From a virus: a stretch of DNA of 42,329 nucleotides. Both the position numbers and the translations under genes were made by a program. The stretch lies in UHGV virus genome UHGV-1357302; one strand, written 5' to 3'. The notes beneath the pieces were generated by a model, which was not told the DNA's origin, did not search any database, and saw only the letters and a program-made list of their open reading frames with translations. This document shows positions 1 through 42,329 of this stretch, in pieces; the first letter of the stretch is position 1, and each line of letters opens with the position of its first letter.

Positions 1-36
1 TTAGAATTCAAAATACTATAGAGAGAAGGAATATAA

Positions 37-567
37 ATGGCTAATGAAGCAAAGGTAGCGGCTAAAGGTATTGATATTATTTTACTTTTCCGTTTGCTAA
101 AAAAATCAAAAGAGGAAGCAGCATGGAAATTAGCTTTCCAGACAGAACATGAAAATACAAAAACAAAAGATAGTGACTCCGTGGCCACTAAAGATGGTCC
201 GATTCGTATCCCAGGATCATTGGAAATTGATTTTTCAGCAACATCTATTTTATCAGTCGGTGATCCGTATGTTGATCAACTAGAAGAAGCTTTAGACAAT
301 GACGATATTATTGAAATTTGGGAAATCAACAAAGCAGAAAAAGGCACAGGAGATAATGCTGACAAATACAAGGCAACCTATTACCAAGGATATGTAACAT
401 CATTTGGTAAATCGCCTAATGCTGAAGACACCGTAGAAGTTTCATTAGAATTTGGTATCAATGGTAAAGGTGCAAAAGGATTTGCAACATTAACTGCTGA
501 TCAAGAAGAAGTAGTTCAATATGTCTTCAAAGATACGACTATTGAAACAGCTGATCCGGGAAAGTAG
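37..567 (+). CDS. phage major tail protein (zero-frame product)
   Basis: 176-aa ORF with GAAGGA RBS 7 nt upstream of the ATG. It sits directly after the head-tail joining genes (by wrap-around) and before the Ig-like ORF, the G/GT chaperone pair and the tape measure, which is the canonical siphovirus position. Composition is typical of phi13/TP901-1-type major tail proteins (recall, not searched). Confidence 0.7.
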   Translation: MANEAKVAAKGIDIILLFRLLKKSKEEAAWKLAFQTEHENTKTKDSDSVATKDGPIRIPGSLEIDFSATSILSVGDPYVDQLEEALDNDDIIEIWEINKAEKGTGDNADKYKATYYQGYVTSFGKSPNAEDTVEVSLEFGINGKGAKGFATLTADQEEVVQYVFKDTTIETADPGK

Positions 568-629
568 ATAGCCCTTCTGTGGGAAGTGTAACTCCTACAG
601 TCGATGGGGCTTCTATTGAATTAAGCTAA
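558..629 (+). other. putative -1 programmed frameshift site (G GGA AAG, 558-564) plus 21-codon -1-frame extension (564-629) of the major tail protein
   Basis: The slippery X XXY YYZ heptamer spans the last two sense codons (GGA AAG) just before the TAG stop at 565-567. The -1 frame then reads VDSPSVGSVTPTVDGASIELS and stops at TAA 627-629. The extension is paralogous to the one after the major capsid gene at 40868-40933. Confidence 0.45.
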
Positions 630-644
630 GAAAGGAAAATAAAT

Positions 645-1103
645 ATGGTGAATACTTTTAAAATTTATAAAGGCCAAACCGAAGTTGTTTCCGGCACATC
701 ACCTTTAACTATAACAGGAATGGAACCTAACACCTCTGTGCCAGTTGGTGAGTACCAAGTAACTCGTGTTGTTAATGGGAAAGAATCAGAGCGAGTAGAT
801 ATTCCAGCTTTTAAAACATTGTCTATTGCTGTAACTGGCTTAGAGTTTTCTCCTAAAACATCAACAGCAGATGCGGGTACTGCAGGTAGCCGACAAATCA
901 CAGCAACTGTCTTGCCTGAAAATGCAACCAACAAAAAAGTAACCTATAAGATTACGCCTGAAACAGAAGGTCTTGCTGTCTCTGAAACAGGAAATATTAC
1001 TTGGACAGAAGCGGTACCGGCTGGTGTTTATACTACAACAGGAACAACAGAGGAAGGTAAAAAAACAGCTCAACACACCTTAACATTGAATAATCAAGCT
1101 TAA
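645..1103 (+). CDS. Ig-like (Big_2-type) domain protein, probable tail or capsid decoration
   Basis: 152 aa with its own RBS (AAAGGAAAATAAATATG). The segment ITATVLPENATNKKVTYKITPE...GNITWTEAVPAG fits the bacterial Ig-like group 2 consensus. It lies in the same frame as the major-tail -1 extension, separated from it by a single TAA. Confidence 0.6.
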   Translation: MVNTFKIYKGQTEVVSGTSPLTITGMEPNTSVPVGEYQVTRVVNGKESERVDIPAFKTLSIAVTGLEFSPKTSTADAGTAGSRQITATVLPENATNKKVTYKITPETEGLAVSETGNITWTEAVPAGVYTTTGTTEEGKKTAQHTLTLNNQA

Positions 1104-1158
1104 AATATAAATTTAGAGGGCAGCTTAGCGGCTGTCCTTTTCTTATGGAGGAAAAGGC

Positions 1159-1509
1159 ATGCAAATCGAAATTAAAGGAAAAAAATATAACTGTATTTTT
1201 GGAGTCAAGTTTATTCGTGAATTGGATAAGCAGCATGGGGTAGTTCGCAATGATGTAAATCTTGGGATGGGACTAACAACATTATTACCGCAGCTAGTAA
1301 GTGGAAATATCGTTGTTTTATCTGATGTACTCTACACAGCTACCATTACGGAAAAAAGTAGACCTTCTAAGGATGAAGTAGATGAGTTCGTTGAAACTGT
1401 GGATGATATTGAGGCATTATTTGATGAAACGTTGAAATACTTAGAAGAAAGCAATGCGGGAAAGTTAACGGTCAGAAATTTCAAGAAAGCTCTGATGGAG
1501 AACAAGTAA
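1159..1509 (+). CDS. tail assembly chaperone (gpG-like)
   Basis: 116-aa ORF between the major tail protein and the tape measure, with RBS GGAGGAAAAGGCATG. It contains the slippery heptamer G GGA AAG at 1458-1464. Confidence 0.6.
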   Translation: MQIEIKGKKYNCIFGVKFIRELDKQHGVVRNDVNLGMGLTTLLPQLVSGNIVVLSDVLYTATITEKSRPSKDEVDEFVETVDDIEALFDETLKYLEESNAGKLTVRNFKKALMENK

Positions 1510-1859
1510 GAGAGGAACTAACCTCAGCTGAAGCTTATGAAAATATTCTTATTAATTGTTTTCGTTACCTAGAAATTACTGATTTATCAGAAATTGAACG
1601 AATGACTTTGTATGAATATGAAGTTAGGCTATTGGCGTTTCAGTTAAAAAGACTTGACCATGAAAGAGACCTCTATCTTCAATCTTGGCTAAATAACCAA
1701 ATTAAGGCGACTAAAGGTAAAAAATCTGAACCTTATTATAAGGAATTCAATAAGTTTTTCAATTATGAAGAACGAGAGAAGCTTATTTTTGGTAAATCAT
1801 TAATTGATGAAAAAGTTGATATAGGAGCAATTGATTTATTAAGAAAAGCAAATAAGTAG
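1159..1859 (+). CDS. tail assembly chaperone G-T fusion via -1 frameshift at 1458-1464 (T segment open in -1 frame from 1428 to 1859)
   Basis: The frame of ORF 1602..1859 is -1 relative to ORF 1159..1509 and stays open upstream to 1428, so it overlaps the last 80 nt of G. Slipping on G GGA AAG joins ...SNAGK to VNGQKFQE...RKANK. This is the conserved G/GT arrangement upstream of tape-measure genes. Confidence 0.5.
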
Positions 1860-1871
1860 GAAAGGAGGAAA

Positions 1872-4800
1872 ATGATGGAACAATATTCAGTAGAAGCAAT
1901 ACTTATTGCCACTGATAAAACGTTTAGTAGCACGATGAGTAGCGCTGAGCGTTCAATGGTTGGTGTAAACAAACAATCTGGTGAACTAGGTGATGGACTG
2001 GATAAAAGTACCACTAAAGGTAATCAATTGGGTAAGTCAATTCTTAGTATTGGAGCAGGCGTGGGCGCTGTAAAATTAGTATCTACGGCCGTAAATATGG
2101 TTAAGGACTCTGTTGAAGGAGCGATTAACCGTTTTGATACGTTGAATAAATATCCTGTAGTTATGAAAGCTCTAGGTTACTCAACAGAAGATGTAGATAG
2201 ATCAATGACTAAGTTAAGTGATGGGATTGATGGGCTTCCTACATCGTTAGATGAAATCGTATCAAATACGCAACAGTTAGCAATTTCAACTGGTAGCTTG
2301 AGTAAAGGAACTGACACAGCTATTGCATTAAATGATGCCTTTCTTGCTTCTGGAGCTTCAACTGCTGATGCAACTCGTGGTATGCAACAATATATTCAAA
2401 TGCTCGGTAAGGGTGAAGTTGATATGCAGTCTTGGCGAACATTACAAGAAACAATGCCGATTGCGATGGATAAAGTTGCTAAGTCTTTCAAAGAACAAGG
2501 TGTAAACTCAGTTAACCAATTATATGATGCCTTAAAAGAAGGAGATATTACATTTAATGAGTTCAATAATCGTTTGATTGAATTGGATAAAGGTGTAGGC
2601 GGTTTTGCGGACCTAGCAAAGAAAAACTCAAAGGGTATCAAAACATCATGGGCAAATATTAAAACAGCCACCGTTAAAGGTGTAACTACAGTAATTAAAT
2701 CATTTGATGAACTATCCAAAGCAGTGACAGGAAAAAACATTGCCGAAAATTTAGATTCTTTAAAAAATGTAGTGAATATAACTTTTAAGGCAATCGATGC
2801 AGCGATTCAATCAACTATTCCATTGATGAAACTATTCGGAAAAGCTATTACGTCGGTAGGTACAGCCTTAACACCATTACTGCCAACAATTGCCAGTTTT
2901 GCTGCCACTTTTACAGCATTGAAAGTAATTCAGCAAGTGACAGGTTATATAAAACAATCTGAATTGGCAATCAAAGCTTATACAACCGCAATAAGTTTAT
3001 ACAATGGAATATCAAAACTGGCAACGTTGTCTACCACAGCACTCGGAAGAGCATGGATGTTAAACTTAGCAGCCGATAAAGCCAATTCTGCAGCAATAGC
3101 AATAAAAACTGGTCTTTTAGTGGCGCAAAATACAATCGTTGGTGTTTTGACAGGAACAATTAGTTTAGCTACAGTAGCTACAACTGTTTTTAGTACCGCT
3201 ATGAAATTGTTGATGGGCCCTATTGGTTGGGTAACAGCTGCAATAGGAGGACTAGTAGCTGTAGGGGTAAACTTGTGGAAATGGTTAAATAAGGAAACTG
3301 AATCAACTAAGGCAGTTAAAAAAGAACAAGAAAACCTTATGAAAACCACAGATGACTTGATTAAAAAGAATCAAGAACATGCACAATCCCGAAAAGATGA
3401 AGCTATTGAGTTAGAAAATACTAAAGAAAAATATAATTCAATGATTTCTGAAATGGCAACGCTCGCTGCCAAAGAGAAATTAAGTAACGGCGAGAAAAAA
3501 CGTATGACAGAAATTGTTGAAGAGTTGAACGGTAAAATGACAGGTTTAAACTTAGTTTACGATGAACAAAGTAATAAACTTTCTGAAATGCCAGGTAAAA
3601 TTCAACAACAAATGGACGCATATAGCGCATTAGATAAAGCTTCAAAAGCACAAGAAGATATCAATAAGATGTTGCAGCAAAGAAATGATAATGAAGCAAA
3701 ATTAATGGAAATCAATGCAGCTAGGGAAAAATGGAATCAGACATTAAAAGAATCTGGCGGGAATACAAAAGAAGCCCGTGAAAATATAGCTGAATTAGGT
3801 GAACAAGAAAAAGTTCTAATGGGCGTTCAAGAAGATTTGAGAAATGATATTATAAATACTGCAAAAACACATGAATCTGCAATGCAAACAGCTAGTCAAG
3901 CTGTAGCAAATGGAGTTTTAGAGCAGACGGTTTCTTACAATGCGTTAAGTGGTAAAACAAAAGAGACTATGGATGCTATGCGTGCTGAATACACTTCTCT
4001 TGAAACAAAAGTGGGTAGCGCCTTTGATGTTATTGAGCAAAAGCAGGCTATTTCAGTTGATCAGATGGCTGCTAACTTACAGAAGAACCAAGAAGCTGTT
4101 GCACAGTGGGGACAAAATATTTCAACTCTTGCAGAACGACATGTTGACCAGGGGTTATTGGAACAACTTAGAAAAATGGGTCCAGAGGGTGCAGCACAAG
4201 CAGCAGAGCTTGTTAATGCATCAGATGAACAATTACAACGCTTAAATGATGTTTATCGTAATACAGGCGAAACTTCCATGAACGCAATGAAAGAAGGTTA
4301 CCAGTTAGGTAAAAATGGTGTTAATGAGGAAATAGCAAGCTTAATCCCAACACAAAAAGATACATTAATGACACAGATTAAAAATACAAATTTTAACGAT
4401 ATTGGTAGAAGTGTTACTGAAGACTTTAAAGCAGGAATTGAGAATGGTAGAAATGCAGTAGCAGAAATGACCAAAGGAATTGTTCCACAAATGGGAACCG
4501 ATATGAAAGGTGAAGTTGAAAAAGCTAATTTCCCTGATATAGGTAAAGCTATCCCTCAAGGTCTAGAGAAAGGTATTGGAGCTAATAAACAATTACCTGT
4601 AAAAACATCTAATCAAATGATTGATGATGTTGTTTCTGGTGCCAGAAAAGGTTTAGATTCTCACTCTCCTTCTCGTGTATTTCACTCAATTGGTGAAGAT
4701 GTTGATTCTGGATTATCAAACGGTATCGAACAAAACGCAATGAATCCAGTAAGAGCTGTTGAGTCTATTGTTGATAAAATAATTTCTGCAATGGATAAAT

Positions 4801-5282
4801 TGCCATCAGAAATGAATTCTATCGGAGCAAATGCAATTGATGGATTGACTAATGGTATTAATGCCAATGCGAATAGTGCTTTAGCTGCAGCAAGAGGTGT
4901 GGCAGATCAAATTGTAAGTACAATGAAAAGTGCTATGGATATTCATTCTCCATCACGTGTAATGCGTGATGAAGTAGGTAAAATGATTCCAGCAGGAGTA
5001 GCGGTTGGTATTGATAAATATTCAAACTTTGTGGAAAAATCTATGCAACGACTAAGTAAAAAAGTAGCCATGCCAGCGCTGGATAATTTAAATTCAAATC
5101 TGTCATTTAGTGGAGGATCACAAAGCTTAGCATTTGCTGGAGATGTATCTTCAAAATTGACTGTAGAGGTACCTGTTATTTTCGATAGTTCAGAGGTTGC
5201 AAGGGTTATTGCTAAACCAATGAGTAAAGAATTGCAGAATCAACAAGATAAAAAGAATGTTTCTTTAGGAAGGAGGCGCTAA
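1872..5282 (+). CDS. tail tape measure protein
   Basis: 1136 aa with RBS GGAAAGGAGGAAAATG. It has long coiled-coil and Ala/Gly-rich segments, a central hydrophobic block (about residues 300-470), C-terminal duplicated HSPSRV motifs, and the standard position after the G/GT chaperones. Confidence 0.9.
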   Translation: MMEQYSVEAILIATDKTFSSTMSSAERSMVGVNKQSGELGDGLDKSTTKGNQLGKSILSIGAGVGAVKLVSTAVNMVKDSVEGAINRFDTLNKYPVVMKALGYSTEDVDRSMTKLSDGIDGLPTSLDEIVSNTQQLAISTGSLSKGTDTAIALNDAFLASGASTADATRGMQQYIQMLGKGEVDMQSWRTLQETMPIAMDKVAKSFKEQGVNSVNQLYDALKEGDITFNEFNNRLIELDKGVGGFADLAKKNSKGIKTSWANIKTATVKGVTTVIKSFDELSKAVTGKNIAENLDSLKNVVNITFKAIDAAIQSTIPLMKLFGKAITSVGTALTPLLPTIASFAATFTALKVIQQVTGYIKQSELAIKAYTTAISLYNGISKLATLSTTALGRAWMLNLAADKANSAAIAIKTGLLVAQNTIVGVLTGTISLATVATTVFSTAMKLLMGPIGWVTAAIGGLVAVGVNLWKWLNKETESTKAVKKEQENLMKTTDDLIKKNQEHAQSRKDEAIELENTKEKYNSMISEMATLAAKEKLSNGEKKRMTEIVEELNGKMTGLNLVYDEQSNKLSEMPGKIQQQMDAYSALDKASKAQEDINKMLQQRNDNEAKLMEINAAREKWNQTLKESGGNTKEARENIAELGEQEKVLMGVQEDLRNDIINTAKTHESAMQTASQAVANGVLEQTVSYNALSGKTKETMDAMRAEYTSLETKVGSAFDVIEQKQAISVDQMAANLQKNQEAVAQWGQNISTLAERHVDQGLLEQLRKMGPEGAAQAAELVNASDEQLQRLNDVYRNTGETSMNAMKEGYQLGKNGVNEEIASLIPTQKDTLMTQIKNTNFNDIGRSVTEDFKAGIENGRNAVAEMTKGIVPQMGTDMKGEVEKANFPDIGKAIPQGLEKGIGANKQLPVKTSNQMIDDVVSGARKGLDSHSPSRVFHSIGEDVDSGLSNGIEQNAMNPVRAVESIVDKIISAMDKLPSEMNSIGANAIDGLTNGINANANSALAAARGVADQIVSTMKSAMDIHSPSRVMRDEVGKMIPAGVAVGIDKYSNFVEKSMQRLSKKVAMPALDNLNSNLSFSGGSQSLAFAGDVSSKLTVEVPVIFDSSEVARVIAKPMSKELQNQQDKKNVSLGRRR

Positions 5283-6212
5283 ATGTTATACAACTTTATT
5301 GATGTAAATGAACAACAAACAAAAGCCTCTTTGCCTTCGGAAGCCATGAATTTTAATGGTTCCTTTTTAGAAGATTTAGTTCCAGGTTATAGAACATTAT
5401 CTGTTGTTGGAAGAGAGTTAGCTCCTACTGAGATACAAAGCTACCAATTGGGAATTCGTGATGGAATGCGACATGTTTATGCTCGTATTCCGGAAAGAGA
5501 ATTAGCAGTTAAATTCAAAGTTGAGGCTAACTCTAACGAAGCGTTTAGGGATTCTTTTAACAGACTAAACGTTGCTTTGTTTACAGAAAAAGATGTACAG
5601 ATTTGGTTTAATGATGAACCAGAAATGCTTTGGTCGGGTAGTAAATCAGACATTGATGCAGTTCCTGAAGGATTGAATCGTGTCGTTGGTACATTTACAA
5701 TCTTGTTGAATAATCCATATAAATATACTCGAAGCGATGCTACTAGTGTTATGTGGGGTTCTACAGAAATAACGTTTCAGGCTAACTATCTTATGGGTAA
5801 TACTGGATCAGGGGCTGTTGACTTACCTATTGTTATCGAAGGTGGGGCTTATTGGGGTTCTACCATGATTACTTTTCAAAACCGTTCCTATCTAATGGGA
5901 GATAATGGTCAAGAAGTGAAGCCGATTGAAATATATCCAACTGTCGAAGGGTTAAAAGTAAAACCGATTATTACTATAAAAGGTACTGGTAGAGGCGTGT
6001 GGATAAAAACTAGAAGCGATACTATTGATATTGGTGATTTTGATAAATCAGAAATAGTGATTGATACAGAACAGTTTAATATTACGAAAAATGGGAAGCC
6101 AATGATTCGTCCTATGAACGATTTTTATATTTATCCAAATGAGCCACTATACATCCAAGCGAAAGACAGTACTTTTAATCTAACTATTCGATATCCAAAT
6201 CGTTTCTTATAG
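5283..6212 (+). CDS. distal tail protein (Dit, siphovirus tail component)
   Basis: 309 aa. Its ATG overlaps the tape-measure stop (TAAATG). It lies immediately after the tape measure and before the tail endopeptidase-like gene. Confidence 0.7.
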   Translation: MLYNFIDVNEQQTKASLPSEAMNFNGSFLEDLVPGYRTLSVVGRELAPTEIQSYQLGIRDGMRHVYARIPERELAVKFKVEANSNEAFRDSFNRLNVALFTEKDVQIWFNDEPEMLWSGSKSDIDAVPEGLNRVVGTFTILLNNPYKYTRSDATSVMWGSTEITFQANYLMGNTGSGAVDLPIVIEGGAYWGSTMITFQNRSYLMGDNGQEVKPIEIYPTVEGLKVKPIITIKGTGRGVWIKTRSDTIDIGDFDKSEIVIDTEQFNITKNGKPMIRPMNDFYIYPNEPLYIQAKDSTFNLTIRYPNRFL

Positions 6213-6228
6213 GAGGTGTTGCTAAAAT

Positions 6229-8247
6229 ATGTTGATGGCAATGGATTTAAAAAGAGAATACACGGCAGTTTTAGATAACGCTTATAATGTTGGATATGAA
6301 AAAATTGAAAACCAAATAGGGAATCTAGAATTTTCAATGCCGTTGGATGATCCTAAAAATGAATTTTTGCAAGAAATGTTATGGGTCGAATTAACAGATA
6401 ATGAAAATGAATATATAGGATTATACCGTGTTATGCCTTCAACGGTTCGCAAAGATGCTAGTAACAATTCAATCACGTATACGGCAAATGAAGCCCTGTG
6501 TACTTTGCTAGACACAGTTCTTTTTGGTTATCATGAACTAGTGAATCGAAAAACGATTGATGTTATTAACTATCTTTTGAATAAACAAAGGACAAAACAC
6601 TGGGTTTTAAAAAAATGTGAATTCACTCGGTATTTTAGTTATGCATGGGAAAATGAAAATGGTCTTGCTGATGCCTTGTTTAGTATTCCTCAAGCATTTG
6701 ATGAAGACTATATGTGGCAATGGAATACCAAAGTTTATCCATTCGAATTATCTTTAGTGAAGCCACCAAAAGAACCTATCGCTCGTATTCAAGAAGGATA
6801 TAACATGCAAGGCTTTGAGATTGAAAGAGATCCTAACAATTTAGTTAATCGAGTTTATCCTTTAGGTGCTGGTGAAGGCGTCAATCAGATAAATATTAAA
6901 TCGGTAAATAAAAATATTCCTTATGTAGAAGATGCAAAGTCTATAAAAGAACATGGTTTAGTTGAATATGTTTGGGTAGACCAACGATTCACAGTTCCAC
7001 AAGCTTTAAAAGACAATGCAATCAACATGTTAAAAAAATGGGCACAGCCTAAAATTTCTTGGGATGTTACTGCGGCTGATTTATTGAAATTAACAGATGA
7101 ACCTTTAAGCATTGATAAGTTAAGACAAGGAACTGTAATTATGATTAACACAGATGATTTTGGAAGTATAAATTTGCGTATTAAAAAAGAGACAAAACAG
7201 GATGTATTCGGCGCACCACAAGATATTCAGCTAGAGCTTGGTAATTTATCTGACGATTTTACTACGACAATGTCTGATTTGAAACGTAAACAGGAAATAA
7301 ATGAGACGTATTCGCAAGGCGCAACGAATATTTTGAACTACAGTTATCAAGATAACTGCGAAAAGGCATACCCAGCAGAAATTGAATTCTTCTTAGATGA
7401 TGATGTATTTCATGTAAATACTGTGGAACTGACTTTTAAAACTAAGCGGTATCGTGGTTATACAAAAGCCGTAAAAGGCGGAGGAGCTACAGTAAAAAGT
7501 ACTTCAGCTGGAGGAGCTTCAACACAAACTAGTTCAGCTGGTGGCGGAAGTGTTGTTTCAAGTTCAGCTGGAGGAGGTTATTCTAGTGGATCCACCACAG
7601 GTGGTGGTGGAGGTAGTATTCAATCTAGTTCTGTAAATGGTCAAAGCTCACAAACAAGTTCAGCAGGTGGAGATCATAATCACCTAGTTGCATCTAATAA
7701 TGGTAGCACTGAATCAAGTGCATTTTATCGAGAAATGGATGCGGGGTCAGGTATGAGATTTAGACTAATGTCGACTGCATCAACAGATTGGTACACAAAG
7801 ACGAGCTCAGGTAACCATACTCATAATGTGACTACACCGGCACATTCCCACACAGTGAACACACCTAACCATAGTCACAATTTTAATATTTCTATACCAA
7901 ATCATACTCACAGCATATCGGTTCCTAGCCATAGCCACCAAGTAAGAATACCGGCACATACACACCAAATTACTTTACCTGATCATAGCCATCCATTAGA
8001 ATGGGGGATTTATGAGGCACCAAGTAGCGCAACTAGTGTTGATATAGTTGTAGATGGTACCACCATTCCAGTTCATGATACTAGCCAACAAAGACTAAAC
8101 ATTGTTAATTACCTTAGGAAAACTAGTGGCGGTAAAATCTCTAGAGGTAATCATACAATCAAGATAATACCTAACAAACTTGCACGAATTGAAGCGCAAG
8201 TTATTTGTCGTGTTTTTATACAATCACAATTAGGAGGACAATTTTAA
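6229..8247 (+). CDS. tail-associated lysin / prophage tail endopeptidase-like protein (Tal) with Gly/Ser-rich and HxH repeat region
   Basis: 672 aa. The N-terminal 350 aa resemble the prophage-tail (phage minor structural protein N-terminal) family by composition and position after Dit. The C-terminal half carries (S/T)SAGG decapeptide repeats and seven PxH(S/T)H nonapeptide repeats. Confidence 0.7.
   Translation: MLMAMDLKREYTAVLDNAYNVGYEKIENQIGNLEFSMPLDDPKNEFLQEMLWVELTDNENEYIGLYRVMPSTVRKDASNNSITYTANEALCTLLDTVLFGYHELVNRKTIDVINYLLNKQRTKHWVLKKCEFTRYFSYAWENENGLADALFSIPQAFDEDYMWQWNTKVYPFELSLVKPPKEPIARIQEGYNMQGFEIERDPNNLVNRVYPLGAGEGVNQINIKSVNKNIPYVEDAKSIKEHGLVEYVWVDQRFTVPQALKDNAINMLKKWAQPKISWDVTAADLLKLTDEPLSIDKLRQGTVIMINTDDFGSINLRIKKETKQDVFGAPQDIQLELGNLSDDFTTTMSDLKRKQEINETYSQGATNILNYSYQDNCEKAYPAEIEFFLDDDVFHVNTVELTFKTKRYRGYTKAVKGGGATVKSTSAGGASTQTSSAGGGSVVSSSAGGGYSSGSTTGGGGGSIQSSSVNGQSSQTSSAGGDHNHLVASNNGSTESSAFYREMDAGSGMRFRLMSTASTDWYTKTSSGNHTHNVTTPAHSHTVNTPNHSHNFNISIPNHTHSISVPSHSHQVRIPAHTHQITLPDHSHPLEWGIYEAPSSATSVDIVVDGTTIPVHDTSQQRLNIVNYLRKTSGGKISRGNHTIKIIPNKLARIEAQVICRVFIQSQLGGQF
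7501..7680. repeat. imperfect tandem DNA repeats (agttcagctggWggMgg..., 30-nt period) encoding (S/T)SAGG-containing decapeptides
   Basis: Copies start near 7501, 7531, 7561 and 7647. Translation reads TSAGGASTQT / SSAGGGSVVS / SSAGGGYSSG / SSAGGDHNH. Confidence 0.6.
7795..8000. repeat. tandem coding repeats specifying HxH motifs (NHTHNV, PAHSHTV, PNHSHNF, PNHTHSI, PSHSHQV, PAHTHQI, PDHSHPL)
   Basis: Read directly from the translation of 6229..8247. There are seven consecutive 9-10-residue units, each with a His-x-His pair. Confidence 0.6.
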
Positions 8248-8421
8248 ATGAGATTAACAGTAAAACTAATTAGCAAACAAGAAGAATTTATAATTAATGA
8301 TGAATCAGGTAAAACATTAGATGATTATTTTGCAGAACTAATTGATAATAGTTCGCCATTCATCAAGATAGGAAATCGTATTTTACAAAAAGCCACGATT
8401 GAATACATTAATGCAGAATAG
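8248..8421 (+). CDS. small hypothetical protein (57 aa)
   Basis: ATG overlaps the preceding stop (TAAATG) and an AGGAGG lies 9 nt upstream. Sequence is MRLTVKLISKQEEFIINDESGKT... It is not in the supplied ORF track because it is under 60 aa. Confidence 0.4.
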   Translation: MRLTVKLISKQEEFIINDESGKTLDDYFAELIDNSSPFIKIGNRILQKATIEYINAE

Positions 8422-8432
8422 GAGTGATAAAC

Positions 8433-10391
8433 ATGGCTATCGAGCAAATTAAAGAAACCGACACACTGAATCAAGGTCGAATTAAAATTAATGCGATTTT
8501 GGATCAATCAAATGCTTCATCTGAAAAAGTAGATGCGTATCAAGAAGAATTAAAAAACGGCGTTGATGATGCGAAGAAAATAGCTGATACCGCTGGTAAA
8601 GAGGCAATCAAAGTTGCTGAAGAAGCAGGAGCTCAAGCAAATGCAACGGCGAACCAAGCGATGGATAATGCTAATACGGCAATTACGATTGCAGGAAATG
8701 CAGTTTCAACGGCAAATAATAATAAACAAGAATTCGATGCTCTAAGAAATGATTTTGACAAGTTGGTCGGTGAAGCAGGTGATAGTAACCCTGAAATCGT
8801 ACAAGCTAGAACAGATACTCAAGGAGTAACGCAACCGACATTAGCGACTCGATTACTGGTTGATTTTAACGATCGTATGACTAAATCGGAAGGTGTATCA
8901 TTATTGTCAGGAACAACAAATGTAAAAATTTCTATGGATTTTTCTGGGAAAACGGCAGGTAATACAGCAACTAATGCGCATCAATATTTTACGGATGTAA
9001 CTGCTAAATCGCTAAAAAAACCAAAAGATATATGGAATGAAGTTTCTCAAGCAGAATACAATAAATTAGTAAGCCGTGATGATTCTGGAGTAAGTAGTGG
9101 TTCAACACAAACTGGAGTTATCCCACAACAGTTAGGTTCATTCAATGCTTTAGAAGCTGCAAAAAAATTAATTCCTCAAATTTTCGAAGGATTAAATCAA
9201 GAAGAAGCGGTATCTTTATTAAAAGATAGCTTTGTAGCGTTCACTATTAGCGAACGTGCTAAAGCAACTTCGCCAAACAACAAAACAATTAAAGTTTCTA
9301 CTTACATTGAGTCAACAGATTCATGGGCAACTCAAATCCAAGAAAGCGCTGGAGAGTATAAAGATATATCAGCGCAAATAACAGACAAAAATTTCATTAC
9401 TAGCGAAGGGGTTATATATCTAATTAATTATACAGATCCATCGAATGGAGTAACAACAGCTAATTTAGATATAGACTATTCAGCTATTCAATTAGAAATT
9501 AGTGTTAATGTTCAAGACGTTTTAGAAAAAAGTGGGTTTGTTAAATCAAAACAATTAAATGATCATGTAGACGATAAAGAAAATCCACATCAAGTGACAG
9601 CTGAGCAAGTGGGAGCATATAGCAAGACTGATTCTACTGATCTATTTATTAACAAAACTGAAGCAGAAAATGGATTGTTTGTTGCTAAAAAAACAGTTGT
9701 TAACTCGCAAGATTGGGATAAAATTCTAGATGCAGGTATTTACACCGTTTTTGGAGCTTCTGGAGCAAACAGACCTTATTCGGGTGCAGCTTATGGTGCT
9801 TTAGTTGTTTATGCTGATAATACATTTGTAAGTCAAACGTATATGTATAAAGGTGAAACATACACCCGTAGTCGTCAAGGCAGTCCAGCGACTTGGACAC
9901 CATGGAATAAAATGCTTGTGGAAAAAGAACAACCTTTTGAAGCTTGGTATTCACCAGGAACTAATCATCCTGGATTCAAAAATAAGGCAAGATACAATTT
10001 AGGGCCAGAATTTAGCAACGTAGGCCAGCGACTGGGGTTACCTATGAAAAGCAATCCATTAGAATGGAATAGTGGACGGTGGCAAGCAAAAGTGCTTAGA
10101 GACTGCAAGCTAAATGTAAGCGGAACTGTAAAATATCAAGTTGGCGGTTCGAGAGGAGTTCTATATGCTTATACTCATATTGACAAAGGACTTGATGAAG
10201 GTGTAGGTGACTTAGGTATTGGATCAGCAGTCGGAGCTGTTGGCGGTTTGAATTATCAAAATGTCGCAGCCTTTGACTTAAACGTCACACTAAAAAAAGG
10301 CGAGTATTTTGCGTTTCGTTTAGAATTAGCAGCAGATAAGCAACTTGATAATACGCAACTTTCTTCTATGCATATTACAGAATTAGTATAG
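8433..10391 (+). CDS. tail fibre / receptor-binding (upper baseplate-like) protein
   Basis: 652 aa from the ATG at 8433 (RBS AGGAGTGA; the track's earlier start is a GTG). The N-terminus is Ala/Asn-rich coiled coil and the C-terminus is a divergent globular domain. It is the last structural gene before the holin. Confidence 0.55.
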   Translation: MAIEQIKETDTLNQGRIKINAILDQSNASSEKVDAYQEELKNGVDDAKKIADTAGKEAIKVAEEAGAQANATANQAMDNANTAITIAGNAVSTANNNKQEFDALRNDFDKLVGEAGDSNPEIVQARTDTQGVTQPTLATRLLVDFNDRMTKSEGVSLLSGTTNVKISMDFSGKTAGNTATNAHQYFTDVTAKSLKKPKDIWNEVSQAEYNKLVSRDDSGVSSGSTQTGVIPQQLGSFNALEAAKKLIPQIFEGLNQEEAVSLLKDSFVAFTISERAKATSPNNKTIKVSTYIESTDSWATQIQESAGEYKDISAQITDKNFITSEGVIYLINYTDPSNGVTTANLDIDYSAIQLEISVNVQDVLEKSGFVKSKQLNDHVDDKENPHQVTAEQVGAYSKTDSTDLFINKTEAENGLFVAKKTVVNSQDWDKILDAGIYTVFGASGANRPYSGAAYGALVVYADNTFVSQTYMYKGETYTRSRQGSPATWTPWNKMLVEKEQPFEAWYSPGTNHPGFKNKARYNLGPEFSNVGQRLGLPMKSNPLEWNSGRWQAKVLRDCKLNVSGTVKYQVGGSRGVLYAYTHIDKGLDEGVGDLGIGSAVGAVGGLNYQNVAAFDLNVTLKKGEYFAFRLELAADKQLDNTQLSSMHITELV

Positions 10392-10412
10392 GGATTGAAT
10401 TTTAAAATGAAG

Positions 10413-10443
10413 CCGTTTAGCAAAAAGCTAAGCGGTTTTTATT
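10413..10443 (+). terminator. rho-independent terminator between the tail fibre and the holin
   Basis: Stem ccgtttagc / gctaagcgg (9 bp, one G-U pair), loop aaaaa, then TTTTTATT. Confidence 0.5.
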
Positions 10444-10460
10444 ATTGGAAGGTGGAAAAT

Positions 10461-10865
10461 ATGGTGATTATTGATAATCAAGCGTTGATACTAGAATTTA
10501 AGAATATGATTTCTAACGGATTTATCCAAGTGTTTGTCTGGATTGTGTTAGGGGATATCTTAACAGGGTTATGTAAAGGTATTTTCATTAAGGAAGGAAA
10601 TAGCACAAAAGGATTGCTAGGACTAGTAAAACATTTATTAGTGGTCTGCTTAATAAGCGTTGCCTATCCATACTTGAAAATCATGGGTTTAGAATCAATC
10701 GCTACTGGATTTGTCTTATTTTATATAGCAGTGTATGGCATTTCCATTATTGAAAACTTAGGGCAGTTAGGCGTTCCCTTTCCTTCATGGGTTAAGGAGC
10801 ATTTAAGTAAATTAAAAGATGAAAATGATAAAGGTGGTGAACCTAAAGATGGTGCAAGTGATTAA
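10461..10865 (+). CDS. holin
   Basis: 134 aa from the ATG at 10461 (RBS GGAAGGTGGAAAATATG). It has two or three hydrophobic helices and a charged C-terminus (KDENDKGGEPKDGASD). It lies immediately upstream of, and overlaps, the endolysin gene. Confidence 0.65.
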   Translation: MVIIDNQALILEFKNMISNGFIQVFVWIVLGDILTGLCKGIFIKEGNSTKGLLGLVKHLLVVCLISVAYPYLKIMGLESIATGFVLFYIAVYGISIIENLGQLGVPFPSWVKEHLSKLKDENDKGGEPKDGASD

Positions 10866-11682
10866 TCAATCTGTTTGCGGTGGGATTGCCGGGAGACGTC
10901 CCAATGCAACGCCAAAAGGTGTTGTCATTCATAATGATGCTGGAAGTATTTATGCGACCGCTGCACAGTATGTTAATGCCTTGGCTGTAATGTCTCCTAC
11001 ACAACTGGCGAATGGTTTTGCTCATTATTATATTGATCGAAATACAATTGCACGTGTAGAAGATACATTCAATGCAGCATGGCACACAGCGAATCCAGAG
11101 GGGAATTTGAACTATGTTGGCTATGAAGTATGTCAATCAATGGGTGCTAACGATGCTGATTTCTTAGCGAATGAACAAATGACATTTAAACAAGTTGCTG
11201 AAGATATGAAGTTTTGGGGAATGTACCCTAATAGAGATACTGTAAGATTACACAAAGAATTTGTTCCTACGGCATGTCCTCACCGTTCCTGGGAATTGCA
11301 TGGAAAAGAAACAAATGCCGTAAAAGACTATTTTATTAGTCAAATAAAAAAATATATGGGCAATCCGAACGAAGGTAGTGGCAATTCAAGTAATAACAAT
11401 CAAAATAATATAAAAGGTGGAGAAACGACTATGCAATGTTTATACGAAAGACCAATTAATTCAAAAACAGGTAAACTAGAATGGAATGGAGATGCTTGGA
11501 CGGTAATGTTTTGTAACGGAGTGAATACAAGACGTGTGTCTCATCCAGATGAAATGAAAGTCATTGAGGACTTATACAAGAAAAACAATGGCAAAGATAT
11601 TCCTTTCTACGGACAAGATAAATGGAACAAAAACGCTCCTTGGTATAATCGCCTAGAAGCTATGTTTCCAGTTGTAAAATAA
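10849..11682 (+). CDS. endolysin, N-acetylmuramoyl-L-alanine amidase (Amidase_2/PGRP-type) with C-terminal cell-wall-binding region
   Basis: Start chosen at MVQVINQ (RBS AAAGGTGGTGA). The N-terminal 170 aa carry zinc-amidase features (HNDAG...H...C). A Gly/Asn-rich linker precedes a C-terminal domain. It is the last late gene and is followed by a strong terminator. Confidence 0.8.
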   Translation: MVQVINQSVCGGIAGRRPNATPKGVVIHNDAGSIYATAAQYVNALAVMSPTQLANGFAHYYIDRNTIARVEDTFNAAWHTANPEGNLNYVGYEVCQSMGANDADFLANEQMTFKQVAEDMKFWGMYPNRDTVRLHKEFVPTACPHRSWELHGKETNAVKDYFISQIKKYMGNPNEGSGNSSNNNQNNIKGGETTMQCLYERPINSKTGKLEWNGDAWTVMFCNGVNTRRVSHPDEMKVIEDLYKKNNGKDIPFYGQDKWNKNAPWYNRLEAMFPVVK

Positions 11683-11731
11683 AATATTATAGGTAGTATA
11701 AAATAAGAATACACTTATTAAGTTTCTCTTA

Positions 11732-11763
11732 AGCCACCTCCCCCAAGGTGGCTCTTTTTTTGT
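11732..11763 (+). terminator. rho-independent terminator after the endolysin
   Basis: Stem agccacct / aggtggct (8 bp), loop ccccca, then CTTTTTTTTG. Confidence 0.7.
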
Positions 11764-11989
11764 TATTTAATTAAAATTAACAATATGGCAACCAGCTTAT
11801 GATCAGGCACATTTACGTGTTTGTAAGTGAAAAAATCTTCTTAAACTTGTTTTTATGTTGTATTTTAAATAATTTCATGAGATATTTTTATTGCATACGA
11901 TACATTTAGATGTTATATTAAGTGTGAGGAAAGGATATCATTACCTCGTTTTCTAGTCTAGCTTTAGATCATTATTTACAAGCAAAGTG

Positions 11990-12082
11990 GGAATTGAGTG
12001 CACCCACGTTCCCCAGCAGGTGGGTTAACCTAGCGTTGGTCAGCATGGGACGGTATCCATGATTTGCACTCTTTTTTTTTAT
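11990..12082 (+). other. GC-rich structured element (two hairpins ending in T9) upstream of the moron gene
   Basis: The stretch gcacccacgttccccagcaggtgggttaacc...gcatgggacggtatccatg...gcactcttttttttt is about 58% GC in an AT-rich genome. Stems are acccac/gtgggt and catgg/ccatg. It could be an attP core, an sRNA or terminator, or a regulatory leader. Confidence 0.3.
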
Positions 12083-12109
12083 GTCTAAAATTATAGAGGA
12101 GTTGTAAAA

Positions 12110-12643
12110 ATGCCTAAAGATTTGCAGAAAACATACAACTTATTTTTATCAAATCTTGATGGCAAAATGGCTGTTATAACAACGCCATTTGTTAAACTGG
12201 ACTGTTTTTATGTAAAATTTGACATCTTACAACTCCCACATTTATTGGGTTTACACAAAATTTATAAGGATTCACCTAGAATAATTTGTCAAAAATTGAA
12301 TGATGAAGTTATTACATATAAACATCTGCAAAGGCACCGCAATTTTGGTACTATAAAAGATCGAGTAGAGCTATTTGAATTTATTCTAGAAATATTTTTA
12401 GAGGGATACAATGATTCAGTGATATATGTGTCTGAAGCAGATAAGTTTGGTTCATCTATGAAACTAGACATAGCTTTTAGCCATCCGCATAAAAATAAAA
12501 TATTAACACTTGGATTACGTGAAGTAAACGATTGTGTCTATGCACCAGTCACTTTCTACGTATCAAAGAGTAGTCGCCCAACATTTACTAAATCAAAAAG
12601 AGCAAAAATTCTAACTTTAGAGCTTATTTCATTTAATTTATAG
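12110..12643 (+). CDS. hypothetical protein (177 aa), moron
   Basis: RBS GAGGAG 8 nt upstream. I recognise no motif. It lies between the lysin terminator and the tRNA. Confidence 0.5.
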   Translation: MPKDLQKTYNLFLSNLDGKMAVITTPFVKLDCFYVKFDILQLPHLLGLHKIYKDSPRIICQKLNDEVITYKHLQRHRNFGTIKDRVELFEFILEIFLEGYNDSVIYVSEADKFGSSMKLDIAFSHPHKNKILTLGLREVNDCVYAPVTFYVSKSSRPTFTKSKRAKILTLELISFNL

Positions 12644-12667
12644 ATTAATTAATAAGTAAAGTTTCCA

Positions 12668-12741
12668 GGACCATTAGCTCAGTTGGTTAGAGCAAACGGC
12701 TCATAACCGTTCGGTCGATGGTTCGAATCCGTCATGGTCCA
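12668..12741 (+). tRNA. tRNA with CAU anticodon, elongator type (tRNA-Ile2(LAU)-like or tRNA-Met)
   Basis: Cloverleaf folded by hand. Acceptor stem GGACCAT/ATGGTCC with discriminator A. D-stem GCTC/GAGC. Anticodon stem AACGG/CCGTT with loop CTCATAA. Variable loop 5 nt. T-stem GATGG/CCGTC with loop TTCGAAT. No encoded CCA. The G1:C72 pair excludes an initiator. The anticodon stem-loop GGCUCAUAACCG and the C4/C5 acceptor bases resemble Firmicutes tRNA-Ile2. Confidence 0.8.
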
Positions 12742-12765
12742 TAACGAAAAATAAGATAAAAAATC

Positions 12766-12794
12766 TTGACAAGTCGTCTTCTATATATTAAGCT
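12766..12794 (+). promoter_or_regulatory. putative sigma-A-type promoter (TTGACA -35) for the Abi leader
   Basis: Perfect TTGACA at 12766-12771. AT-rich -10 candidates (TATATT / TATTAA) lie 12-17 nt downstream. The -10 match is weak, so the call is tentative. Confidence 0.3.
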
Positions 12795-12836
12795 ATTTGT
12801 GAAGAGAGATGTATTGGGCCAGCCAGTACACCGGAA

Positions 12837-12870
12837 AGTGTCTGGGATTTATTCCAGACACTTTTTTATT
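12837..12870 (+). terminator. intrinsic terminator-like hairpin inside the leader, 20 nt upstream of the Abi start codon
   Basis: Stem agtgtctgg / ccagacact (9 bp), loop gatttatt, then TTTTTTATTTTC. The GGAGGG RBS and ATG 12889 follow. Confidence 0.5.
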
Positions 12871-12888
12871 TTCTTTAGGAGGGAATAG

Positions 12889-13851
12889 ATGGGAATTGAA
12901 TTTAAAACCTTAGACGAACAAATAAATATATTAAAAAGTAGAGGCTTATGCTTTATAGATGAAGAGCAAAGCAAAAAATTATTAATGAGATCTAATTATT
13001 ATGATGTTGTAAACGGTTATTCTAAGCTGATACAAAGCAATACAAATAAATATATAGATAATGCAACATTTAATGAGTTATATGCAATATATATGTATGA
13101 TAAAAACATAAAAAGTATTTTTTTCAGTAAAATTGAGAAAGCTGAAGCTTTTTTACGCTCATGTATAGCTTACACTTTTGCAAAAAATCATACCGACCCA
13201 TATCCCTACTTAAATTCAAATAATTTTGGAGACAAATACTTAGAAATAGGCCCCTTGCTAGCCAAAATATCTAAAATTATAACAAATAACAAGAAGTATA
13301 AAAATAATGCGATTAAACATTATTCTGATAAATATAATGAGGTTCCCATTTGGGTACTAGTTAATTTTTTAGATTTTGGTACGTTGCGAACTTTTTATTC
13401 TTTAATGTTAGATAAAGACAAAATTGAAATTGCAGATCACGTAAATCAACATTTTAAATATGAATACGGTCTTAGTCCAAATATTGTACCTTCACAAATT
13501 GATAGTTTTCTAATTAATATTAATGATATTCGTAATATTGTTGCTCATGACAATCGATTGCTACAGTTCCGTTTAAGAAGACATGCTACAAAAAATACTG
13601 TTTTACTTTCGGATTATGAAAAAACTAGTACAGATAGCGTTTTTTATGTGTATTTAACGTTACGTTTATTTTTAACAAGAGAGCAGTTTAAAAACTTTAC
13701 AAATGCTTTGAAAAATCGGACAAGAGATTTGAATAAGAAGTTTAAACAATCGAGTAGTGATAGTAATATTAACGATATTCTTTTATCTATAGGTTTCCCG
13801 ATGGAATGGTTCGAATCCTCTTTTGACGATAGTTATCCAAAAGTTAAATAA
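12889..13851 (+). CDS. Abi_2-family (AbiD/AbiF-like) abortive-infection protein
   Basis: 320 aa. The N-terminal segment FKTLDEQINILKSRGLCFIDEEQSKKLLMRSNYYDVVNGY matches my recollection of the Abi_2 N-terminal signature (..QI.iLk.RGL......a...L...nYY.l.gY). Lys/Asn-rich and AT-rich codons suggest foreign origin. It sits in the moron position between lysin and integrase. Confidence 0.55.
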   Translation: MGIEFKTLDEQINILKSRGLCFIDEEQSKKLLMRSNYYDVVNGYSKLIQSNTNKYIDNATFNELYAIYMYDKNIKSIFFSKIEKAEAFLRSCIAYTFAKNHTDPYPYLNSNNFGDKYLEIGPLLAKISKIITNNKKYKNNAIKHYSDKYNEVPIWVLVNFLDFGTLRTFYSLMLDKDKIEIADHVNQHFKYEYGLSPNIVPSQIDSFLININDIRNIVAHDNRLLQFRLRRHATKNTVLLSDYEKTSTDSVFYVYLTLRLFLTREQFKNFTNALKNRTRDLNKKFKQSSSDSNINDILLSIGFPMEWFESSFDDSYPKVK

Positions 13852-13914
13852 TATATAAGTAAGATATAGATTCCCAACATAAAACAATTCATTAGTAATG
13901 TGCTTTCGTAAAGA

Positions 13915-13950
13915 AAGCCTCACTCCTAGATAGAGTGAGGCTTATTTTTT
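13915..13950. terminator. bidirectional rho-independent terminator after the Abi gene
   Basis: Stem aagcctcactc / gagtgaggctt (11 bp), loop ctagatag, flanked by AAAG on the 5' side and ATTTTTT on the 3' side. Confidence 0.7.
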
Positions 13951-14197
13951 ATGCACTAACCAAAGATTTCCTTACAAGCATTTTCTCAATGACAAGTTGA
14001 TTTCGTTTATTCAAATGACCATAGACAGCTAGTTCAGATTTTTCGGGTAGCATTAGTAGCGTATTTGCCAGCTCGTGTTTGGAGACGATACAGTTTATAG
14101 TTTCGTCCTGTGTTACTAATGAGAATCGAACTAGCATTTTTGGATACATACTTAACATTCTAATCTTTTCAACTACTCCTACATAATTAGTTTTCAT
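13949..14197 (-). CDS. hypothetical protein (82 aa) downstream of the integrase
   Basis: Strong RBS (AGGAGG, 7 nt) before ATG 14197 on the - strand. No recognisable motif. Confidence 0.5.
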   Translation of the reverse strand: MKTNYVGVVEKIRMLSMYPKMLVRFSLVTQDETINCIVSKHELANTLLMLPEKSELAVYGHLNKRNQLVIEKMLVRKSLVSA

Positions 14198-14317
14198 AAT
14201 ATCGGCCTCCTAGTAATATAATTATACCGAATGTATGTTCGTGTTGTCTATCGATTTGTATAAATGTAATATTTTAGGTATATAGTTTTGTTTATTAGTG
14301 TAAATAACACTATGTAC

Positions 14318-15712
14318 CTAAAATTTATATTTAATAATTACCTCATCATCAAATAGTTCTATACGTTCAACAAACTCTTTGATGATAAGGATTTTATTTT
14401 CTGTAGTTTCAGTTTCCCAATTAAAAGTTTTTAACGTTTCAAGCTTATTAATTAATGACTCACTTTTGGTACCTTCTAAGTTTGCTATATTGGCAGTTAA
14501 CGCATTTATTTCATTATCAATTTTTTTCATACGTTCATTAAGCATTGTGACATCAAATGTACCATATTGATACAAATCTAGAATTTTTTGCTTTTCATTA
14601 TGCTTCTTGGAAATTTGGTTATTAATAGTGGTGATTTTTGATTTTGTTTTATTTTCAACTTGTTTTAATTCACGTTCGATTTTTTTGAAGTCCAATGATT
14701 TAAGTGAATCTATTACTTTCTTTTCAACTACTTCTTGTCTGAGACTAGGTTGTTTGCAGTTCCAATCTTTTACTAGCGAAGGTAGCATTTTCTTTACTGA
14801 TCTACACATATAATAATTATATCGATATTTTTTGCCTCCTGATACATAACGAAATACTTTAGCTCCGCATTTACCACAATAAGTAATCCCTAATAAAAGC
14901 CCTAATTGATTTCCATGCTGTTCGCCACCTTTTTGAGCCTTTCTGGCAATAATTTCTTGAGCTTTATCGTACATAGATTTATCAATTATAGGTGTGTGAT
15001 GGCCATCATACACTTTGCCGTCCCAACTTATTTTGCCAATATATAATGGATTGGTTAAGGCATATTTTACTATGGTTAATGTTTTTACCTTATCTGGGTA
15101 TTTTGCAACCATACGTTTTGTTATATATTGCTGTCCTTTACCTTGGTTCACATATAAATCATAGATTTCTTGAATAATTTGCGCCTCGTAATCATTGATA
15201 ATTAATTCTCCATCCACATAATCGTAACCTAAGGGAACAATGCCACTTCCGTGATAGTATCCTTGTTTTGCACGTTCTGTTCTTCCCATGTGCATTCTTT
15301 CTGTAATTGTGTCTCGCTCTAATTGTGCAAAAACGGATAGCATTCCTATCGTCGCACGGCCAAAAGGTGTTGATGTGTCAAAGCTTTCTTGCATGCTGAT
15401 AAAGTCTACATTATTTTTTAGAAATACATCTTCAATTAAATACAATGTATTCTTTTGTGAACGTGAAAGCCTGTCTAATTTGTAGACTAGAACCACATCA
15501 ATTTTTTTATTTTGAATATCAGATATCATTTCTTGTAATGCAGGGCGCTCCATTTTTGCTCCTGAAAACCCTGGATCAGTATATACTTTTGCAACTGCCA
15601 TATCTTTTGCTTTTGCAAAAGCTTTTAGTTTATCTGTTTGTGCGGGAATGCTGTATCCTTCCTTGGCTTGTTCCATTGTGGATACACGTATATACAATGC
15701 TGCACGTTTCAT
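14318..15712 (-). CDS. int: large serine recombinase (phage integrase)
   Basis: 464 aa. The N-terminal resolvase catalytic domain is MKRAALYIRVSTMEQAKEGYSIPAQ with the catalytic Ser in YIRVS. A recombinase domain and a Cys-containing zinc-ribbon region (CGKCG...C..C) follow, then a C-terminal coiled coil. It sits at the edge of the lysogeny module. Confidence 0.9.
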   Translation of the reverse strand: MKRAALYIRVSTMEQAKEGYSIPAQTDKLKAFAKAKDMAVAKVYTDPGFSGAKMERPALQEMISDIQNKKIDVVLVYKLDRLSRSQKNTLYLIEDVFLKNNVDFISMQESFDTSTPFGRATIGMLSVFAQLERDTITERMHMGRTERAKQGYYHGSGIVPLGYDYVDGELIINDYEAQIIQEIYDLYVNQGKGQQYITKRMVAKYPDKVKTLTIVKYALTNPLYIGKISWDGKVYDGHHTPIIDKSMYDKAQEIIARKAQKGGEQHGNQLGLLLGITYCGKCGAKVFRYVSGGKKYRYNYYMCRSVKKMLPSLVKDWNCKQPSLRQEVVEKKVIDSLKSLDFKKIERELKQVENKTKSKITTINNQISKKHNEKQKILDLYQYGTFDVTMLNERMKKIDNEINALTANIANLEGTKSESLINKLETLKTFNWETETTENKILIIKEFVERIELFDDEVIIKYKF

Positions 15713-15739
15713 ATAAAATTGCTCCTTTCAAAATAAATA

Positions 15740-15913
15740 CTAGTTGTTTTCATCAATATTTTCTAACTGTAAAAACAATTTGGCGTAGTCGGATTTCAAC
15801 TCCTGATATTCTTCTTCGGTAAATATATAGCTAGGTCCAGTGCGAAGGTTTAAATTTATATATTCGATATTTAGTTCATCGCATAGTCTTTTTTCAACAT
15901 CATATTTATTCAT
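15740..15913 (-). CDS. small hypothetical protein (57 aa) upstream of and co-directional with int
   Basis: RBS AAAGGAAC 8 nt before the ATG (15913, - strand). Sequence is MNKYDVEKRLCDELNIEYINLNLRTGPSYIFTEEEYQELKSDYAKLFLQLENIDENN. A recombination-directionality role cannot be inferred from sequence. Confidence 0.35.
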   Translation of the reverse strand: MNKYDVEKRLCDELNIEYINLNLRTGPSYIFTEEEYQELKSDYAKLFLQLENIDENN

Positions 15914-15978
15914 AGTATAGTTCCTTTCGAATGTATGTTCTTACTTTTTGAAAAAGAAAAGCCCTAAGGCTATTCCTT

Positions 15979-16179
15979 TTACTTGAACAAATCCCAAAAG
16001 CTAAAAGTTGTTTTATTATACACTTTATTATACATAGCTTTTTTGGGGTTCTTAATGAAACCAGTTCCTTTTTGCCCATAACCAGGAATTACTGCTTTTT
16101 TAAGCTTACGTTTAGCTTTTCCAGTAGTACGAGCACTTATTGATTTTTTTATACTTGGTTTACGCATTCCTACTTTCAT
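15979..16179 (-). CDS. small lysine-rich basic protein (66 aa)
   Basis: ATG MKVGMRKPS with AAAAGGACGTG RBS. The track's longer version starts at an upstream GTG. About 30% Lys/Arg. Directly downstream of the lipoprotein gene. Confidence 0.35.
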   Translation of the reverse strand: MKVGMRKPSIKKSISARTTGKAKRKLKKAVIPGYGQKGTGFIKNPKKAMYNKVYNKTTFSFWDLFK

Positions 16180-16205
16180 GTAAAACACGTCCTTTTATAT
16201 ATGAT

Positions 16206-16970
16206 TTAGAAGTTTTCTGAAACAACTTCTCCATTTACGATTTTTGCAATCTCTTTATTATCTTTGAGTAATACTATAGGGTAATCTATTTCATATGCAG
16301 ATTTAGCAGATTTAGATAACGATGTGGCACTGTCTAATAAAGATTTTTTTATATCTGATGAATCGAGTTGTTTAACATTTGAAATATCAATTTCTAGCTG
16401 CTTGCTATCAGCATTAAATTTAGAAATAGCTCCCGTTGATTTAAAGATGTAATCAGAATCTCGAACTAAATAATTTTGATATTCTAAATCTTTAGAGGAA
16501 TTAGAGCTGTTATTATCTAATATTGGAAATGTAACATTACCATCTTGAACAACAAAAACATCTTTGTTAATATCACCAGGATATTTCAATTTAATTTTAT
16601 ATTCTTTACCAATAGCATTAGAAATACTCTTAGATAAGTTTGTAAAGTTAGATGAAATATCAGTTAAAGAATCTTTGTATTTTGGTATCTCGGCATTGTC
16701 TGCAACAGTTTTTAAAGTATCTGTTACTGGTAATCCTACTATCGGATCTAAGACAAAGCTTTTTGATTCTTTATCAAAAGTAACTTTATGATTTTTGGAA
16801 AAATTATCTTGCAAGTCTTTTAAAGTTGAGCTTATTAATTCTTCTTTTTTGTTATCAAGTTTACCTACTTCTGTTTCTGAACTATTATTTGTTTTTTCGT
16901 TAGATTGAGAACAACCAGATAATGCAACGGTCAACAGCAAAAGAGATGTGAAAATAACCTTCTTTTTCAT
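16206..16970 (-). CDS. prophage lipoprotein, candidate superinfection-exclusion (Ltp-like) protein
   Basis: 254 aa. Signal peptide MKKKVIFTSLLLLTVALSGC with lipobox LSGC. Ser/Asn/Lys-rich mature domain. Located between int and the repressor, as are the Ltp/Sie lipoproteins of streptococcal and lactococcal temperate phages. Confidence 0.7.
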   Translation of the reverse strand: MKKKVIFTSLLLLTVALSGCSQSNEKTNNSSETEVGKLDNKKEELISSTLKDLQDNFSKNHKVTFDKESKSFVLDPIVGLPVTDTLKTVADNAEIPKYKDSLTDISSNFTNLSKSISNAIGKEYKIKLKYPGDINKDVFVVQDGNVTFPILDNNSSNSSKDLEYQNYLVRDSDYIFKSTGAISKFNADSKQLEIDISNVKQLDSSDIKKSLLDSATSLSKSAKSAYEIDYPIVLLKDNKEIAKIVNGEVVSENF

Positions 16971-17059
16971 TTTTAAAACTCCCCATTTCTGATATAATGT
17001 ATTTATTGAATAATTCTCATAAATGAGGAAAGAGTTCCGTGTTGTAGCACGGGGCTTTT

Positions 17060-17533
17060 TTATTGTAAATTTGTATTTAAAATCATGACTGATAAATCAT
17101 TAAACTCAAAAATTCTTCCTTTATAAAAATGGGTATCACCAAATTTTTGTCGATAATAGGCGAGTACATTTTTTAGCGTTTCAACGTCTACCCCTAAAAA
17201 TTCAGCGCACGTGTAATGATTACTGAATCCTGATTCTGAACACTTAATTAAATCATCTAAAGTGACTAGTTGTTCTAAAGCATATTGTCTAGCTTTTAAT
17301 TCTTGTTTGCGATTTTCTAAACAATCCTGGTTTAATATATCGCCAAACGAGGTATCATGGTGACCAAGTTCTTCAGCTAGCACATTTCTTTTTTCAACTA
17401 GACTCAACGATTTTTCAATATAAATTCTACCATCACGGTACAACCCATAGCATCCAGTATTTTGAAACAAATCTGTTTCAATAACTGGTGCTTTTTTCTG
17501 TACCTCTGACACCAACAGTTCATATTCGTTCAT
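17060..17533 (-). CDS. ImmA/IrrE-family zinc metallopeptidase (anti-repressor protease)
   Basis: 157 aa from ATG 17533, with AGGAG 6 nt upstream and only 4 nt after the XRE stop. HEXXH motif AEELGHHDTSF. The track's longer start would overlap the repressor gene by 70 nt. Confidence 0.75.
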   Translation of the reverse strand: MNEYELLVSEVQKKAPVIETDLFQNTGCYGLYRDGRIYIEKSLSLVEKRNVLAEELGHHDTSFGDILNQDCLENRKQELKARQYALEQLVTLDDLIKCSESGFSNHYTCAEFLGVDVETLKNVLAYYRQKFGDTHFYKGRIFEFNDLSVMILNTNLQ

Positions 17534-17549
17534 AAAATACTCCTGAAAA

Positions 17550-18053
17550 TTATTCTTTATCATCTGATTCATCATCAAAAAGATGTTTACATTCTTTTTG
17601 CTTTCTATCATAATCAGCATCCACTTTATCTAGAAATTTATTAATTTTAAGTTTCTCTTCATCAGTAAATACTTTATCAGGATCTGGTGAATGCGCAGCT
17701 AAAGTATCATATTTTTTCTTGTTAATGTTAACTACATTATTAGAAGATTTATTTTGTTGTGCCAATTGTTCTTTAGCAGTATCATATACAATTTTTTGTC
17801 TTTCGGGTTCTAGTTGGTTGTACAACTCATCGATAGAAGAAATTTGATTTAGTCCAAGAATATATTTAGGATCCAAATCTAAAACAGAAGAAAAGTTTTG
17901 TATTTCATCAAGAGGATATTGATGCTTTAAATTTTCATATCTGGAAAGAGTGGATTTTGGTATGTTTAGTCTTCTTGCCATTTCTGATAATGAAATACCT
18001 AATTCTTTTCTTCTAGCTACTATAATATCCCTGATTTTTTCGTTATTGTTCAT
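17550..18053 (-). CDS. XRE-family HTH repressor (CI/ImmR-like), no S24 peptidase domain
   Basis: 167 aa with RBS AAAGGAGG. N-terminal HTH_3 (LGISLSEMARRLNIPKSTLSRYEN). Acidic C-terminus without an Ala-Gly or Ser-Lys autocleavage signature. Divergent from cro. Confidence 0.8.
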   Translation of the reverse strand: MNNNEKIRDIIVARRKELGISLSEMARRLNIPKSTLSRYENLKHQYPLDEIQNFSSVLDLDPKYILGLNQISSIDELYNQLEPERQKIVYDTAKEQLAQQNKSSNNVVNINKKKYDTLAAHSPDPDKVFTDEEKLKINKFLDKVDADYDRKQKECKHLFDDESDDKE

Positions 18054-18211
18054 AAGTACCTCCTTTCGAAGCTATTATATCATAAAGTTCCAAAAATGAA
18101 ACAAAAATATTTGTTTTTCTAAAAAAGTGTTGCAAAAATGGAACGATGGTGTTATTCTATATTCGTAGCTAGATTATGAAGCTATGAGATTAATAGAGAG
18201 AAGGTGATTAC
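18054..18211. promoter_or_regulatory. divergent lysis/lysogeny switch region with PR candidate and repeated operator-like 16-mers
   Basis: PR candidate: TTGCAA (18131-36), 17-nt spacer, extended -10 TGtTATTCT (18151-59), then cro. Direct 16-nt repeats gttccaaaaatgaaac (18088-18103) and gttgcaaaaatggaac (18130-18145). The second overlaps the -35. Confidence 0.5.
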
Positions 18212-18442
18212 ATGTTTAACACAGATAGAATTAAAGCGGAACGGATTGCTTCTGGATTAACTCAAGAAGAGGCTGCGAATAAACTTGGTTGGTCTAGAGC
18301 TAAGTATGCAAAATTCGAAAACGGAAAGTCTAAAACAGGTGCAGATGATTTGGCAGATTTTGCAGAGATTGTAGGCGTTACAGATATGAATATTTTTTTT
18401 AAATTCACTGTTCCAATAACGGAACGAAAACAACCAGCTTAG
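18212..18442 (+). CDS. Cro-like XRE-family HTH regulator
   Basis: 76 aa. HTH IASGLTQEEAANKLGWSRAKYAKFENG. First gene of the rightward early operon. Confidence 0.75.
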   Translation: MFNTDRIKAERIASGLTQEEAANKLGWSRAKYAKFENGKSKTGADDLADFAEIVGVTDMNIFFKFTVPITERKQPA

Positions 18443-18452
18443 GAGGCAGAAC

Positions 18453-18596
18453 ATGAAGATAACAATCGAAGGAACTGAGCAAGAAATAAAAAATATCCTC
18501 TCAACTATCGGAAGTAGTCAAGAGGATAAAAAACAAATTTCTGTAAAATTAGGAGATGGTTTTATAAATCCTCAAAATACAGAGGTAACTATTTAG
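18453..18596 (+). CDS. small hypothetical protein (47 aa)
   Basis: AGGAGG 6 nt upstream. Sequence is MKITIEGTEQEIKNILSTIGSSQEDKKQISVKLGDGFINPQNTEVTI. Below the track's length cut-off. Confidence 0.3.
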   Translation: MKITIEGTEQEIKNILSTIGSSQEDKKQISVKLGDGFINPQNTEVTI

Positions 18597-18792
18597 ATAT
18601 TTCGGCGTTTTTAAAGTCTTCATTGATTAAATGAAGAAATCCACAACTAGTACATGCTATTACGTCAACAACCAATCCATTACCAACATTAACAGAATTA
18701 GATTTAGTATCAATTTCTGTTAACAGATATCTATCTCCTGATGAAGTTTTAACTGGAGCTATATGTGTGCTACCGCAGTTCATACAGTTCAT
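18589..18792 (-). CDS. zinc-ribbon protein (two CxxC pairs), transcribed against the early operon
   Basis: 67 aa: MNCMNCGSTH...IACTSCGF. Followed on the + strand by 60 nt lacking an obvious terminator. Confidence 0.4.
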   Translation of the reverse strand: MNCMNCGSTHIAPVKTSSGDRYLLTEIDTKSNSVNVGNGLVVDVIACTSCGFLHLINEDFKNAEISK

Positions 18793-18861
18793 TATATTCC
18801 ACCACCTTACAAATTATTTCAGCAGACCACTTGCTGATAATCAAATTATACCAGAAAGGAT

Positions 18862-19056
18862 GTGTTCTATTTGTCAAAAGAAATAAAAGTGCGTTCATTT
18901 TTAGCTGATGGTACAGAAATTTTTGTTAATCCAAAAACAGGAATGTATGATCCGCCAGTATCACCACCTATTGAAAGCCAAAAACGTGTGCTAGACATTA
19001 TCAATAATAGACGAATTGCAGATGCAGAACGAGCGAATAACACGAAGGTTGTCTGA
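18862..19056 (+). CDS. hypothetical early protein
   Basis: 64-aa ORF with a GTG start in the track. No motif recognised. Confidence 0.35.
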   Translation: MFYLSKEIKVRSFLADGTEIFVNPKTGMYDPPVSPPIESQKRVLDIINNRRIADAERANNTKVV

Positions 19057-19058
19057 TT

Positions 19059-19247
19059 ATGGGGTATAGCGAAAGACAACAAAAACAAATTCTAAAGTGG
19101 ATTCAAAATGATAGAAGGGCTATTCAAGAAGATCGTGAAGCCTTAAAAAAAGCTGACATGCTGACCAATAGGAAAATGGAGCAATTTCAAAGTGAATTAG
19201 AAATCTTAAGGGAAATGGAGTTAGAGAATAAGGGGCAACGTCTATGA
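19059..19247 (+). CDS. hypothetical early protein (coiled-coil, charged)
   Basis: 62 aa. Tightly spaced after the previous ORF. Confidence 0.4.
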   Translation: MGYSERQQKQILKWIQNDRRAIQEDREALKKADMLTNRKMEQFQSELEILREMELENKGQRL

Positions 19248-19384
19248 GAGCTTTAACGATAATTACCACGACAGTATTTAGTCTAATAGCATTAGTTGAT
19301 CTATTTACTGGTCATTTTATTCAAGCCGGAATGTTTGGTGTCATAGCATTGTTTGCCAGCGTTGCTTACAGGAGGCGGTTGTGA
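19244..19384 (+). CDS. small membrane peptide (46 aa)
   Basis: ATGA overlap with the previous stop. A single hydrophobic helix (LTIITTTVFSLIALVDLF...GVIALFASVAY). Confidence 0.3.
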   Translation: MRALTIITTTVFSLIALVDLFTGHFIQAGMFGVIALFASVAYRRRL

Positions 19385-19587
19385 TGAAAGAGTTGTATAA
19401 ATCACGCTTACTAGGCGCTTTCATAGGGTTAGCTATAGTTGGCGCAATATTAGCACTAAGTACTCCTGTTGGGTGGTTAGTGGCTATAGCTGGTAGCGCA
19501 AGTCTTACATGGTTTGCAAATGATACAGAAATCCAGTGGGATTTATATGAAAAATCGATTGAAAGGAAAGAAAAAGATGTTGAATGA
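19384..19587 (+). CDS. small membrane protein
   Basis: ATG 19384 overlaps the preceding TGA. Hydrophobic core LLGAFIGLAIVGAILALSTPVGWLVAIAGSASL. Confidence 0.4.
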   Translation: MKELYKSRLLGAFIGLAIVGAILALSTPVGWLVAIAGSASLTWFANDTEIQWDLYEKSIERKEKDVE

Positions 19588-19771
19588 AAATGAGGCTTTC
19601 TTAGTGCGTGAAACCGTGCGAGAAAAGGTTGAATCATTGCAAGACACAGTACGCCATGAAAGTGCTAAACACCCAATGAAACAAGATATCCATACGTTAA
19701 AACATTTTCAAAAAGAATTGGATCGTTATGAAATAATCTATCAAAAAATGTTAAACGAAGTGGGATGTTAA
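19577..19771 (+). CDS. hypothetical protein (65 aa)
   Basis: Start moved to MLNENEAF, which has RBS GGAAAG and overlaps the previous ORF by 11 nt. The track's longer start would overlap by 74 nt. Confidence 0.4.
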   Translation: MLNENEAFLVRETVREKVESLQDTVRHESAKHPMKQDIHTLKHFQKELDRYEIIYQKMLNEVGC

Positions 19772-19922
19772 ACGATGAATGAAATCGAAAAAAAGAGCCT
19801 ACCTCGTTTGCAGACGAAGTCAGGCACTAAACAAAAATTATACAAGTAAATAATAACACGGAAATAGAGAAAGTTAAATGGCAATGTCACATTGTCTAGT
19901 TTCTCAGAAGGAGAGTGAAAAT

Positions 19923-21230
19923 ATGACAGTGAAGATTAACAGTTTAGAAGTAGAAAACGTTAAACGTGTTAAAGCAGTAGTAATCCAACCTAATGAAAAT
20001 GGATTGACAATTCTTGGCGGGAATAATAACCAAGGAAAGACAAGTGTCTTAGATGCAATTGCATGGGCCTTGGGTGGAAATAAGTATAAACCTTCAAATC
20101 CCTATCGCGAAGGTTCTGTGAATCCACCAAACTTAAAAATAACTATGAACAACGGCCTAGTAGTAGAGCGAAAAGGTAAAAACAGCTCTCTCACCGTTTT
20201 GGATCCAGAAGGAAATAAAGGTGGACAACAATTGCTCAATAGCTTTGTAGAAGAATTAGCCATTGATTTACCTAAATTCATGGAATCAACAAGCAAAGAA
20301 AAAGCGGCAACTTTATTACAGATTATTGGTATTGGTGATCAATTAATGTTGCTAGATCGAAAAGAACAAGAAATATATAACGAACGCTATCAAGTTGGTC
20401 GTATTGCAGATCAAAAGAAAAAGTTTGCTGAAGAACAAATTCATTATGCTGATGTGCCAAAGGAATTAGTATCAACTTTTGATTTAATTCAACAACAGCA
20501 ATCTGTGCTAGCTAAGAATGGCGAGAATCAAAAAAAGAGAGAAAATGTTCAACGCCTACAAACACAGTTTGATTATGAAACGCAGGAAGTTGAAAGAGTC
20601 CGTCAGCAGTTAGCACAAATGGAAGAAAAGCTCAAAATCACAGAAAGTGATTTAGCAACAGCGAAAATGTCCGCTCAAGATTTGCAAGATCAATCAACTA
20701 CTGAATTAGAACAAAATATTCAAAATATTGACGAAATCAATCGTAAAGTTCGAGCAAATCTTGATAAAGAAAAAGCTGAACAGGAAGCTGAAGACTATTT
20801 AAATCAGTACAAAGAATTATCTGATGCAATTGATCTTATACGTGAAGAGCGTATGAAGTTATTAGAAAACGCTGACTTGCCACTACCTGAATTGTCAGTA
20901 AAAGATGGTGAGTTGGTTTATAAAGGACAGCAGTGGGACAACATGAGTGGTTCAGATCAATTAAAAGTTTCAACTGCAATCGTACGCAAACTAAAACCTC
21001 AATGTGGCTTTGTTTTGTTAGATAAATTGGAACAGATGGATATGATTACACTTAATGAATTTAGTCAGTGGCTGCAACAAGAAGGATTACAAGCCATTGC
21101 TACCAGAGTGTCTACTGGGGAAGAATGTAGCATCATTATTGAAGATGGATATGTAACTGAAAATAAATTAGTTGAGGGCGGAACCCCACCTCAACAAGTA
21201 CAACCAACATGGACGAAAGGAGCATTCTAA
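19923..21230 (+). CDS. SMC/RecF/SbcC-like recombination ATPase (AAA_23-type)
   Basis: Start at MTVKINSLEV (RBS GAAGGAGAGTGA). N-terminal Walker A GGNNNQGKTSVLDAIAWAL. Long central coiled coil. C-terminal Walker B / D-loop GFVLLDKLEQMD. Confidence 0.7.
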   Translation: MTVKINSLEVENVKRVKAVVIQPNENGLTILGGNNNQGKTSVLDAIAWALGGNKYKPSNPYREGSVNPPNLKITMNNGLVVERKGKNSSLTVLDPEGNKGGQQLLNSFVEELAIDLPKFMESTSKEKAATLLQIIGIGDQLMLLDRKEQEIYNERYQVGRIADQKKKFAEEQIHYADVPKELVSTFDLIQQQQSVLAKNGENQKKRENVQRLQTQFDYETQEVERVRQQLAQMEEKLKITESDLATAKMSAQDLQDQSTTELEQNIQNIDEINRKVRANLDKEKAEQEAEDYLNQYKELSDAIDLIREERMKLLENADLPLPELSVKDGELVYKGQQWDNMSGSDQLKVSTAIVRKLKPQCGFVLLDKLEQMDMITLNEFSQWLQQEGLQAIATRVSTGEECSIIIEDGYVTENKLVEGGTPPQQVQPTWTKGAF

Positions 21231-21233
21231 TTT

Positions 21234-22280
21234 ATGAACATTACACGTGGAGTAATTGCGAAAGCACAAAAATCAGTAATTTATGGACCCGAAGGAATTG
21301 GAAAATCCACTTTGGCAGCCGAGTTCCCAGATCCATTATTTATTGATACTGAAGGAAGTACTAATAATATGAACGTTGCCCGAATGGATAAACCAACTAG
21401 TTGGAGTATGTTGATGCAACAAATTGAATTTGTTAAGCAAGCAATGCCATGTAAAACACTAGTTATAGATACAGCAGACTGGGCAGAACGTTTGTGCATT
21501 GAGTTTATAACTAGCAGCGCAAATAAAACAAGTATTACCCAATTTGGTTATGGAGAGGGCTTTATAAAATTAGAAGAAGAATTTGGGCGTTTCTTAAACA
21601 AGCTATCAGATTTAACGGAACTAGGAATTAACGTTGTTCTTACAGCTCATGCCAAAATTGTAAAGTTTGAACAGCCAGATGAAATGGGTGCTTATGATCG
21701 GTGGGAATTAAAATTAGGTAATAAGACGACAGCTAAAACAGCCTCAATAACTAAAGAATGGGGAGACATGGTTTTATTTTGTAATTACAAAACTTTATCT
21801 ATTGCTGCGGATGATAAAGGAAGTAAGTTTAAAGGTCAAGGTGGAAAACGAGTTATTTATACGACACATCATCCAGCTTGGGATGCTAAGAATCGTTTTA
21901 GTTTACCCGATGAAATGGACATGAGCTTTGCTGGCTTAGCACATATTTTTACGCCCAAGAATCCCTTGCCAGTGCAACAACCAGTAATGGAACCGCAAGT
22001 ACAAGAGAATCATCAAGAATTACAGTCAGAACCACAAGTACAATCTATTAACGATTCATCGGTTGACTATACAGGTATTCCACAAAATTTAGTCGATTTA
22101 ATGAAAGCTAACAACGTTTTACCAGAAGAAATTATGGCAGCTACAGAGTCTAAAGGTTATTACCCAACAGGTACCCCAATTCAGAATTATGATCTTGGTT
22201 ACATTGATGGCGTATTGGTTGCAGCTTGGCCAGATGTGTTTGCGATGATTCAAGAAATTAGAAAACAAAAAGTAAACTAG
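21234..22280 (+). CDS. Sak4-like RecA-fold ATPase (AAA_24)
   Basis: Walker A VIYGPEGIGKSTLAAEF followed by FIDTEGS. Walker B LVIDTADW. An extra Gln/Pro-rich C-terminal region of about 100 aa. Confidence 0.75.
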   Translation: MNITRGVIAKAQKSVIYGPEGIGKSTLAAEFPDPLFIDTEGSTNNMNVARMDKPTSWSMLMQQIEFVKQAMPCKTLVIDTADWAERLCIEFITSSANKTSITQFGYGEGFIKLEEEFGRFLNKLSDLTELGINVVLTAHAKIVKFEQPDEMGAYDRWELKLGNKTTAKTASITKEWGDMVLFCNYKTLSIAADDKGSKFKGQGGKRVIYTTHHPAWDAKNRFSLPDEMDMSFAGLAHIFTPKNPLPVQQPVMEPQVQENHQELQSEPQVQSINDSSVDYTGIPQNLVDLMKANNVLPEEIMAATESKGYYPTGTPIQNYDLGYIDGVLVAAWPDVFAMIQEIRKQKVN

Positions 22281-22289
22281 GAGGAAAAA

Positions 22290-22877
22290 ATGATGACACA
22301 ACAATTTCAACAAGAACGTGAATTAGGATGGGACGATACTATCCAACAAGATAATGATGGAGGCTTATTGTTAGAGCCAGGAGATTATATTTTTGAAGTA
22401 GTTAAATTCGAAAGATCTCGTTATACACCTAGAAGTGGGGATGCAAAACTTCCAGCTTGTAATATGGCTAAATTAGAATTGAAAATCCAAACAGCTCAAG
22501 GGACAGCCATCGTCTTCAATAATTTATATTTGCACACTTCTACAGAAGGGTTATTGTCCGCTTTCTTTGCTTCAATTGGCCAAAAGAAAAAAGGAGAGCC
22601 ATTACAAATGAATTGGACTTTAGTTCCTGGATCAAAAGGTGCAGTGAAAATTAAACATCGTTCATATAATAACAACACATACAACGATGTAGATCGTTTC
22701 TATCCAAGTGACGACAGCTACTATCAAACAAAAGAAATGCCTGAGATTGTTAAACAGTTACAACAGCCAATTCAAGGAACTCAACCAGGAATGCCACAAC
22801 AAAACAATTGGCAAGCACCACAGGCACCACATCCAGCTCAACAGCCAACTCAGGGATATCAACCAGGAGCATTTTAG
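22290..22877 (+). CDS. hypothetical protein (DUF669-like partner of Sak4), Gln/Pro-rich C-terminus
   Basis: Position immediately after the AAA_24 gene. AGGAGGAAAAAATGATG RBS. Low-complexity QQP tail. Confidence 0.4.
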   Translation: MMTQQFQQERELGWDDTIQQDNDGGLLLEPGDYIFEVVKFERSRYTPRSGDAKLPACNMAKLELKIQTAQGTAIVFNNLYLHTSTEGLLSAFFASIGQKKKGEPLQMNWTLVPGSKGAVKIKHRSYNNNTYNDVDRFYPSDDSYYQTKEMPEIVKQLQQPIQGTQPGMPQQNNWQAPQAPHPAQQPTQGYQPGAF

Positions 22878-22889
22878 GAGGAAAATACT

Positions 22890-23318
22890 ATGAGCAAAGA
22901 AATCGAATTAAATTTATCCAAATTAGCTAATGGAGCAATTCAAGAAAAATTAGATGGTGAATTAAAAAAGTTGTTTGAAAATATTCATGATCCGAATACT
23001 TCTCCAGTTGCTAAGCGAGCAATCACTATTAAGTTAGAATTTAAACCAGATGAAAATCGTCAAGTAGTTTCAATGACAAGTGATTTTAGCTTGAAATTAG
23101 CACCAGTTGATGGAGTGAATACAACGGTATTAACAGGAAAAGATTTAAATACAGGACAGATTGAGGCACACGAGCTTCAATCTTCAGTCCCTGGTCAAAC
23201 GTATATGGATCCAGAAACAGGGGAACCCAAAACAGATATTGGTGAACCAATTGATGTAATTGAAAAAGAAGAAGCAAAGCAAAAACAAATCATAGACTTA
23301 CAGGAGAAAAGAGGATAA
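22890..23318 (+). CDS. hypothetical acidic protein (142 aa)
   Basis: RBS GGAGGAAAATACTATG. No motif recognised. Confidence 0.5.
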   Translation: MSKEIELNLSKLANGAIQEKLDGELKKLFENIHDPNTSPVAKRAITIKLEFKPDENRQVVSMTSDFSLKLAPVDGVNTTVLTGKDLNTGQIEAHELQSSVPGQTYMDPETGEPKTDIGEPIDVIEKEEAKQKQIIDLQEKRG

Positions 23319-23322
23319 TTAA

Positions 23323-24072
23323 ATGACAATGACTAAAGAAGCAATTCAATATTTAATGGAACAAGGAATAAAGCCAGAAAATCGATTGATTAATTTTGAT
23401 AATGACGAACGTTGGATTTTAATAGACGCTGCAGGACAAGGAAAAGAAATTTTACCTCGTGTCTACACTGCAGAGGAACCGCTAAGAATTAATACACTAA
23501 GTGGATTAGTAAATTATATTAAAGCAAATTTAGAGAGAGAATCAAAAAAACTAATTGTGCATATTAAAAATGAAGCGACAGTTTCAGTAAAAGGTTTGCT
23601 TGAAGTAAATGGGGAACGTGAAACATTAGCTGTTGCTCAAGCGATTATCCCGACTTTCAATTTTGACTGTTTCATGGATACTGAAACCTTCAATATTGCT
23701 TTGCAGTCAAAATTTGTCGATAACAAGGACCGTGGCATTCTTTTAAAAGTTGTTGGCAATATTGCTGAAGAAAATGTAAAAACTACAGGAGATGACGGTG
23801 TTAGTCAAGCAGTCACTATTAACCAAGGTGTTGCATCAAAAGCGGATGTGCGTGTTCCTAATCCAGTAGAACTTGCGCCATATCGGACGTTTTTAGAAGT
23901 CGAACAACCTGAAAGCCAATTTGTTTTCCGCATGAAAGATGGCCCTCGTTGTGCAATCTTTGAAGCTGATGGTGGGGCATGGAGAAATCAAGCAATTACC
24001 AATATTCGAGAGTATCTAAAAGATGAACTATTTGAAGAAATTGATTCTAATCGTATTACGATCCTTGCATAG
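23323..24072 (+). CDS. hypothetical replication-module protein (249 aa)
   Basis: Tightly packed in the operon. No motif recognised. Confidence 0.5.
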   Translation: MTMTKEAIQYLMEQGIKPENRLINFDNDERWILIDAAGQGKEILPRVYTAEEPLRINTLSGLVNYIKANLERESKKLIVHIKNEATVSVKGLLEVNGERETLAVAQAIIPTFNFDCFMDTETFNIALQSKFVDNKDRGILLKVVGNIAEENVKTTGDDGVSQAVTINQGVASKADVRVPNPVELAPYRTFLEVEQPESQFVFRMKDGPRCAIFEADGGAWRNQAITNIREYLKDELFEEIDSNRITILA

Positions 24073-24084
24073 AAGGTGACGGTA

Positions 24085-25689
24085 ATGAAGCTAAGACCAT
24101 ATCAAGAGGAAGCGCGTTCTGCTGTTCAAAATGAATGGCAGAATAACAAAAAGAAAACATTATTAGTTTTGCCTACAGGCTGTGGTAAAACGATAGTATT
24201 TAGCAAAATCATTGAAGACCGTGTAAGGGCAGGCGAGCGTGTGCTCGTCCTTGCTCATCGTGGTGAATTATTAGATCAAGCCTCTGACAAATTAGAAAAG
24301 TCAACAGGGATAAAAACAGCAACTGAAAAAGCAGAACAGACTAGTCTAGGCAGTTTTTTAAGAGTAGTTGTTGGTTCTGTGCAAACCATGCAACGAGAAA
24401 AACGTTTAAGTAAGTTTCCACCAGATTATTTTGACACTATAGTAGTTGATGAAGCTCACCACTGTATCAGTGAAGGGTATCAACGAGTATTAAAACATTT
24501 TGACAAATCGAATGTGTTAGGCGTAACCGCAACGCCAGATCGTGGAGACATGAGAAATTTAGGTTCTTATTTTGAAAGTTTAGCTTATGAATATTCGCTA
24601 GTACAAGCCATTAAAGAAGGCTATTTATCACCAATAAAGGCCCTAACTATTCCTTTAAAATTAGATTTATCAGGTGTAAAACAACAAACTGGCGATTTCT
24701 CTACTAAAGATTTAGGAACGGCATTAGATCCATACTTGGAACAAATTGCTGAAGAAATGGTTAAACACTGCATAAACAGGAAAACAGTTGTTTTTTTACC
24801 ATTAGTTAAAACTTCCAAGAAATTTAGAGACATTTTAAATAGTAAAGGTTTTAGAACTGCAGAAGTAAATGGAGATTCAAAGGATCGTCAAGAAATTTTA
24901 GAAGATTTCGACAATGATAAATATAACGTACTCTGTAACTCAATGTTACTAACAGAAGGCTGGGATTGTCCTTCGGTGGATTGTGTAGTCGTTTTAAGAC
25001 CAACAAAAGTTCGATCCTTATATTCTCAAATGATAGGACGTGGCACACGTTTATTTCCTGGAAAGGAAGAATTATTGCTTTTAGATTTTTTATGGCATAC
25101 AGAAAGACATGAGCTATGCCATCCAGCGCATTTGATAGCAAATAGTGATGAAGTAGCTAAAAAAATGACTGAAAATATTGAAGAAGCAGGTGCCCAAGGT
25201 TTCGCTATGGATATTGAAGAAGCTGAAGTTCAAGCAGAAAAAGATGTTATTGCAGAAAGAGAAGAAGCATTAGCAAAGCAGCTTGAAGAAATGCGTAAGC
25301 GTAAACGAAAATTAGTTGATCCTCTTCAATTTGAAATGTCTATCCAAGCGGAAGATTTAACTGGTTATGTTCCTAGTTTTGGATGGGAAATGGGGCCGCC
25401 TTCAAGTCAACAAGTTTCAGCATTAGAAAAATTAGGAATATTACCAGATGCAATTGATAACGCTGGTAAAGCTAGTCTAATACTTGATCGATTACAAAAA
25501 AGAAAAGAAGCTGGGTTGGCAACACCTAAGCAAATCAGATTATTGGAACAACGTGGATTTAAGAATGTCGGTACATGGTCCTTTGATGGTGCAAGTAAAA
25601 TGATTAATCGCATTGCTGCAAATGGATGGAGATTACCAAATGGTATTAATCCAAAAACATATCAAGAAGGTGGTACGCATGCCGTTTAA
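24085..25689 (+). CDS. SF2 DEAD/DEAH-box helicase
   Basis: ATG 24085 with GAAGGTGA RBS. Motif I LVLPTGCGKT, motif II VVDEAHH, motif III TATPDR, motif VI QMIGRGTRL. A C-terminal extension of about 170 aa. Confidence 0.8.
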   Translation: MKLRPYQEEARSAVQNEWQNNKKKTLLVLPTGCGKTIVFSKIIEDRVRAGERVLVLAHRGELLDQASDKLEKSTGIKTATEKAEQTSLGSFLRVVVGSVQTMQREKRLSKFPPDYFDTIVVDEAHHCISEGYQRVLKHFDKSNVLGVTATPDRGDMRNLGSYFESLAYEYSLVQAIKEGYLSPIKALTIPLKLDLSGVKQQTGDFSTKDLGTALDPYLEQIAEEMVKHCINRKTVVFLPLVKTSKKFRDILNSKGFRTAEVNGDSKDRQEILEDFDNDKYNVLCNSMLLTEGWDCPSVDCVVVLRPTKVRSLYSQMIGRGTRLFPGKEELLLLDFLWHTERHELCHPAHLIANSDEVAKKMTENIEEAGAQGFAMDIEEAEVQAEKDVIAEREEALAKQLEEMRKRKRKLVDPLQFEMSIQAEDLTGYVPSFGWEMGPPSSQQVSALEKLGILPDAIDNAGKASLILDRLQKRKEAGLATPKQIRLLEQRGFKNVGTWSFDGASKMINRIAANGWRLPNGINPKTYQEGGTHAV

Positions 25690-26005
25690 AAACAAACAAA
25701 TTGAACGGTTAGTTTATATAATAGAAAACATTCCTGATTGGGAAAATAATCCTACACTTGTTGAAGAGGTAAAAAAGCTACGTAAGCCTTCGCAAGAAGG
25801 CATTCATAAGTCGAAGACTAGAATAAGAAACAGAGCAATGGCCAGATATCGTTTATATGAAAATGGTAGTTATGTTACTACCCAGTCGATTAATATGCTA
25901 TCGGAATACACTGGTCTTTCAGAAATATCATTATATCAAATGCTGGATGTTGAGAGAGTAAACCGTGATGGTGTGCGTAGAAAAATTGAAAGATTGAAAA
26001 AATAA
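25679..26005 (+). CDS. hypothetical protein with C-terminal HTH-like segment (108 aa)
   Basis: Start at MPFKNKQ with GAAGGTGG RBS, overlapping the helicase stop by 11 nt. The track's start overlaps by 77 nt. Basic region KSKTRIRNRAMARYR. Confidence 0.45.
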   Translation: MPFKNKQIERLVYIIENIPDWENNPTLVEEVKKLRKPSQEGIHKSKTRIRNRAMARYRLYENGSYVTTQSINMLSEYTGLSEISLYQMLDVERVNRDGVRRKIERLKK

Positions 26006-26061
26006 CCAGAAGGGAGTGGAGTTTGTGGCCACAGTAAAGAATTCTTTACTCCTTTGAAATT

Positions 26062-26715
26062 ATGAAACTAACAACAGAAAAAATAAATGAACTGCTAGGT
26101 GTTGATGATGCCTACAAAGCGCCAGAAGCACTCATGAATATATTACTAAGTCGTGATAAGCGAGAAATCGTGTTTAACAAATTTTTAGAAATAGAAAATG
26201 ACTTAACTTTCGATTGGTTTCACGAATATTTTCAAGACGAACACGCTGATCGGAAAGTTAAGAAACAAGATTTTACGCCAAATTCTATTGGCGAAGTGAT
26301 TGCAAAAATCGTAGGACCTGGAAGCGGATTGACACATGAAGTAGCTTCTGGGACAGGTGGAATGATCATACAAAAATGGCGAGCAGACAGACTATCTATT
26401 GGTTTTTTTGAATATAAACCATCAATGACTTTTTACGATTTAGAGGAGTTATCTGATAGAACAATTCCGTTTCTGCTGTTCAATCTTGCTATTCGTGGGA
26501 TGAACGCCACCGTAGTCCACGGTGATTCGCTAGACAGAAAAATAAAACAGATTTACTTTTTACAAAATTCAAAAGATGATTCGTTGGCTTTTAGCGATGT
26601 AAATGTTATGCCGCACAGCGATGTGGTCACAAGAGAGTTTCAAGTCAAAGAATGGATAGAAGAAGCTATTGATCACATCGAAAGTCACATCGTGTTAGGA
26701 GGAGAAAACGAATGA
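26062..26715 (+). CDS. HsdM-like N6-adenine methyltransferase-fold protein lacking the NPPF/Y catalytic motif (pseudo-methyltransferase)
   Basis: Motif X/I: QDFTPNSIGEVIAKIV...HEVASGTGGMII (compare GQFFTP...DPAAGTAGFL in HsdM). HsdM-type helix FLLFNLAIRGMNATVVHGDSL (compare LALMNCLLHDIEG...GNTL). Where NPPF is expected the sequence reads FLQNSKDD. Only 217 aa. The stop overlaps the recombinase ATG (ATGA). Confidence 0.5.
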   Translation: MKLTTEKINELLGVDDAYKAPEALMNILLSRDKREIVFNKFLEIENDLTFDWFHEYFQDEHADRKVKKQDFTPNSIGEVIAKIVGPGSGLTHEVASGTGGMIIQKWRADRLSIGFFEYKPSMTFYDLEELSDRTIPFLLFNLAIRGMNATVVHGDSLDRKIKQIYFLQNSKDDSLAFSDVNVMPHSDVVTREFQVKEWIEEAIDHIESHIVLGGENE

Positions 26716-27656
26716 GCAAACGTCCCAGACTTTTTGCTGGCTATTTTTTAGAATGGATTGAAACTTACAAAGTCGGTGCAATTAGAGATATCTCAGTTAG
26801 TAAATATTATATAGCCCATAAACACCTTACTGAAATTTGCCCTGATTTAACGATAGATAAATTAGATAGAAAGGCTTATCAAAGCATTCTTAATGAATAC
26901 GCTCTGACACATGAGCGGCAAACAACAATGGATTTCCATCACCAAATTGGCAGCTGTGTAAGAGATATGTATCACGAAGGACTAATTAAACGTGATCCAA
27001 CCTACAAAGCGATTATCAAAGGAATACCGCCGAGACCAAAAAAGAAAAAATTCTTGCAAAAAGGCGAACTACAAAAGCTGTTGAAATCACTAGAACTTGG
27101 CGAAGGGATAAATATGGATTGGTTTATTTTACTGGTTGCAAAAACAGGAATGCGCTTTGCGGAAGCCATTGCGTTAACACCAGCTGATTTTGATTGGACC
27201 AGAAATACCGTCAGCATTAATAAAACATTGAACTATAAAAATTCTACAATGTTTTTTCAGGATACGAAAAACAAAAGTTCTGTTAGAACGATAAGCATTG
27301 ATTGGCAAATAGTTGGTCAGTTTAAACCGCTCATTGAAAATTTACCTCAAGATGAATTGATTTTTGTAAATCGAGATGAAAAGACAGGCAAATATAAACG
27401 AATTTTCAATTCAACATACAATTCCCACCTGATCAGAAAATGCAAAGAATCAGGAATCACTGTCATCACAATGCACGGACTTAGACACACGCATGCAAGT
27501 ATTTTACTCGCTGACGGGGTATCAACTCATAGTATAGCTAAGCGTCTAGGCCATTCAAGCGTGACTACTACTCAAGAAACATATATGCATATCATTGATG
27601 AATTGCAGAGTAAAGATGATGAAAAGATTCTTGGTGCATTGATGCAACTTTCCTAG
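26712..27656 (+). CDS. tyrosine site-specific recombinase (phage-integrase family), second recombinase of the element
   Basis: 314 aa. Box II HGLRHTHASILLADG and a catalytic Tyr in LGHSSVTTTQETYMHI. N-terminal SAM-like core-binding domain. No arm-binding domain. Translationally coupled to the HsdM-like ORF. Confidence 0.8.
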   Translation: MSKRPRLFAGYFLEWIETYKVGAIRDISVSKYYIAHKHLTEICPDLTIDKLDRKAYQSILNEYALTHERQTTMDFHHQIGSCVRDMYHEGLIKRDPTYKAIIKGIPPRPKKKKFLQKGELQKLLKSLELGEGINMDWFILLVAKTGMRFAEAIALTPADFDWTRNTVSINKTLNYKNSTMFFQDTKNKSSVRTISIDWQIVGQFKPLIENLPQDELIFVNRDEKTGKYKRIFNSTYNSHLIRKCKESGITVITMHGLRHTHASILLADGVSTHSIAKRLGHSSVTTTQETYMHIIDELQSKDDEKILGALMQLS

Positions 27657-27668
27657 TGTGGTGATTTC

Positions 27669-28241
27669 ATGTATAGAAAATGGACAGAAGACGAACTAGT
27701 GTATTTAGAGTATTTCGTTTTTGAAAACGATACTCAGCTAATTGAAGCTTCTAAGTACTTGAATAGAAGCATCAATGCGATTAGAAAAAAATTATGTAAA
27801 ATGCGAAAAGAAGATGATTTTAGATGCTACATGCACCGTCTATGGTCTGAAAAAGAGGATGAGTTCTTAAAAAAGCACTATCTATCTATGAAAAATAAGT
27901 ATATAGCTGATAGGTTAAATCGTACAGTTGGAGCTGTTGAGTTTAGGGCTAAAAAATTAGGGCTGACAAAGCACAAGAAGATTAAAGAGCTAGATACAGA
28001 AATCCGACGTTTGATTGACGAAGATTACTACCTCAGCCAAATATGCACAAAATTAAACATTAAGATGTCGTCTCTAATCGCACATTGCCAACGTGAAAAA
28101 ATCCCTTATAAAAAAATGCCTAGAACTGAGTATAAAAACTATGGTAAACACGTTTGGAATGTGCAAGATAAAGTGAGATTCCAAGAATATTTAAGCAAAC
28201 AAGAGTTGAAAGCGAGTGAAGAAGATGATTCCAAAGTTTAG
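27669..28241 (+). CDS. hypothetical protein with tandem W-x-E/D-rich (Myb/SANT-like) helix repeats
   Basis: WTEDELVYLEYF... and WSEKEDEFLKKHY... units are each followed by basic helices (IRKKLCKMRK; RAKKLGL). Confidence 0.45.
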   Translation: MYRKWTEDELVYLEYFVFENDTQLIEASKYLNRSINAIRKKLCKMRKEDDFRCYMHRLWSEKEDEFLKKHYLSMKNKYIADRLNRTVGAVEFRAKKLGLTKHKKIKELDTEIRRLIDEDYYLSQICTKLNIKMSSLIAHCQREKIPYKKMPRTEYKNYGKHVWNVQDKVRFQEYLSKQELKASEEDDSKV

Positions 28242-28584
28242 AGCAAGAGATGAACGAGGAAATTGGCATGTTGGACTTCTAACTTTTATGTTTGGCCAGT
28301 ATGCCATCGTAAATGAAGTAGATGAAAACACGGTTTATTTGATTGATAAGGAAACAGTCGGACAGTCAACAGGCTTGAAAGACAAGAACGGTATGGATAT
28401 TTCCGAGGGTGATATTGGCTGGGATGACCATCAAGAAGTGCACGGACAAGTAATTTTTGAAAATGGTGCATTTAAATATGAGTGGGACAATATATCTGAG
28501 GATTTATTTGAAGCTACCGACGATATTGAGATTGTTGGGAATATCTACGAGAATCTAGAACTGTTGGAGGGAATCGGATCATGA
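28225..28584 (+). CDS. YopX-family protein
   Basis: MIPKFRARDERGNWHVG...GDIGWDD matches the typical YopX N-terminus (FRAWDK.NG.W..G...). The track's GTG start is 9 nt earlier. Confidence 0.6.
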   Translation: MIPKFRARDERGNWHVGLLTFMFGQYAIVNEVDENTVYLIDKETVGQSTGLKDKNGMDISEGDIGWDDHQEVHGQVIFENGAFKYEWDNISEDLFEATDDIEIVGNIYENLELLEGIGS

Positions 28585-28717
28585 CAATGATAGAAAAAAT
28601 GGATAAGCTGCTAAAAAAGTTAGAAAATTCTCCTGATGAACTAGAAAAATTTATGAAGGAGTTTAAGCGAAGCAGCAAATGTCAAAGTATCAGAGATGTT
28701 GATCAGGAGGAAGAAGA

Positions 28718-28912
28718 ATGAATAGTTCAGAAGCAATAGCTAAAATACAAGAATTACAAGATATCTACGGTGGCATTGAAATCTTGGTAAATGCTCAAGG
28801 ATCAGACAACGGCTTTTTCAAAATTATCACCAGTGTTGAAATTCAAGAAGGCATGTGTGATGAAGATGGGGGGTTTATTGACGAGAGAGTTATTTTAATC
28901 TCATGTGAATAG
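28718..28912 (+). CDS. hypothetical protein (64 aa)
   Basis: RBS GGAGGAAGAAGAATG. Confidence 0.4.
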   Translation: MNSSEAIAKIQELQDIYGGIEILVNAQGSDNGFFKIITSVEIQEGMCDEDGGFIDERVILISCE

Positions 28913-28923
28913 GAGGAACAGCG

Positions 28924-29442
28924 ATGAATAAACAAGAATTGATTGAAGAATTAGAATGCATAGAAGTTTCTACAGACAGCCTTGATTGTTTGAAAGGTGC
29001 TGACTATGCCAACGAAAGAGCAATTAAATTAGCAAAACAACTAGATGAACCGATAAAAGTTGTTGTTCCGAAGTTTGTTGCGGAATGGCTTGATAAACAT
29101 AAGTATTCCACTGATATAATTGATCTCTTTTTAAGCGTTGAGTACGCAACTGATTCAGATGGGTTTGTTGCTGAAAAATGGGATTACAGCGGAGAATTTT
29201 ATGATTGGTTGAGTAATAGTGCAGACATACAGTTTACGTTGTGCGACGCTATGAGGTACGGCTACGAAGTCGAGAAAGAGCAATTGTATTATGTGAAGTT
29301 GCCAGAAATTGGGTATATGCGTTTCGGTAAAAAGTATTTCTATTCAACTGATAAAGAAGATGCAAAACGATATACAGAAAACCAAATCAAAGCAATTGAT
29401 GAGCGTTACTGGCCGTTTGCTGTGAAGGTGGAGGAAGAATAG
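28924..29442 (+). CDS. hypothetical protein (DUF1642-like, 172 aa)
   Basis: AGGAGG RBS. This family is common in the early regions of Firmicutes phages (recall). Confidence 0.45.
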   Translation: MNKQELIEELECIEVSTDSLDCLKGADYANERAIKLAKQLDEPIKVVVPKFVAEWLDKHKYSTDIIDLFLSVEYATDSDGFVAEKWDYSGEFYDWLSNSADIQFTLCDAMRYGYEVEKEQLYYVKLPEIGYMRFGKKYFYSTDKEDAKRYTENQIKAIDERYWPFAVKVEEE

Positions 29443-29622
29443 ATGCTTTTAGAAGAATTGAAATTTACAACGCCAAAACAAAAAGAATTGTTCAAATCAA
29501 TCGTAGAGGATAAGCGCCGATTATTAGACAATGAAATCGAAAAATTATATGAGCAGTATTTTAAGCCAGCAGATTCGAGAAAAATTGAAAACTTAATTAA
29601 TGGGAAAATGGAGGCTGAATAA
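29443..29622 (+). CDS. small hypothetical protein (59 aa)
   Basis: ATG immediately after the previous stop. GGAGGAAGAATAGATG context. Charged, helical. Confidence 0.3.
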   Translation: MLLEELKFTTPKQKELFKSIVEDKRRLLDNEIEKLYEQYFKPADSRKIENLINGKMEAE

Positions 29623-29816
29623 ATGGAAACTATCTTGTATATACTGCTGCTTATGTGGCTTAGCTTTTTAATCGGTTACATTGTTAGCGCCACAAATATC
29701 TTAAAGTGATGAGAGCTGCAATTGACTATGAACGAAATTTTCCTATGGGCAACTATCGATATGGATGGATTGATTGTTTATATTTCATTCTTAACAGTAA
29801 CAGAAAGGACAGATAG

Positions 29817-29990
29817 ATGAAAACAGCTGAAGAAGAAATCAATGAATTACTCAGCAAATACAATTTTGATTTAGCGGTTTTAAAGGATATTAGCTATAGA
29901 TTATCTTGCTGTAGAGATGAAGCATATGCAAGACAGCAACTGCGATATTTAAAGAATCAAATTATCATGGGATTTGCAACTGAAAAATAA
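29817..29990 (+). CDS. small hypothetical protein (57 aa)
   Basis: Sequence is MKTAEEEINELLSKYNFDLAVLKDISYRLSCCRDEAYARQQLRYLKNQIIMGFATEK. Two tiny hydrophobic ORFs (29623-29709 and 29728-29820) precede it. Coordinates are accurate only to within a couple of nt. Confidence 0.3.
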   Translation: MKTAEEEINELLSKYNFDLAVLKDISYRLSCCRDEAYARQQLRYLKNQIIMGFATEK

Positions 29991-30012
29991 AAAAAGAGAG
30001 CTGAACATACAA

Positions 30013-32232
30013 ATGGAGAACAAGTTAGATTTAATTGAGTTACTAGAATACATTGACCCAGCTTCTCTTGGTTACCAGGAGTGGGTCAATGTTGGAATGG
30101 CGCTAAAACAAGAAGGGTACACAGCTGTCGATTGGGATCAATGGAGCCAATCAGATAGCCGATATCACTCAGGAGAATGTTTTAAAAAATGGGAGTCTTT
30201 TCAAGGAACCTCTTCACCAATTACGGGTGCTACAATTACACAGTTGGCCAAAGAAAACGGATGGACTTCGCCATTCAAATCAGGAGATGGTGGCCATGAG
30301 CTGGATTGGAATGATACTTTACAAAAAGATGACCTGGTTATCATTGACCGAAATTGGATTGAAGGAAAAGAAATTCAGGAACCTAAGAAGTGGGAGCCAG
30401 CGAAAGAAATTATTCGCTATTTAGAAACATTGTTTGAACCGTCTGAAACAGTGGCTTACAATGTCCAGTCGTGGCAAGACGAAGATGGAAAGTGGAAACC
30501 TTCTAACAAAGGTGCATATGACAGAACTGCCGGTCAGTTAATCGAAGAATTGACCCATTGCGGGGATGACATTGGAGCAGTACTAGGGGACTATAATGAA
30601 GAAGCTGGGGCTTGGATTCGTTTTAATCCTATGGATGGAAAAGGCGTAAAAAATGACAATGTAACAGAATTTAGATATGCATTAGTAGAGTCTGACAATA
30701 TGGGGCTTGAACAACAAAATGCTATCATGCGAGAACTAGAGCTTCCTATTGCTGCCATGCTGTATAGCGGAAAGAAATCAATACATGCTATCGTTCGAGT
30801 AGATGCAGATAACTATGCTGAATATAGAAAGCGTGTTGATTACTTATATGATGTCTGCAAAAAGAATGGGTTAACGAATGATAATCAAAATAGAAATCCT
30901 TCTCGTTTAAGCCGAATGCCTGGTGTACTGCGTGGAGACAAAAAACAATTTATTATCGATACCAATTTAGGAAAATCTACTTGGGACGAGTGGAAAGAAT
31001 GGATTGAAAGCGTTAATGACGATTTGCCTGATCCAGAAAGCCTAGAAGATTTGTTCGCAAAACCGATTGAATTAGCACCAGAACTAATTAAAGGCATGCT
31101 AAGACAAGGCCATAAGATGCTTATAGCTGGTCCATCAAAAGCCGGAAAGTCCTTTTCGTTGATACAATTAGCTATTGCAATTGCTGAAGGTCGCCAATGG
31201 TTCGGTTTTGATTGCGAAAAAGGGAAGGTATTATATGTAAACCTTGAGTTAGATGAACGGTCCGCAAAAGTTCGTTTTGTTGATATCTATGAAAAATTAG
31301 GTCAGGGCCACTCCAATGTATCAAATATTGATATATGGAATTTACGTGGAAAGACAAGTCCAATGGATAAATTGGCGCCTAAGTTGATTAGACGTGCACA
31401 GAAATCTAATTACATGGCTGTGATTATTGATCCAATCTATAAAGTTCTGACTGGTGATGAAAATAGCGCCCATGAAATGGCTAAGTTTACCAACCAGTTC
31501 GACAAAATAGCTACGGAATTAGATTGTGCAGTAATCTATTGCCATCATCATTCAAAAGGATCGCAAGGAGGTAAAAATTCAATTGATCGTTCAAGTGGTA
31601 GCGGAGTATTTGCTAGGGATCCCGATGCGATTTTAGATTTAATTGAGTTGCCTATTACAGAAGATAGGTATATGGCTTTAGAGAATGAAGCGATTTGTCA
31701 GACTTATGAACAAGCAATAAAAAAATATAATCCATCATATAACGCCATTAGCCAAGATGATATATTTAGTACAAAACAAATGGGAATGCACTTAATGAGT
31801 GCAATTAAATCTCAAACTATTTTACAGGAAGTTGAATTAGATAGACAAAAAGCAGTTCGTGCAGCTCGGCAATGCACGGCTTGGAGAATTGATGGTACGC
31901 TGCGGGAATTCCCTAAGTTTGATCCTATCAATGCATGGTTCAAATATCCTATTCATGTCCTCGATGATTCATTGAAAGATATTTCGCTAGAAGACAATCC
32001 TAAAGAAAACTGGAAAAAAGGTGTTAGTAAGTCTAATCAATCGAGAAGTGAAAAATCTAAGCAAGAACTAGAAACAGCGTTCAGTGCATTGTCTATGGAT
32101 GGTGGACCAGTAGAAGTTAGTGATATGATTGAATATTTAGATATTACCAAACAATCGGTATACAACAGAGTAAAAAAACATAGTGGATTTAAAATAGAGG
32201 GTGGTTTTTTAAGTAAAATAAACTCTGACTAG
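30013..32232 (+). CDS. replicative primase-helicase (primase/polymerase-like N-terminus, P4/D5-type P-loop NTPase centre, C-terminal HTH)
   Basis: ATG MENKLDLIELL (the track's earlier start is a TTG). Walker A LIAGPSKAGKSFSL. Walker B MAVIIDPIYK followed by CHHHSKG. C-terminal HTH ITKQSVYNRVKK. The origin-like repeats follow directly downstream. Confidence 0.8.
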   Translation: MENKLDLIELLEYIDPASLGYQEWVNVGMALKQEGYTAVDWDQWSQSDSRYHSGECFKKWESFQGTSSPITGATITQLAKENGWTSPFKSGDGGHELDWNDTLQKDDLVIIDRNWIEGKEIQEPKKWEPAKEIIRYLETLFEPSETVAYNVQSWQDEDGKWKPSNKGAYDRTAGQLIEELTHCGDDIGAVLGDYNEEAGAWIRFNPMDGKGVKNDNVTEFRYALVESDNMGLEQQNAIMRELELPIAAMLYSGKKSIHAIVRVDADNYAEYRKRVDYLYDVCKKNGLTNDNQNRNPSRLSRMPGVLRGDKKQFIIDTNLGKSTWDEWKEWIESVNDDLPDPESLEDLFAKPIELAPELIKGMLRQGHKMLIAGPSKAGKSFSLIQLAIAIAEGRQWFGFDCEKGKVLYVNLELDERSAKVRFVDIYEKLGQGHSNVSNIDIWNLRGKTSPMDKLAPKLIRRAQKSNYMAVIIDPIYKVLTGDENSAHEMAKFTNQFDKIATELDCAVIYCHHHSKGSQGGKNSIDRSSGSGVFARDPDAILDLIELPITEDRYMALENEAICQTYEQAIKKYNPSYNAISQDDIFSTKQMGMHLMSAIKSQTILQEVELDRQKAVRAARQCTAWRIDGTLREFPKFDPINAWFKYPIHVLDDSLKDISLEDNPKENWKKGVSKSNQSRSEKSKQELETAFSALSMDGGPVEVSDMIEYLDITKQSVYNRVKKHSGFKIEGGFLSKINSD

Positions 32233-32234
32233 CG

Positions 32235-32317
32235 TAAATATCTATTTAGCTATTTAAAGCTATTTACAAAACGTAGTATCCGTTAAATATCTATTTAGCT
32301 ATTTAAAGCTATTTACA
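32235..32317. repeat. two 34-nt direct repeats (32235-32268 and 32284-32317), each with three CTATTTA iterons; candidate replication origin
   Basis: taaatatctatttagctatttaaagctatttaca is repeated exactly, with a 15-nt spacer. Located immediately 3' of the primase gene. Confidence 0.6.
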
Positions 32318-32348
32318 GTCAAAAAACATTGTTATACCGCTGTCCGCT

Positions 32349-32395
32349 ACCCTTATCAATAGCTCCCTTCCAGGGATAGCTATTGATAAAAGGGT
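32349..32395. repeat. imperfect 20-bp-arm palindrome (cccttatcaatagctccct / agggatagctattgataaaaggg)
   Basis: Inverted repeat centred near 32370, next to the iterons. It is not followed by a T-tract, so it is not a standard terminator. Confidence 0.5.
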
Positions 32396-32476
32396 GGAGC
32401 GTGACAAAAATAGAATTTGAAAGAACGAAAAATATTGGACTATACCAAAATAAAATAACAAGAAATGAGGATTGTT

Positions 32477-32872
32477 ATGATTGAATTTTTTCTAAACATA
32501 ATTCCGCCAGAAACTACCCATCAGCAGAAGAAAGTCCATGTGGTGAAAAACAAGCCAGTATTTTATGAGCCAGACGATTTGAAAAAGGCACGTGCTAAGT
32601 TGATGGCTCACTTATCGAAACATGTACCGAATGAAAAATTTGAGGTGCCTGTTCGGATGATGGTGAAGTGGTGTTTCCCAGTTGTGGGCAATCATAGTAA
32701 TGGTGAGTACAAATATACAAAACCCGACTTAGATAATAGTAATAAGCTGTTGCAAGACTGTATGACAAAACTGAATTTCTGGAAAGATGACAGCTATGTT
32801 GTCAGTTTAATCACTGAAAAGTTTTGGGCAGATGTTCCAGGGATTTATATCAAAGTGGAGGCGATTGAATGA
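32477..32872 (+). CDS. rusA: RusA-family Holliday-junction resolvase
   Basis: 131 aa from ATG 32477 (GAGGA RBS). Conserved acidic core KPDLDNSNKLLQDCMT...WKDDSYV typical of RusA. Confidence 0.75.
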   Translation: MIEFFLNIIPPETTHQQKKVHVVKNKPVFYEPDDLKKARAKLMAHLSKHVPNEKFEVPVRMMVKWCFPVVGNHSNGEYKYTKPDLDNSNKLLQDCMTKLNFWKDDSYVVSLITEKFWADVPGIYIKVEAIE

Positions 32873-33102
32873 ATTGGTCCAATGTATTTATAGATATTCA
32901 ACAATGGATGGCTGATTCTAACCATATATCTAAAAAATATCCAATCACTTCAGATAAATATTGGGATTGGTTAATACAGTCAATCGGAGAATTAGGAAAT
33001 CGCTATAACAATCATCCAGTTGTATTAGCATTCTTAACGGTATTGATCAAAATTCAAGAAGATAGTTATAAACAGGTTGTGGGAGGTAATGCCAATGGCT
33101 GA
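32869..33102 (+). CDS. hypothetical protein (77 aa)
   Basis: ATGA overlap with rusA. Confidence 0.4.
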   Translation: MNWSNVFIDIQQWMADSNHISKKYPITSDKYWDWLIQSIGELGNRYNNHPVVLAFLTVLIKIQEDSYKQVVGGNANG

Positions 33103-33628
33103 AGGATTAAGCAAGCACCAAATTGAGATTATCACAGCTAAAGTTCTTGAAATTCAAGAAAAGAAAAAGAAAGAAACAAAAAGAGAAAAAAGAGACTGGA
33201 AATTAAGAAATACAAATTTACTATTGAAAAATTATCGTATGTTAAAAAAACATTGCGATAGCATTGTTCCGACTATTCAAGATTACGAAATAAGCGTATT
33301 TGATTCAGAAGCTTTAAACTTAGATACATTAATGAAATATAAAGCTCGGACAAAAGAAATGCTTGATTATTTTGATTTAATGTTTTCGTCCTACAATAAT
33401 TATTGCAGAAGTAATGGCGATGCAGCGGAGAGAAGATTCGATATTATAAAATCAGTTTATATAGAAGATGGTAATTTCAGAAAATCCAAATCAGAAATGG
33501 CCTCTTATTATGCTATCGATTTTCGAACGGTTGATCGAGATATCAAGAAAGCGACGGATGAGTTATCTATATTCTTGTATGGAATCGATAGCTTGGATGA
33601 TTTAGCAAATGTCTTAAAGTTGTCTTGA
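33095..33628 (+). CDS. ArpU-family late transcriptional regulator
   Basis: 177 aa from MAEGLSKHQ (GGGAGG RBS). Size, basic N-terminal region and position immediately upstream of the terminase small subunit fit the ArpU/RinA-type late activators of Firmicutes phages. Confidence 0.6.
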   Translation: MAEGLSKHQIEIITAKVLEIQEKKKKETKREKRDWKLRNTNLLLKNYRMLKKHCDSIVPTIQDYEISVFDSEALNLDTLMKYKARTKEMLDYFDLMFSSYNNYCRSNGDAAERRFDIIKSVYIEDGNFRKSKSEMASYYAIDFRTVDRDIKKATDELSIFLYGIDSLDDLANVLKLS

Positions 33629-33682
33629 ACATGCCCTATTCAAGATGTTACTATGGTAGCGTGAAATAAATACGTAAAAATA

Positions 33683-33709
33683 AAGACATCTCTTTCGAGG
33701 TGTCTTTTT
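33683..33709 (+). terminator. rho-independent terminator between ArpU and terS
   Basis: Stem aagacatctc / gaggtgtctt (10 bp, one G-U pair), loop tttc, then TTTTG. Confidence 0.55.
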
Positions 33710-33731
33710 GCATTGAAAGAAGGTGAATATC

Positions 33732-34256
33732 ATGGCTGAATCAAAGCAAAGCCAGTTGATTAATGAAATAGCTGATTTAGCATCAGATCTTATGAGTGAG
33801 TGGCCATCCACTCGAAATAAGCAAAAAGAATTCGTGTTAGCATATGTTTCAAATGGTTTTATCAATGGAACAGAGGCTGCAAAAAAAGCAGGGTATAGCG
33901 CTAAAACGGCAGGAACTATTGCTTCTAACTTATTAACAGGAATGAAAAAGTATGAACACATCCCTCCTGTTATTGAAGAACTGAAAAATGCTTATGATGA
34001 AAGAGCGATAGAATTATCTATTGCCTCGGGAACTGAAGTTTTGCAATATCTCACTTCTGTAATGCGTGGATCTCAAAAAGAGCAAACCTTAATCGGCCTG
34101 GGCGAAGGGGCTCAAGGATTAACTGATATTGATGTTGGAGCCAAAGAAAGGCTAAAGGCTGCTGAATTACTGGGCAAACGTCATGCGCTGTTCACTGATA
34201 AACAGGAGATTTCAGCGACCGAAATTGTAACAATAGTGGATGATGTTAATGAGTAA
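33732..34256 (+). CDS. terS: terminase small subunit
   Basis: ATG MAESKQ with GAAGGTGA RBS. HTH-like FINGTEAAKKAGYSAKTAGTIASNLL, typical of phage TerS. Overlaps the terL start. Confidence 0.6.
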   Translation: MAESKQSQLINEIADLASDLMSEWPSTRNKQKEFVLAYVSNGFINGTEAAKKAGYSAKTAGTIASNLLTGMKKYEHIPPVIEELKNAYDERAIELSIASGTEVLQYLTSVMRGSQKEQTLIGLGEGAQGLTDIDVGAKERLKAAELLGKRHALFTDKQEISATEIVTIVDDVNE

Positions 34257-35595
34257 AGTAGTATTATCAGAAATTTTGCTTGATCAGTTTAAACCATTTT
34301 GGGTAGCCTCTAAGAGAAAAAAACATTTAAGATATGTTTTAAAAGGGGGCCGTGGCTCTGGTAAATCATTTCATATTCCAATGCGAATCATGTTAGATAT
34401 TATGGAATATCCTGTTTCTGCTCTGGGAGTTAGGAAAGTTCAGAATACAATACTAAAATCTGTATATGCAAACTTTAAGGGTGCTGCAAACGCTATGGGC
34501 GTTCGGCATCTTTTTCGGTTTGTAGATTCTAAGTTAGAAATTACTTACAGGCCACGGGGTAACAAAATATATTTTGCTGGTGCTGACGATCCCGAAAAAA
34601 TAAAATCTATAAAAGATGCAGATTTCCCTTTAGCTATTATGTGGATAGAAGAACTTGCAGAATTTAAAACCGAAGATGAGGTTACAACAATTGAAAATTC
34701 GGTATTGCGTGAGGAGTTAGAAGGGAAAATTGTAAACGAATCTAAGCGAAAGAATGTTTATCCATTTGATTACAGCTTTTACTATTCTTATAACCCGCCT
34801 AAACGTCGTCAGTCATGGGTTAATAAGAAATATGAATCAAGCTTCATAGATAATAATACCTATGTTCATCATTCGACATATTTAGGAAATCATCACTTAT
34901 CGAAAAAATTTATCGAAGAAGCAGAAAATGTGAAAGCTAATAAGCCTTTAAAATATCGATGGGAATATTTAGGAGAAGCAATTGGGTCAGGTGTTGTACC
35001 TTTCGGTAATCTAAAAATTGAGAAAGGCTGTATCACTGATGAAATGGTTGCTAATTTTGATAATATCAGAAATGGGCTTGACTTTGGCTACGCTACTGAT
35101 CCGCTAGCATTTGTTAGATGGCACTATGACAAAAAGAAAAATGGCATTTATGCTATTGACGAAATCTACGGAGTGAAAATCAGCAATCGAGAATTAGCTA
35201 AAAAAGTAAAAGCAAAAGGATATGAATCAGAAAGAATTGGAGCAGATTCCGCTGAACCTAAATCGATTGCTGAGCTTATTAATGAACACTCGATAAAGAA
35301 ATTATATGGAGTGAAAAAAGGACCTGATTCAGTTGAGTATGGTGAAGAATGGTTAGACGATTTAGATTTTATTTGTATAGATCCTATAAGAACACCAAAT
35401 ATAGCACATGAATTTGAAAATATTGATTATCAAACCGATAGAGATGGTAATCCTAAGCCAAGGCTTGAGGATAAAGATAATCATACAATTGATGCTACTC
35501 GATATGCATTTAGTGAGGATATGAGAAGTAAACGTGAATCAGCAAACGTTAAGAAAACTATTAATACATTCAAAAAGTTAGGATTAAGTAGGTGA
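34240..35595 (+). CDS. terL: terminase large subunit (PBSX/pac-type)
   Basis: Walker A YVLKGGRGSGKSF. ATPase and C-terminal nuclease acidic residues. 451 aa. Confidence 0.85.
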   Translation: MMLMSKVVLSEILLDQFKPFWVASKRKKHLRYVLKGGRGSGKSFHIPMRIMLDIMEYPVSALGVRKVQNTILKSVYANFKGAANAMGVRHLFRFVDSKLEITYRPRGNKIYFAGADDPEKIKSIKDADFPLAIMWIEELAEFKTEDEVTTIENSVLREELEGKIVNESKRKNVYPFDYSFYYSYNPPKRRQSWVNKKYESSFIDNNTYVHHSTYLGNHHLSKKFIEEAENVKANKPLKYRWEYLGEAIGSGVVPFGNLKIEKGCITDEMVANFDNIRNGLDFGYATDPLAFVRWHYDKKKNGIYAIDEIYGVKISNRELAKKVKAKGYESERIGADSAEPKSIAELINEHSIKKLYGVKKGPDSVEYGEEWLDDLDFICIDPIRTPNIAHEFENIDYQTDRDGNPKPRLEDKDNHTIDATRYAFSEDMRSKRESANVKKTINTFKKLGLSR

Positions 35596-35599
35596 TAGA

Positions 35600-37213
35600 G
35601 TGGATAATAAATTATTGAACGGTTCTAGGTTTGATAAAGAAGCAAATCTAGTTTATAAAGTGCCAGTAAGCAAACTGCCTACTCGAATAATGCAATATTC
35701 GAACGGAGAAAAAGAAGAAGTCATAGATTTTGAGCACCAGGATGTTTTTAATATGATTGTTAAATTTGTTCAACACCATAAAGAAAAACAAGTTCCTCGC
35801 CTTAAAGAATTAAAGCGTTATTCTTTAGCGCAAAATAATATTAAGTTCACTGAAGATAAAAGTGAAAATCGAGCAGATAACAAGATTGCAAATGATTGGG
35901 CTAGATTTATTGTCAATTTTAAAAAAGGCGTGTTACTAGGTAATCCTTTGAAGTACAATGGCGATAAAACTATTGCTGATAAAATTAATGATTTTTCTAG
36001 CAAATCAAATGAAGATTATCATAATCAGTTAATGTTAGACGACTTGCTTGTATATGGAAGAGCATTTGAATATATCGGTAGAGATGAATACGGTAAAGAA
36101 ATGTTAGCTAAATTCAGTCCAGAAGAGACGTTCGTTATTTATGATACAACGACAAACAAGAATTCTGTATGTGCTATTCACTGTTATGATCTGGAGTTTA
36201 ACGATGAAACATTTAGTTATATCGATATTTATGCCAATGATGGTTATTTTTATCAACATGAATCAAAAAATCAAGACTATGAACAATCTAAATTAATTGA
36301 TAAATATCAAACTTTCTTTGATTCTATTCAAGTAAATGAATGGATTAACAATGAAGAGCGTTTAGGAGACTTTGAAACAGTTTTAGATAATATAGATGCA
36401 TATGATTTATCACAATCTTCAATGGCTAATTTCCAACAAGATTCATCTGAAGCTTATTTAGTTATTAAAGGAAACCCCGAAACTGCTATAGATGATGAAG
36501 AAGGTAATTCTGCAGTAGACGTTTTAAACGACATGATAAAAGCTAGATTGTTAATATTAGGGGATAAGAAATATTATGGTGATGGTCAAACAGGTAGCGA
36601 TCCTGATGCATACTATTTGAAAAAAGAGTATGATACACAAGGAACAGAGGCATATAATGACCGTTTGGTTTCTGATATGTTGCGCTTCACTTCTTTAATT
36701 GATTTTACCGATGAAAATATTGGTAGTAATCAGTCTGGCATTGGATTTAGATTTAAAGGTTGGGGAAGTGACAATGATAGAAAGAACAAAGAAAGAATGG
36801 TCAAAAAAGCAATCATGAGAAGACTAAGATTACTAACTTATTCTTGGTCATTGAAAGATAACTTAAATAAACCAACAGGGCTTGCTGAGAAAGTTAAGTC
36901 TTTTTTTGTATCTAGAGATAATGATAAAGAGCTGCTTTTTGAAAAGGTGAATGCTATAGAGATATTATTCACACCAAACGTTCCTCAATCAGATAAAGAA
37001 ATTATGGAAGTTATTGCCGGAATGGTTGGAATTGTTTCAGATGAAACACTTTGCGAAATGGCGGCTAAATTGACTGGTGTTCCTGTTCAAACAGAACTAA
37101 AGAGGTTGAAAAAGGAAAATCAGCCAGATACATTATCCGATGAAGATACAGCGAAGCTTAAAGAAAAACAGGCAGAGTTTTTGGCGAATCAGTCGGAAAC
37201 AGAGGAGGACTGA
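35600..37213 (+). CDS. portal protein (SPP1 gp6-like)
   Basis: 537 aa directly after terL, with the acidic C-terminal tail typical of portals. Confidence 0.8.
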   Translation: MDNKLLNGSRFDKEANLVYKVPVSKLPTRIMQYSNGEKEEVIDFEHQDVFNMIVKFVQHHKEKQVPRLKELKRYSLAQNNIKFTEDKSENRADNKIANDWARFIVNFKKGVLLGNPLKYNGDKTIADKINDFSSKSNEDYHNQLMLDDLLVYGRAFEYIGRDEYGKEMLAKFSPEETFVIYDTTTNKNSVCAIHCYDLEFNDETFSYIDIYANDGYFYQHESKNQDYEQSKLIDKYQTFFDSIQVNEWINNEERLGDFETVLDNIDAYDLSQSSMANFQQDSSEAYLVIKGNPETAIDDEEGNSAVDVLNDMIKARLLILGDKKYYGDGQTGSDPDAYYLKKEYDTQGTEAYNDRLVSDMLRFTSLIDFTDENIGSNQSGIGFRFKGWGSDNDRKNKERMVKKAIMRRLRLLTYSWSLKDNLNKPTGLAEKVKSFFVSRDNDKELLFEKVNAIEILFTPNVPQSDKEIMEVIAGMVGIVSDETLCEMAAKLTGVPVQTELKRLKKENQPDTLSDEDTAKLKEKQAEFLANQSETEED

Positions 37214-37218
37214 TTTAG

Positions 37219-38157
37219 ATGTCCTATTTAAAAGATCGTGAAGATGCTTGGATCAAAGAGCAGATGAAGCTAGATCGTAATAGAGAAAAAGAAATTGTTA
37301 AACAGCTTCAAAATGCTATTGATGCGATTCAAAAGGAAATTGAAGCTAACTGGGATAGATTTTCCAATGGCCAAAAGATTACGATTAGCGAAGCAAGAAA
37401 AATGGCTAATAAGATGGACGTAAAACGCTTTGAGAGAAAAGCGAAGGAGTATGTAAAAAATAAAGACTTTAGTCCACAGGCTAATAAAGAATTGAAAATC
37501 TATAACTTAGTAATGCGAGTGTCTAGATTAGAGCTATTAAAGTCTCAAATTGGCTTAGAACTAATCACGTTGTTTGATGAGCTAGATAAGTGGGGATATT
37601 CTCAGTTAACTGAAGCCGCAAAAGATGAATATTTAAGACAGGCGGGAATACTAGGCGAAACCGTTAAAGAAAATTATTCGTCTAAGGTTAGAAAAATTGT
37701 TAATGCCTCATTCAAATCAAGTGACTTCCCTTCGTTTAGTGATAACATTTGGCAAAATTTTGTTGAAATGAAAGCTGATTTAGAAAAAACAATCACTCAG
37801 GCAATCACTCAAGGTAAAAATCCAAGAGCAGTAGCAAAAGAGATGGCTAAATTTTTAAAGCCTAACCAATTAAATATAAGATACAAGCTAAATAGGCTAA
37901 TGATGACTGAAATATCTGGTGTTCAAACAGATATTCAAAAGCAAAGCTACTTGGATGCAGATATCAAAGAATATGATTACATTGCAGAACCGTTTGCCTG
38001 TGAAATATGTAAAAAAGTAGCTAAGGGTAGTCCTTATAAAGTACTAAAGATGAAAAAAGGAATTAATGCTCCTTATATGCATTCTCATTGTAAGTGCTCT
38101 ACTGTCCCTAAAGTTAGTGAGGATTATGAGAAGTCGCTGAAAGAAAGAGGTTTGTAA
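37219..38157 (+). CDS. minor head protein (SPP1 gp7 / Mu F-like head morphogenesis protein)
   Basis: 312 aa following the portal. A Cys cluster near the C-terminus (CEICKK...HCKC). Confidence 0.65.
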   Translation: MSYLKDREDAWIKEQMKLDRNREKEIVKQLQNAIDAIQKEIEANWDRFSNGQKITISEARKMANKMDVKRFERKAKEYVKNKDFSPQANKELKIYNLVMRVSRLELLKSQIGLELITLFDELDKWGYSQLTEAAKDEYLRQAGILGETVKENYSSKVRKIVNASFKSSDFPSFSDNIWQNFVEMKADLEKTITQAITQGKNPRAVAKEMAKFLKPNQLNIRYKLNRLMMTEISGVQTDIQKQSYLDADIKEYDYIAEPFACEICKKVAKGSPYKVLKMKKGINAPYMHSHCKCSTVPKVSEDYEKSLKERGL

Positions 38158-38427
38158 ATGGATAATCTATATAAATGCAATCAATGTCATAAACACACTC
38201 CTTTAATTAGAAAATCTGAAAATATCACGAAGGATGTCGAACACCATTATGCTGAATGTGCAAATTGTGGATATAAAGCGACAATTATGTATATGAATAC
38301 CGAAATCAAGTTATTAATGTATGAACAAAGAAAAACAAAATTTGGTACAAAAAAGAAAGGTAAATTGACAGAAAAGCTAAACAGACTAATTTCTCAATTA
38401 AGAAAAGAAGTCGAGGGATCAAGTTGA
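38158..38427 (+). CDS. small zinc-ribbon protein (CxxC...CxxC)
   Basis: 89 aa: CNQCHKH...CANCGY. The ATG abuts the previous stop. Confidence 0.4.
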   Translation: MDNLYKCNQCHKHTPLIRKSENITKDVEHHYAECANCGYKATIMYMNTEIKLLMYEQRKTKFGTKKKGKLTEKLNRLISQLRKEVEGSS

Positions 38428-38645
38428 AAAGTTATTCTTTAGTTTATTGGTCAGGTGTTGACGATGAAACTGGTGCGTTTAAGCAAATAGATTGTCTCAT
38501 TAATGATGAAACAGTTCAGAAATTGCTTGAAGGTAAACCTAAATTTATCTCAATTATTATTGATGATGGTGAACAAATGTTAATTCAAACGGATAATATC
38601 AATCAGATAAAACAAGTTTATGAAAAATACGGCAGAAAGGCGTGA
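38424..38645 (+). CDS. hypothetical protein (73 aa, TTG start)
   Basis: Overlaps the previous stop. No ATG alternative nearby. Confidence 0.3.
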   Translation: MKSYSLVYWSGVDDETGAFKQIDCLINDETVQKLLEGKPKFISIIIDDGEQMLIQTDNINQIKQVYEKYGRKA

Positions 38646-38839
38646 TTCTATGAATGACGATCCTTACGATTACTTAGATGCTGATTATGAAGAATATTTA
38701 AAGAGAGAAGAGTCTAACAAACGTTAGGCTTTTTATATTGCCTTCTTACTGCTTACAGGCACTAAAGAGAAAGCTGTTTCGATTGATAGGCGTAACTTAT
38801 CAAATATATCGGGTAGCGGCGTAACCGTGGAGGATAATC

Positions 38840-39481
38840 ATGAAAACAAAAAAACTATTATTGCCAATGCATTTACAATTCTTTGCTGATAATCCAGATA
38901 CTGGCGCTGGGGATACGGACCAACCGGCCGGAGGTCAAGAGCAAACACCGCCAGAAGATGATAGTAAAGATAAAGGCAATGGAAAAACGTTTTCTCGTGA
39001 TGAAGTAGCAAAAATGATTGCTGCTGAAGTATCAAAAACAAAAGAAGCTTGGGAAAAAGAGCTTCAAGAGAAACAAGAAGAAGCCGATAAATTAGCCAAA
39101 ATGAATGATCAGGAGAAAAATGATCATGAAAAGCAGAAGTTACTTGAAAAAATCAAAGAGCTGGAAAGTGCGCAAAACTTAGCTGAAATGTCTAAGACTG
39201 CTACTACAATGTTTTCTGATAAAGGTATTCAAGCGACTGAGGGATTACTTACGTTAGTAGTAAAGGAAACAGCAGAGGAGACATCTGAAAATGTTAAAGC
39301 TGTTGTAAAACTTATCGAAACTGAACGTGAAGCGATTAAAGCAGATTTTGAGAAACGAATTGGTTCTAAACTCCCACTTGATGGAAATGCTGATGCTAGC
39401 TTATCTCGTGGTGCACAAATGGCTAAACAAGCAAATAATCAAAATAAAGCGCCTGAAAATAATCCTTGGGCGACAAATTAG
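38840..39481 (+). CDS. head scaffolding protein
   Basis: RBS GGAGGATAATCATG. The N-terminus MKTKKLLLPMHLQFFAD carries the LQFFA motif characteristic of scaffold and prohead proteins. Highly charged coiled coil. Immediately upstream of the capsid gene. Confidence 0.65.
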   Translation: MKTKKLLLPMHLQFFADNPDTGAGDTDQPAGGQEQTPPEDDSKDKGNGKTFSRDEVAKMIAAEVSKTKEAWEKELQEKQEEADKLAKMNDQEKNDHEKQKLLEKIKELESAQNLAEMSKTATTMFSDKGIQATEGLLTLVVKETAEETSENVKAVVKLIETEREAIKADFEKRIGSKLPLDGNADASLSRGAQMAKQANNQNKAPENNPWATN

Positions 39482-39493
39482 GAGGAATTTTGA

Positions 39494-39835
39494 ATGGTTT
39501 ATGTAAAGAAAACTCAAACATATCAAGATATTAATTTTTTAAAGAGCGAAAAATTCATTTCATTTACAAAACAAGTTGATGAAACAACTGAAGGGGTAGA
39601 AAAAGGAGTGCTACCTGCAGGGTCAGTGTTCCCTAAAAATGATGCTACAGCAGAAGGTATTACAATTAATGATGTTGATGTATCAAATGGACCACAACCA
39701 GTGGGCGTAATTGTTGAAGGGCATGTTCTTATTAAACGATTACCAGTTGAGCCATCATCGGAAGCTCAAAAAGCAATGCGTGAAGTTAAATTTTATGATG
39801 CAAACGGTAAAATGCTAGCAGTTCCAACTGCTTAA
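39494..39835 (+). CDS. hypothetical head protein (113 aa) between the scaffold and the major capsid protein
   Basis: RBS GGAGGAATTTTGAATG. Decoration or auxiliary capsid protein by position only. Confidence 0.4.
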   Translation: MVYVKKTQTYQDINFLKSEKFISFTKQVDETTEGVEKGVLPAGSVFPKNDATAEGITINDVDVSNGPQPVGVIVEGHVLIKRLPVEPSSEAQKAMREVKFYDANGKMLAVPTA

Positions 39836-39857
39836 TAAATAATTAGGAGGATTTCAA

Positions 39858-40871
39858 ATGGCAAATATTGCAGAATTATTTTCACAGAAAAATGTATTAG
39901 ATTATGTAAATAATCGTCAAGCACCAGTTTTATTAGGAGAAACATTGTTTCCAGCACGTAAGGTACAGGGGTTAGAGTTTGATGTTTTAAAAGCGGGATC
40001 TAAAATCCCAACAATTGCAAGCGTTCATGCGTTCGATACAGAAGCTGAGATTGCTTCACGTGTTGGATCGAAAACAGCTCAAGAGTTAGCGTTCATCAAA
40101 CGTAAAATTCAATTAAAAGAAAAAGATTTAATGGCCTTACGCAAGCCTCGTGATGCAGCAGAACAACGTTTCTTAGAACAAGAAGTGTACAACGATGTAG
40201 ATGCAATGGTTGGATCTGTAAATGCGCGTGTTGAAAAGATGCGAATGGAAGTATTAGCAAATGGAACAGTTACATTAGACGAAAATGGTTTAGATTTAGT
40301 AGTTGATTACGGCGTACCAAAAGAACATCAAGCTACAGCTGACTTTACTGCACCTGAAACAGATGTTATTGGGCTATTGACTGAATGGGCAAGCGCTTTG
40401 GATACTACGCCTACTCGTATCTTAACATCTACAAAAGTACGCAACGCGATTCTTCAAAACACTGGGATTAAAGCATATTTTAAAGATGCAGGATTATTGC
40501 CAACAATCGGCTCTTTAAATCAAATGTTCCAACAGTTTGGATTGCCAACGCTTGTAACTTATGATGCGAAATACAACAAAGAAAATGAAAAGGGCGTATT
40601 AGTAAAAGAACGTTATTTCCCAGAAAACAAGCTAGTCATGTTTGGTGATGAAAACCCAGGAGAGTCTATTTTCGGTGTAACACCAGAAGAATCTCGTTTG
40701 TTATCAACTGGATCAAATAACTACACAGTAGGCAATATTTTCGCAATGGTATACGAATCTAATTTAGACCCAGTTGGAACATGGACTAAAGCATCAGGAA
40801 CAGCTCTACCAAGTTTCCCAGAAGCTGACAATGTATTCCAAGCTACTGTCTTACCTGATTCAAAAAAATAG
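39858..40871 (+). CDS. major capsid protein (zero-frame product)
   Basis: 337 aa with RBS AGGAGGATTTCAAATG, following the scaffold. Ends in ...LPDSKK with the A7 run before TAG. Confidence 0.8.
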   Translation: MANIAELFSQKNVLDYVNNRQAPVLLGETLFPARKVQGLEFDVLKAGSKIPTIASVHAFDTEAEIASRVGSKTAQELAFIKRKIQLKEKDLMALRKPRDAAEQRFLEQEVYNDVDAMVGSVNARVEKMRMEVLANGTVTLDENGLDLVVDYGVPKEHQATADFTAPETDVIGLLTEWASALDTTPTRILTSTKVRNAILQNTGIKAYFKDAGLLPTIGSLNQMFQQFGLPTLVTYDAKYNKENEKGVLVKERYFPENKLVMFGDENPGESIFGVTPEESRLLSTGSNNYTVGNIFAMVYESNLDPVGTWTKASGTALPSFPEADNVFQATVLPDSKK

Positions 40872-40933
40872 AAGCCCCGAAAGTTGAAAGTGTAACACCA
40901 ACAACTGACGGGGCCTCAATCGTATTAAGTTAG
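40862..40933 (+). other. putative -1 programmed frameshift site (A AAA AAA, 40862-40868) plus 21-codon -1-frame extension (40868-40933) of the major capsid protein
   Basis: The -1 frame reads IEAPKVESVTPTTDGASIVLS then stops at TAG 40931-33. It is paralogous to the tail-protein extension (SVTPT(V/T)DGASI(E/V)LS), and most nucleotide differences are synonymous in this frame. Confidence 0.45.
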
Positions 40934-40944
40934 GTGGTGTTTAA

Positions 40945-41277
40945 ATGCCTAGCATTACAGAGGACATAACAAAACTGTTAAATAGTCCAGCTAATGAAAA
41001 GTTAGAAGTGATTGAGCGACGAACTCGAGAACGTCTCAATAGTTTGTTAAATGTATCGGAAACACCAAGCAAATTTGATTCGATTATATACGAGGTCGTT
41101 TTAAAAAGATTTAACCGGATTGGTCAAGAGGGTATGATTTCATATTCTCAAGAAGGTTTAACAATGGCCTTTCCTGATTCTGATTTCTCTGAATATGAAA
41201 AACAAATTAACGATTATTTGAATGAAGAAAAAGAAGTGCAATATAAAAAACTTCGTGGAAAGGCCCGATTCGTATGA
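40945..41277 (+). CDS. head-tail connector (gp6-like adaptor)
   Basis: 110 aa immediately after the capsid gene. Typical position and size. Confidence 0.5.
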   Translation: MPSITEDITKLLNSPANEKLEVIERRTRERLNSLLNVSETPSKFDSIIYEVVLKRFNRIGQEGMISYSQEGLTMAFPDSDFSEYEKQINDYLNEEKEVQYKKLRGKARFV

Positions 41278-41609
41278 GATATACAGATGAAATTACCTTT
41301 GTAAAAAAATCTTCAGAATCGCATTATGATCCAAACTCAGGGGAATGGATTGAAGAAGAACCGTTTAGAAAAACTACTGATGTCAATTTAACTGATATTG
41401 GTACAGATCGTTCTATTACTATTTTCGGAAGCATTAAAGAAGGGGCTAAGGTCATTAGGACACAGCCCCTTTTTGTTATTCCAGAATTTGATTACATTGA
41501 GTTTGAGGGTAAAACTTGGGAAGTTATTACAAGTAGAGTTCCTGCATTAAGAAATAGCTTGATTGTTCATGAGGTGATTATTGATGGCAAGAAGTCAAGT
41601 AAGAATTAA
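41274..41609 (+). CDS. head closure / head-tail joining protein
   Basis: 111 aa. ATGA-coupled to the previous ORF. Confidence 0.45.
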   Translation: MRYTDEITFVKKSSESHYDPNSGEWIEEEPFRKTTDVNLTDIGTDRSITIFGSIKEGAKVIRTQPLFVIPEFDYIEFEGKTWEVITSRVPALRNSLIVHEVIIDGKKSSKN

Positions 41610-41964
41610 TGGATTAGCTGGAATTTCTAAAAAACTAAAGAGAAATGCTCAACTTGATGATGTGAAAAAAGTTGTTAGAAATAACACAGCAGAATTAACC
41701 GCCAATATGCAAGCTGAAGCCGGAAAAGTGTTAACTGGACACTGGGAAGGTAAAAAGTTTGTTAAACCTACTGGGGCAACAAAAAGAAGTATCGTTATGA
41801 GGCTTTCGAACAATGGTTTTTCTGGGCATACAGGACCAGGAACGGAGTACGCACCGTATTTAATAAACGGTACGAGATTTATGGTGAAACGTGATTTCTT
41901 TTTACCACCGCTGAAACAACAAAAAGTGAAATTTAGAACGGATTTGGAAAGGTTGATGAAATGA
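41584..41964 (+). CDS. HK97 gp10-like tail-component protein
   Basis: [14 protein letters not shown] (the track's start is an upstream TTG). Position and size match the family. Confidence 0.45.
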
Positions 41965-42329
41965 TTAAAACAAGAGATCAATCAATCTTCGATGAAGTGT
42001 ATAAGAAGTGTCAATCACTGGGTTATGAAACCTACGATTATAAACCTATGAATGATGTAGGTTATCCATTTGTCGAATTAGAAGATACTCAGACACTGCA
42101 CCAAGCCAACAAGACTGATATTAAAGGTTCGGTTATATTGAATCTATCTGTATGGGGATTGGCAAAAAAACGTAAACAAATATCGGATATGGCTTCAGCA
42201 ATTTTTGCTGAGGCTCTATCTATTTCTGAAACGGAAGGTTATTATTGGTCGCTCAATATCCAATCAAGCGGTATTCGGTTAGTAGATGACATTTCGACTA
42301 ACACACCATTGAAGCGGGCAATGATATCT
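41961..42329 (+). CDS. tail completion protein (gp11-like), 3'-partial in this window
   Basis: ATGA-coupled. There is no stop before the window end. Reading on from position 1 adds LEFKIL and stops at TAG 19-21, just before the major tail gene RBS. Confidence 0.5.

Follow-up and report, generated by a model that had tools for sequence, protein, structure and literature searches.

Introduction

Is a phage sequence recovered as a single linear record a whole genome, or a slice of a bacterial chromosome carrying a prophage? UHGV virus genome UHGV-1357302 raises this question; its 42,329 nt, analysed over the full length, are called the window here. A sequence-only reading had taken the window for a complete, closed temperate phage genome, since the gene at its right end seems to run on into its left end. 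The reading preferred here, with a probability of about 0.93, is that the window represents a temperate siphovirus of Enterococcus faecalis, from the EFC-1/phiFC1/phiEf11 group, as one unit length of its genome in the attP form. This is discussed below together with the alternative readings, the packaging mechanism and the relationship of the phage to its host gene, radC.

The Gene Divided by the Ends of the Record

On the plus strand an ATG at 41961-41963 opens a frame of 369 nt (123 codons) that is free of stops to base 42329, and bases 1-21 continue it as TTA GAA TTC AAA ATA CTA TAG, that is, LEFKIL and a stop at 19-21, exactly as the sequence-only reading had claimed. The joined product of 129 aa spans positions 1-130 of the 131 positions of phrog_176 (tail terminator) and is identical to phiEf11 gp14 at 127 of 129 residues, gapless and including the terminal LEFKIL. 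The first 123 codons (41961-42329, +) are thus a tail terminator gene cut by the record end, and the last six codons with the TAG (1-21, +) are assigned to it by frame continuity and by the phiEf11 and EFC-1 alignments. Stops make up 6.8% of plus-strand codons, so an open frame of 123 codons has p ~2e-4. The six-codon continuation alone means nothing, because a stop falls within seven codons by chance with a probability of ~0.39; it is the homology that carries the weight.

The surroundings of the divided gene are those of a connector and tail module. A GAAGGA ribosome-binding site, read from the sequence (25-30, +), lies 6 nt upstream of the ATG at 37 of the major tail (tube) protein gene (37-567, +; 176 aa), which matches PF06199 Phage_tail_2 (E 7e-18) and phrog_238 (E 3e-65), and at the right end a head-tail adaptor (40945-41277, +), a head-closure-like gene (41274-41609, +; phrog_348) and a gp10-like Neck1/tail-completion gene (41581-41964, +) precede the divided gene, the evidence for the adaptor and Neck1 being that of the block (PF05135; phrog_132, phrog_348 and phrog_5). 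The order in which connector genes lead up to the major tail gene is therefore as predicted; as to names, the divided frame is best called the tail terminator, and "tail completion/Neck1, gp10-like" belongs to the gene before it.

Continuity across the Join

When the last 1500 and the first 1500 bases are joined, they align to phiEf11 (7585-10584) as a single ungapped stretch of 3000 nt with 96.6% identity, and the same 3 kb also align as one piece to IME197 and EFC-1, so that the alignment to related Enterococcus siphoviruses proposed earlier supports closure. Bases 42329 and 1 correspond to the adjacent positions 9084 and 9085 of phiEf11 and 25453 and 25454 of EFC-1. Furthermore, a 39-mer spanning the join occurs exactly in 30 IMG/VR contigs, and the two ends share no direct repeat in the range of 5-400 nt. 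The window is collinear all round with the circular EFC-1, whose own record join falls at 15894/15896 of the window. Family scans found all the modules, namely packaging, head, connector, tail, lysis, lysogeny and replication, and no host gene in the 42,329 nt. The claim of a complete and closed genome is therefore supported, and the break in the record is an arbitrary base inside the tail terminator gene of an assembled circle, not a physical end.

Near-identical prophages are integrated in many E. faecalis chromosomes, so that the window might be a slice through one of them, its end-to-start continuity being coincidental. Such a slice, for which the sequence-only reading had named host genes beyond the ends as the sign, has practically no chance of being correct: the chromosomal prophage contig L057 spans the join with 99.98% identity over 15,612 nt and 0 gaps (29984 through 42329/1 to 3266), the chromosomal contigs L055 and L056 likewise cross it, and past each genome end the chromosomal copies continue into the other genome end. 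The window also holds no host gene, and the att sites described below refute the slice.

A second possibility is that, instead of coming from a closed circle, the window was cut at unit length from a longer head-to-tail repeat in the form of a tandem double lysogen or of a replicative concatemer. A tandem array would likewise give an internal attP and end-to-start continuity, and a metagenome contig that has the attP form (L072) exceeds one unit, with a length of 66.9 kb. In contrast, the length of the window equals exactly one unit, neither overlap nor gap being seen against three reference phages, and because this exact unit length fits a trimmed circular contig, the repeat is very unlikely indeed.

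attP, the Serine Integrase and radC

The integrase gene (14318-15712, -) encodes a protein of 464 aa with resolvase catalytic, Recombinase and zinc ribbon domains (PF00239, PF07508 and PF13408), and it is a large serine recombinase of the phiFC1 type. The integrase of phiFC1 has been put to experimental use as a serine integrase (PMC4015280). In the 1.9-kb phiFC1 fragment through which that phage was compared (AF124258.1), the int/attP region is 98.3% identical over 1.8 kb, with a few substitutions in the lysin-side arm of attP, and the attP core of 3 bp annotated there coincides with the AGT at 14297-14299 in the center of an imperfect inverted repeat (attP, 14272-14323) with the arms TTTTAGGTA (14272-14280) and TACCTAAAA (14315-14323).

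Homology to integrated prophages breaks off exactly at 14297 and 14299, and two metagenome contigs end at the att core. Among the matches listed, the exact integrase protein sits at a prophage edge beside radC in 10 of 10 places. attL (10 of 10 loci) and attR (locus L068) have only AGT in common, and the integrated copies are flanked by the two halves of the host gene radC. One flank reads radC-HAD-folC-valS, and the opposite flank carries the radC 3' fragment, csp and RNase J; the attB reconstructed from them encodes an intact RadC of 232 aa. The integrated copy scaffold_284 matches 25712-14297 and 6889-14299 with 100% identity, and both matches terminate at the core. In the chromosomal copies ~44 kb separate the integrase from the morons on the lysin side, each of which adjoins one half of radC, whereas the window has them next to each other with an intact attP in between. 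This attP form is shared by the contig L070 with 99.99% identity over 12,963 nt (6889-19851).

The middle order of lysin, morons, attP and integrase is consequently that of an excised genome, and this part of the sequence-only reading is borne out by the comparison of attP, attL and attR. Its placement of attP between the lysis and integration modules is also right, with the correction that attP lies directly downstream of the integrase stop and all the morons are on the lysin side. Judged from these sequences, the attP form is that of an excised circle, replicative DNA or virion-derived DNA, and an integrated prophage is ruled out. In the proposed mechanism, the phiFC1-type integrase would recombine attP with attB in radC, and excision would restore an intact radC. 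No gene could be assigned to a recombination directionality factor, a class too diverse to be picked up by a family scan.

Tail, Lysis, Lysogeny and Replication Genes

Downstream of the major tail gene follow a second gene annotated as "major tail protein" (645-1103, +) and two tail chaperone genes (1159-1509 and 1602-1859, +), all named after the collinear genes of phiEf11 and EFC-1; PF12363 Phage_TAC_12 matches the 116-aa product of the corresponding genes in loci L055-L057, and here the window matches L057 at 99.98% identity. Then come the tape measure protein (1872-5282, +; PF20155 TMP_3, E 4e-32), the distal tail protein (5283-6212, +; PF05709 Sipho_tail), a tail-associated endopeptidase (6229-8247, +; PF06605 Prophage_tail) and a tail fibre or phosphodiesterase-like receptor-binding protein (8424-10391, +; phrog_5793, phrog_19279 and phrog_2126). 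The lysis cassette, for which phrog_670 is also evidence, consists of a holin (10395-10865, +; PF05105 Phage_holin_4_1) and an amidase endolysin (10819-11682, +; PF01510 Amidase_2), the starts being those of the ORF tool and the gene calls of relatives beginning slightly further in. Between lysin and attP there are a PBECR4 nuclease-like moron (12110-12643, +; PF18813, E 6e-10; phrog_3446), a tRNA-Met (CAT) found by ARAGORN (12668-12741, +), an Abi_2 abortive-infection-like moron (12889-13851, +; PF07751, E 8e-39; phrog_2158) and an ORF of 82 aa with no assigned function (13949-14197, -; phrog_15227 over its full length), which is the final phage gene before attP on this side and adjoins the radC 3' fragment where the phage is integrated.

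On the other side of the integrase, the lysogeny control block contains a 254-aa protein with no assigned function (16206-16970, -) and the genes of a repressor/anti-repressor switch, namely an M78/ImmA-like protease (17060-17620, -), a CI-like HTH repressor (17550-18053, -) and a divergent Cro-like regulator (18212-18442, +), on the block evidence of PF06114, PF01381, phrog_87 and phrog_2967. The replication and recombination genes identified by family scan (19878-25689, +; 98% identical to EFC-1 4278-10432) comprise an AAA_15/23 ATPase, an AAA_24 gene annotated as Sak4-like in EFC-1, three proteins without a family match and a DEAD/ResIII helicase. They are followed by a cassette (26062-28241, +) of a 217-aa protein like the N terminus of N6_Mtase (PF02384), a 314-aa tyrosine recombinase (PF00589) and a 190-aa protein, a trio found in many different E. 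faecalis prophages. Family scans further assign a PriCT_2 and AAA_25 primase/helicase (+; ATG at 30013, ORF-tool TTG at 29974), whose product of 739 aa is recorded unchanged in 109 blocks, and a RusA resolvase (32465-32872, +), the two delimiting a block at 30013-32872.

Relatives, Mosaicism and Variation

EFC-1 (KJ608188/NC_025453; 40,286 bp, deposited as circular) has its genes in the order of the window all round the circle, the join of the window falling within the EFC-1 tail terminator gene gp43, and 29,469 of the 42,329 nt align to it at ~89-99%. It shares the serine integrase and attP region (98.7%), the tail module and most replication genes, but differs in the large terminase and portal N terminus (34220-37083), the scaffold and capsid (39220-40891), the repressor/cro region, the fibre C terminus, the early cassettes at 26068-29983 and the morons, which are PBECR4 and Abi_2 in the window and a TIR protein in EFC-1. 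As estimated from the alignment matches, ~28 kb of identical bases in 42.3 and 40.3 kb give an overall similarity of ~66-68%. By ICTV conventions, ~95% whole-genome nucleotide similarity delimits a species and ~70% a genus. On this estimate the window would clearly be a different species from EFC-1, and the similarity is at the genus borderline. phiEf11 (NC_013696; 42,822 bp) is 94-97% identical in the portal-to-tail module and collinear across the join, whereas its integrase is, by its annotation, a tyrosine integrase (PF00589), its lysis, replication and terminase genes differ and only 17.8 kb can be aligned.

One integrated copy, with 100% identity over 18.8 kb, exceeds the window by ~2 kb (44,319 bp), the difference being located in a hypervariable region of small ORFs (28229-29984). 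This looks like natural cassette variation, an assembly collapse or chimera there being the less likely cause. More generally, the circle could be a chimeric assembly of related co-resident prophages closing through shared modules, in which case this exact genome would not exist. The window is mosaic relative to EFC-1 and phiEf11; the closest integrated copy falls to 98.2% at 26.0-28.2 kb and has a replaced cassette at 28.2-30.0 kb, being 100% or 99.98% identical elsewhere; and E. faecalis strains often hold several related prophages (LR962650.1 has two copies of one cassette). Such mosaicism is, in contrast, normal for this phage group, and independent sequences cover 6889-25712 at 100%, 6889-19851 across attP (L070), 29984 to 3266 across the join (L057) and 28909-38232 (L090), which makes a chimera highly improbable.

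Packaging and Head Genes

The small terminase (33723-34256, +) belongs to PF03592 Terminase_2 and matches the SF6 G1P structures 3zqp/3zqq (E 2e-24), and the large terminase (34240-35595, +; PF04466 and PF17288) is of the PBSX/SPP1 type. The latter is Terminase_3 (PBSX family), as had been claimed from the sequence; its nuclease domain matches that of SPP1 G2P (2wbn) with E 2e-81, and the protein is ~60% identical over 94% of its length to that of the SPP1-like Bacillus phage Lurz2. The head block (35600-40871), with small ORFs interspersed, encodes an SPP1-type portal (35600-37213, +; PF05133, E 1e-81), a Mu F-like minor head protein (37219-38157, +; PF04233), a scaffold (38840-39481, +; PF14265) and the major capsid protein (39858-40871, +; PF03864).

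SPP1 is a textbook pac/headful phage (PMC6316719), and headful packaging of SPP1 is also treated in PMC2685612. The SPP1/SF6-like pair of terminases would thus package concatemers through the SPP1-type portal by a headful (pac) mechanism. Headful packaging, and hence permuted virion DNA, is likely on this family evidence. The likeness to SPP1 and SF6 concerns the TerL nuclease, TerS and portal (2wbn, SF6 G1P and the SPP1 family); SPP1 is a virulent Bacillus phage with an otherwise unrelated genome, and for the present phage a pac site and headful cutting would be predicted. A packaging mode can be predicted from the terminase family, but such a prediction falls short of proof. The closure of the ends shows only that a circle was opened arbitrarily within a gene, and it is the SPP1/SF6-like terminase that suggests permutation of the virion DNA. 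A circular assembly is compatible with either packaging mode, so the genome could be complete and circular as assembled and yet have fixed virion ends (cos or short direct terminal repeats); in view of the resemblance of the large terminase to Lurz2 and 2wbn, of TerS to SF6 G1P and of the portal to that of the headful phage SPP1, fixed ends are unlikely.

radC and the Place of the Phage in Its Group

The comK and sigK/spsM prophages in Listeria and Bacillus are reversible switches of the genes that they interrupt. Because the present prophage splits radC and precise excision by the serine integrase rebuilds the 232-aa RadC, it might similarly be an "active lysogeny" switch on that gene, its attP circle being maintained as an episome. 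Hints of this are limited to two findings. Contigs in the attP form (L048, L070 and L072) occur in several assemblies, and two further assemblies are interrupted precisely at the att core, which would fit a coexistence of both forms in those samples. Ordinary spontaneous induction accounts for the same facts, and a radC switch is quite improbable. The genome is an ordinary mosaic member added to a well-known group of Enterococcus phages, with nothing unusual about it.

Closure of the Record Ends

The two ends of the window meet inside a structural gene. An open reading frame starts at ATG 41961 and runs for 123 codons to the last base, 42329, and, as the sequence-only reading had described, its frame continues past base 1 with six further residues (LEFKIL) to the TAG at 19-21, which is followed by a ribosome-binding site (GAAGGA, 25-30) and by the ATG at 37 that opens a 176-aa product, the siphovirus tail tube protein (PF06199, phrog_238). 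Because stop codons make up 6.8% of the codons of the window, the 123-codon open frame is a real coding sequence (p ~ 2e-4); the six extra open codons beyond base 1 are alone without evidential value. At the level of sequence comparison, the closure is proven by homology rather than by this short continuation. The joined 129-aa protein spans positions 1-130/131 of phrog_176, the tail terminator family, and is identical to phiEf11 gp14 at 127 of 129 residues without a gap, the two proteins being equal in length and having the same C-terminal LEFKIL.

At the nucleotide level, the last 1500 and first 1500 bases, when joined, align with phiEf11 7585-10584 in one ungapped 3000-nt alignment (96.6%) and also match IME197 and EFC-1 in one piece each, so that alignment to related siphovirus genomes, which had been proposed as a check, gives a continuous junction in all three phages. 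Bases 42329 and 1 of the window correspond to neighbouring bases in phiEf11 (9084/9085) and in EFC-1 (25453/25454). In addition, the exact 39-mer over the join is found in 30 IMG/VR contigs, and three E. faecalis chromosomal contigs encoding the exact large terminase subunit (TerL) of the window cross the join, namely, L057 at 99.98% over 15,612 nt with no gap, and L055 and L056 at 98.1% and 96.8%, respectively. Terminal direct repeats of 5-400 nt were sought at the window ends and none was found; therefore, the record was trimmed or the overlap was never present. The break point inside a structural gene marks where a circular assembly was opened arbitrarily and is no physical end.

Completeness and Gene Content

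Family scans round the whole window gave a tail module (tube, chaperones, tape measure, Dit, Tal and fibre), a lysis module (holin and amidase), morons (a PBECR4 nuclease-like protein, a tRNA-Met, Abi_2 and an 82-aa ORF), attP with the serine integrase, lysogeny control genes (an M78 protease, a CI-like repressor and a Cro-like regulator), replication and recombination genes (AAA ATPases, helicase, primase and RusA), packaging and head genes (TerS, TerL, an SPP1-type portal, a Mu F-like protein, scaffold and capsid) and connectors (adaptor, head closure and a gp10-like Neck1), while host genes sought by the same scans were not found. The window is collinear with EFC-1 round the entire circle. 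The join of the EFC-1 record (40285/1) falls within the window at 15894/15896 and that of the window lies inside EFC-1; therefore, each record bridges the break of the other.

The observation that the ends meet is thus confirmed, and the interpretation drawn from it, a complete temperate phage genome instead of a chromosomal slice, is supported with three small corrections. First, the ORF at the ends is best named tail terminator (phrog_176), the gp10-like tail-completion/Neck1 gene being the one ahead of it. Second, the integrase is a large serine recombinase with attP immediately after its stop codon, which puts all morons on the lysin side. Third, what the closure shows is a circle opened at an arbitrary point within a gene, whereas permutation of the virion DNA is predicted from the SPP1/SF6-like terminase. 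That the window is a one-unit slice cut from a tandem array is very unlikely, as it is exactly one unit long. A phage-plasmid was also considered and dropped, since the search for genes of partition or plasmid replication gave none and there are many integrated copies. The closure itself brings no new biology, and the call is correct but ordinary.

Attachment Sites and the Excised Configuration

The integrase, a large serine integrase of the phiFC1 type (14318-15712, minus strand), lies beside attP (14272-14323), and across this region the identity to the int/attP fragment of phiFC1 is 98.3%. The core annotated in phiFC1 maps to the AGT at 14297-14299, the centre of an imperfect inverted repeat (TTTTAGGTA / TACCTAAAA); the evidence for the phiFC1 attP consists of the GenBank annotation and the att comparison made in this analysis.

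The exact integrase protein occurs in 171 blocks of the searched collection. In 10 of 10 places among the matches listed, complete chromosomes included, it stands at a prophage edge, and beyond it come a truncated radC and then a HAD hydrolase, folC, yfhO and valS. On the lysin side of the integrated copies, the morons are followed by the radC 3' fragment, a cold-shock gene and RNase J. Both edges occur on one metagenome contig, scaffold_284 (ERZ28595554): one side matches window 25712-14297 and the other 6889-14299, each at 100% identity, and on both sides the homology ends exactly at AGT. The attL reads ...ATCAA AGT GTAAATAAC..., the attR ...TTTATT AGT ATTGCTCAT... and the attP ...TTTATT AGT GTAAATAAC...; the rebuilt attB, ...ATCAA AGT ATTGCTCAT..., gives an intact 232-aa RadC with the HNHPSG motif. 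The same attP form is seen in further assemblies; one of them, Logan ERR9629684_69, has 99.99% identity to the window over 6889-19851. The gene order taken as that of an excised genome is, therefore, borne out: the window is in the attP configuration and the integrated copies are parted at AGT with their edges in radC. With an intact attP here and attL and attR in chromosomes, the window as a chromosomal slice is refuted.

The attB was found through exact-protein look-ups. An integrase search of the species-representative genome collection, which was unhelpful for attB, gave one 99% match (a 5-kb contig with a Veillonella MAG label) and distant relatives. Two metagenome contigs independent of each other, IMGVR_UViG_3300045988_128147 and JAWETS010000022.1 (compared loci L049 11248 and L004 5122), end exactly at AGT, window 14297. 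Since assemblers break where attP and attL/attR forms coexist, these ends suggest that excised and integrated forms were both present in those samples; the placing of JAWETS010000022.1 in a Veillonella MAG is probably a binning error. In the complete chromosome CP136403.1 (L071 7585-12557), the 82-aa ORF at the lysin-side edge has as its next neighbours a tyrosine integrase, an HTH protein and a Mob_Pre relaxase instead of the radC 3' fragment; a second mobile element seems to have inserted at or beside attR. Another contig, L072 (ERZ28566985 scaffold_59, 66,853 bp), is in the attP configuration with about 1.6 unit lengths; a tandem lysogen, an assembled concatemer and a hybrid between two prophages are possible origins of it.

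Packaging

TerL (34240-35595) has Terminase_3 and Terminase_3C domains; its nuclease domain matches the SPP1 G2P structure 2wbn (E 2e-81), and the full protein shares about 60% identity with the TerL of an SPP1-like Bacillus phage. Furthermore, TerS matches the SF6 G1P structure and the portal belongs to the SPP1 family. SPP1 packages by headful from pac, and its DNA is terminally redundant and partially permuted (PMC6316719). Because TerL, TerS and portal are homologous to the SPP1/SF6 machinery, the phage probably packages in the same manner, and its virion DNA would be terminally redundant and partially permuted. Among 50,697 deposited phage records, no TerL relative above 68% identity was found, the best being phiFL3B, and several chromosomal contigs of E. 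faecalis carry the gene for this exact TerL; the packaging module of the window has so far been seen only in prophages.

Relatives and Mosaicism

As judged by sequence, the phage falls in the EFC-1/phiFC1/phiEf11 group, of which it is a new, mosaic member. EFC-1, deposited as circular, has the same gene order and roughly two-thirds overall nucleotide similarity as estimated from alignment matches; phiFC1 shares the integrase and attP, and the structural genes are phiEf11-like.

In scaffold_284, the integrated copy has a length of 44,319 bp and exceeds the window by about 2 kb. This difference could be taken as a sign of an incomplete window, a reading that was rejected, as it maps to small early ORFs at 28229-29984, where gene content is variable: among ten related prophages listed, all sharing the exact primase (start ATG 30013) used for the look-up, the gene set of this hypervariable region differs widely. 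The adjacent cassette at 26.0-28.2 kb and its counterpart in scaffold_284 share 98.2% identity. A chimeric join at 26.0-30.0 kb is highly improbable as the source of the differences from the integrated copy, which look like normal mosaicism.

Accessory Genes

The cassette (26062-28241) consists of three early-region genes for a 217-aa protein, a 314-aa tyrosine recombinase and a 190-aa protein. Similarity between the first and an N6 DNA methylase is limited to the N-terminal half of the enzyme; residues 1-167 of a 438-aa enzyme are matched at 49% identity. The second, a recombinase additional to the serine integrase, occurs exactly in 1451 blocks of the searched collection; in all eight places among the matches listed, it lies within E. 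faecalis prophages whose replication and packaging modules are unrelated, and one chromosome, LR962650.1, carries it twice.

Adjoining attP, 12110-13851 holds the PBECR4 gene, tRNA-Met(CAT) 25 nt downstream and the Abi_2 abortive-infection gene. PBECR4 has a Barnase/EndoU/colicin-like RNase fold, and its position next to a phage-borne tRNA raises the possibility that the two form a tRNA-targeting pair for defence or counter-defence. The block is present in many prophages, and phage AE4_2 has a tRNA-Met annotated beneath its match to the lysis-region segment of the window.

Concluding Remarks

For bookkeeping purposes, the window is a whole circular phage genome, and the ORF parted by the record ends is to be annotated as a single tail-terminator gene. 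With the attP core, the attB site in radC and the module map established, prophage boundaries can be called correctly in E. faecalis genomes, where this integrase is very frequent.

What the first reader, a model, noticed from the sequence alone, without database searches (positions are those of the whole stretch)
558..629. Major tail protein gene ends in a slippery G GGA AAG heptamer abutting its stop codon and opens a conserved 21-codon -1-frame extension
The last two sense codons (GGA AAG) plus the preceding G form an X XXY YYZ heptamer immediately 5' of TAG. A -1 slip there reads GTA GAT AGC ... and yields VDSPSVGSVTPTVDGASIELS before TAA at 627-629. The +1 frame is closed at once (AGA TAG). 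The identical heptamer is used for the canonical G-to-GT chaperone frameshift 900 nt downstream. A near-identical peptide is encoded in the same relative frame after the capsid gene (next finding). The phage would thus make a minor, C-terminally tagged form of its major tail protein. This is analogous to the 3'-end recoding described for Listeria phage structural genes, and to frameshift-appended Ig-like decorations on phage tail and capsid proteins.
Basis: seen in the sequence. Interest (0 to 1): 0.8.

Follow-up and report, generated by a model that had tools for sequence, protein, structure and literature searches.

The report
Frameshift-added docking tag on tail protein
This Enterococcus phage very probably uses a ribosome slip at the last codons of its tail-tube gene (and of its capsid gene) to add a 21-residue tag that looks like the missing first two strands of an incomplete fibronectin-type domain in the next gene's Ig-like protein, which suggests a natural "tag and catcher" way of hanging one decoration protein on both head and tail.

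Summary
The major tail protein gene (37-567) ends CCG GGA AAG TAG. G GGA AAG (558-564) abuts the stop, and the -1 frame reads VDSPSVGSVTPTVDGASIELS up to TAA 627-629. The capsid gene ends A AAA AAA TAG, with a -1 tag that is 14/21 identical.

Evidence that the tag is coding and made by recoding:
- Its pN/pS is 0.35, against about 1.7 in the other frames.
- Two independent 1-nt insertions in close relatives fuse it in frame.
- A hairpin starts 5-6 nt downstream of the heptamer.
- All of about 70 related phage or prophage loci carry such tags after both genes, reached by different -1 or +1 sites.
- phiEf11 virions show two capsid-protein bands (Stevens 2016).

New point: the tag is not an Ig domain. 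The next gene (645-1103) starts with an FN3 domain that lacks strands A-B, and the tag matches those strands:
- In two relatives, Pfam fn3 matches only positions 32-83 alone but 2-83 with the tag added.
- Tags occur in every locus with this truncated domain and in none of 26 without it.

The likely role is a frameshift-dosed docking tag for one Ig-like decoration protein. No complex could be modelled and nothing has been tested experimentally.

The parts
37..567 (+). Major tail (tube) protein gene, zero frame, 176 aa, stop TAG 565-567
   Evidence: ORF list. Pfam Phage_tail_2 E 7.4e-18. Annotated as major tail protein in EFC-1, IME197 and phiEf11.
558..564 (+). Slippery heptamer G GGA AAG in X XXY YYZ register, abutting the stop codon
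   Evidence: Sequence. It is identical in at least 11 independent contigs. The same heptamer serves the G/GT site at 1458-1464.
564..629 (+). -1-frame extension: 21 codons (564-626, VDSPSVGSVTPTVDGASIELS) plus TAA 627-629. Proposed to be FN3 strands A-B, acting as a docking tag.
   Evidence: Translation. In frame with the tail protein in phiEf11/L043 and, through a separate insertion, in L032. pN/pS 0.35 in this frame against 1.7 in the others. Tag HMM hits in all related loci.
563..617 (+). Predicted mRNA hairpin. The G+C-rich core stem pairs 570-575 with 606-611, and the inner stem pairs 577-584 with 593-600. The core starts 5-6 nt 3' of the heptamer.
   Evidence: RNA fold: -22.3 to -24.8 kcal/mol, z -2.7 to -3.1. 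It is kept in all lineage variants at -19.5 to -25.1 kcal/mol. The CCC/GGG pairing is invariant in 21 tags.
645..1103 (+). Separate gene (own RBS GAAAGGA at 630-636) for a 152-aa protein. Residues 1-58 (645-818) form an FN3 domain lacking strands A-B. Residues about 62-144 form a Big_2 Ig-like domain. Proposed to be the 'catcher' decoration protein.
39858..40871 (+). Major capsid protein gene, 337 aa, ending TCA AAA AAA TAG (heptamer A AAA AAA at 40862-40868)
   Evidence: Homologue of phiEf11 ORF10, which gives two virion bands of 41 and 38 kDa (PMC5221750).
40868..40933 (+). -1-frame extension of the capsid gene: IEAPKVESVTPTTDGASIVLS plus TAG. A paralogue of the tail tag, with its own downstream hairpin (40871-40917).
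   Evidence: Hairpin -21.5 kcal/mol, z -2.7.
1458..1464 (+). Same heptamer G GGA AAG at the canonical tail-chaperone G/GT frameshift site (G 1159-1509; the -1 frame is open 1464-1859)

Best explanation
While decoding the last two sense codons of the tail tube gene, a fraction of ribosomes slips -1 on G GGA AAG. The slip is helped by the hairpin that begins 5-6 nt downstream and possibly by the adjacent stop codon. These ribosomes read 21 more codons, giving ...TADPGK-VDSPSVGSVTPTVDGASIELS. The capsid gene does the same on A AAA AAA.

The 21-residue tag corresponds to beta-strands A and B of a fibronectin type III (FN3) domain. The separately translated product of the next gene (645-1103) begins with the remaining strands C-G of such a domain, followed by a Big_2 Ig-like domain. 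I infer that the tag completes this truncated domain in trans by fragment or strand complementation. One Ig-like decoration protein is then docked on the tagged subset of both capsid and tail-tube subunits, and frameshift efficiency sets the dose.

Shown:
- the sequence anatomy;
- selection on the tag frame;
- conservation of the arrangement and strict co-occurrence of tags with the truncated domain;
- the partial-FN3 nature of the N-domain.

Inferred:
- that the slip occurs in this phage, and at what rate;
- that tag and N-domain bind each other;
- that the displayed Ig-like domain serves adhesion.

Confidence that the tag is expressed by recoding is about 0.85. Confidence in the docking role is about 0.6.
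For: Recoding:
- The heptamer is canonical and in register, and this phage already uses the same heptamer at its G/GT site.
- Hairpins follow both sites, with z -2.7 to -3.1.
- Window tail tag against capsid tag gives pN/pS 0.35 in the tag frame and 1.7 in the other frames. Across 62 distinct tag DNAs, codon-position diversity is 0.37/0.32/0.58, and the other two frames carry stops in 62/62 and 61/62.
- phiEf11/L043 (GAT CCA GAA AAA GTA) and L032 (GAT CAC GGG AAA GTA) fuse the tag in frame through different 1-nt insertions, reproducing the predicted junction.
- In 17 genome loci and about 53 IMG/VR loci, a tag follows both the capsid gene and the tail gene. Access varies: G GGA AAG/AAC/AAA, G GGG GAG, A AAA AAA, CCA AAA G, or +1 at CCC TAA.
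- The phiEf11 capsid protein runs as two virion bands about 3 kDa apart (PMC5221750).

Docking:
- All homologues of ORF 645-1103 start at the same point.
- P0034 N-domain alone scores fn3 29.2 bits over profile positions 32-83/84. With its cognate tag it scores 35.9 bits over 2-83. With the tag reversed it scores 30.0 bits over 30-83.
- L074 scores 34.5 bits (32-83) alone and 49.3 bits (2-83) with its tag.
- The invariant SPLxITG segment (FN3 strand E, which pairs with strand B) has no strand partner in the isolated model.
- Every locus with the truncated domain has tags, and 26 of 26 loci with only Big_2 matches have none.
- Capsid and tail tags of the same genome resemble each other more than tags across genomes: 0.55 against 0.43 identity, permutation p about 1e-4.
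- The gene with the truncated domain sits after the tail gene in some phages and after the capsid gene in others, yet both genes are always tagged.
- Staphylococcus phage GH15 has in-frame tags followed by truncated-FN3 genes, twice in a row.
Against: - There is no protein evidence for the long tail-protein form in this phage. Stevens 2016 found no extension peptide by MS even for the capsid protein.
- For the window's own sequences, Pfam fn3 is not detected with or without the tag. A tag+N-domain profile aligns PDB FN3 domains only over the N-domain.
- AF2 folds the N-domain confidently without the tag (pLDDT 91.7), so it may be stable alone.
- The covariation support for the hairpin is confounded by the peptide constraint, since the core pairs are Pro and Gly codons.
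- The intra-genome tag similarity test ignores phylogeny.
- The commonest site in the family, G GGG GAG, is not a classical tandem-slippage heptamer.
Confidence: 0.6

Rival explanations
1. The tag is made by frameshifting but works on its own or with another partner. Examples would be beta-augmentation between neighbouring capsid or tail subunits, or an assembly or regulatory signal. It would not dock the product of 645-1103.
For: AF2 folds the truncated N-domain confidently by itself. No complex model or binding data exist. In phiEf11 every tail subunit carries the tag, which shows that full occupancy is tolerated but does not show who binds it.
Against: Tags co-occur strictly with the truncated-FN3 gene, in every such locus and in 0 of 26 without it. 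In two relatives the tag completes the Pfam fn3 match exactly where the N-domain match begins. Both tags of a genome co-vary.
Confidence: 0.2
2. The extension is not expressed in this phage. A 1-nt deletion relative to a phiEf11-like ancestor truncated the tail protein, and the downstream 63 nt persist only because the event is recent or because the RNA hairpin has another role.
For: The phiEf11 tail protein is in frame with the tag and differs by one base at the junction. Identity to phiEf11 is 95%, so there has been little time for decay.
Against: The out-of-frame arrangement with a shift-prone site is the rule in about 70 diverged loci, and the in-frame state is the rare exception at 3 loci. 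Selection is on the peptide, not only on the RNA: pN/pS is 0.35-0.59 in the tag frame and above 1 in the others. The deletion would have had to create a perfect in-register heptamer identical to the phage's G/GT site. The region has no terminator-like site.
Confidence: 0.07
3. The same extended proteins arise from transcriptional slippage, in which RNA polymerase adds one base in the A or G run, and not from ribosomal slippage.
For: The capsid site is a run of seven A. Several relatives use A or G runs (A7, G5) that are not classical heptamers. An inserted base gives exactly the in-frame variants seen in nature.
Against: The tail site GGGAAAG has runs of only three, which is too short for efficient polymerase slippage by established knowledge of slippage-prone runs (7 or more). 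It is a proven ribosomal shift motif in G/GT genes. Hairpins at 5-6 nt spacing fit a ribosomal stimulator. Relatives using +1 at CCC TAA cannot be explained this way.
Confidence: 0.1

Closest known systems
3'-terminal programmed frameshifting in the capsid (cps) and tail (tsh) genes of Listeria phages A118, A500 and PSA (Zimmer 2003; Dorscht 2009; summarised in Atkins 2016, PMC5009743)
   Same: Both major structural genes are recoded at their very 3' ends to give a second, longer species. The shift site abuts or nearly abuts the stop: A118 cps ends G GGA AAC TAA. The -1 and +1 routes are interchangeable.
   Different: The appended modules are unrelated. The Listeria Cps-L extension is a 45-50 aa HeH/SAP-like segment. 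Tsh-L adds a whole Big_2 domain (A118) or a 24-aa acidic tail (PSA). The tag HMM finds nothing in these phages. Here the same 21-aa peptide is added to both proteins.
Proposed -1 frameshift at AAAAAAA-TAG of the phiEf11 major head protein ORF10 (Stevens et al. 2016, PMC5221750)
   Same: It is the orthologue of the window's capsid site, with the same heptamer, the same 21-residue extension and the same downstream stem-loop. Two virion bands support it.
   Different: That paper found no frameshift for the tail protein, which in phiEf11 carries the tag in frame. It did not note that the two extensions are the same peptide or relate them to the next gene. No extension peptide was detected.
Frameshift-appended Ig-like domains on phage coat and tail proteins (Fraser et al. 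2006; SPP1 gp17.1* FN3; T3 and A2 coat proteins; as reviewed in PMC5009743)
   Same: Recoding doses the display of an Ig-superfamily module on a subset of capsid or tail subunits. Whether access is -1, +1 or in frame seems not to matter.
   Different: Only two strands (21 aa) are attached covalently. The rest of the FN3 domain and the Ig-like cargo are a separate polypeptide, so attachment would be non-covalent and one cargo gene would serve both head and tail.
Split-domain complementation systems: engineered FN3 fragment complementation and SpyTag/SpyCatcher, and donor-strand complementation in chaperone-usher pili (recalled from general knowledge, not tested here)
   Same: An incomplete Ig-like sandwich is completed by strand(s) supplied by another chain. 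A short tag is paired with a larger 'catcher'.
   Different: This would be natural and viral, the tag is produced by recoding, and two strands are donated. No invariant reactive residue suggests an isopeptide bond: tag position 14 varies among D, N, S, G and T.
Tail assembly chaperone G/GT -1 frameshift
   Same: The heptamer G GGA AAG is identical and in the same phage (1458-1464). It also produces a fixed minor fraction of a longer product.
   Different: The G/GT site is internal to the gene and extends it by about 131 aa of chaperone that is not in the virion. No comparable downstream hairpin is predicted there (z -0.95).

Membership tests
-1 programmed ribosomal frameshift site (canonical bacterial/phage type) | X XXY YYZ heptamer in the zero-frame register | tested here: met
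   G GGA AAG at 558-564, with codons GGA and AAG in frame. A AAA AAA at 40862-40868.
-1 programmed ribosomal frameshift site (canonical bacterial/phage type) | Stimulatory RNA structure about 5-9 nt downstream | tested here: met
   Hairpins of -22 to -25 and -21.5 kcal/mol, z -2.7 to -3.1, with core stems starting 5-6 nt after the heptamers. This is prediction only. Covariation is inconclusive.
-1 programmed ribosomal frameshift site (canonical bacterial/phage type) | Conserved, selected trans-frame ORF | tested here: met
   pN/pS 0.35-0.59 in the tag frame against above 1 in the others. The tag is conserved in about 70 loci, and in-frame variants exist.
-1 programmed ribosomal frameshift site (canonical bacterial/phage type) | Trans-frame protein actually produced | not testable with these tools
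   The only evidence is indirect: two capsid-protein bands in phiEf11 virions (PMC5221750).
Listeria phage A118/A500/PSA-type dual 3'-end recoding | Both the cps and tsh genes carry a shift site at their 3' end | tested here: met
   Only the capsid and tail genes, 2 of 41 ORFs, have a heptamer abutting the stop.
Listeria phage A118/A500/PSA-type dual 3'-end recoding | Extensions homologous to those of the Listeria phages | tested here: not met
   The tag HMM has no hits in A118, A500 or PSA, whose extensions are a HeH/SAP-like segment, a Big_2 domain or an acidic tail.
Frameshift-appended Ig-like domain (Fraser 2006 class) | The appended segment is a complete Ig-like, FN3 or Big_2 domain | tested here: not met
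   The extension is 21 aa and ends at a stop in every locus. It corresponds to fn3 profile positions of about 2-30 only.
Fibronectin type III domain (Pfam PF00041), split across two polypeptides | N-domain of ORF 645-1103 has the FN3 fold but only strands C-G | tested here: met
Fibronectin type III domain (Pfam PF00041), split across two polypeptides | Tag supplies the missing strands A-B | tested here: inconclusive
   Met at sequence level in two relatives: the match extends to positions 2-83 and gains 6.7 and 14.8 bits, while a reversed tag gives no extension. Not detectable for the window's own tag. No structural model of the complex was possible.
Covalent tag/catcher (isopeptide, SpyTag-like) | Invariant reactive Asp/Asn-Lys pair with a catalytic Glu | tested here: not met
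   The best-conserved acidic tag position (D14) is replaced by N, S, G or T in many tags. The phiEf11 tail protein band at 28 kDa does not fit a 37-kDa adduct.

The most novel reading that the evidence does not exclude
A widespread natural 'tag and catcher' system in phages of Bacillota. Recoding (-1, +1 or none) appends FN3 strands A-B to capsid and tail-tube proteins. A single protein that starts with FN3 strands C-G and carries variable Ig-like cargo docks on both by fragment complementation, and frameshift efficiency sets occupancy. The same split-FN3 junction is reused to chain proteins together in Staphylococcus Kayvirus (GH15 ORF148-149-150).
Probability: 0.55. Interest if true: 0.85.

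Novelty: new variant of a known kind. Interest (0 to 1): 0.75.

Why it matters
If correct, the finding has four consequences.
- It explains why some phages recode both their capsid gene and their tail gene with the same very short extension. That puzzle has been open since the phiEf11 two-band observation.
- It shows how a free-standing Ig-like "tail protein" gene, usually mis-annotated as a second major tail protein, reaches the virion.
- It would be a natural split-domain docking device whose dose is set by translation. The peptide/partner pair is small, which makes it attractive for phage display and for engineering Enterococcus, Listeria, Staphylococcus and Bacillus phages.
- It gives annotators a rule: about 21 out-of-frame codons after the capsid and tail genes, together with a gene that starts M..FKIYKG.

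Tried and rejected
- **Readthrough or fusion of the tag with ORF 645-1103.** They share a frame in the window, and the stop sits where the FN3 Trp would be. Rejected: the relative frames differ among loci, and every homologue has its own RBS and start.
- **Sequencing error or a private mutation.** Rejected: the identical junction occurs in at least 11 independent contigs.
- **Relic of a 1-nt deletion.** Rejected because of conservation and selection on the tag frame.
- **Homology of the tag to the Listeria phage extensions.** None found.
- **Pfam fn3 on the window's own tag plus N-domain.** No fn3 hit, only weak RGI_lyase/PDZ_Tricorn noise.
- **AlphaFold of tag plus N-domain.** Only the isolated proteins were modelled.
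- **PDB sequence searches.**
  - ORF 645-1103 hits only Big_2 domains.
  - A tag+N-domain profile hits fibronectin FN3 domains only over strands E-F.
- **RNAalifold on 21 tags.** It finds only three invariant C-G pairs. A named 14-bp structure beats the shuffles but is confounded by codon constraints.
- **Tags after the capsid, sheath or tube genes of Kayvirus GH15.** None were found there. In-frame tags were found elsewhere in that genome.
- **Covalent isopeptide idea.** No invariant reactive residue was found.
- **Literature.** No paper was found describing a split FN3 or a shared capsid/tail tag. Dorscht 2009 was not available.

Full report
**What the window is.** The window is essentially a whole temperate Enterococcus faecalis siphophage genome. 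Its first 3 kb are 96% identical to phage EFC-1, 95.8% to IME197 and 94.8% to phiEf11. Genes run in this order:
- major tail protein, 37-567 (Pfam Phage_tail_2);
- a 152-aa protein with a Big_2 domain, 645-1103;
- tail chaperones G/GT, 1159-1509 and 1464-1859;
- tape measure protein, 1872-5282.
The capsid gene lies at the other end of the window, at 39858-40871.

**Observation.**
- The tail gene ends CCG GGA AAG TAG. G GGA AAG (558-564) is in X XXY YYZ register and abuts the stop.
- The -1 frame reads VDSPSVGSVTPTVDGASIELS (564-626) and stops at TAA 627-629.
- The +1 frame closes at once.
- The same heptamer sits exactly 900 nt downstream at the G/GT site (1458-1464), where the -1 frame is open for 131 codons.
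- The capsid gene ends TCA AAA AAA TAG. Its -1 frame gives IEAPKVESVTPTTDGASIVLS and then TAG. That tag is 14/21 identical to the tail tag, and 9 of the 14 shared residues use different codons.
- Among 41 plus-strand ORFs of at least 80 aa, only these two genes have a slippery heptamer touching the stop.

**Is the extension coding?**
1. Tail tag against capsid tag gives pS 0.65 and pN 0.22 (ratio 0.35) in the tag frame, against ratios of about 1.7 in the other two frames. Over 62 distinct tag DNAs from relatives, diversity by codon position is 0.37/0.32/0.58. The two other frames contain stops in 62/62 and 61/62 sequences.
2. In phiEf11 and contig L043 the junction reads GAT CCA GAA AAA GTA GAT AGC. 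The tail protein therefore runs straight into the same 21 residues and is annotated as 197 aa. In contig L032 a different insertion (GAT CAC GGG AAA GTA) has the same effect. Both reproduce the predicted trans-frame junction ...K-VDSP...
3. The frameshift-requiring version is identical in at least 11 independent contigs, so it is not a sequencing error.

**Comparative survey.** I used the product of 645-1103 as a handle and collected 17 prophage loci from genomes of Enterococcus, Oceanobacillus, Virgibacillus, Bacillus, Siminovitchia, Alkalicoccobacillus, Atopostipes and Staphylococcus. I also collected 80 IMG/VR loci. A small HMM built from the tags finds two tags per locus whenever both gene ends are present. 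One follows a capsid-sized ORF and one follows a tail-tube-sized ORF. The few apparent exceptions had tags just below threshold.

The route of access differs from locus to locus:
- G GGA AAG, G GGA AAC or G GGA AAA plus a stop;
- G GGG GAG plus a stop, which is the commonest;
- A AAA AAA;
- CCA AAA GCG TAG;
- +1 at CCC TAA, or at CCC AGY, in Staphylococcus prophages and in L021/L074;
- in frame, which is rare.
A peptide of fixed length and pattern (..P.V..VTPTTDGA.I.L.) is thus kept while the recoding signal is swapped. That is strong evidence that the peptide is made.

Experimental support comes from Stevens et al. 2016 (PMC5221750). The phiEf11 major head protein runs as two virion bands of 41 and 38 kDa. 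The authors proposed exactly this -1 slip on AAAAAAA giving 21 extra residues, but found no extension peptide by MS. They saw no frameshift in the tail gene, because in phiEf11 the tag is in frame.

**RNA context.** Both window sites are followed by a hairpin whose G+C-rich core starts 5-6 nt after the heptamer.
- Tail site: -22.3 to -24.8 kcal/mol, z -2.7 to -3.1.
- Capsid site: -21.5 kcal/mol, z -2.7.
- G/GT site: no comparable structure, z -0.95.

The core pairs are the Pro-4 codon (CCC) and the Gly-15 codon (GGG), which are invariant in 21 -1-type tags. The inner stem pairs the V-x-G codons with the P-T-T codons. A named 14-bp structure is 65% paired, against 33-49% when the partners are slid. 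It shows 18 double changes, and 0 of 500 shuffles reach it. Because the same bases encode conserved residues, I count this as compatible with a stimulator and not as proof. No terminator-like site lies in the region.

**What the tag is.** The tag is too short to be a domain.

The protein encoded next (645-1103) has about 120 close homologues, and every one begins at the same point, M(x0-6)FKIYKG. What follows this roughly 58-residue N-domain varies: Big_2, He_PIG, two Ig domains, G5, or almost nothing.

Sequence evidence from two family members:
- The N-domain passes Pfam's fn3 threshold in both, but only over profile positions 32-83 of 84 (P0034 29.2 bits, L074 34.5 bits).
- Their capsid genes end ACT CCC TAA, with +1 tags PNKPGNVKASATDTTVKLEWD and KKPVNLKASDTTETSITLTWD.
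- Prepending each tag extends the fn3 match to positions 2-83 and raises the score to 35.9 and 49.3 bits.
- A reversed tag does not extend the match (30.0 bits, positions 30-83).

Structural evidence for the window protein:
- AlphaFold models are confident: pLDDT 95.3 for the full length and 91.7 for residues 1-61.
- A profile of tag plus N-domain finds fibronectin FN3 domains in the PDB through the E-F signature (spltitGLepnTdY), though not through the tag.
- In the models, the most conserved segment, SPLTITG (FN3 strand E), has no strand partner. In a complete FN3 domain, strand E pairs with strand B.

The split therefore falls in the B-C loop. The tag ends just after strand B, and the next protein starts just before strand C.

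**Linkage of tag and truncated domain.**
- Every locus that has the truncated domain has tags. All 26 IMG/VR loci that matched only the Big_2 part have none.
- The gene with the truncated domain follows the tail gene in the Enterococcus phages and in L015-17. It follows the capsid gene in L005-14, L018-21 and many IMG/VR contigs. Both structural genes are tagged in either case.
- Capsid and tail tags from the same genome are more alike than tags paired across genomes: 0.55 against 0.43 identity, permutation p about 1e-4, not corrected for phylogeny.
- EFC-1 and IME197 share the window's tail module but have a different capsid gene (310 aa, ending GCG GGG GAG TAA). That gene carries its own tag.

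**Mechanism proposed.** A fraction of ribosomes shifts -1 on G GGA AAG. This could be tandem slippage of tRNA-Gly and tRNA-Lys. It could equally be P-site slippage of tRNA-Lys from AAG to AAA while the stop codon waits in the A site. Both routes give the same product. Those ribosomes append the tag, and the capsid gene does likewise. The tag then completes the FN3 domain of the 645-1103 product in trans. This displays the Big_2 domain on a sub-stoichiometric set of head and tail subunits. Binding, stoichiometry and the adhesive role usually assumed for phage Ig-like domains are all inferred. The tag's stop lies only 15 nt before the ATG of 645-1103, next to its RBS, so termination-reinitiation coupling is conceivable, but I did not test it.

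**Comparison with known systems.** Dual 3'-end recoding of capsid and tail genes is established for Listeria phages A118, A500 and PSA (PMC5009743). I checked those genomes.
- A118 cps ends G GGA AAC TAA, so the mechanism is alike.
- The Cps-L extensions are HeH/SAP-like segments.
- Tsh-L adds a whole Big_2 domain (A118) or a 24-residue acidic tail (PSA).
- The tag HMM finds nothing in them.

The window is therefore not a member of that sequence family, and it is not a case of a complete Ig-like domain appended by frameshifting. It is a variant in which only a docking fragment is attached covalently. The capsid half was proposed in 2016. I did not find in the searchable literature any description of the tail half in EFC-1-type phages, of the identity of the two tags, or of their relation to the next gene. 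That library is incomplete.

**Limits.**
- There are no protein data for this phage.
- No model of the complex could be made.
- Pfam does not recognise FN3 in the window's own sequences.
- The G GGG GAG sites of relatives are mechanistically unexplained.

**Verdict.**
- The split-FN3 docking role is the best explanation, at about 0.6.
- Novelty: a new variant of a known kind.

Noticed in passing
L024 (Staphylococcus phage GH15, NC_019448) 8341-9749: Three consecutive genes form a chain of split-FN3 junctions without any frameshift. ORF148 ends ...PSAPKNVQVTPKEDGADVSAE, which is tag-like. ORF149 starts LAKLNLYKGNELL...STITIENLDANTDY (strands C-G), continues with a Big_2 domain and ends with another tag, ...PEAPTDVTVEPGENSADITA. 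ORF150 (75 aa) is again only strands C-G. ORF148 residues 2-175 are a solved chain (9rox/9roz, 'Putative Ig-like protein'), and the deposited chain stops before the linker and tag.
   Followed up: partly
L005-L017 and many IMG/VR loci, e.g. L005 4902-4916: The commonest shift site in the family is G GGG GAG followed by a stop. It is a run of five G and not an X XXY YYZ heptamer. The A-site tRNA-Glu cannot re-pair in the -1 frame, so the mechanism is unclear. It may be P-site slippage on GGG.
   Followed up: no
L003 2055-2070; L032 about 4905-4925: Two independent 1-nt insertions put the tag in frame with the tail protein: phiEf11/L043 (GAT CCA GAA AAA GTA) and L032 (GAT CAC GGG AAA GTA). Full tagging of the tail tube is therefore viable. 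The hairpin is retained in both.
   Followed up: yes
window 39858-40933 versus L001/L002/L004 capsid genes: Mosaicism. The window and phiEf11 share a 337-aa capsid protein (A AAA AAA site). EFC-1 and IME197 have nearly the same tail module but a different 310-aa capsid protein, ending GCG GGG GAG TAA with its own tag GGVTSPVVGKVTPTTNGATIELT.
   Followed up: partly
L025 (A118) 6060-6240; L027 (PSA) 5130-5290: The frameshift extensions of the Listeria phage capsid proteins encode a HeH/SAP-like motif: MTVAELKEELAN in A118 and MKVVELKEELDKRGI in PSA. In A118 the extension reads into annotated ORF7, and the site is G GGA AAC TAA.
   Followed up: partly
L009, L016, L017, L018, L020 (gene at about 5001): Some homologues of the 645-1103 product are only 89-118 aa, consisting of the truncated FN3 domain with little or no cargo. 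Others carry two Ig domains or a G5 domain. The N-domain is the constant part.
   Followed up: no
window 577-600 and 570-611: The arms of the mRNA hairpin are formed by the codons of the tag's own conserved residues. Pro4 pairs with Gly15, and Val6-Gly7 pair with Pro11-Thr12-Thr13. RNA and peptide constraints are therefore superimposed and cannot be separated by covariation.
   Followed up: partly
window about 1117-1145: A hairpin followed by a T run (gagggcagcttagcggctgtccttttctt) lies directly after ORF 645-1103. It looks like an intrinsic terminator between the tail-tube block and the chaperone genes. The consensus scan did not flag it.
   Followed up: no
phiEf11 ORF15 (literature, PMC5221750): The phiEf11 tail protein, which carries the tag in frame, migrates at 28 kDa against a predicted 21.5 kDa. 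This is unexplained, and it does not fit a covalent adduct with the 16-kDa Ig-like protein.
   Followed up: no

What the first reader, a model, noticed from the sequence alone, without database searches (positions are those of the whole stretch)
645..1103. Free-standing Ig-like (Big_2) protein in the same frame as the tail-protein frameshift tag, separated by one stop codon
The -1-frame extension of the tail protein stops at TAA 627-629. The Ig-like ORF starts 15 nt later at 645 in that same frame, with its own RBS. In many siphoviruses an Ig-like domain is fused to the major tail or capsid protein through a -1 frameshift. Here the domain appears to have become, or been kept as, a separate gene, while both major structural proteins retain a short conserved tag. 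One possibility is that the soluble Ig-like protein binds that tag and decorates both capsid and tail. Another is that TAA 627 is subject to low-level readthrough, giving a tail protein-tag-Ig fusion.
Basis: partly seen in the sequence, partly recalled or inferred. Interest (0 to 1): 0.55.

Follow-up and report, generated by a model that had tools for sequence, protein, structure and literature searches.

The report
Split-domain anchor for phage decoration protein
The small gene after the tail-tube gene of this Enterococcus phage encodes an Ig-like protein whose first domain lacks two strands, and those strands are supplied by a 21-residue frameshift tag on both the capsid and tail proteins, which suggests one protein decorates head and tail by snapping onto the tag.

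Summary
The window is a phiEf11-like Enterococcus faecalis siphophage. The tail tube gene (37-567) ends with the slippery heptamer G_GGA_AAG. The -1 frame adds 21 residues and stops at TAA 627-629. ORF 645-1103 follows in that frame with a strong Shine-Dalgarno site. The capsid gene (39858-40871) ends in A_AAA_AAA and gets a homologous 21-residue tag.

[quoted passage not shown] In relatives, tag plus ORF N-terminus rebuilds a full-length Pfam fn3 match (34.5 to 49.6 bits). No single chain among 5.8 billion proteins holds both halves.

Tag and acceptor co-occur in both directions across Enterococcus, Staphylococcus, Brochothrix and Carnobacterium phages. The recoding varies (-1, +1 or in-frame), and the ORF sits after either the tail or the capsid gene.

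The frame shared by tag and ORF is not conserved (0, 1 or 2), so stop-codon readthrough is not the conserved mechanism.

The best reading is that frameshifting tags a fraction of capsid and tail subunits, and the free Big_2 protein docks in trans by strand complementation. This is inferred. No structure or proteomics shows it yet.

The parts
37..567 (+). Major tail (tube) protein gene, 176 aa in the 0 frame
   Evidence: Pfam Phage_tail_2 65.3 bits. phrog_238, 220 bits. 95-98% identical DNA in phages EFC-1, IME197 and phiEf11.
558..564 (+). -1 slippery heptamer G_GGA_AAG, directly before the 0-frame stop TAG 565-567
   Evidence: Read from the sequence. The same heptamer occupies the same place in Brochothrix-type relatives, and GGGGGAG, CCCAAAAG or GGGAAAC/A in others. 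In phiEf11, L013 and L022 a 1-nt insertion puts the tag in frame.
564..629 (+). Tail-protein tag: 21 codons in the -1 frame (VDSPSVGSVTPTVDGASIELS) plus TAA 627-629. Proposed FN3 strands A-B (donor).
   Evidence: Tag profile 36 bits. The tag-only profile hits strands A-B of FN3 domains in the PDB. In the tag frame, 63% of single-nt codon differences are synonymous, against 21% and 9.5% in the other frames.
563..617 (+). RNA stem-loop just after the slippery site, a candidate frameshift stimulator
   Evidence: Minimum free energy -24.8 kcal/mol, z = -2.2 against shuffles.
628..636 (+). Shine-Dalgarno AAGAAAGGA for the Ig ORF, overlapping the tag stop codon
   Evidence: Read from the sequence. 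It lies 8 nt before ATG 645.
645..818 (+). N-terminal 58 residues of the free protein: FN3 strands C-G lacking A-B (acceptor)
   Evidence: AlphaFold2 pLDDT above 90. The 'SPLTITG' segment, at the position expected for the FN3 E strand, has no strand assignment in the model, as expected if its partner strand B is absent (my reading). The family profile aligns FKIYK to FN3 strand C. Relatives score Pfam fn3 at profile positions 32-83 of 84 only. In 107 of the best 150 representatives the domain starts at the protein's N-terminus.
819..1103 (+). Big_2 Ig-like domain (cargo) and stop codon
   Evidence: Pfam Big_2 19.2 bits. 7quz Big_2 E=1e-6. Foldseek hits to 7quz and to phi29 capsid protein chains.
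39858..40871 (+). Major capsid protein gene, 337 aa in the 0 frame
   Evidence: Pfam Phage_cap_E 130.8 bits. phrog_29.
40862..40868 (+). -1 slippery heptamer A_AAA_AAA before TAG 40869-40871
   Evidence: Read from the sequence. The same site was proposed for phiEf11 ORF10, whose product runs as two virion bands of 38-39 and 41-43 kDa (PMC5221750).
40868..40933 (+). Capsid tag: 21 codons in the -1 frame (IEAPKVESVTPTTDGASIVLS) plus TAG 40931-40933
   Evidence: Tag profile 33.6 bits. It is 68% identical in DNA to the tail tag, and 12 of the 21 differences fall at third codon positions.
40871..40917 (+). RNA stem-loop after the capsid slippery site
   Evidence: Minimum free energy -24.2 kcal/mol, z = -3.1.

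Best explanation
This is a two-part attachment system built from one FN3 domain cut in its B-C loop. Step 1: near the end of the tail tube and capsid genes, some ribosomes slip -1 (G_GGA_AAG and A_AAA_AAA, each followed by a stem-loop). They add a 21-residue C-terminal tag instead of stopping. Step 2: the tag is a short linker plus FN3 strands A and B. Step 3: ORF 645-1103 is translated on its own from a strong ribosome-binding site. Its product has FN3 strands C-G at the N-terminus, with no A-B, followed by a Big_2 Ig-like domain. Step 4: the tag inserts into the incomplete FN3 of the free protein in trans. This is strand complementation, as in pilus donor-strand complementation, and it tethers the Big_2 domain to tagged capsid and tail subunits. 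Step 5: frameshift efficiency sets how many subunits are decorated, and one gene serves both head and tail. The Big_2 domain then probably makes weak contacts with cell-surface carbohydrate, as proposed for other phage Ig-like domains. Shown here: the sequence anatomy, FN3 homology of both halves, protein-level selection on the tag, and strict two-way co-occurrence. Inferred: that frameshifting occurs in this phage, that the two halves bind, that the protein is in the virion, and what the Big_2 domain does.
For: (a) The halves fit. In relative L053 the ORF N-terminus alone scores Pfam fn3 34.5 bits over profile positions 32-83 of 84. Tag plus N-terminus scores 49.6 bits over positions 2-83. 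For Carnobacterium phage cd4 the score rises from 20.2 to 36.3 bits.
(b) A profile of 30 tags alone finds FN3 domains in 9 of its 10 PDB hits, always aligned to strands A-B. The concatenated profile hits FN3con and human 10Fn3 at E about 3e-4, with alignments that run across the junction.
(c) AlphaFold2 gives the window protein pLDDT 95 with only a partial N-terminal sandwich. The relative's acceptor model hits FN3 domains almost exclusively, and weakly. One of those hits is anastellin, which from my own knowledge is an FN3 fragment lacking strands A-B.
(d) The domain is always split. A profile search of 5.8 billion proteins found no chain covering tag plus acceptor; maximum coverage was 73%.
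(e) Co-occurrence runs both ways. Loci with the acceptor that are long enough carry two tags, one at the capsid stop and one at the tail-gene stop. Loci matching only Big_2 carry none. In the reverse test, of 68 true tags found by a DNA pattern, 61 have an acceptor ORF within 4 kb, the other 7 lie in truncated loci, and 14 of 14 fully covered loci have one. Twenty of 21 chance matches have none.
(f) The tag is reached by different routes: -1 sites, +1 at CCC_TAA/TAG, or in-frame fusion. It also sits on unrelated capsid proteins; the window and EFC-1 capsids share no similarity, BLASTP E=12.
(g) The tag frame is under protein-level selection.
(h) Tag class follows acceptor class: Spearman 0.85 and 0.79; within-genome tag identity is 0.60 against 0.24 across classes.
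(i) The acceptor carries varied cargo. Some proteins hold an acceptor plus their own C-terminal tag, namely P0184 and K-like g150. This fits a donor-acceptor logic.
(j) phiEf11 virions contain two capsid protein sizes (PMC5221750).
Against: There is no direct evidence that the halves bind. The one natural chain holding both parts (P0184) was predicted with its tag disordered, pLDDT about 50. That is expected if its 7-residue linker is too short for self-insertion, but it gives no support. The window's own tag plus N-terminus does not reach any Pfam fn3 score, so the FN3 assignment rests on family profiles and on relatives. AlphaFold2 folds the acceptor confidently without the tag, so it may be stable alone. 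The covariation statistic is not corrected for shared ancestry. The phiEf11 proteomics did not detect tag peptides and did not examine proteins below 27 kDa, so virion presence of the 16 kDa protein is untested. My literature access was partial.
Confidence: 0.65

Rival explanations
1. Low-level readthrough of TAA 627 (or a second recoding event) makes a covalent tail protein-tag-Ig fusion, and the shared frame is functional.
For: In the window and all phiEf11-like relatives the tag and the ORF share a frame, separated by a single stop with a 15-18 nt gap.
Against: The offset is 0, 1 or 2 in other lineages and differs between close relatives (L079 against L080). In many phages the ORF follows the capsid gene instead. 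Every lineage keeps its own start codon, and homologues from the protein databases all begin at the same M-x-x-(F/L)-K-(I/V)-Y position. A strong Shine-Dalgarno site overlaps the stop. The capsid tag has no ORF after it, so readthrough cannot explain a tag on the capsid.
Confidence: 0.04
2. Evolutionary relic. An ancestral frameshift extension (FN3-Big_2) was broken by a stop codon. The tags are leftovers, and the free protein acts without them, either binding the virion another way or not at all.
For: Contiguous frameshift-added Ig-like domains exist in related phages, for example Brochothrix NF5 capsid with a Big_2 extension of about 88 aa. The acceptor is predicted to fold alone.
Against: A relic would decay. 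Instead, tags are kept on two different genes per genome across distant hosts, and they show synonymous-biased substitution. They are reached by different recoding signals. They appear on unrelated capsid proteins. They are never found without an acceptor gene nearby.
Confidence: 0.1
3. The free protein is a transient assembly factor that recognises the tag on capsid and tail subunits during morphogenesis and is absent from the finished virion.
For: The gene lies among assembly genes, just before the tail assembly chaperone genes. Its presence in the virion is untested.
Against: Its cargo domains (Big_2, He_PIG, G5, Thr-rich mucin-like stretches) are typical surface-display or adhesion modules, not chaperones. 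phiEf11 carries the tag on every tail subunit and is viable.
Confidence: 0.1
4. The tag has a function unrelated to the ORF (for example inter-subunit contacts or control of translation of the next gene), and the co-occurrence reflects linkage only.
For: The tag region also forms the frameshift stem-loop, and the tag stop lies 1-37 nt from the ORF start. Some conservation could therefore be at the RNA level or reflect translational coupling.
Against: The distal tag, about 2 kb from the ORF on the other structural gene, is equally conserved and equally matched to the acceptor class. FN3 A-B homology of the tag and the exactly complementary truncation of the acceptor are hard to explain by linkage.
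Confidence: 0.06

Closest known systems
Ig-like or FN3 domains added to phage capsid or tail proteins by programmed frameshifting. From my own knowledge: SPP1 gp17.1*, Lactobacillus phage A2 gp5B/gp10B, T3 10B (Fraser et al. 2006). Reviewed in PMC5009743 and PMC8718954. Brochothrix NF5 capsid checked here.
   Same: Same genomic place (the last codons of the capsid or tail gene). Same kinds of recoding (-1 heptamer, or +1 at CCC-stop). Same outcome: a fraction of subunits display an Ig-like domain.
   Different: In those phages the whole domain is contiguous with the structural protein (NF5: A_AAA_AAG followed by a Big_2 extension of about 88 aa). Here the extension stops after 21 residues, inside an FN3 domain. 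The rest is a separate gene, and one gene serves two structural proteins.
Donor-strand complementation in chaperone-usher pili (Fim and Pap pilins). From my own knowledge.
   Same: An incomplete Ig-like fold on one polypeptide is completed by strands donated by another. Variants holding both acceptor and donor in one chain (P0184, K-like g150) resemble pilins, which polymerise this way.
   Different: There is no sequence relationship. Here two strands (A-B) are missing, not the C-terminal G strand. The donor is C-terminal and made by frameshifting. No chaperone or usher is evident. This is 'works like', not membership.
Anastellin, a fragment of the first FN3 domain of fibronectin that lacks strands A and B. 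The strand content is from my own knowledge.
   Same: Same truncation of the same fold. It appears among the Foldseek hits of the acceptor model (1q38).
   Different: Anastellin is a laboratory or proteolytic fragment of a human protein. It is not a natural two-gene system.
Capsid decoration proteins with Ig-like domains (T4 Hoc, T5 pb10; PMC10385173, PMC5292684).
   Same: A separately encoded protein displays Ig-like domains on the virion.
   Different: Those proteins bind the capsid lattice through a dedicated capsid-binding domain at defined sites. They do not bind a peptide tag, and they do not decorate the tail.
Proposed -1 frameshift in phiEf11 ORF10 (Stevens et al. 2016, PMC5221750).
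   Same: The same capsid site and the same 21-residue extension, in a phage 95% identical to the window over the first 1,900 bases. Two capsid bands were seen in virions.
   Different: That paper did not link the extension to the tail protein's C-terminus (in-frame in phiEf11), to FN3, or to ORF16. It reported finding no overlapping ORF in ORF15's alternative reading frames that would allow read-through to a larger product.
Engineered split-domain tags (SpyTag/SpyCatcher, split-GFP). From my own knowledge.
   Same: A short peptide tag plus an incomplete beta-sandwich partner that reconstitute a domain and attach cargo.
   Different: Those are engineered. SpyTag forms a covalent isopeptide bond in a CnaB2 domain. 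Nothing here suggests covalent linkage.

Membership tests
Canonical -1 programmed ribosomal frameshift site | X_XXY_YYZ heptamer in the correct register of the 0 frame | tested here: met
   G_GGA_AAG at 558-564 and A_AAA_AAA at 40862-40868, both in register and both directly before the stop.
Canonical -1 programmed ribosomal frameshift site | Downstream RNA structure a few nucleotides after the heptamer | tested here: met
   Stem-loops 563-617 (-24.8 kcal/mol, z -2.2) and 40871-40917 (-24.2 kcal/mol, z -3.1). This is prediction only.
Canonical -1 programmed ribosomal frameshift site | Trans-frame product observed | not testable with these tools
   Indirect only. phiEf11 virions show two ORF10 bands about 3 kDa apart, but no tag peptide was detected by mass spectrometry (PMC5221750). 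In-frame natural variants (phiEf11, L013, L022) show that the tagged tail protein is viable.
Frameshift-appended Ig-like domain (Fraser-type) | A complete Ig-like or FN3 domain encoded contiguously in the shifted frame | tested here: not met
   The shifted frame ends after 21 residues at TAA 627 and TAG 40931. No homologue has tag and acceptor in a single chain.
Fibronectin type III domain (Pfam PF00041) | Pfam match above the gathering score covering the whole domain | tested here: inconclusive
   The window tag plus N-terminus gives no fn3 hit. Relatives L053 and cd4 pass only when the tag is joined: 49.6 and 36.3 bits against a cut-off of 25, over positions 2-83 of 84. Family profiles hit PDB FN3 domains at E 3e-4.
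Bacterial Ig-like domain group 2 (Big_2, PF02368) | Pfam match above the gathering score, or Big_2 fold | tested here: met
   Pfam gives 19.2 bits, below the 22.8 cut-off. phmmer gives E=1e-6 to the Big_2 domain of 7quz. The pLDDT-95 model matches it at rmsd 1.8 A over 88 columns. Many homologues carry precomputed PF02368 hits.
Programmed stop-codon readthrough | The downstream ORF is kept in the same frame as the upstream coding frame across relatives | tested here: not met
   Offsets are 0, 1 and 2 among 44 distinct tag-ORF pairs, and the ORF follows the capsid gene in many.
Major tail protein (the name given to phrog_341 and to the GenBank annotations of this ORF) | Tail tube fold or family | tested here: not met
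   The ORF matches phrog_341 at 176 bits but consists of a partial FN3 plus Big_2. The true tube protein is 37-567. The name is a misannotation.
Donor-strand complementation systems | An incomplete beta-sandwich completed in trans by a partner's strand, shown structurally | not testable with these tools
The single-chain surrogate P0184 was inconclusive.

The most novel reading that the evidence does not exclude
Many phages of Firmicutes carry a natural, modular 'tag and catcher' system. An FN3 domain is split into a frameshift-encoded A-B tag on capsid and tail subunits and a separately encoded C-G acceptor. The acceptor can carry interchangeable cargo: one or two Big_2 domains, He_PIG, G5, mucin-like or SAP-like modules. 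Some proteins hold both acceptor and tag and could form chains, as in the g149-g150-g151 series of K-like staphylococcal myoviruses. Frameshift efficiency, or an in-frame fusion, sets how densely the virion is decorated.
Probability: 0.5. Interest if true: 0.85.

Novelty: new variant of a known kind. Interest (0 to 1): 0.78.

Why it matters
If the two halves bind, this would be, as far as I could find, a previously undescribed way for a virus to attach decoration proteins. A peptide tag added by recoding recruits a free protein by completing its fold. This would explain several loose ends. It explains why these phages keep short, apparently pointless frameshift extensions on two unrelated structural proteins. 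It explains why phrog_341 proteins are annotated as a second 'major tail protein'. It explains the second capsid band in phiEf11. It may also explain why such decorations are not seen in symmetrised cryo-EM maps, since they are flexible and sub-stoichiometric. It also offers a ready-made, non-covalent display system for Gram-positive phages: cargo could be changed by editing one small gene, and its density tuned at the slippery site. The hypothesis is directly testable with a 21-mer peptide and one recombinant 16 kDa protein.

Tried and rejected
1. Modelling the tag together with the ORF.
2. AlphaFold2 of P0184, a natural chain with an acceptor and its own tag. The tag came out disordered, so the result is inconclusive.
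3. A search for an unsplit relative. Searches with the readthrough-like sequence and with the concatenated profile found none.
4. Listeria phage PSA, the classic case of frameshifts in both capsid and tail genes. Its extensions do not match the tag profile and it has no acceptor ORF, so it is a different system.
5. Brochothrix phage NF5, which has a cryo-EM structure. It has a contiguous capsid-Big_2 extension, no tag and no acceptor, so it does not test the model.
6. A possible link between the K-like phage tag-bearing protein g149 and the phage 812 'stopper decoration protein' gp164. This was rejected: gp164 is 152 aa and g149 is 210 aa. The paper behind PDB entries 9rox/9roz was not found.
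7. Ten literature searches found no description of a split FN3 or of tag-mediated decoration. Subscription-only papers (Fraser 2006, Zimmer 2003, Dorscht 2009, Kilcher 2010) could not be read.
8. The simple terminator scan did not call the hairpin after the ORF, although folding shows one.

Full report
**What the window is.** The first 1,900 bases are 95-98% identical to the temperate Enterococcus faecalis siphophages EFC-1, IME197 and phiEf11. The gene order matches theirs. It runs: tail tube protein 37-567 (Phage_tail_2), the ORF in question 645-1103, tail assembly chaperone 1159-1509 (Phage_TAC_12), and tape measure protein 1872-5282. The head genes lie at the other end of the window: scaffold 38840-39481 and capsid 39858-40871 (Phage_cap_E).

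**Checking the observation.**
- The tail gene ends GAT CCG GGA AAG TAG. G_GGA_AAG (558-564) is a canonical -1 heptamer in the right register; from my own knowledge it is the same heptamer as the lambda G-T frameshift site.
- The -1 frame reads VDSPSVGSVTPTVDGASIELS and stops at TAA 627-629.
- ATG 645 follows 15 nt later in that frame.
- AAGAAAGGA (628-636) is a strong Shine-Dalgarno match that overlaps the TAA.
- The capsid gene ends TCA AAA AAA TAG. Its -1 frame gives IEAPKVESVTPTTDGASIVLS before TAG 40931-40933.
- The two tags are 68% identical in DNA, and 12 of their 21 differences are at third codon positions.
- Each slippery site is followed by a stem-loop: -24.8 kcal/mol (z -2.2) and -24.2 kcal/mol (z -3.1).
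- The capsid shift and its 21-residue extension were proposed for phiEf11 in 2016 to explain two virion bands of the capsid protein. No tag peptide was detected, and nothing below 27 kDa was analysed (PMC5221750).

**The ORF is a real gene.** It matches phrog_341 over its full length at 176 bits. That family is named 'major tail protein'. It has at least 96 cluster-level homologues, and all those examined begin at the same M-x-x-(F/L)-K-(I/V)-Y position. AlphaFold2 with a 63-sequence alignment gives pLDDT 95. The C-terminal 90 residues are a Big_2 domain: phmmer E=1e-6 to 7quz, and Foldseek rmsd 1.8 A. Pfam alone falls just below its cut-off, at 19.2 against 22.8 bits. The name 'major tail protein' is a misannotation.

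**The pattern recurs in distant phages.** I looked at Brochothrix phage BtpYZU02, Staphylococcus phages 187 and IMEP5, Carnobacterium phage cd4 and 80 IMG/VR loci. The arrangement is the same in all: a capsid or tail gene, a recoding site at its last codons, a tag of about 21 residues ending in a stop, a gap of 1-37 nt holding a ribosome-binding site, and then the Ig ORF.
- The route to the tag differs by lineage. It can be a -1 shift on GGGAAAG, GGGGGAG, AAAAAAA, CCCAAAAG or GGGAAAC/A. It can be a +1 shift on CCC_TAA/TAG. Or the tag can be in frame: the phiEf11, L013 and L022 tail proteins through a 1-nt insertion, and the phage 187 tail protein.
- The ORF follows the tail gene in some lineages and the capsid gene in others.
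- The frame offset between tag and ORF is 0, 1 or 2, and it differs even between close relatives such as L079 and L080.

The shared frame in the window therefore has no conserved meaning. Readthrough is not the mechanism the family relies on.

**What the tag is.** In cd4 and L053 the tags end ...SVTLSWE* and ...SITLTWD*. This is the signature of FN3 strand B with its conserved tryptophan. Their ORFs begin ...TFTVYQNG and ...TYNVYRND, which looks like FN3 strand C.
- The Pfam test is clear. The L053 ORF N-terminus alone scores fn3 34.5 bits over profile positions 32-83 of 84. With the tag joined in front it scores 49.6 bits over positions 2-83. For cd4 the score rises from 20.2 bits (positions 52-83) to 36.3 bits (positions 2-83).
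- A profile of 30 tags alone, searched against all PDB sequences, returned ten hits. Nine are FN3 domains, each aligned at strands A-B; for example FN3con residues 2-24.
- A profile of 22 concatenated tag plus N-terminus sequences, including the window's, hits FN3con and human 10Fn3 at E about 3e-4. The alignments put the tag on A-B, a gap at the B-C loop, and FKIYK on strand C.
- The window's own concatenation does not reach any Pfam fn3 score. For this phage the assignment therefore rests on family-level homology.
- In the AlphaFold2 model the N-terminal domain shows strands that I assign to FN3 strands C, C', F and G. 'SPLTITG', where strand E should be, has no strand assignment, as expected if its partner strand B is absent.
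- A model of a relative's acceptor hits FN3 domains almost exclusively, and weakly (TM about 0.4). One hit is anastellin, an FN3 fragment that lacks strands A and B; that detail is from my own knowledge.

**The domain is always split, and the halves always travel together.**
- Searching 5.8 billion proteins with the concatenated profile found 209 hits. None covers both halves; maximum coverage is 73%.
- A tag profile run on all fetched loci found two tags in every acceptor-bearing locus that was long enough, one at the capsid stop and one at the tail-gene stop. It found none in the roughly 25 loci that matched only the Big_2 part.
- In the reverse direction, a degenerate DNA pattern for VTPTTDGA was scanned across IMG/VR. 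It gave 68 true tags and 21 chance matches. Of the true tags, 61 have an acceptor ORF within 4 kb and the other 7 lie in truncated loci. All 14 loci that cover 3 kb on both sides have an acceptor. Of the 21 chance matches, 20 have none.
- The window has exactly two tags and one acceptor across all six frames.
- Across 50 distinct tag DNA sequences, 63% of single-nucleotide codon differences are synonymous in the tag frame, against 21% and 9.5% in the other frames.
- The window's capsid protein and the EFC-1 capsid protein are unrelated (BLASTP E=12). Both nevertheless carry a tag of the same class, through different slippery sites.
- Tag class tracks acceptor class. Spearman correlation is 0.85 for the adjacent tag and 0.79 for the distal tag. 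Within a genome the two tags are 60% identical, against 24% between genomes with different acceptor classes. This statistic is not corrected for shared ancestry.

**Modularity.**
- An exhaustive profile search of 1.84 billion representatives found 344 clusters at E<=1e-3. In 107 of the best 150 the domain starts at the protein's N-terminus, in proteins of 56-373 aa.
- The cargo behind the acceptor varies. It can be one or two Big_2 domains, He_PIG, a G5 domain, Thr-rich mucin-like stretches, a SAP-like motif, or nothing.
- Some proteins carry an acceptor and their own C-terminal tag, for example P0184, P0180 and P0186. P0184 lies directly after the capsid gene of a Staphylococcus gallinarum prophage.
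- In K-like myoviruses three adjacent genes form a series. g149 ends in a tag. g150 is acceptor-Big_2-tag. g151 is an acceptor alone.

This is what a donor-acceptor docking system would look like. It is hard to explain if the tag and the acceptor do not interact.

**Proposed mechanism.** Frameshifting gives a fraction of capsid and tail subunits a C-terminal linker plus the FN3 A-B hairpin. From general knowledge of these folds, both C-termini face outward, which is why frameshift-added Ig domains and T7 display work. The free protein docks by taking that hairpin into its incomplete FN3, and this tethers its Big_2 domain to head and tail. Slippage efficiency sets occupancy. phiEf11, with the tag in frame, would have every tail subunit tagged and is a viable phage.

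The shown steps are the anatomy, the homology, the selection and the co-occurrence. The inferred steps are frameshifting in this phage, physical binding, virion residence and the role of Big_2. I could not model the complex. The single-chain surrogate left its tag disordered. By my estimate a 7-residue linker is too short to span an FN3 domain, so this result neither supports nor refutes binding in trans.

**Comparison with known systems.**
- Frameshift-appended Ig-like or FN3 domains are well known (SPP1, A2, T3; PMC5009743, PMC8718954). I confirmed one in Brochothrix phage NF5: A_AAA_AAG followed by a contiguous Big_2 extension of about 88 aa, with no tag and no acceptor.
- Listeria phage PSA, which shifts frame in both capsid and tail genes, has unrelated extensions.
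- The present system keeps the recoding sites but breaks the domain in the B-C loop and moves the rest to its own gene, which lets one gene serve two structural proteins.
- In mechanism it resembles pilus donor-strand complementation and engineered split-domain tags. It is not a member of either family.
- I found no description of this arrangement in ten full-text searches.

**Verdict.** The tag-binding idea is supported and now has a structural rationale. The readthrough idea is rejected as a conserved mechanism. Confidence in the split-FN3 docking model is about 0.65.

Noticed in passing
L001 (phiEf11) 6037-6630; also L013 and L022: A 1-nt insertion at the slippery site (GAT CCA GAA AAA GTA in phiEf11; GAT CAC GGG AAA GTA in L013) fuses the tag in frame, so every tail subunit would carry it. 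phiEf11 ORF15 protein runs at 28-30 kDa against 21.5 kDa predicted (PMC5221750). That discrepancy is unexplained.
   Followed up: partly
L002 (EFC-1) 3610-4601, against window 39858-40933: Phages that are otherwise nearly identical carry unrelated capsid genes (BLASTP E=12). Each has a same-class tag, reached through a different slippery site (GGGGGAG against AAAAAAA). Head-module swapping preserves the tag.
   Followed up: yes
L007 (Staphylococcus phage Stab22, K-like myovirus) 2856-4255: Three adjacent genes look like a chain: g149 ends in a tag, g150 is acceptor-Big_2-tag, and g151 is an acceptor only (73 aa). Residues 2-175 of g149 match the 174-residue chain of PDB 9rox/9roz ('Putative Ig-like protein'), whose deposited chain lacks the tag. 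The source paper was not found. The phage 812 neck paper reports unresolved 'neck whisker' density (PMC12886913), but I could establish no link to it.
   Followed up: partly
L091 (Staphylococcus gallinarum prophage) 5006-8357; proteins P0184, P0180, P0186: 89-aa proteins consisting of an acceptor plus their own C-terminal tag are encoded directly after a capsid gene. That capsid gene has a tag-like +1-frame extension that scored below 5 bits on the tag profile. The tail gene of the same prophage has a clear +1 tag (15.2 bits). These proteins could act as extenders or chain formers.
   Followed up: partly
Proteins P0131, P0134, P0137, P0141, P0152, P0181: The acceptor domain is fused to other cargo: a G5 domain, long Thr-rich mucin-like stretches, and a SAP-like motif (P0141) that resembles the extension on the long form of the Listeria phage PSA capsid protein.
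   Followed up: no
window 1115-1140: A strong hairpin (-15.5 kcal/mol, z -3.1) lies 12 nt after the ORF stop codon and is followed by a short U-rich stretch. It could be a terminator or attenuator between the Ig ORF and the tail chaperone genes. The simple terminator scan did not call it.
   Followed up: partly
window 39494-39835: A 113-aa ORF lies between the scaffold and capsid genes. It matches phrog_909 ('major head protein') but has no Pfam match. Its function is unknown, and it is absent from EFC-1-type head modules.
   Followed up: no
window 1159-1859: The tail assembly chaperone pair is 1159-1509 (Phage_TAC_12) and 1602-1856 (no Pfam hit). The two ORFs are 93 nt apart, so the usual G/GT-type frameshift, if there is one, was not located.
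   Followed up: no
L093 (Brochothrix phage NF5) 5690-5966: The NF5 capsid gene has an annotated -1 frameshift (A_AAA_AAG) that adds a Big_2 domain. The 2026 cryo-EM paper nevertheless states that the capsid has no decoration protein and does not mention frameshifting (PMC12917162). The domain was probably averaged out of the map.
   Followed up: partly
window 14318-15712 (minus strand): A large serine recombinase (Resolvase, Recombinase and Zn_ribbon_recom domains) is the likely integrase, consistent with a temperate phage or prophage.
   Followed up: no
PDB 5e7t chain B (Tuc2009 'Minor structural protein 5' in the baseplate tripod entry), residues 221-282: This is the best PDB sequence hit of the concatenated tag-plus-acceptor profile (E=4.8e-6). 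It is a contiguous FN3-like domain at the C-terminus of a lactococcal phage baseplate accessory protein, and it may be an unsplit relative.
   Followed up: no

Follow-up and report, generated by a model that had tools for sequence, protein, structure and literature searches.

A predicted hairpin RNA upstream of an AbiF/AbiD-type gene in a temperate Enterococcus faecalis phage: a candidate antitoxin absent from Rfam

Why should a phage carry an abortive-infection gene without a protein partner, and why should it place an intrinsic terminator between the promoter and the ribosome-binding site of that gene? The question is raised by a unit on the plus strand (12766-13851) of UHGV virus genome UHGV-1357302, here called the window, meaning the whole stretch of 42,329 nucleotides that was analysed. 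The DNA comes from a siphophage of the phiFC1/EFC-1/IME197 type, a temperate phage of Enterococcus faecalis. An earlier note on this DNA offered two readings of the leader, a small RNA or an attenuator or riboregulator that keeps a toxic gene silent. On computational grounds the main claims of the note stand. The comparative and structural analyses presented here favour the first reading, and we consider it probable that the cassette is an AbiF/AbiD-type, type III-like toxin-antitoxin defence moron in which the leader acts as the RNA antitoxin.

The Abi protein and its place in the phage genome

The abi gene (12889-13851, plus strand) encodes a protein of 320 aa in which an AbiD/AbiF-type (Abi_2) signature had been noticed. 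The Pfam check bears this out: Abi_2 (PF07751) is matched with E = 8.3e-39 and 134.2 bits against a cut-off of 25.6, and the match spans residues 31-225 and profile positions 2-183 of 184. The protein also matches PADLOC AbiD (8e-53) and phrog_2158, an 'abortive infection resistance protein' (7.5e-80); an NCBIfam search returned no match. A profile built from 27 homologues aligns, over the whole of its own length, with PbAbiF (8VZ6_A, E = 2.5e-30), the sole solved relative, which comes from a different phylum and shares only ~19% identity with the window protein. The AF2 model is of high confidence (pLDDT 93.5, pTM 0.90), and a Foldseek search with it retrieves 8vz6_A, 'PbAbiF dimer bound to ncRNA', at E = 1.5e-11 with probability 1.00 and TM scores of 0.71/0.76; apart from this entry, nothing in the PDB was matched at E<=0.001.

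Is the protein equipped to act as a nuclease? Alignments of homologues place a HEPN catalytic motif of the form R-phi-xxx-H, R215-N-I-V-A-H220, at 13531-13548 on the plus strand. R215, N216 and H220 are invariant in the 27 homologues, and the motif aligns with RNSCCH of PbAbiF, whose R210 and H215 are reported to be essential for activity (PMC12373285). Because of the Abi_2 and AbiD matches, the full-length profile alignment with 8VZ6, the RNxxxH motif and the AF2 fold, we assign the protein to the AbiF/AbiD-type HEPN proteins and regard it as a putative RNase toxin. Abi-alpha of E. faecalis V583 pp6 was considered and set aside as unrelated, its family being DUF4393.

The gene lies downstream of the holin (10395-10865) and the endolysin (10819-11682), the latter with its own terminator at 11732-11753. 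These are followed by a PBECR4-nuclease ORF (12110-12643, plus strand), a tRNA with anticodon CAT (12668-12741, plus strand) and the promoter-leader-abi unit. An 11-bp hairpin followed by ATTTTTTAT forms a terminator at 13915-13943 (plus strand) that ends the abi transcription unit; beyond it lie an 82-aa ORF on the minus strand (13949-14197) and the large serine integrase (14318-15712, minus strand). Homology to the annotated phiFC1 record places the attP core at ~14298-14300, so that in the prophage the abi unit would sit at the lysis-proximal end beside attR, the classical moron slot. The earlier assignment to a moron slot is thus upheld, with abi located between lysis and attP, where phage EFC-1 carries a TIR-domain gene. 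This context, the slot beside attP and its TIR-domain occupant in EFC-1, is in keeping with abortive-infection defence as the putative role of the cassette. Among IME197-like phages, 12662-14278 is common at 96-98% identity. The genes flanking abi vary from locus to locus among relatives, in agreement with the earlier statement that no second protein partner is encoded. In AbiF-type systems, according to work published since 2025, the role of antitoxin falls to the upstream ncRNA (PMC12373285; PMC13064643); the leader would therefore be the 'missing partner'.

Promoter, leader RNA and their conservation

To place the leader in its family, 250 loci encoding Abi relatives were gathered; the sources were collections of viruses, genomes and metagenomes, together with the contigs on which individual homologues lie. 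A subfamily defined by identity of 40% or more comprises sequences from E. faecalis, Lactococcus, Pseudolactococcus and metagenomes. Every locus in it has the same layout: TTGACA, 16-17 nt, TAnnnT, then 15-17 nt to an 8-bp hairpin (HP1) that is preceded by an AAGA(G/U)A purine tail, a linker of 2-5 nt, a second hairpin (HP2) with its U-tract, an RBS and an ATG. The pattern extends across the wider family. A terminator ending no more than 70 nt (median 21 nt) before the abi start is found in 154 of 169 distinct Abi_2 loci and in 34 of 507 windows drawn at random from those loci (7%); a strong sigma-70-type promoter lies 40-200 nt upstream of abi in 131 of 168 loci versus 24 of 504 controls (5%). 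The family promoter scan gives a median distance of 79 nt from the -10 element to the ATG. From the enrichment of both elements we conclude that the order promoter, hairpin RNA, terminator, RBS and abi is a trait of the protein family, not a chance feature of this phage.

Which promoter drives the window copy? The -35 hexamer TTGACA, read from the sequence at 12766-12771 (plus strand), is present as had been claimed; the promoter as a whole is not 'perfect', since the -10 hexamer that follows after a 17-nt spacing, TAAGCT (12789-12794, plus strand), is weak. It keeps T1, A2 and T6 of the -10 element and is not called by the consensus promoter scan. In the window, TTGACA-N17-TANNNT occurs twice against 0.96 expected, which is not beyond chance. 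TTGACA(A/G)TCG is kept at the same position in five relatives (L241, L006, L081, L248 and L251), and at the same spacing the -10 element reads TAAGCT in L241, TAGGCT in L001-5 and, among remoter relatives, TACAAT, TAGAAT or TATAAT. This conservation makes the promoter credible, and the weak -10 element of the window copy leaves the abundance of its RNA uncertain. A 40-aa ORF with a TTG start (12766-12888) within the leader was rejected as spurious, as it begins at the -35 hexamer and has no RBS.

From the position of the -10 element and that of the U-tract, we predict a short ncRNA of ~75 nt at 12801-12876 (plus strand), a candidate RNA antitoxin. The earlier description of a short leader stands, with the length of roughly 70 nt revised to ~75 nt from a predicted start at ~12801. 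The fold of 12795-12880 has a free energy of -34.4 kcal/mol (z = -6.3), and 0 of 200 shuffles are as stable. The RNA would open with a purine-rich single-stranded 5' tail, GAAGAGAGA (12801-12809, plus strand), carrying the conserved AAGA(G/U)A; in the alignment of relatives, columns A-G-A-.-A do not vary, and independent MFE folding leaves the tail unpaired in most of these relatives. HP1 follows at 12810-12830 (plus strand), with arms UGUAUUGG and CCAGUACA around the loop GCCAG, and then HP2 at 12833-12866 (plus strand), an intrinsic terminator identified by the terminator scan, with the core GUGUCUGGGA/UUCCAGACAC. HP2 comprises 15 pairs and a loop UUUA, continues into TTTTTTATTTTCTTT and has its U-tract at 12862-12876. 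The mean pair probability is 0.92 for HP1 and 0.94 for HP2. Terminator-like sites number 5 in the 2.8 kb scanned, against 1.0 expected.

The strong terminator hairpin of the earlier note is confirmed; its placement 20 nt before the RBS is not. From the end of HP2 it is ~11 nt to the RBS and 22 nt to the ATG, and the T-tract abuts the RBS. The latter, AGGAGGG (12877-12883, plus strand), was read from the sequence 5 nt 5' of the ATG, and its AGGAG is kept in relatives.

Evidence that HP1 is maintained as a structure comes from covariation, examined in about 10 related sequences in a MAFFT alignment fitted to no structure. All 8 pairs are formed in 100% of cells in 10 of 10 related sequences, and 7 of the 8 show compensatory changes, altered on both sides. 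Control pairings, in which the partner columns were slid by one to three positions, form in 27-55% of cells, and the covariation score was reached by 0 of 500 shuffles. The stems thus diverge in sequence yet always pair among relatives, as in UGUAUUGG/CCAGUACA, UUCAUGG/CCUGUGAA and UUCACAAU/AUUGUGGA, and likewise GUUAUAUG/CAUAUAAC and GGUAUGCG/CGUGUAUC. The loop reads G-Y-C-W-G in most members. When the leaders are folded independently, that of every relative yields the tail, HP1 and a hairpin equivalent to HP2. In the covariance-model alignment 78% of HP2 cells are paired, the stems varying in length and register; since the MAFFT and covariance-model alignments are partly out of register here, the case for HP2 rests on the independent folds and the family-wide scan.

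A covariance model of the leader has a single match in the 42-kb window, at 12798-12882 (71.4 bits, E=7e-15), and in 22 relatives its matches are confined to the coding strand directly ahead of abi. Among more distant Abi_2 loci it yields weak matches of 20-32 bits at the equivalent position. These data support the leader being a conserved structured small RNA that belongs to the abi gene, as judged from sequence comparison.

Does the promoter belong to abi or to the genes upstream? We delimit the cassette, consisting of promoter, ncRNA leader, abi ORF and downstream terminator, as 12758-13943 (plus strand). In L241, an E. faecalis prophage whose Abi is 76% identical, window positions 12758-13829 correspond to 2869-3941 at 77% identity, and, compared with the tRNA and the 82-aa ORF, the promoter-leader-ORF block is inverted and lies on the far side of the tRNA; the conserved block begins 8 nt upstream of the -35 hexamer. 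The joint inversion of promoter, leader and ORF shows the cassette to be autonomous. Seven loci (L250, L006, L081, L248, L251, L164 and L007) keep the leader without an upstream tRNA, and five phages that have the tRNA and no abi (H7-H11) are without the leader. Together with the L241 inversion, this shows the promoter to be part of the abi unit.

An RNA class absent from Rfam and its characterised counterparts

Is the leader a member of the known abiF RNA family? Rfam RF03085, the abiF motif, is a hairpin with an AAGC...GC-UCAAAU internal loop. The model finds no match in 12740-12900 even at E<=10, whereas in the positive control, phiC2, it detects two copies at 37.6 and 19.5 bits. None of 20 related loci reaches the gathering threshold, the L041 leader has no match, and a regular expression for the motif core finds it in 0 of 169 related upstream regions. 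The RNA is therefore not to be filed under RF03085, and the lack of the motif among relatives means that this Abi_2 branch uses other hairpin RNAs: the tail-HP1 type and, in more distant members, one with a C-UACG-G-like apex. Sub-threshold Rfam matches to RsaF (27 bits, gathering threshold 60), SQ1002 (19 bits, gathering threshold 128) and ncr1015 were rejected; their scores look driven by the generic shape of a hairpin followed by a U-tract. The leader is an RNA class absent from Rfam. TRF and a direct-repeat search of 12600-12890 detected no tandem or direct repeats, in keeping with the earlier remark that the repeats of a type III antitoxin are not visible.

The closest characterised counterpart is RCd22-AbiFCd of Clostridioides difficile phi027/phiC2 (Saunier et al. 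2025, PMC12373285), which like the window cassette is prophage-borne and lies beside lysis genes. In both, a SigA-type promoter is followed by a short ncRNA with a Rho-independent terminator, and then by an RBS and the gene of an Abi_2 HEPN toxin that bears R-phi-xxx-H. The two proteins are ~30% identical. They differ in position, the C. difficile gene being located between holin and endolysin and the window gene past the lysin, close to attP. The Rfam abiF motif occurs twice in RCd22 and is absent from the window RNA, which has instead a single perfect 8-bp hairpin with a purine tail. Encoded in prophage phi027, RCd22 is transcribed from a SigA promoter and terminates just upstream of the abiF RBS; in cis it reduces expression of abiF, and in trans it binds the HEPN toxin and neutralises it (PMC12373285).

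PbAbiF-AbiFr (8VZ6; Zilberzwige-Tal et al. 2025) shares with the window full-length protein homology, the same fold, aligned catalytic R and H residues and an ncRNA encoded in cis upstream. In the summaries given by two reports, PbAbiF is described as solved in complex with this upstream ncRNA, AbiFr, which blocks the HEPN site, the active site being blocked by a single-stranded bulge, C32/U38 (PMC12737573; PMC13064643). The window leader has no obvious counterpart of that bulge.

The lactococcal proteins AbiD1, AbiF and AbiD-like belong to the same Pfam family as the window protein and are likewise single-gene Abi systems with a short upstream promoter-terminator region; unlike the window gene, they are plasmid-borne. 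At 342-366 aa they are longer than the window protein, and they were absent, as too distant, from a plasmid tblastn search at E<=1e-10. This upstream region, with its strong promoter and its terminator, is required for their activity (PMC11381338).

How does the cassette relate to other RNA-governed toxins? In the classical type III systems ToxIN, AbiQ, CptIN and TenpIN, as is proposed here, an RNase toxin is neutralised by an upstream RNA and an intervening terminator sets the ratio of the two; unlike these, the window has no tandem repeats, and its toxin is of the HEPN type and not of the ToxN/AbiQ fold. AbiF-type systems are described as type III-like toxin-antitoxins in which a non-repetitive ncRNA encoded upstream serves as the antitoxin (PMC12373285; PMC13064643). 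CRISPR-Cas13 (type VI) offers a further likeness, a HEPN RNase governed by a bound hairpin RNA, and AbiF is proposed as the ancestor of Cas13 in the same two reports that summarise PbAbiF (PMC12737573; PMC13064643). Unlike Cas13, the window system has no array, spacers or guide function, its protein would be a single-HEPN dimer, and Foldseek matches of the Abi model to Cas13 are not significant (E>1).

Proposed mechanism and alternatives

Since the anatomy of the window cassette is that of RCd22-AbiFCd, PbAbiF-AbiFr and AbiD1, we assign it the same mechanism. Transcription from the sigma-70 promoter at 12766-12794 would mostly stop at HP2, yielding an abundant ncRNA of ~75 nt composed of the 5' AAGAGAGA tail, HP1 and HP2. 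Occasional read-through would produce the abi mRNA, with its RBS directly after the U-tract, and hence Abi, which on the computed fold and R/H motif would be a dimeric HEPN RNase. By analogy with RCd22-AbiFCd and PbAbiF-AbiFr, excess ncRNA would bind and neutralise the protein. A superinfecting phage that halts host transcription, degrades RNA or supplies a trigger might then cause the labile RNA to be lost or displaced, and the freed RNase would arrest the cell and abort the infection. By the same toxin-antitoxin logic, the cassette could in addition stabilise the prophage. The data are best fitted by constitutive termination with leaky read-through, in the style of a type III system.

Could the terminator alone account for the leader? 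The leader might be a purely cis-acting expression brake, producing a short RNA that neither binds Abi nor acts in trans. A terminator does stand between promoter and RBS, the RF03085 motif is absent, and for RCd22 premature termination by itself sufficed against toxicity in laboratory conditions (PMC12373285). For such a brake, however, a terminator would be enough, yet conservation extends to HP1 with its compensatory changes, the G-Y-C-W-G loop and the AAGA(G/U)A tail, and all characterised relatives also use their RNA in trans. We therefore regard the pure brake as unlikely. Of the two readings in the earlier note, the small RNA fits best.

The other of those readings has fared poorly. A riboswitch-like or attenuator element, in which a signal-sensing switch chooses between terminator and antiterminator, would agree with a terminator in a 5' leader, and signal-induced read-through has been speculated on for the C. 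difficile system by Saunier et al. (PMC12373285). It would require a competing fold, and no antiterminator was found in the window or in five relatives: both hairpins form with the high pair probabilities given above, nascent HP1 folds without touching the 5' arm of HP2, and the complementarity between the 3' arm of HP1 and the 5' arm of HP2 amounts to 4 bp only and is not conserved. No Rfam riboswitch matches the region either. A switch of this kind is thus very improbable.

We give similarly little credence to control exerted mainly on translation, perhaps alongside an RNA antitoxin, in which a protein of the infecting phage would bind a 5' structure of the read-through mRNA and activate synthesis of Abi. 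Such regulation is reported for lactococcal AbiD1, as summarised in one source (PMC13064643), and MFE folding of the window and of L241 allows the 5' tail to pair with UUUUCUUU, the post-terminator segment just before the RBS. This pairing is of low complexity and absent from the predictions for most relatives, and we do not claim it; moreover, the SD sequence AGGAGG itself is unpaired, and no trigger protein is known for the subfamily.

Finally, that the hairpin at 12833-12866 is merely the terminator of the upstream tRNA(CAT)/PBECR4 unit, as the absence of any other terminator between the tRNA end at 12741 and the hairpin might suggest, is rejected as the main explanation and has next to nothing left in its favour, being largely refuted by the tRNA-less loci with leader and hairpin, the inverted L241 cassette and the leaderless tRNA phages; the hairpin may nevertheless also stop read-through from the tRNA.

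As an RNA-antitoxin system, the cassette is a fairly ordinary further example of the known AbiF kind, with a modest twist in that its RNA class is absent from Rfam. It extends the AbiF RNA-antitoxin paradigm, for which C. difficile and a Prevotellaceae bacterium had been the only characterised cases, to temperate phages of E. faecalis and to Lactococcus relatives. Only one branch of the family is captured by the Rfam abiF model; because the present branch has a different hairpin RNA, annotation based on the motif misses the antitoxin and mislabels such loci as single-gene Abi systems. The distinction has practical consequences, as an abi ORF without its leader is likely to be unclonable or inactive, and E. 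faecalis prophage cassettes of this sort may limit therapeutic phages.

How might an RNA with no obvious counterpart of the inhibitory bulge block a HEPN site? A bolder proposal, which we put forward as a speculation with the chances well against it, is that the tail-HP1-terminator RNA represents a structurally distinct, uncurated class of AbiF antitoxin that inhibits the HEPN site through the single-stranded AAGA(G/U)A tail or the G-Y-C-W-G loop instead of an abiF-motif bulge, and, more speculatively still, that tRNA(CAT) is functionally tied to the cassette. If the tie were true, the tRNA, which is probably tRNA-Ile2, could help the ATA-rich abi gene to be translated or stand in for a tRNA cleaved by the RNase. 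As a neighbour of abi, tRNA(CAT) recurs in the window clade and, in inverted arrangement, in L241; the unrelated locus L047 has it too, at the same ~148-nt spacing.

The tRNA(CAT) gene and its flanking morons

Why does a tRNA(CAT) gene stand beside abi, the putative Abi_2 toxin gene, in separate contexts? The distance from the tRNA to the abi start is 147-159 nt in three of them: the window clade (span 12668-12889 in the window), the Enterococcus faecalis prophage L241 (2766-3001), in which the tRNA is inverted, and L047 (2762-2986), an unrelated locus with 31% identity in which the order is holin, GH25 lysin, tRNA, Abi_2. The tRNA is probably a shared landmark for moron insertion downstream of the lysis genes, and a functional link between the tRNA and abi is also conceivable.

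The phage-borne tRNA of the window (12668-12741, + strand) is called as Met(CAT). It possesses the base pairs C4:G69 and C5:G68, which would act as TilS determinants of tRNA-Ile2. Enterococcus phage 4995_1 has a tRNA almost identical to that of L047, and there the annotation reads tRNA-Ile. The morons that flank the window tRNA are ATA-rich, with 37.5 ATA codons per 1000 in abi and 39.5 in the PBECR4 ORF versus 15.2 in the long ORFs of the phage.

The second of these morons is a 177-aa ORF (12110-12643, + strand) with a PBECR4 domain (phage Barnase-EndoU-ColicinE5/D-RelE-like nuclease; Pfam, 5.7e-10; phrog_3446, 3e-65). It has a promoter-like site of its own at 12063-12091. Two related loci, L004 and L162, lack it, and in both of them the tRNA (12667) follows immediately on the end of the lysin (11759). 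The PBECR4 ORF is a separate moron. The G+C content of the abi ORF (12889-13851) is 27.1%, whereas that of the whole window is 35%, which is consistent with recent acquisition of abi from a more AT-rich source.

Variation of the cassette among relatives

In one Lactococcus sub-branch (L007, L244, and L245), an extended -10 element, TGcTATAAT, lies between the leader terminator and the abi ATG, about 20 nt upstream of the latter, and the terminator-to-ATG space contains no Shine-Dalgarno sequence. This combination suggests a second promoter in the sub-branch, from which a leaderless abi mRNA would be produced. In the metagenome contig L228 (1501-1683), homology to the window abi ends at window position 13071 and covers only residues 1-61 of the protein; the toxin gene in this contig therefore seems to have been truncated or disrupted, whereas the tRNA and the leader in front of it are intact.

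In the lactococcal part of the subfamily, an XRE-type gene (HTH_3/HTH_19) lies upstream of the cassette, 600-1300 nt from abi in L243, L246, and L248; the E. faecalis loci lack it. The lactococcal gene may encode a prophage repressor or a local regulator.

The 82-aa ORF and attP

Between abi and attP lies an 82-aa ORF of unassigned function (13949-14197, - strand; phrog_15227, 8e-56). It is kept beside the integrase in IME197, EFC-1, and phiFC1-like phages, all related to the window phage, and L241 has it at 67% nucleotide identity; it could be a recombination directionality factor. Homology to AF124258 places the core of attP, the site used by the phiFC1-type serine integrase, at ~14298-14300, just beyond the integrase stop codon.

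What the first reader, a model, noticed from the sequence alone, without database searches (positions are those of the whole stretch)
26006..27656. Catalytically degenerate HsdM-like methyltransferase fragment translationally coupled to a second (tyrosine) recombinase inside the replication module
The 217-aa protein keeps the HsdM/gamma-class N6-adenine methyltransferase S-adenosylmethionine-binding motifs (DFTP...EVASGTGGMI and the NLAIRGM...HGDSL helix). Where the catalytic NPPF/Y tetrad should be, it reads QNSKDD, and it lacks the rest of the catalytic domain. Its stop overlaps (ATGA) the start of a 314-aa tyrosine recombinase (HGLRH...Y), although the phage already has a serine integrase. 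The pair is preceded by a 45-nt nested hairpin (26006-26050; aagggagt...gtggccac...agtaaagaattctttact...actccttt) whose 3' arm sequesters the region where an RBS should be. Hypotheses: an HsdM decoy that poisons host type I restriction complexes (anti-restriction); a recombinase-driven switch related to the tyrosine-recombinase and hsdS shufflons of type I restriction-modification (RM) loci; or a small mobile cassette nested in the phage. I am not aware of a described system with exactly this composition.
Basis: partly seen in the sequence, partly recalled or inferred. Interest (0 to 1): 0.7.

Follow-up and report, generated by a model that had tools for sequence, protein, structure and literature searches.

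The report
Phage module built from restriction-system parts
An Enterococcus phage carries a conserved three-gene block whose first two genes descend from bacterial type I restriction-modification systems: half of the methylase subunit, and the recombinase that normally shuffles the specificity genes. This suggests an undescribed way for phages to interfere with that defence, but the function is untested.

Summary
A 217-aa HsdM-like ORF (26062-26715) overlaps by ATGA a 314-aa tyrosine recombinase (26712-27656). Both lie between helicase and primase genes of an E. faecalis temperate phage that also has a serine integrase.

The 217-aa protein is not a fragment. It is a full-length member of a conserved phage family (phrog_1071, about 210-245 aa) under purifying selection. 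It keeps the S-adenosylmethionine (SAM)-binding motifs X and I-III and lacks motifs IV-VIII. Full-length phage relatives of 422-438 aa carry a true NPPF/Y about 25 residues further on, so "QNSKDD replaces NPPF" is wrong in detail.

The recombinase is catalytically intact. It belongs to a phage clade sister to recombinases embedded between inverted hsdS genes of type I R-M loci (51-61% identity). Their conserved 15-mer core site is absent from the phage.

A Myb/HTH-repeat gene (27669-28241) completes a three-gene block. The block recurs in Enterococcus, Listeria, Pisciglobus and Lacticaseibacillus phages.

The upstream hairpin is a shared leader of methyltransferase-slot genes and pairs a Shine-Dalgarno-like sequence with its complement.

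Function is inferred, not shown. I favour interference with host type I R-M. No description was found in the literature searched.

The parts
26000..26065 (+). Conserved leader of the 'methyltransferase slot'. It holds a Shine-Dalgarno-like AAGGGAG (26010-16). The 12-nt 5' arm (26010-26021) pairs with CTTTACTCCTTT (26044-26055). Inner palindromes are GTGGCCAC (26025-32) and AGTAAAGAATTCTTTACT (26033-50). A 10-codon mini-ORF runs from GTG 26025 to TGA 26057 and ends 4 nt before the SD-less ATG at 26062.
   Evidence: Sequence. The same leader, at about 86-97% identity, precedes different genes: EFC-1 gp19, the phiFL3A gp26 C5 methyltransferase, and a 246-aa C5 methyltransferase in L012 and relatives. 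Three variants keep 8-bp palindromes (GTGGCCAC, GGTCGACC, GCGGCCGC). RNAalifold gives a 12-bp stem with one compensatory pair, UA to CG. The single-sequence fold has z = -1.76.
26062..26715 (+). MTL: a 217-aa stand-alone SAM-binding half of an HsdM-type methyltransferase (phrog_1071). Motif X is QDFTP (aa 69-73), motif I is ASGTGG (95-100), motif II is EE (128-129) and motif III is HGD (153-155). A beta-hairpin follows (160-182, with invariant N169), then a family-specific tail (about 183-217). There are no motifs IV-VIII and no HsdS-binding C-terminus.
26712..27656 (+). Rec: a 314-aa simple tyrosine recombinase with a core-binding SAM-like domain and a catalytic domain, and no arm-binding domain. 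Catalytic residues are R148, K186, H255-x-x-R258, H281 and Y291. It has its own AGGAGGAG Shine-Dalgarno sequence inside the 3' end of MTL.
   Evidence: It falls in a phage clade sister to the hsdS-inverton recombinases. pN/pS is 0-0.03. It is no more than 39% identical to canonical prophage integrases.
27669..28241 (+). A 190-aa Myb/SANT-like HTH-repeat protein (phrog_323, 'transcriptional regulator, D5-like'). It is the third gene of the conserved block and a probable DNA-binding accessory of Rec.
   Evidence: phrog_323 E 1.7e-30. It follows the recombinase in B025 (gp44), B054 (gp65), L070, L093 and L095. The analogous gene in phage R9.1 has Myb_DNA-binding repeats. pN/pS is 0-0.15.
14318..15712 (-). 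Context only: the phage's large serine integrase, beside the lysogeny module. It is the presumed principal integrase.
   Evidence: phrog_95 E 5.9e-141. A metalloprotease (ImmA-like) gene lies at 17060-17620.

Best explanation
**What it is (shown).** This is a conserved three-gene accessory block of the early region of temperate phages of Lactobacillales and Listeria. It occupies the slot where related phages carry DNA methyltransferases.
- Gene 1 (MTL) is the SAM-binding N-terminal half of a phage HsdM-type methyltransferase. It is capped by a family-specific tail and lacks the catalytic motif IV and everything after it, so it cannot be a canonical N6-adenine methyltransferase.
- Gene 2 (Rec) is an intact, arm-less tyrosine recombinase. 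Its clade is sister to the recombinases that sit between inverted hsdS genes of type I R-M 'epigenetic invertons'.
- Gene 3 is a Myb/HTH-repeat DNA-binding protein.

**How it most likely works (inferred).** The block is a counter-defence module aimed at type I R-M or related SAM-dependent systems. MTL binds SAM or SAH. It acts as a non-catalytic M-like subunit together with a DNA-binding partner. That partner is an HsdS-like domain in natural fusions, and Rec or the HTH protein here. Rec, guided by the HTH protein, recombines a DNA target that is not in the module itself. The most plausible target is an hsdS-type core site in the host chromosome.

**Expression (inferred).** The genes sit among early genes on the same strand. 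They follow a leader in which a Shine-Dalgarno-like sequence is paired with its complement. A short upstream ORF ends at or near the SD-less start codon, which suggests hairpin-gated, reinitiation-coupled translation.
For: **Identity and ancestry**
- MTL matches phrog_1071 end to end, and 691 homologues are 210-245 aa.
- Motifs X and I-III are invariant.
- The first 168 aa of the 438-aa NPPY-containing methyltransferase of E. faecalis phage 1_EfsPF36 align at 54% identity to MTL residues 1-184 (E 2.6e-51). That phage sits in the same genomic slot, and there the methyltransferase is followed by a small HsdS-like gene.
- In phage genomes the short form outnumbers the long form about 10 to 1. Profile hits split the same way.

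**Link to DNA recognition**
- Four cluster representatives fuse the short form, tail included, to a domain homologous to that HsdS-like protein (36% identity, E 4e-16). Two of the three fusions whose contigs could be read lie beside phage packaging genes.

**Recombinase**
- 80 genomic relatives at 51-61% identity were found. Flanking ORFs are HsdS in 48 of 70 and 34 of 73 cases, and HsdR in 13 of 70 and 7 of 73.
- These loci have inverted repeats of 120-210 nt, plus an exact 15-mer TGGGAACAGCGTAAG in 47 loci.
- In the neighbour-joining tree, all phage-clade members sit beside MTL and/or the HTH gene and none beside HsdS.
- In the Amphibacillus prophage the order is Rec, HTH, then a full-length MTL-type methyltransferase. 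The association therefore survives rearrangement.

**Counter-defence context**
- The slot holds C5 and other methyltransferases in relatives.
- In B054 the recombinase lies three genes downstream of an AcrIIA9-family gene.

**Functional genes.** pN/pS is 0-0.15 for all three.

**Host targets exist**
- An E. faecalis R-M locus with a 59%-identical recombinase carries the core variant TGGGAACTGTGTAAG three times.
- Pisciglobus halotolerans DSM 27630 holds both a prophage module (L093) and an R-M inverton (L114).
Against: - No experiment or direct test bears on function.
- Most MTL carriers (Lactococcus, Streptococcus) have no recombinase next to it. MTL therefore works without Rec.
- B054 has Rec and the HTH gene without MTL.
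- Scrambling a host hsdS gene would not remove HsdS protein already made. The benefit to an infecting phage is therefore unclear.
- MTL lacks the C-terminal region through which HsdM binds HsdS (established knowledge of type I enzymes). Simple subunit poisoning is therefore not obvious.
- The residues conserved in MTL are mostly ligand-binding ones. That fits an enzyme or a SAM binder as well as a mimic.
- No recombination site was identified for Rec.
- The tree is neighbour-joining without bootstrap support.
- Only the best 80 loci per scan were seen.
Confidence: 0.4

Rival explanations
1. The genes are functionally independent, and adjacency reflects only shared ancestry or a shared accessory slot. 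MTL alone is an anti-defence or regulatory SAM/SAH-binding protein. Rec with the HTH protein serves the phage's own DNA, for example circularisation, multimer resolution (Cre/lox-like or Xer-like), or gene regulation.
For: MTL occurs without Rec in most carriers. Rec and the HTH gene occur without MTL in B054. The overlap and spacing between MTL and Rec are not conserved. Rec is an arm-less 'simple' recombinase like Cre or Xer.
Against: Nearly every phage-clade Rec sits next to an MTL-type gene, across at least five genera and even after gene-order change. Both genes trace to type I R-M components. No repeated candidate site was found in the phage.
Confidence: 0.3
2. MTL is a genuine enzyme with a non-canonical active site. 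It could be a methyltransferase for DNA (with an HsdS-like or HTH partner supplying recognition) or for another substrate, or a SAM-consuming enzyme.
For: Many polar residues outside the SAM motifs are invariant: R34, E35, N141, R145, N148, N169, S178, N181 and E207. The model is compact and confident. Natural fusions to an HsdS-like domain lie where phage orphan methyltransferases usually sit, next to HNH and terminase genes.
Confidence: 0.15
3. The MTL gene is a decaying remnant (pseudogene) of a phage orphan type I methyltransferase, and the recombinase is an alternative or principal integrase.
For: Truncated remnants do exist. L031-L033 keep only MTL residues 1-132, fused to a downstream ORF. 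A full-length version sits in the same slot in phage 1_EfsPF36.
Against: The short form has a conserved length and a conserved specific tail across genera. pN/pS is 0.07-0.15. Rec lacks an arm-binding domain, lies far from the lysogeny module, and is at most 39% identical to canonical integrases. The phage has a serine integrase at the usual place, and B025 has its own tyrosine integrase as well.
Confidence: 0.03

Closest known systems
Recombinases of type I R-M 'epigenetic invertons' (hsdS shufflons). Six invertase clades are described in PMC7672463. One example is LsrA of the Limosilactobacillus reuteri LreRMII locus (hsdR-hsdSA-lsrA-hsdSB-hsdM; PMC6122466).
   Same: An arm-less tyrosine recombinase of about 308-316 aa with a full catalytic set. 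It is 51-57% identical to members flanked by inverted hsdS genes, including L. reuteri, L. salivarius pMP118, Listeria and Enterococcus loci.
   Different: The phage clade is never next to hsdS. Instead it sits next to a half-HsdM and a Myb/HTH gene. The 15-mer core and the long inverted repeats of the R-M loci are absent. PsrA/CreX is smaller at 31.2 kDa (PMC7096588). Which published clade the sister group corresponds to was not determined.
HsdM / gamma-class N6-adenine methyltransferases, and phage orphan HsdM-like methyltransferases (for example the 438-aa protein of Enterococcus phage 1_EfsPF36, CP124927)
   Same: The N-terminal helices and motifs X, I, II and III are shared. About 168-184 residues are homologous at 54% identity to the family consensus.
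   Different: There is no motif IV (NPPF/Y), no motifs V-VIII and no C-terminal HsdS-binding region. A 35-aa family-specific tail takes their place.
Known anti-type-I-restriction proteins: Ocr and ArdA (DNA mimics), lambda Ral and Rac Lar (modulators of the modification activity), and phage T3 SAM lyase
   Same: An early-expressed phage accessory gene in a slot devoted to escaping restriction. It may act on type I enzymes or on their cofactor SAM (inference).
   Different: The fold and ancestry are unrelated. This protein derives from the target enzyme itself and comes with a recombinase. No anti-restriction activity has been shown.
Second, non-integrase recombinases of phages, such as P1 Cre/lox
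   Same: A simple tyrosine recombinase encoded away from the lysogeny module, in a phage that has another integrase.
   Different: No lox-like repeated site was found. The relationship is to hsdS invertases, and the gene is linked to an HsdM-derived gene.

Membership tests
Gamma-class N6-adenine DNA methyltransferase (Pfam N6_Mtase PF02384 / HsdM) | SAM-binding motifs X (FxTP), I (GxGG), II (acidic residue) and III (D) | tested here: met
   QDFTP, GTGG, EE and HGD are invariant or nearly invariant in 120 homologues. Pfam positions 9-120 match. PDB HsdM chains match.
Gamma-class N6-adenine DNA methyltransferase (Pfam N6_Mtase PF02384 / HsdM) | Catalytic motif IV, (N/D/S)PP(F/Y/W), after strand beta-4 | tested here: not met
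   The motif is absent from the protein and from every real ORF of the window. Full-length relatives have it about 25 residues beyond the point where MTL diverges.
Gamma-class N6-adenine DNA methyltransferase (Pfam N6_Mtase PF02384 / HsdM) | Complete class I methyltransferase fold (motifs V-VIII) and C-terminal HsdS-binding helices | tested here: not met
phrog_1071 (short phage 'DNA methyltransferase' family) | End-to-end profile match and a length of about 220 aa | tested here: met
   E 2.1e-100, residues 1-212 against profile 1-211 of 223. The best 120 of 691 homologues are nearly all 210-245 aa.
Tyrosine recombinase (PF00589) | Catalytic R-K-H-x-x-R-H/W-Y set and domain match | tested here: met
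   PF00589 E 4.4e-25. R148, K186, H255, R258, H281 and Y291 are conserved in 41 relatives.
hsdS-inverton (type I R-M shufflon) recombinase | Sequence clade shared with recombinases embedded in type I R-M loci | tested here: inconclusive
   It is sister to that clade, not nested within it, at 51-57% identity. The tree is neighbour-joining without bootstrap support.
hsdS-inverton (type I R-M shufflon) recombinase | The gene lies between or next to inverted hsdS genes | tested here: not met
   There is no HsdS-like gene in the window. None of the phage-clade loci has one next to Rec.
hsdS-inverton (type I R-M shufflon) recombinase | Inverted repeats or a core site (TGGGAACAGCGTAAG type) flanking an invertible segment | tested here: not met
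   There are no matches at up to 3 mismatches and no long inverted repeats. One 13-of-15 match to the E. faecalis variant lies inside the Rec gene. Its chance expectation is 0.09 and it is not conserved elsewhere.
Principal phage integrase | Arm-binding N-terminal domain, and a position next to attP and the repressor module | tested here: not met
   The protein is 314 aa with only a SAM-like core-binding domain. It lies in the replication region, 11 kb from the lysogeny module, which has its own serine integrase.
Anti-restriction protein | Demonstrated relief of restriction | not testable with these tools
   This needs plating assays on hosts with and without hsd genes.

The most novel reading that the evidence does not exclude
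Phages have domesticated the type I R-M 'epigenetic inverton' machinery. A phage-encoded sister of the hsdS invertases would act in trans on the conserved core sites inside host hsdS genes. It would be targeted by a Myb/HTH protein and work with an HsdM-derived, SAM-binding, non-catalytic subunit. The result would be to scramble, delete or re-phase the host's restriction specificity. This could serve as counter-defence. It could also match the methylation of phage progeny to phase-variant neighbours.
Probability: 0.15. Interest if true: 0.85.

Novelty: new variant of a known kind. Interest (0 to 1): 0.62.

Why it matters
Phase-variable type I R-M systems are widespread in host-associated bacteria. 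They are studied as host-controlled epigenetic switches and as phage barriers.

A phage lineage carries the sister recombinase and keeps it linked to a truncated, SAM-binding derivative of the methylase subunit. This would be the first sign that phages have co-opted that switching machinery.

It also re-labels a large family (hundreds of clusters, annotated 'DNA methyltransferase' or 'N-6 DNA methylase') as proteins that cannot be canonical methylases. That affects methylome and defence/anti-defence annotation of Lactococcus, Streptococcus, Listeria and Enterococcus phages, which matter for dairy fermentation and phage therapy.

The hypothesis is directly testable with existing E. faecalis and Listeria (B025) phage-host pairs.

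Tried and rejected
1. **Simple pseudogene or split methyltransferase.** I searched the window for the C-terminal half, for an HsdS-like gene and for in-ORF NPPF/Y. None was found.
2. **Flanking repeats that would mark a self-mobile cassette or an invertible segment.** Nothing convincing appeared within 4 kb or in the whole window.
3. **The hsdS-type core site in phage DNA.** It is absent. A single 13-of-15 match inside Rec is probably chance.
4. **Pneumophage SpSL1 cds16.** This 'N6 methylase with no detectable m6A' (PMC6755750) looked like a possible characterised homologue. It is not homologous. Its 180-aa 'recombinase' is also only marginally similar.
5. **Deletion variants L031-L033 as a possible footprint of Rec activity.** The junction shows no site-specific signature.
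6. **Listeria phage records MZ361825-7.** They show the three genes in reversed order on one strand. The records consist of abutting CDS and look artificial, so I did not use them.
7. **'Phage' contigs OR846613 and OR846726.** They carry the recombinase without MTL, but they are host R-M loci.
8. **Literature searches.** Eight searches found no description of the short family's function or of phage-borne hsdS-type recombinases.
9. **Assigning the sister clade to one of the six published invertase clades.** This was not possible without reference sequences. PsrA is smaller.
Full report
**Setting.** The window is a temperate Enterococcus faecalis phage or prophage related to EFC-1 and the phiFL phages. 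The region of interest lies in the early, rightward-transcribed replication region. It sits between a DEAD/ResIII helicase gene (24076-25689) and a primase gene (29974-32232). A large serine integrase (14318-15712, minus strand; phrog_95, E 6e-141) sits next to the lysogeny genes.

**Observation.** ORF 26062-26715 (217 aa) and ORF 26712-27656 (314 aa) overlap by ATGA. The recombinase also has its own AGGAGGAG Shine-Dalgarno sequence inside the end of the first gene.

**The 217-aa protein (MTL).**
- It matches Pfam N6_Mtase only over profile positions 9-120 of 311.
- It matches PADLOC's type I methyltransferase model (E 9e-11).
- It matches solved HsdM chains over motifs X to II (3khk, E 2e-4).

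**The 314-aa protein (Rec).**
- It matches Phage_integrase (E 4e-25).
- It has a weak N-terminal SAM-like core-binding domain.
- It keeps R148, K186, H255, R258, H281 and Y291, all conserved in 41 relatives.

**MTL is not a fragment.**
- It matches PHROG 1071 from end to end (E 2e-100, 1-212 against 1-211 of 223).
- A search of 5.8 billion proteins found 691 homologues. Nearly all of the best 120 are 210-245 aa.
- tblastn finds it in 212 phage records from Lactococcus, Streptococcus, Lactobacillus, Leuconostoc, Listeria and Staphylococcus.
- In alignments of 26 and 120 members, several features are invariant or nearly so. These are QDFTP (motif X), GxG(G) (motif I), EELSDR..PFLLFNL.IRG.N (motif II region) and HGD (motif III). 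Others are N169, S178, N181 and E207.
- Among E. faecalis copies pN/pS is 0.07-0.15.
- An AlphaFold2 model is confident (pLDDT 88.8, pTM 0.87).
- MTL therefore has the N-terminal helices and roughly the first four strands of the class I fold, and then something else.

**Where the catalytic motif went.** The loci fetched contain full-length relatives.
- In E. faecalis phage 1_EfsPF36 the same slot holds a 438-aa protein. Its first 168 residues are 54% identical to the MTL consensus (hhalign E 2.6e-51, covering MTL residues 1-184). It continues into a complete N6_Mtase domain with VIMNPPY (Pfam 11-307 of 311, E 3e-67).
- That gene is followed, again with an ATGA overlap, by a 146-aa HsdS-like gene (Methylase_S, E 2.7e-4).
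- An Amphibacillus prophage has a 422-aa relative that contains both YQISN and a true LMNPPF about 25 residues later. YQISN aligns to MTL's YF(I/L)QN169.
- The QN(S)KDD stretch is therefore part of a lineage-specific beta-hairpin between motifs III and IV. It is not a degenerate NPPF.
- MTL diverges from the long form just after that hairpin and ends in a 35-residue tail found only in the short form.
- A profile search of 1.84 billion representatives shows the same split. Short proteins match the whole profile, and proteins of 400-606 aa match only positions 3-170. There are 633 hits at E<=1e-3 and 121 at E<=1e-30.
- In phage genomes the short form outnumbers the long form about 10 to 1 (22 of 238 records are full-length).

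**A Rosetta-stone clue.** Four cluster representatives (P0248, P0256, P0264, P0287; 365-391 aa) consist of the short form, tail included, fused to a C-terminal domain. That domain is homologous to the small HsdS-like protein of phage 1_EfsPF36 (36% identity, E 4e-16; and 29%, E 3e-11). Contigs were read for three of them. Two lie beside phage packaging genes, next to HNH and terminase genes, and the third contig was too short to tell. The non-catalytic short form therefore still works with a type-I-style DNA-recognition domain.

**The recombinase.** Canonical prophage integrases are at most 39% identical and longer. A scan of one genome per species returned 80 loci at 51-61% identity. They come from Bacillota, Bacteroidales, Bifidobacterium, Coriobacteriia, Akkermansia and Histophilus.
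- The nearest flanking ORFs are HsdS (Pfam Methylase_S) in 48 of 70 upstream and 34 of 73 downstream cases, mostly on the opposite strand downstream.
- They are HsdR in 13 of 70 and 7 of 73 cases.
- These loci show the classic inverton anatomy. They have inverted repeats of 120-210 nt and short repeats around TGGGAACAGCGTAAGTTAGG.
- The exact 15-mer TGGGAACAGCGTAAG occurs in 47 loci, usually as an inverted pair around the recombinase, and in none of the phage loci.
- Annotated examples agree. L. salivarius pMP118 has an N-6 DNA methylase, a restriction subunit S and a site-specific integrase.
- The hsdSA-lsrA-hsdSB arrangement of L. reuteri LreRMII, with observed TRD shuffling, is described in PMC6122466. 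The general phenomenon and six invertase clades are described in PMC7672463.
- In a neighbour-joining tree the phage-borne proteins form a clade sister to the R-M-embedded ones. Members come from E. faecalis, Listeria B025 and B054, Pisciglobus, Trichococcus, Amphibacillus, a Lactococcus MAG and Lacticaseibacillus.
- Every phage-clade member sits beside MTL and/or the HTH gene, and none beside HsdS. The tree has no bootstrap support, so 'sister' is provisional.

**The block is a trio.** The gene after the recombinase (27669-28241, 190 aa) is phrog_323, a protein of repeated Myb/SANT-like HTH units.
- It follows the recombinase in B025 (gp42-gp43-gp44), B054 (gp64-gp65, without MTL), L070, Pisciglobus and Amphibacillus.
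- An analogous Myb-repeat protein follows it in Lacticaseibacillus phage R9.1.
- In about 20 E. faecalis prophage contigs the three genes are 96-100% identical at the protein level, while the flanks differ. The block is therefore exchanged as a unit.
- pN/pS is 0-0.03 for Rec and 0-0.15 for the HTH gene.
- MTL followed by Rec recurs in at least five lineages, with MTL at 52-62% and Rec at 48-61% identity.
- In Amphibacillus the order is Rec, HTH, then the full-length MTL-type methyltransferase.
- Conversely, most MTL genes (Streptococcus, Lactococcus) have no recombinase beside them.
- The dependence therefore runs one way. This recombinase clade almost always comes with an MTL-type gene, but MTL does not need the recombinase.

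**The slot and the hairpin.** In relatives the same position holds methyltransferases:
- EFC-1 gp19;
- the phiFL3A gp26 C5 methyltransferase;
- a 246-aa C5 methyltransferase immediately upstream of MTL in most E. faecalis copies;
- the HsdM-like plus HsdS-like pair in 1_EfsPF36.

Each slot gene is preceded by a leader of about 60 nt (window 26000-26065).
- Three variants differ in sequence but all keep an 8-bp palindrome (GTGGCCAC, GGTCGACC, GCGGCCGC) and a second palindrome (around GAATTC or AAGCTT).
- All keep an outer 12-bp stem that pairs AAAGGAGUGGAG with CUUUACUCCUUU. One pair changes compensatorily (U-A to C-G in three sequences, U-G in two).
- The 5' arm is a strong Shine-Dalgarno-like sequence, and the real ATG has none.
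- A GTG or TTG 6-9 nt after it opens a short, non-conserved ORF. That ORF ends 4 nt before the ATG in the window, overlaps it in a second variant, or runs into the main frame in a third.
- I read this as a translational gate with reinitiation coupling. It is also a conserved junction at which cassettes are swapped by homologous recombination. Both readings are inference.
- On its own the window's hairpin is not statistically unusual (z = -1.76).

**Search for a recombination target.**
- There are no convincing direct or inverted repeats around the block or in the whole window.
- The R-M core 15-mer is absent at up to 3 mismatches.
- The E. faecalis R-M locus fetched here (L008, recombinase 59% identical) uses the variant TGGGAACTGTGTAAG three times.
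- The window has one 13-of-15 match to it inside the recombinase gene (26948-26962). Its chance expectation is 0.09, it is not conserved in other phage-clade loci, and it is probably noise.
- Hosts of these phages do carry the sister R-M invertons. Pisciglobus halotolerans DSM 27630 has both a prophage module and an inverton (L093, L114).

**Interpretation.**
- Shown: the identity, ancestry, conservation and linkage of the three genes, and the absence of catalytic methyltransferase motifs.
- Inferred: the function.

The best-supported reading is a counter-defence module directed at type I R-M or related SAM-dependent defences. It rests on four observations:
- the block sits in the methyltransferase slot;
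- both leading genes derive from type I R-M parts;
- MTL's conserved residues are the SAM-binding ones;
- MTL is found fused to an HsdS-like domain.

How Rec contributes is open. The most interesting possibility is trans action on host hsdS cores.

Rivals are listed here in decreasing order of weight:
- The genes act independently. MTL would be a stand-alone SAM binder, and Rec with the HTH protein would be a phage DNA resolvase or regulator.
- MTL is a non-canonical enzyme.
- MTL is a pseudogene and Rec an alternative integrase. This reading is essentially excluded.

**Novelty.** The genes are annotated in databases as 'DNA methyltransferase' and 'site-specific integrase'. Eight full-text searches found no account of the short family's nature, of phage-borne relatives of hsdS invertases, or of the trio. 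I rate it a new variant of known kinds, built from type I R-M inverton components and repurposed in phages. Interest is moderate to high because it yields a concrete, testable hypothesis.

Noticed in passing
window 32235-32268 and 32284-32317: A perfect 34-nt direct repeat (TAAATATCTATTTAGCTATTTAAAGCTATTTACA), 49 nt apart, lies just downstream of the primase gene. It may be an origin or iteron element.
   Followed up: no
L097-L172 (type I R-M loci from many phyla): The exact 15-mer TGGGAACAGCGTAAG (encoding WEQRK of HsdS) is conserved at the nucleotide level in 47 loci from Bacillota, Bacteroidales, Coriobacteriia and others. It usually occurs as inverted pairs around the recombinase. It is a likely core or crossover site of this invertase clade.
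   Followed up: partly
window 26948-26962 (inside the recombinase gene): TGGCAGCTGTGTAAG matches 13 of 15 positions of the E. faecalis R-M inverton core TGGGAACTGTGTAAG. Chance expectation is about 0.09. It is not conserved in other phage-clade loci.
   Followed up: yes
L031-L033 (IMG/VR E. faecalis prophage contigs), corresponding to window 26448-28909: These are deletion variants. MTL codons 1-132 are fused to the end of the 64-aa ORF (window 28718-28912), which removes Rec, the HTH gene and YopX. The block is therefore dispensable in some phages. The junction has no site-specific signature.
   Followed up: yes
L012 2704-3444, and the same gene in about 15 E. faecalis loci; absent from the window: A very short (246-247 aa) C5-cytosine methyltransferase-like gene (FDSGNG..SPPCESWS..IIENP) sits between two leader copies immediately upstream of MTL in most relatives. 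The window lacks it.
   Followed up: partly
window 26025-26050 and leader variants in L003, L012, L021, L026: The leader's inner palindromes coincide with classic restriction-site sequences. GGTCGACC contains SalI, GCGGCCGC is NotI, GAATTC is EcoRI, AAGCTT is HindIII, and GTGGCCAC contains GGCC. All lie upstream of methyltransferase genes. This may be coincidence, or these may be operator-like sites for a controller protein.
   Followed up: no
OR846613.1 (L008) and OR846726.1 (L009), 'UNVERIFIED_ORG' phage records: These contigs, deposited as Enterococcus and Listeria phage, carry a complete type I R-M inverton (HsdM, two HsdS genes, recombinase). They are probably host chromosomal DNA.
   Followed up: partly
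MZ361825-MZ361827 (Listeria phages vB_LmoS_P9, C996, P7; L005): The annotated CDS abut one another with no intergenic DNA. The three module genes appear in reversed order on the same strand. The records look like concatenated CDS and are unreliable for synteny.
   Followed up: no
P0248, P0256, P0264, P0287 (metagenomic phage contigs L175-L178): These are natural fusions of the short, motif-IV-less MTL domain to an HsdS-like domain. In two of the three fusions whose contigs were read, the gene lies next to HNH and terminase genes.
   Followed up: yes
L006 (Listeria phage B054) 1972-5626: In B054 the recombinase and HTH pair (gp64, gp65) lies three genes downstream of an AcrIIA9-family anti-CRISPR gene and a PcfJ-domain gene. 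This is an anti-defence neighbourhood.
   Followed up: no
window 25613-26005: The 130-aa ORF upstream (phrog_12808) matches its family only from residue 23. Its listed TTG start overlaps the helicase gene by 77 nt, so the true start is probably later.
   Followed up: no
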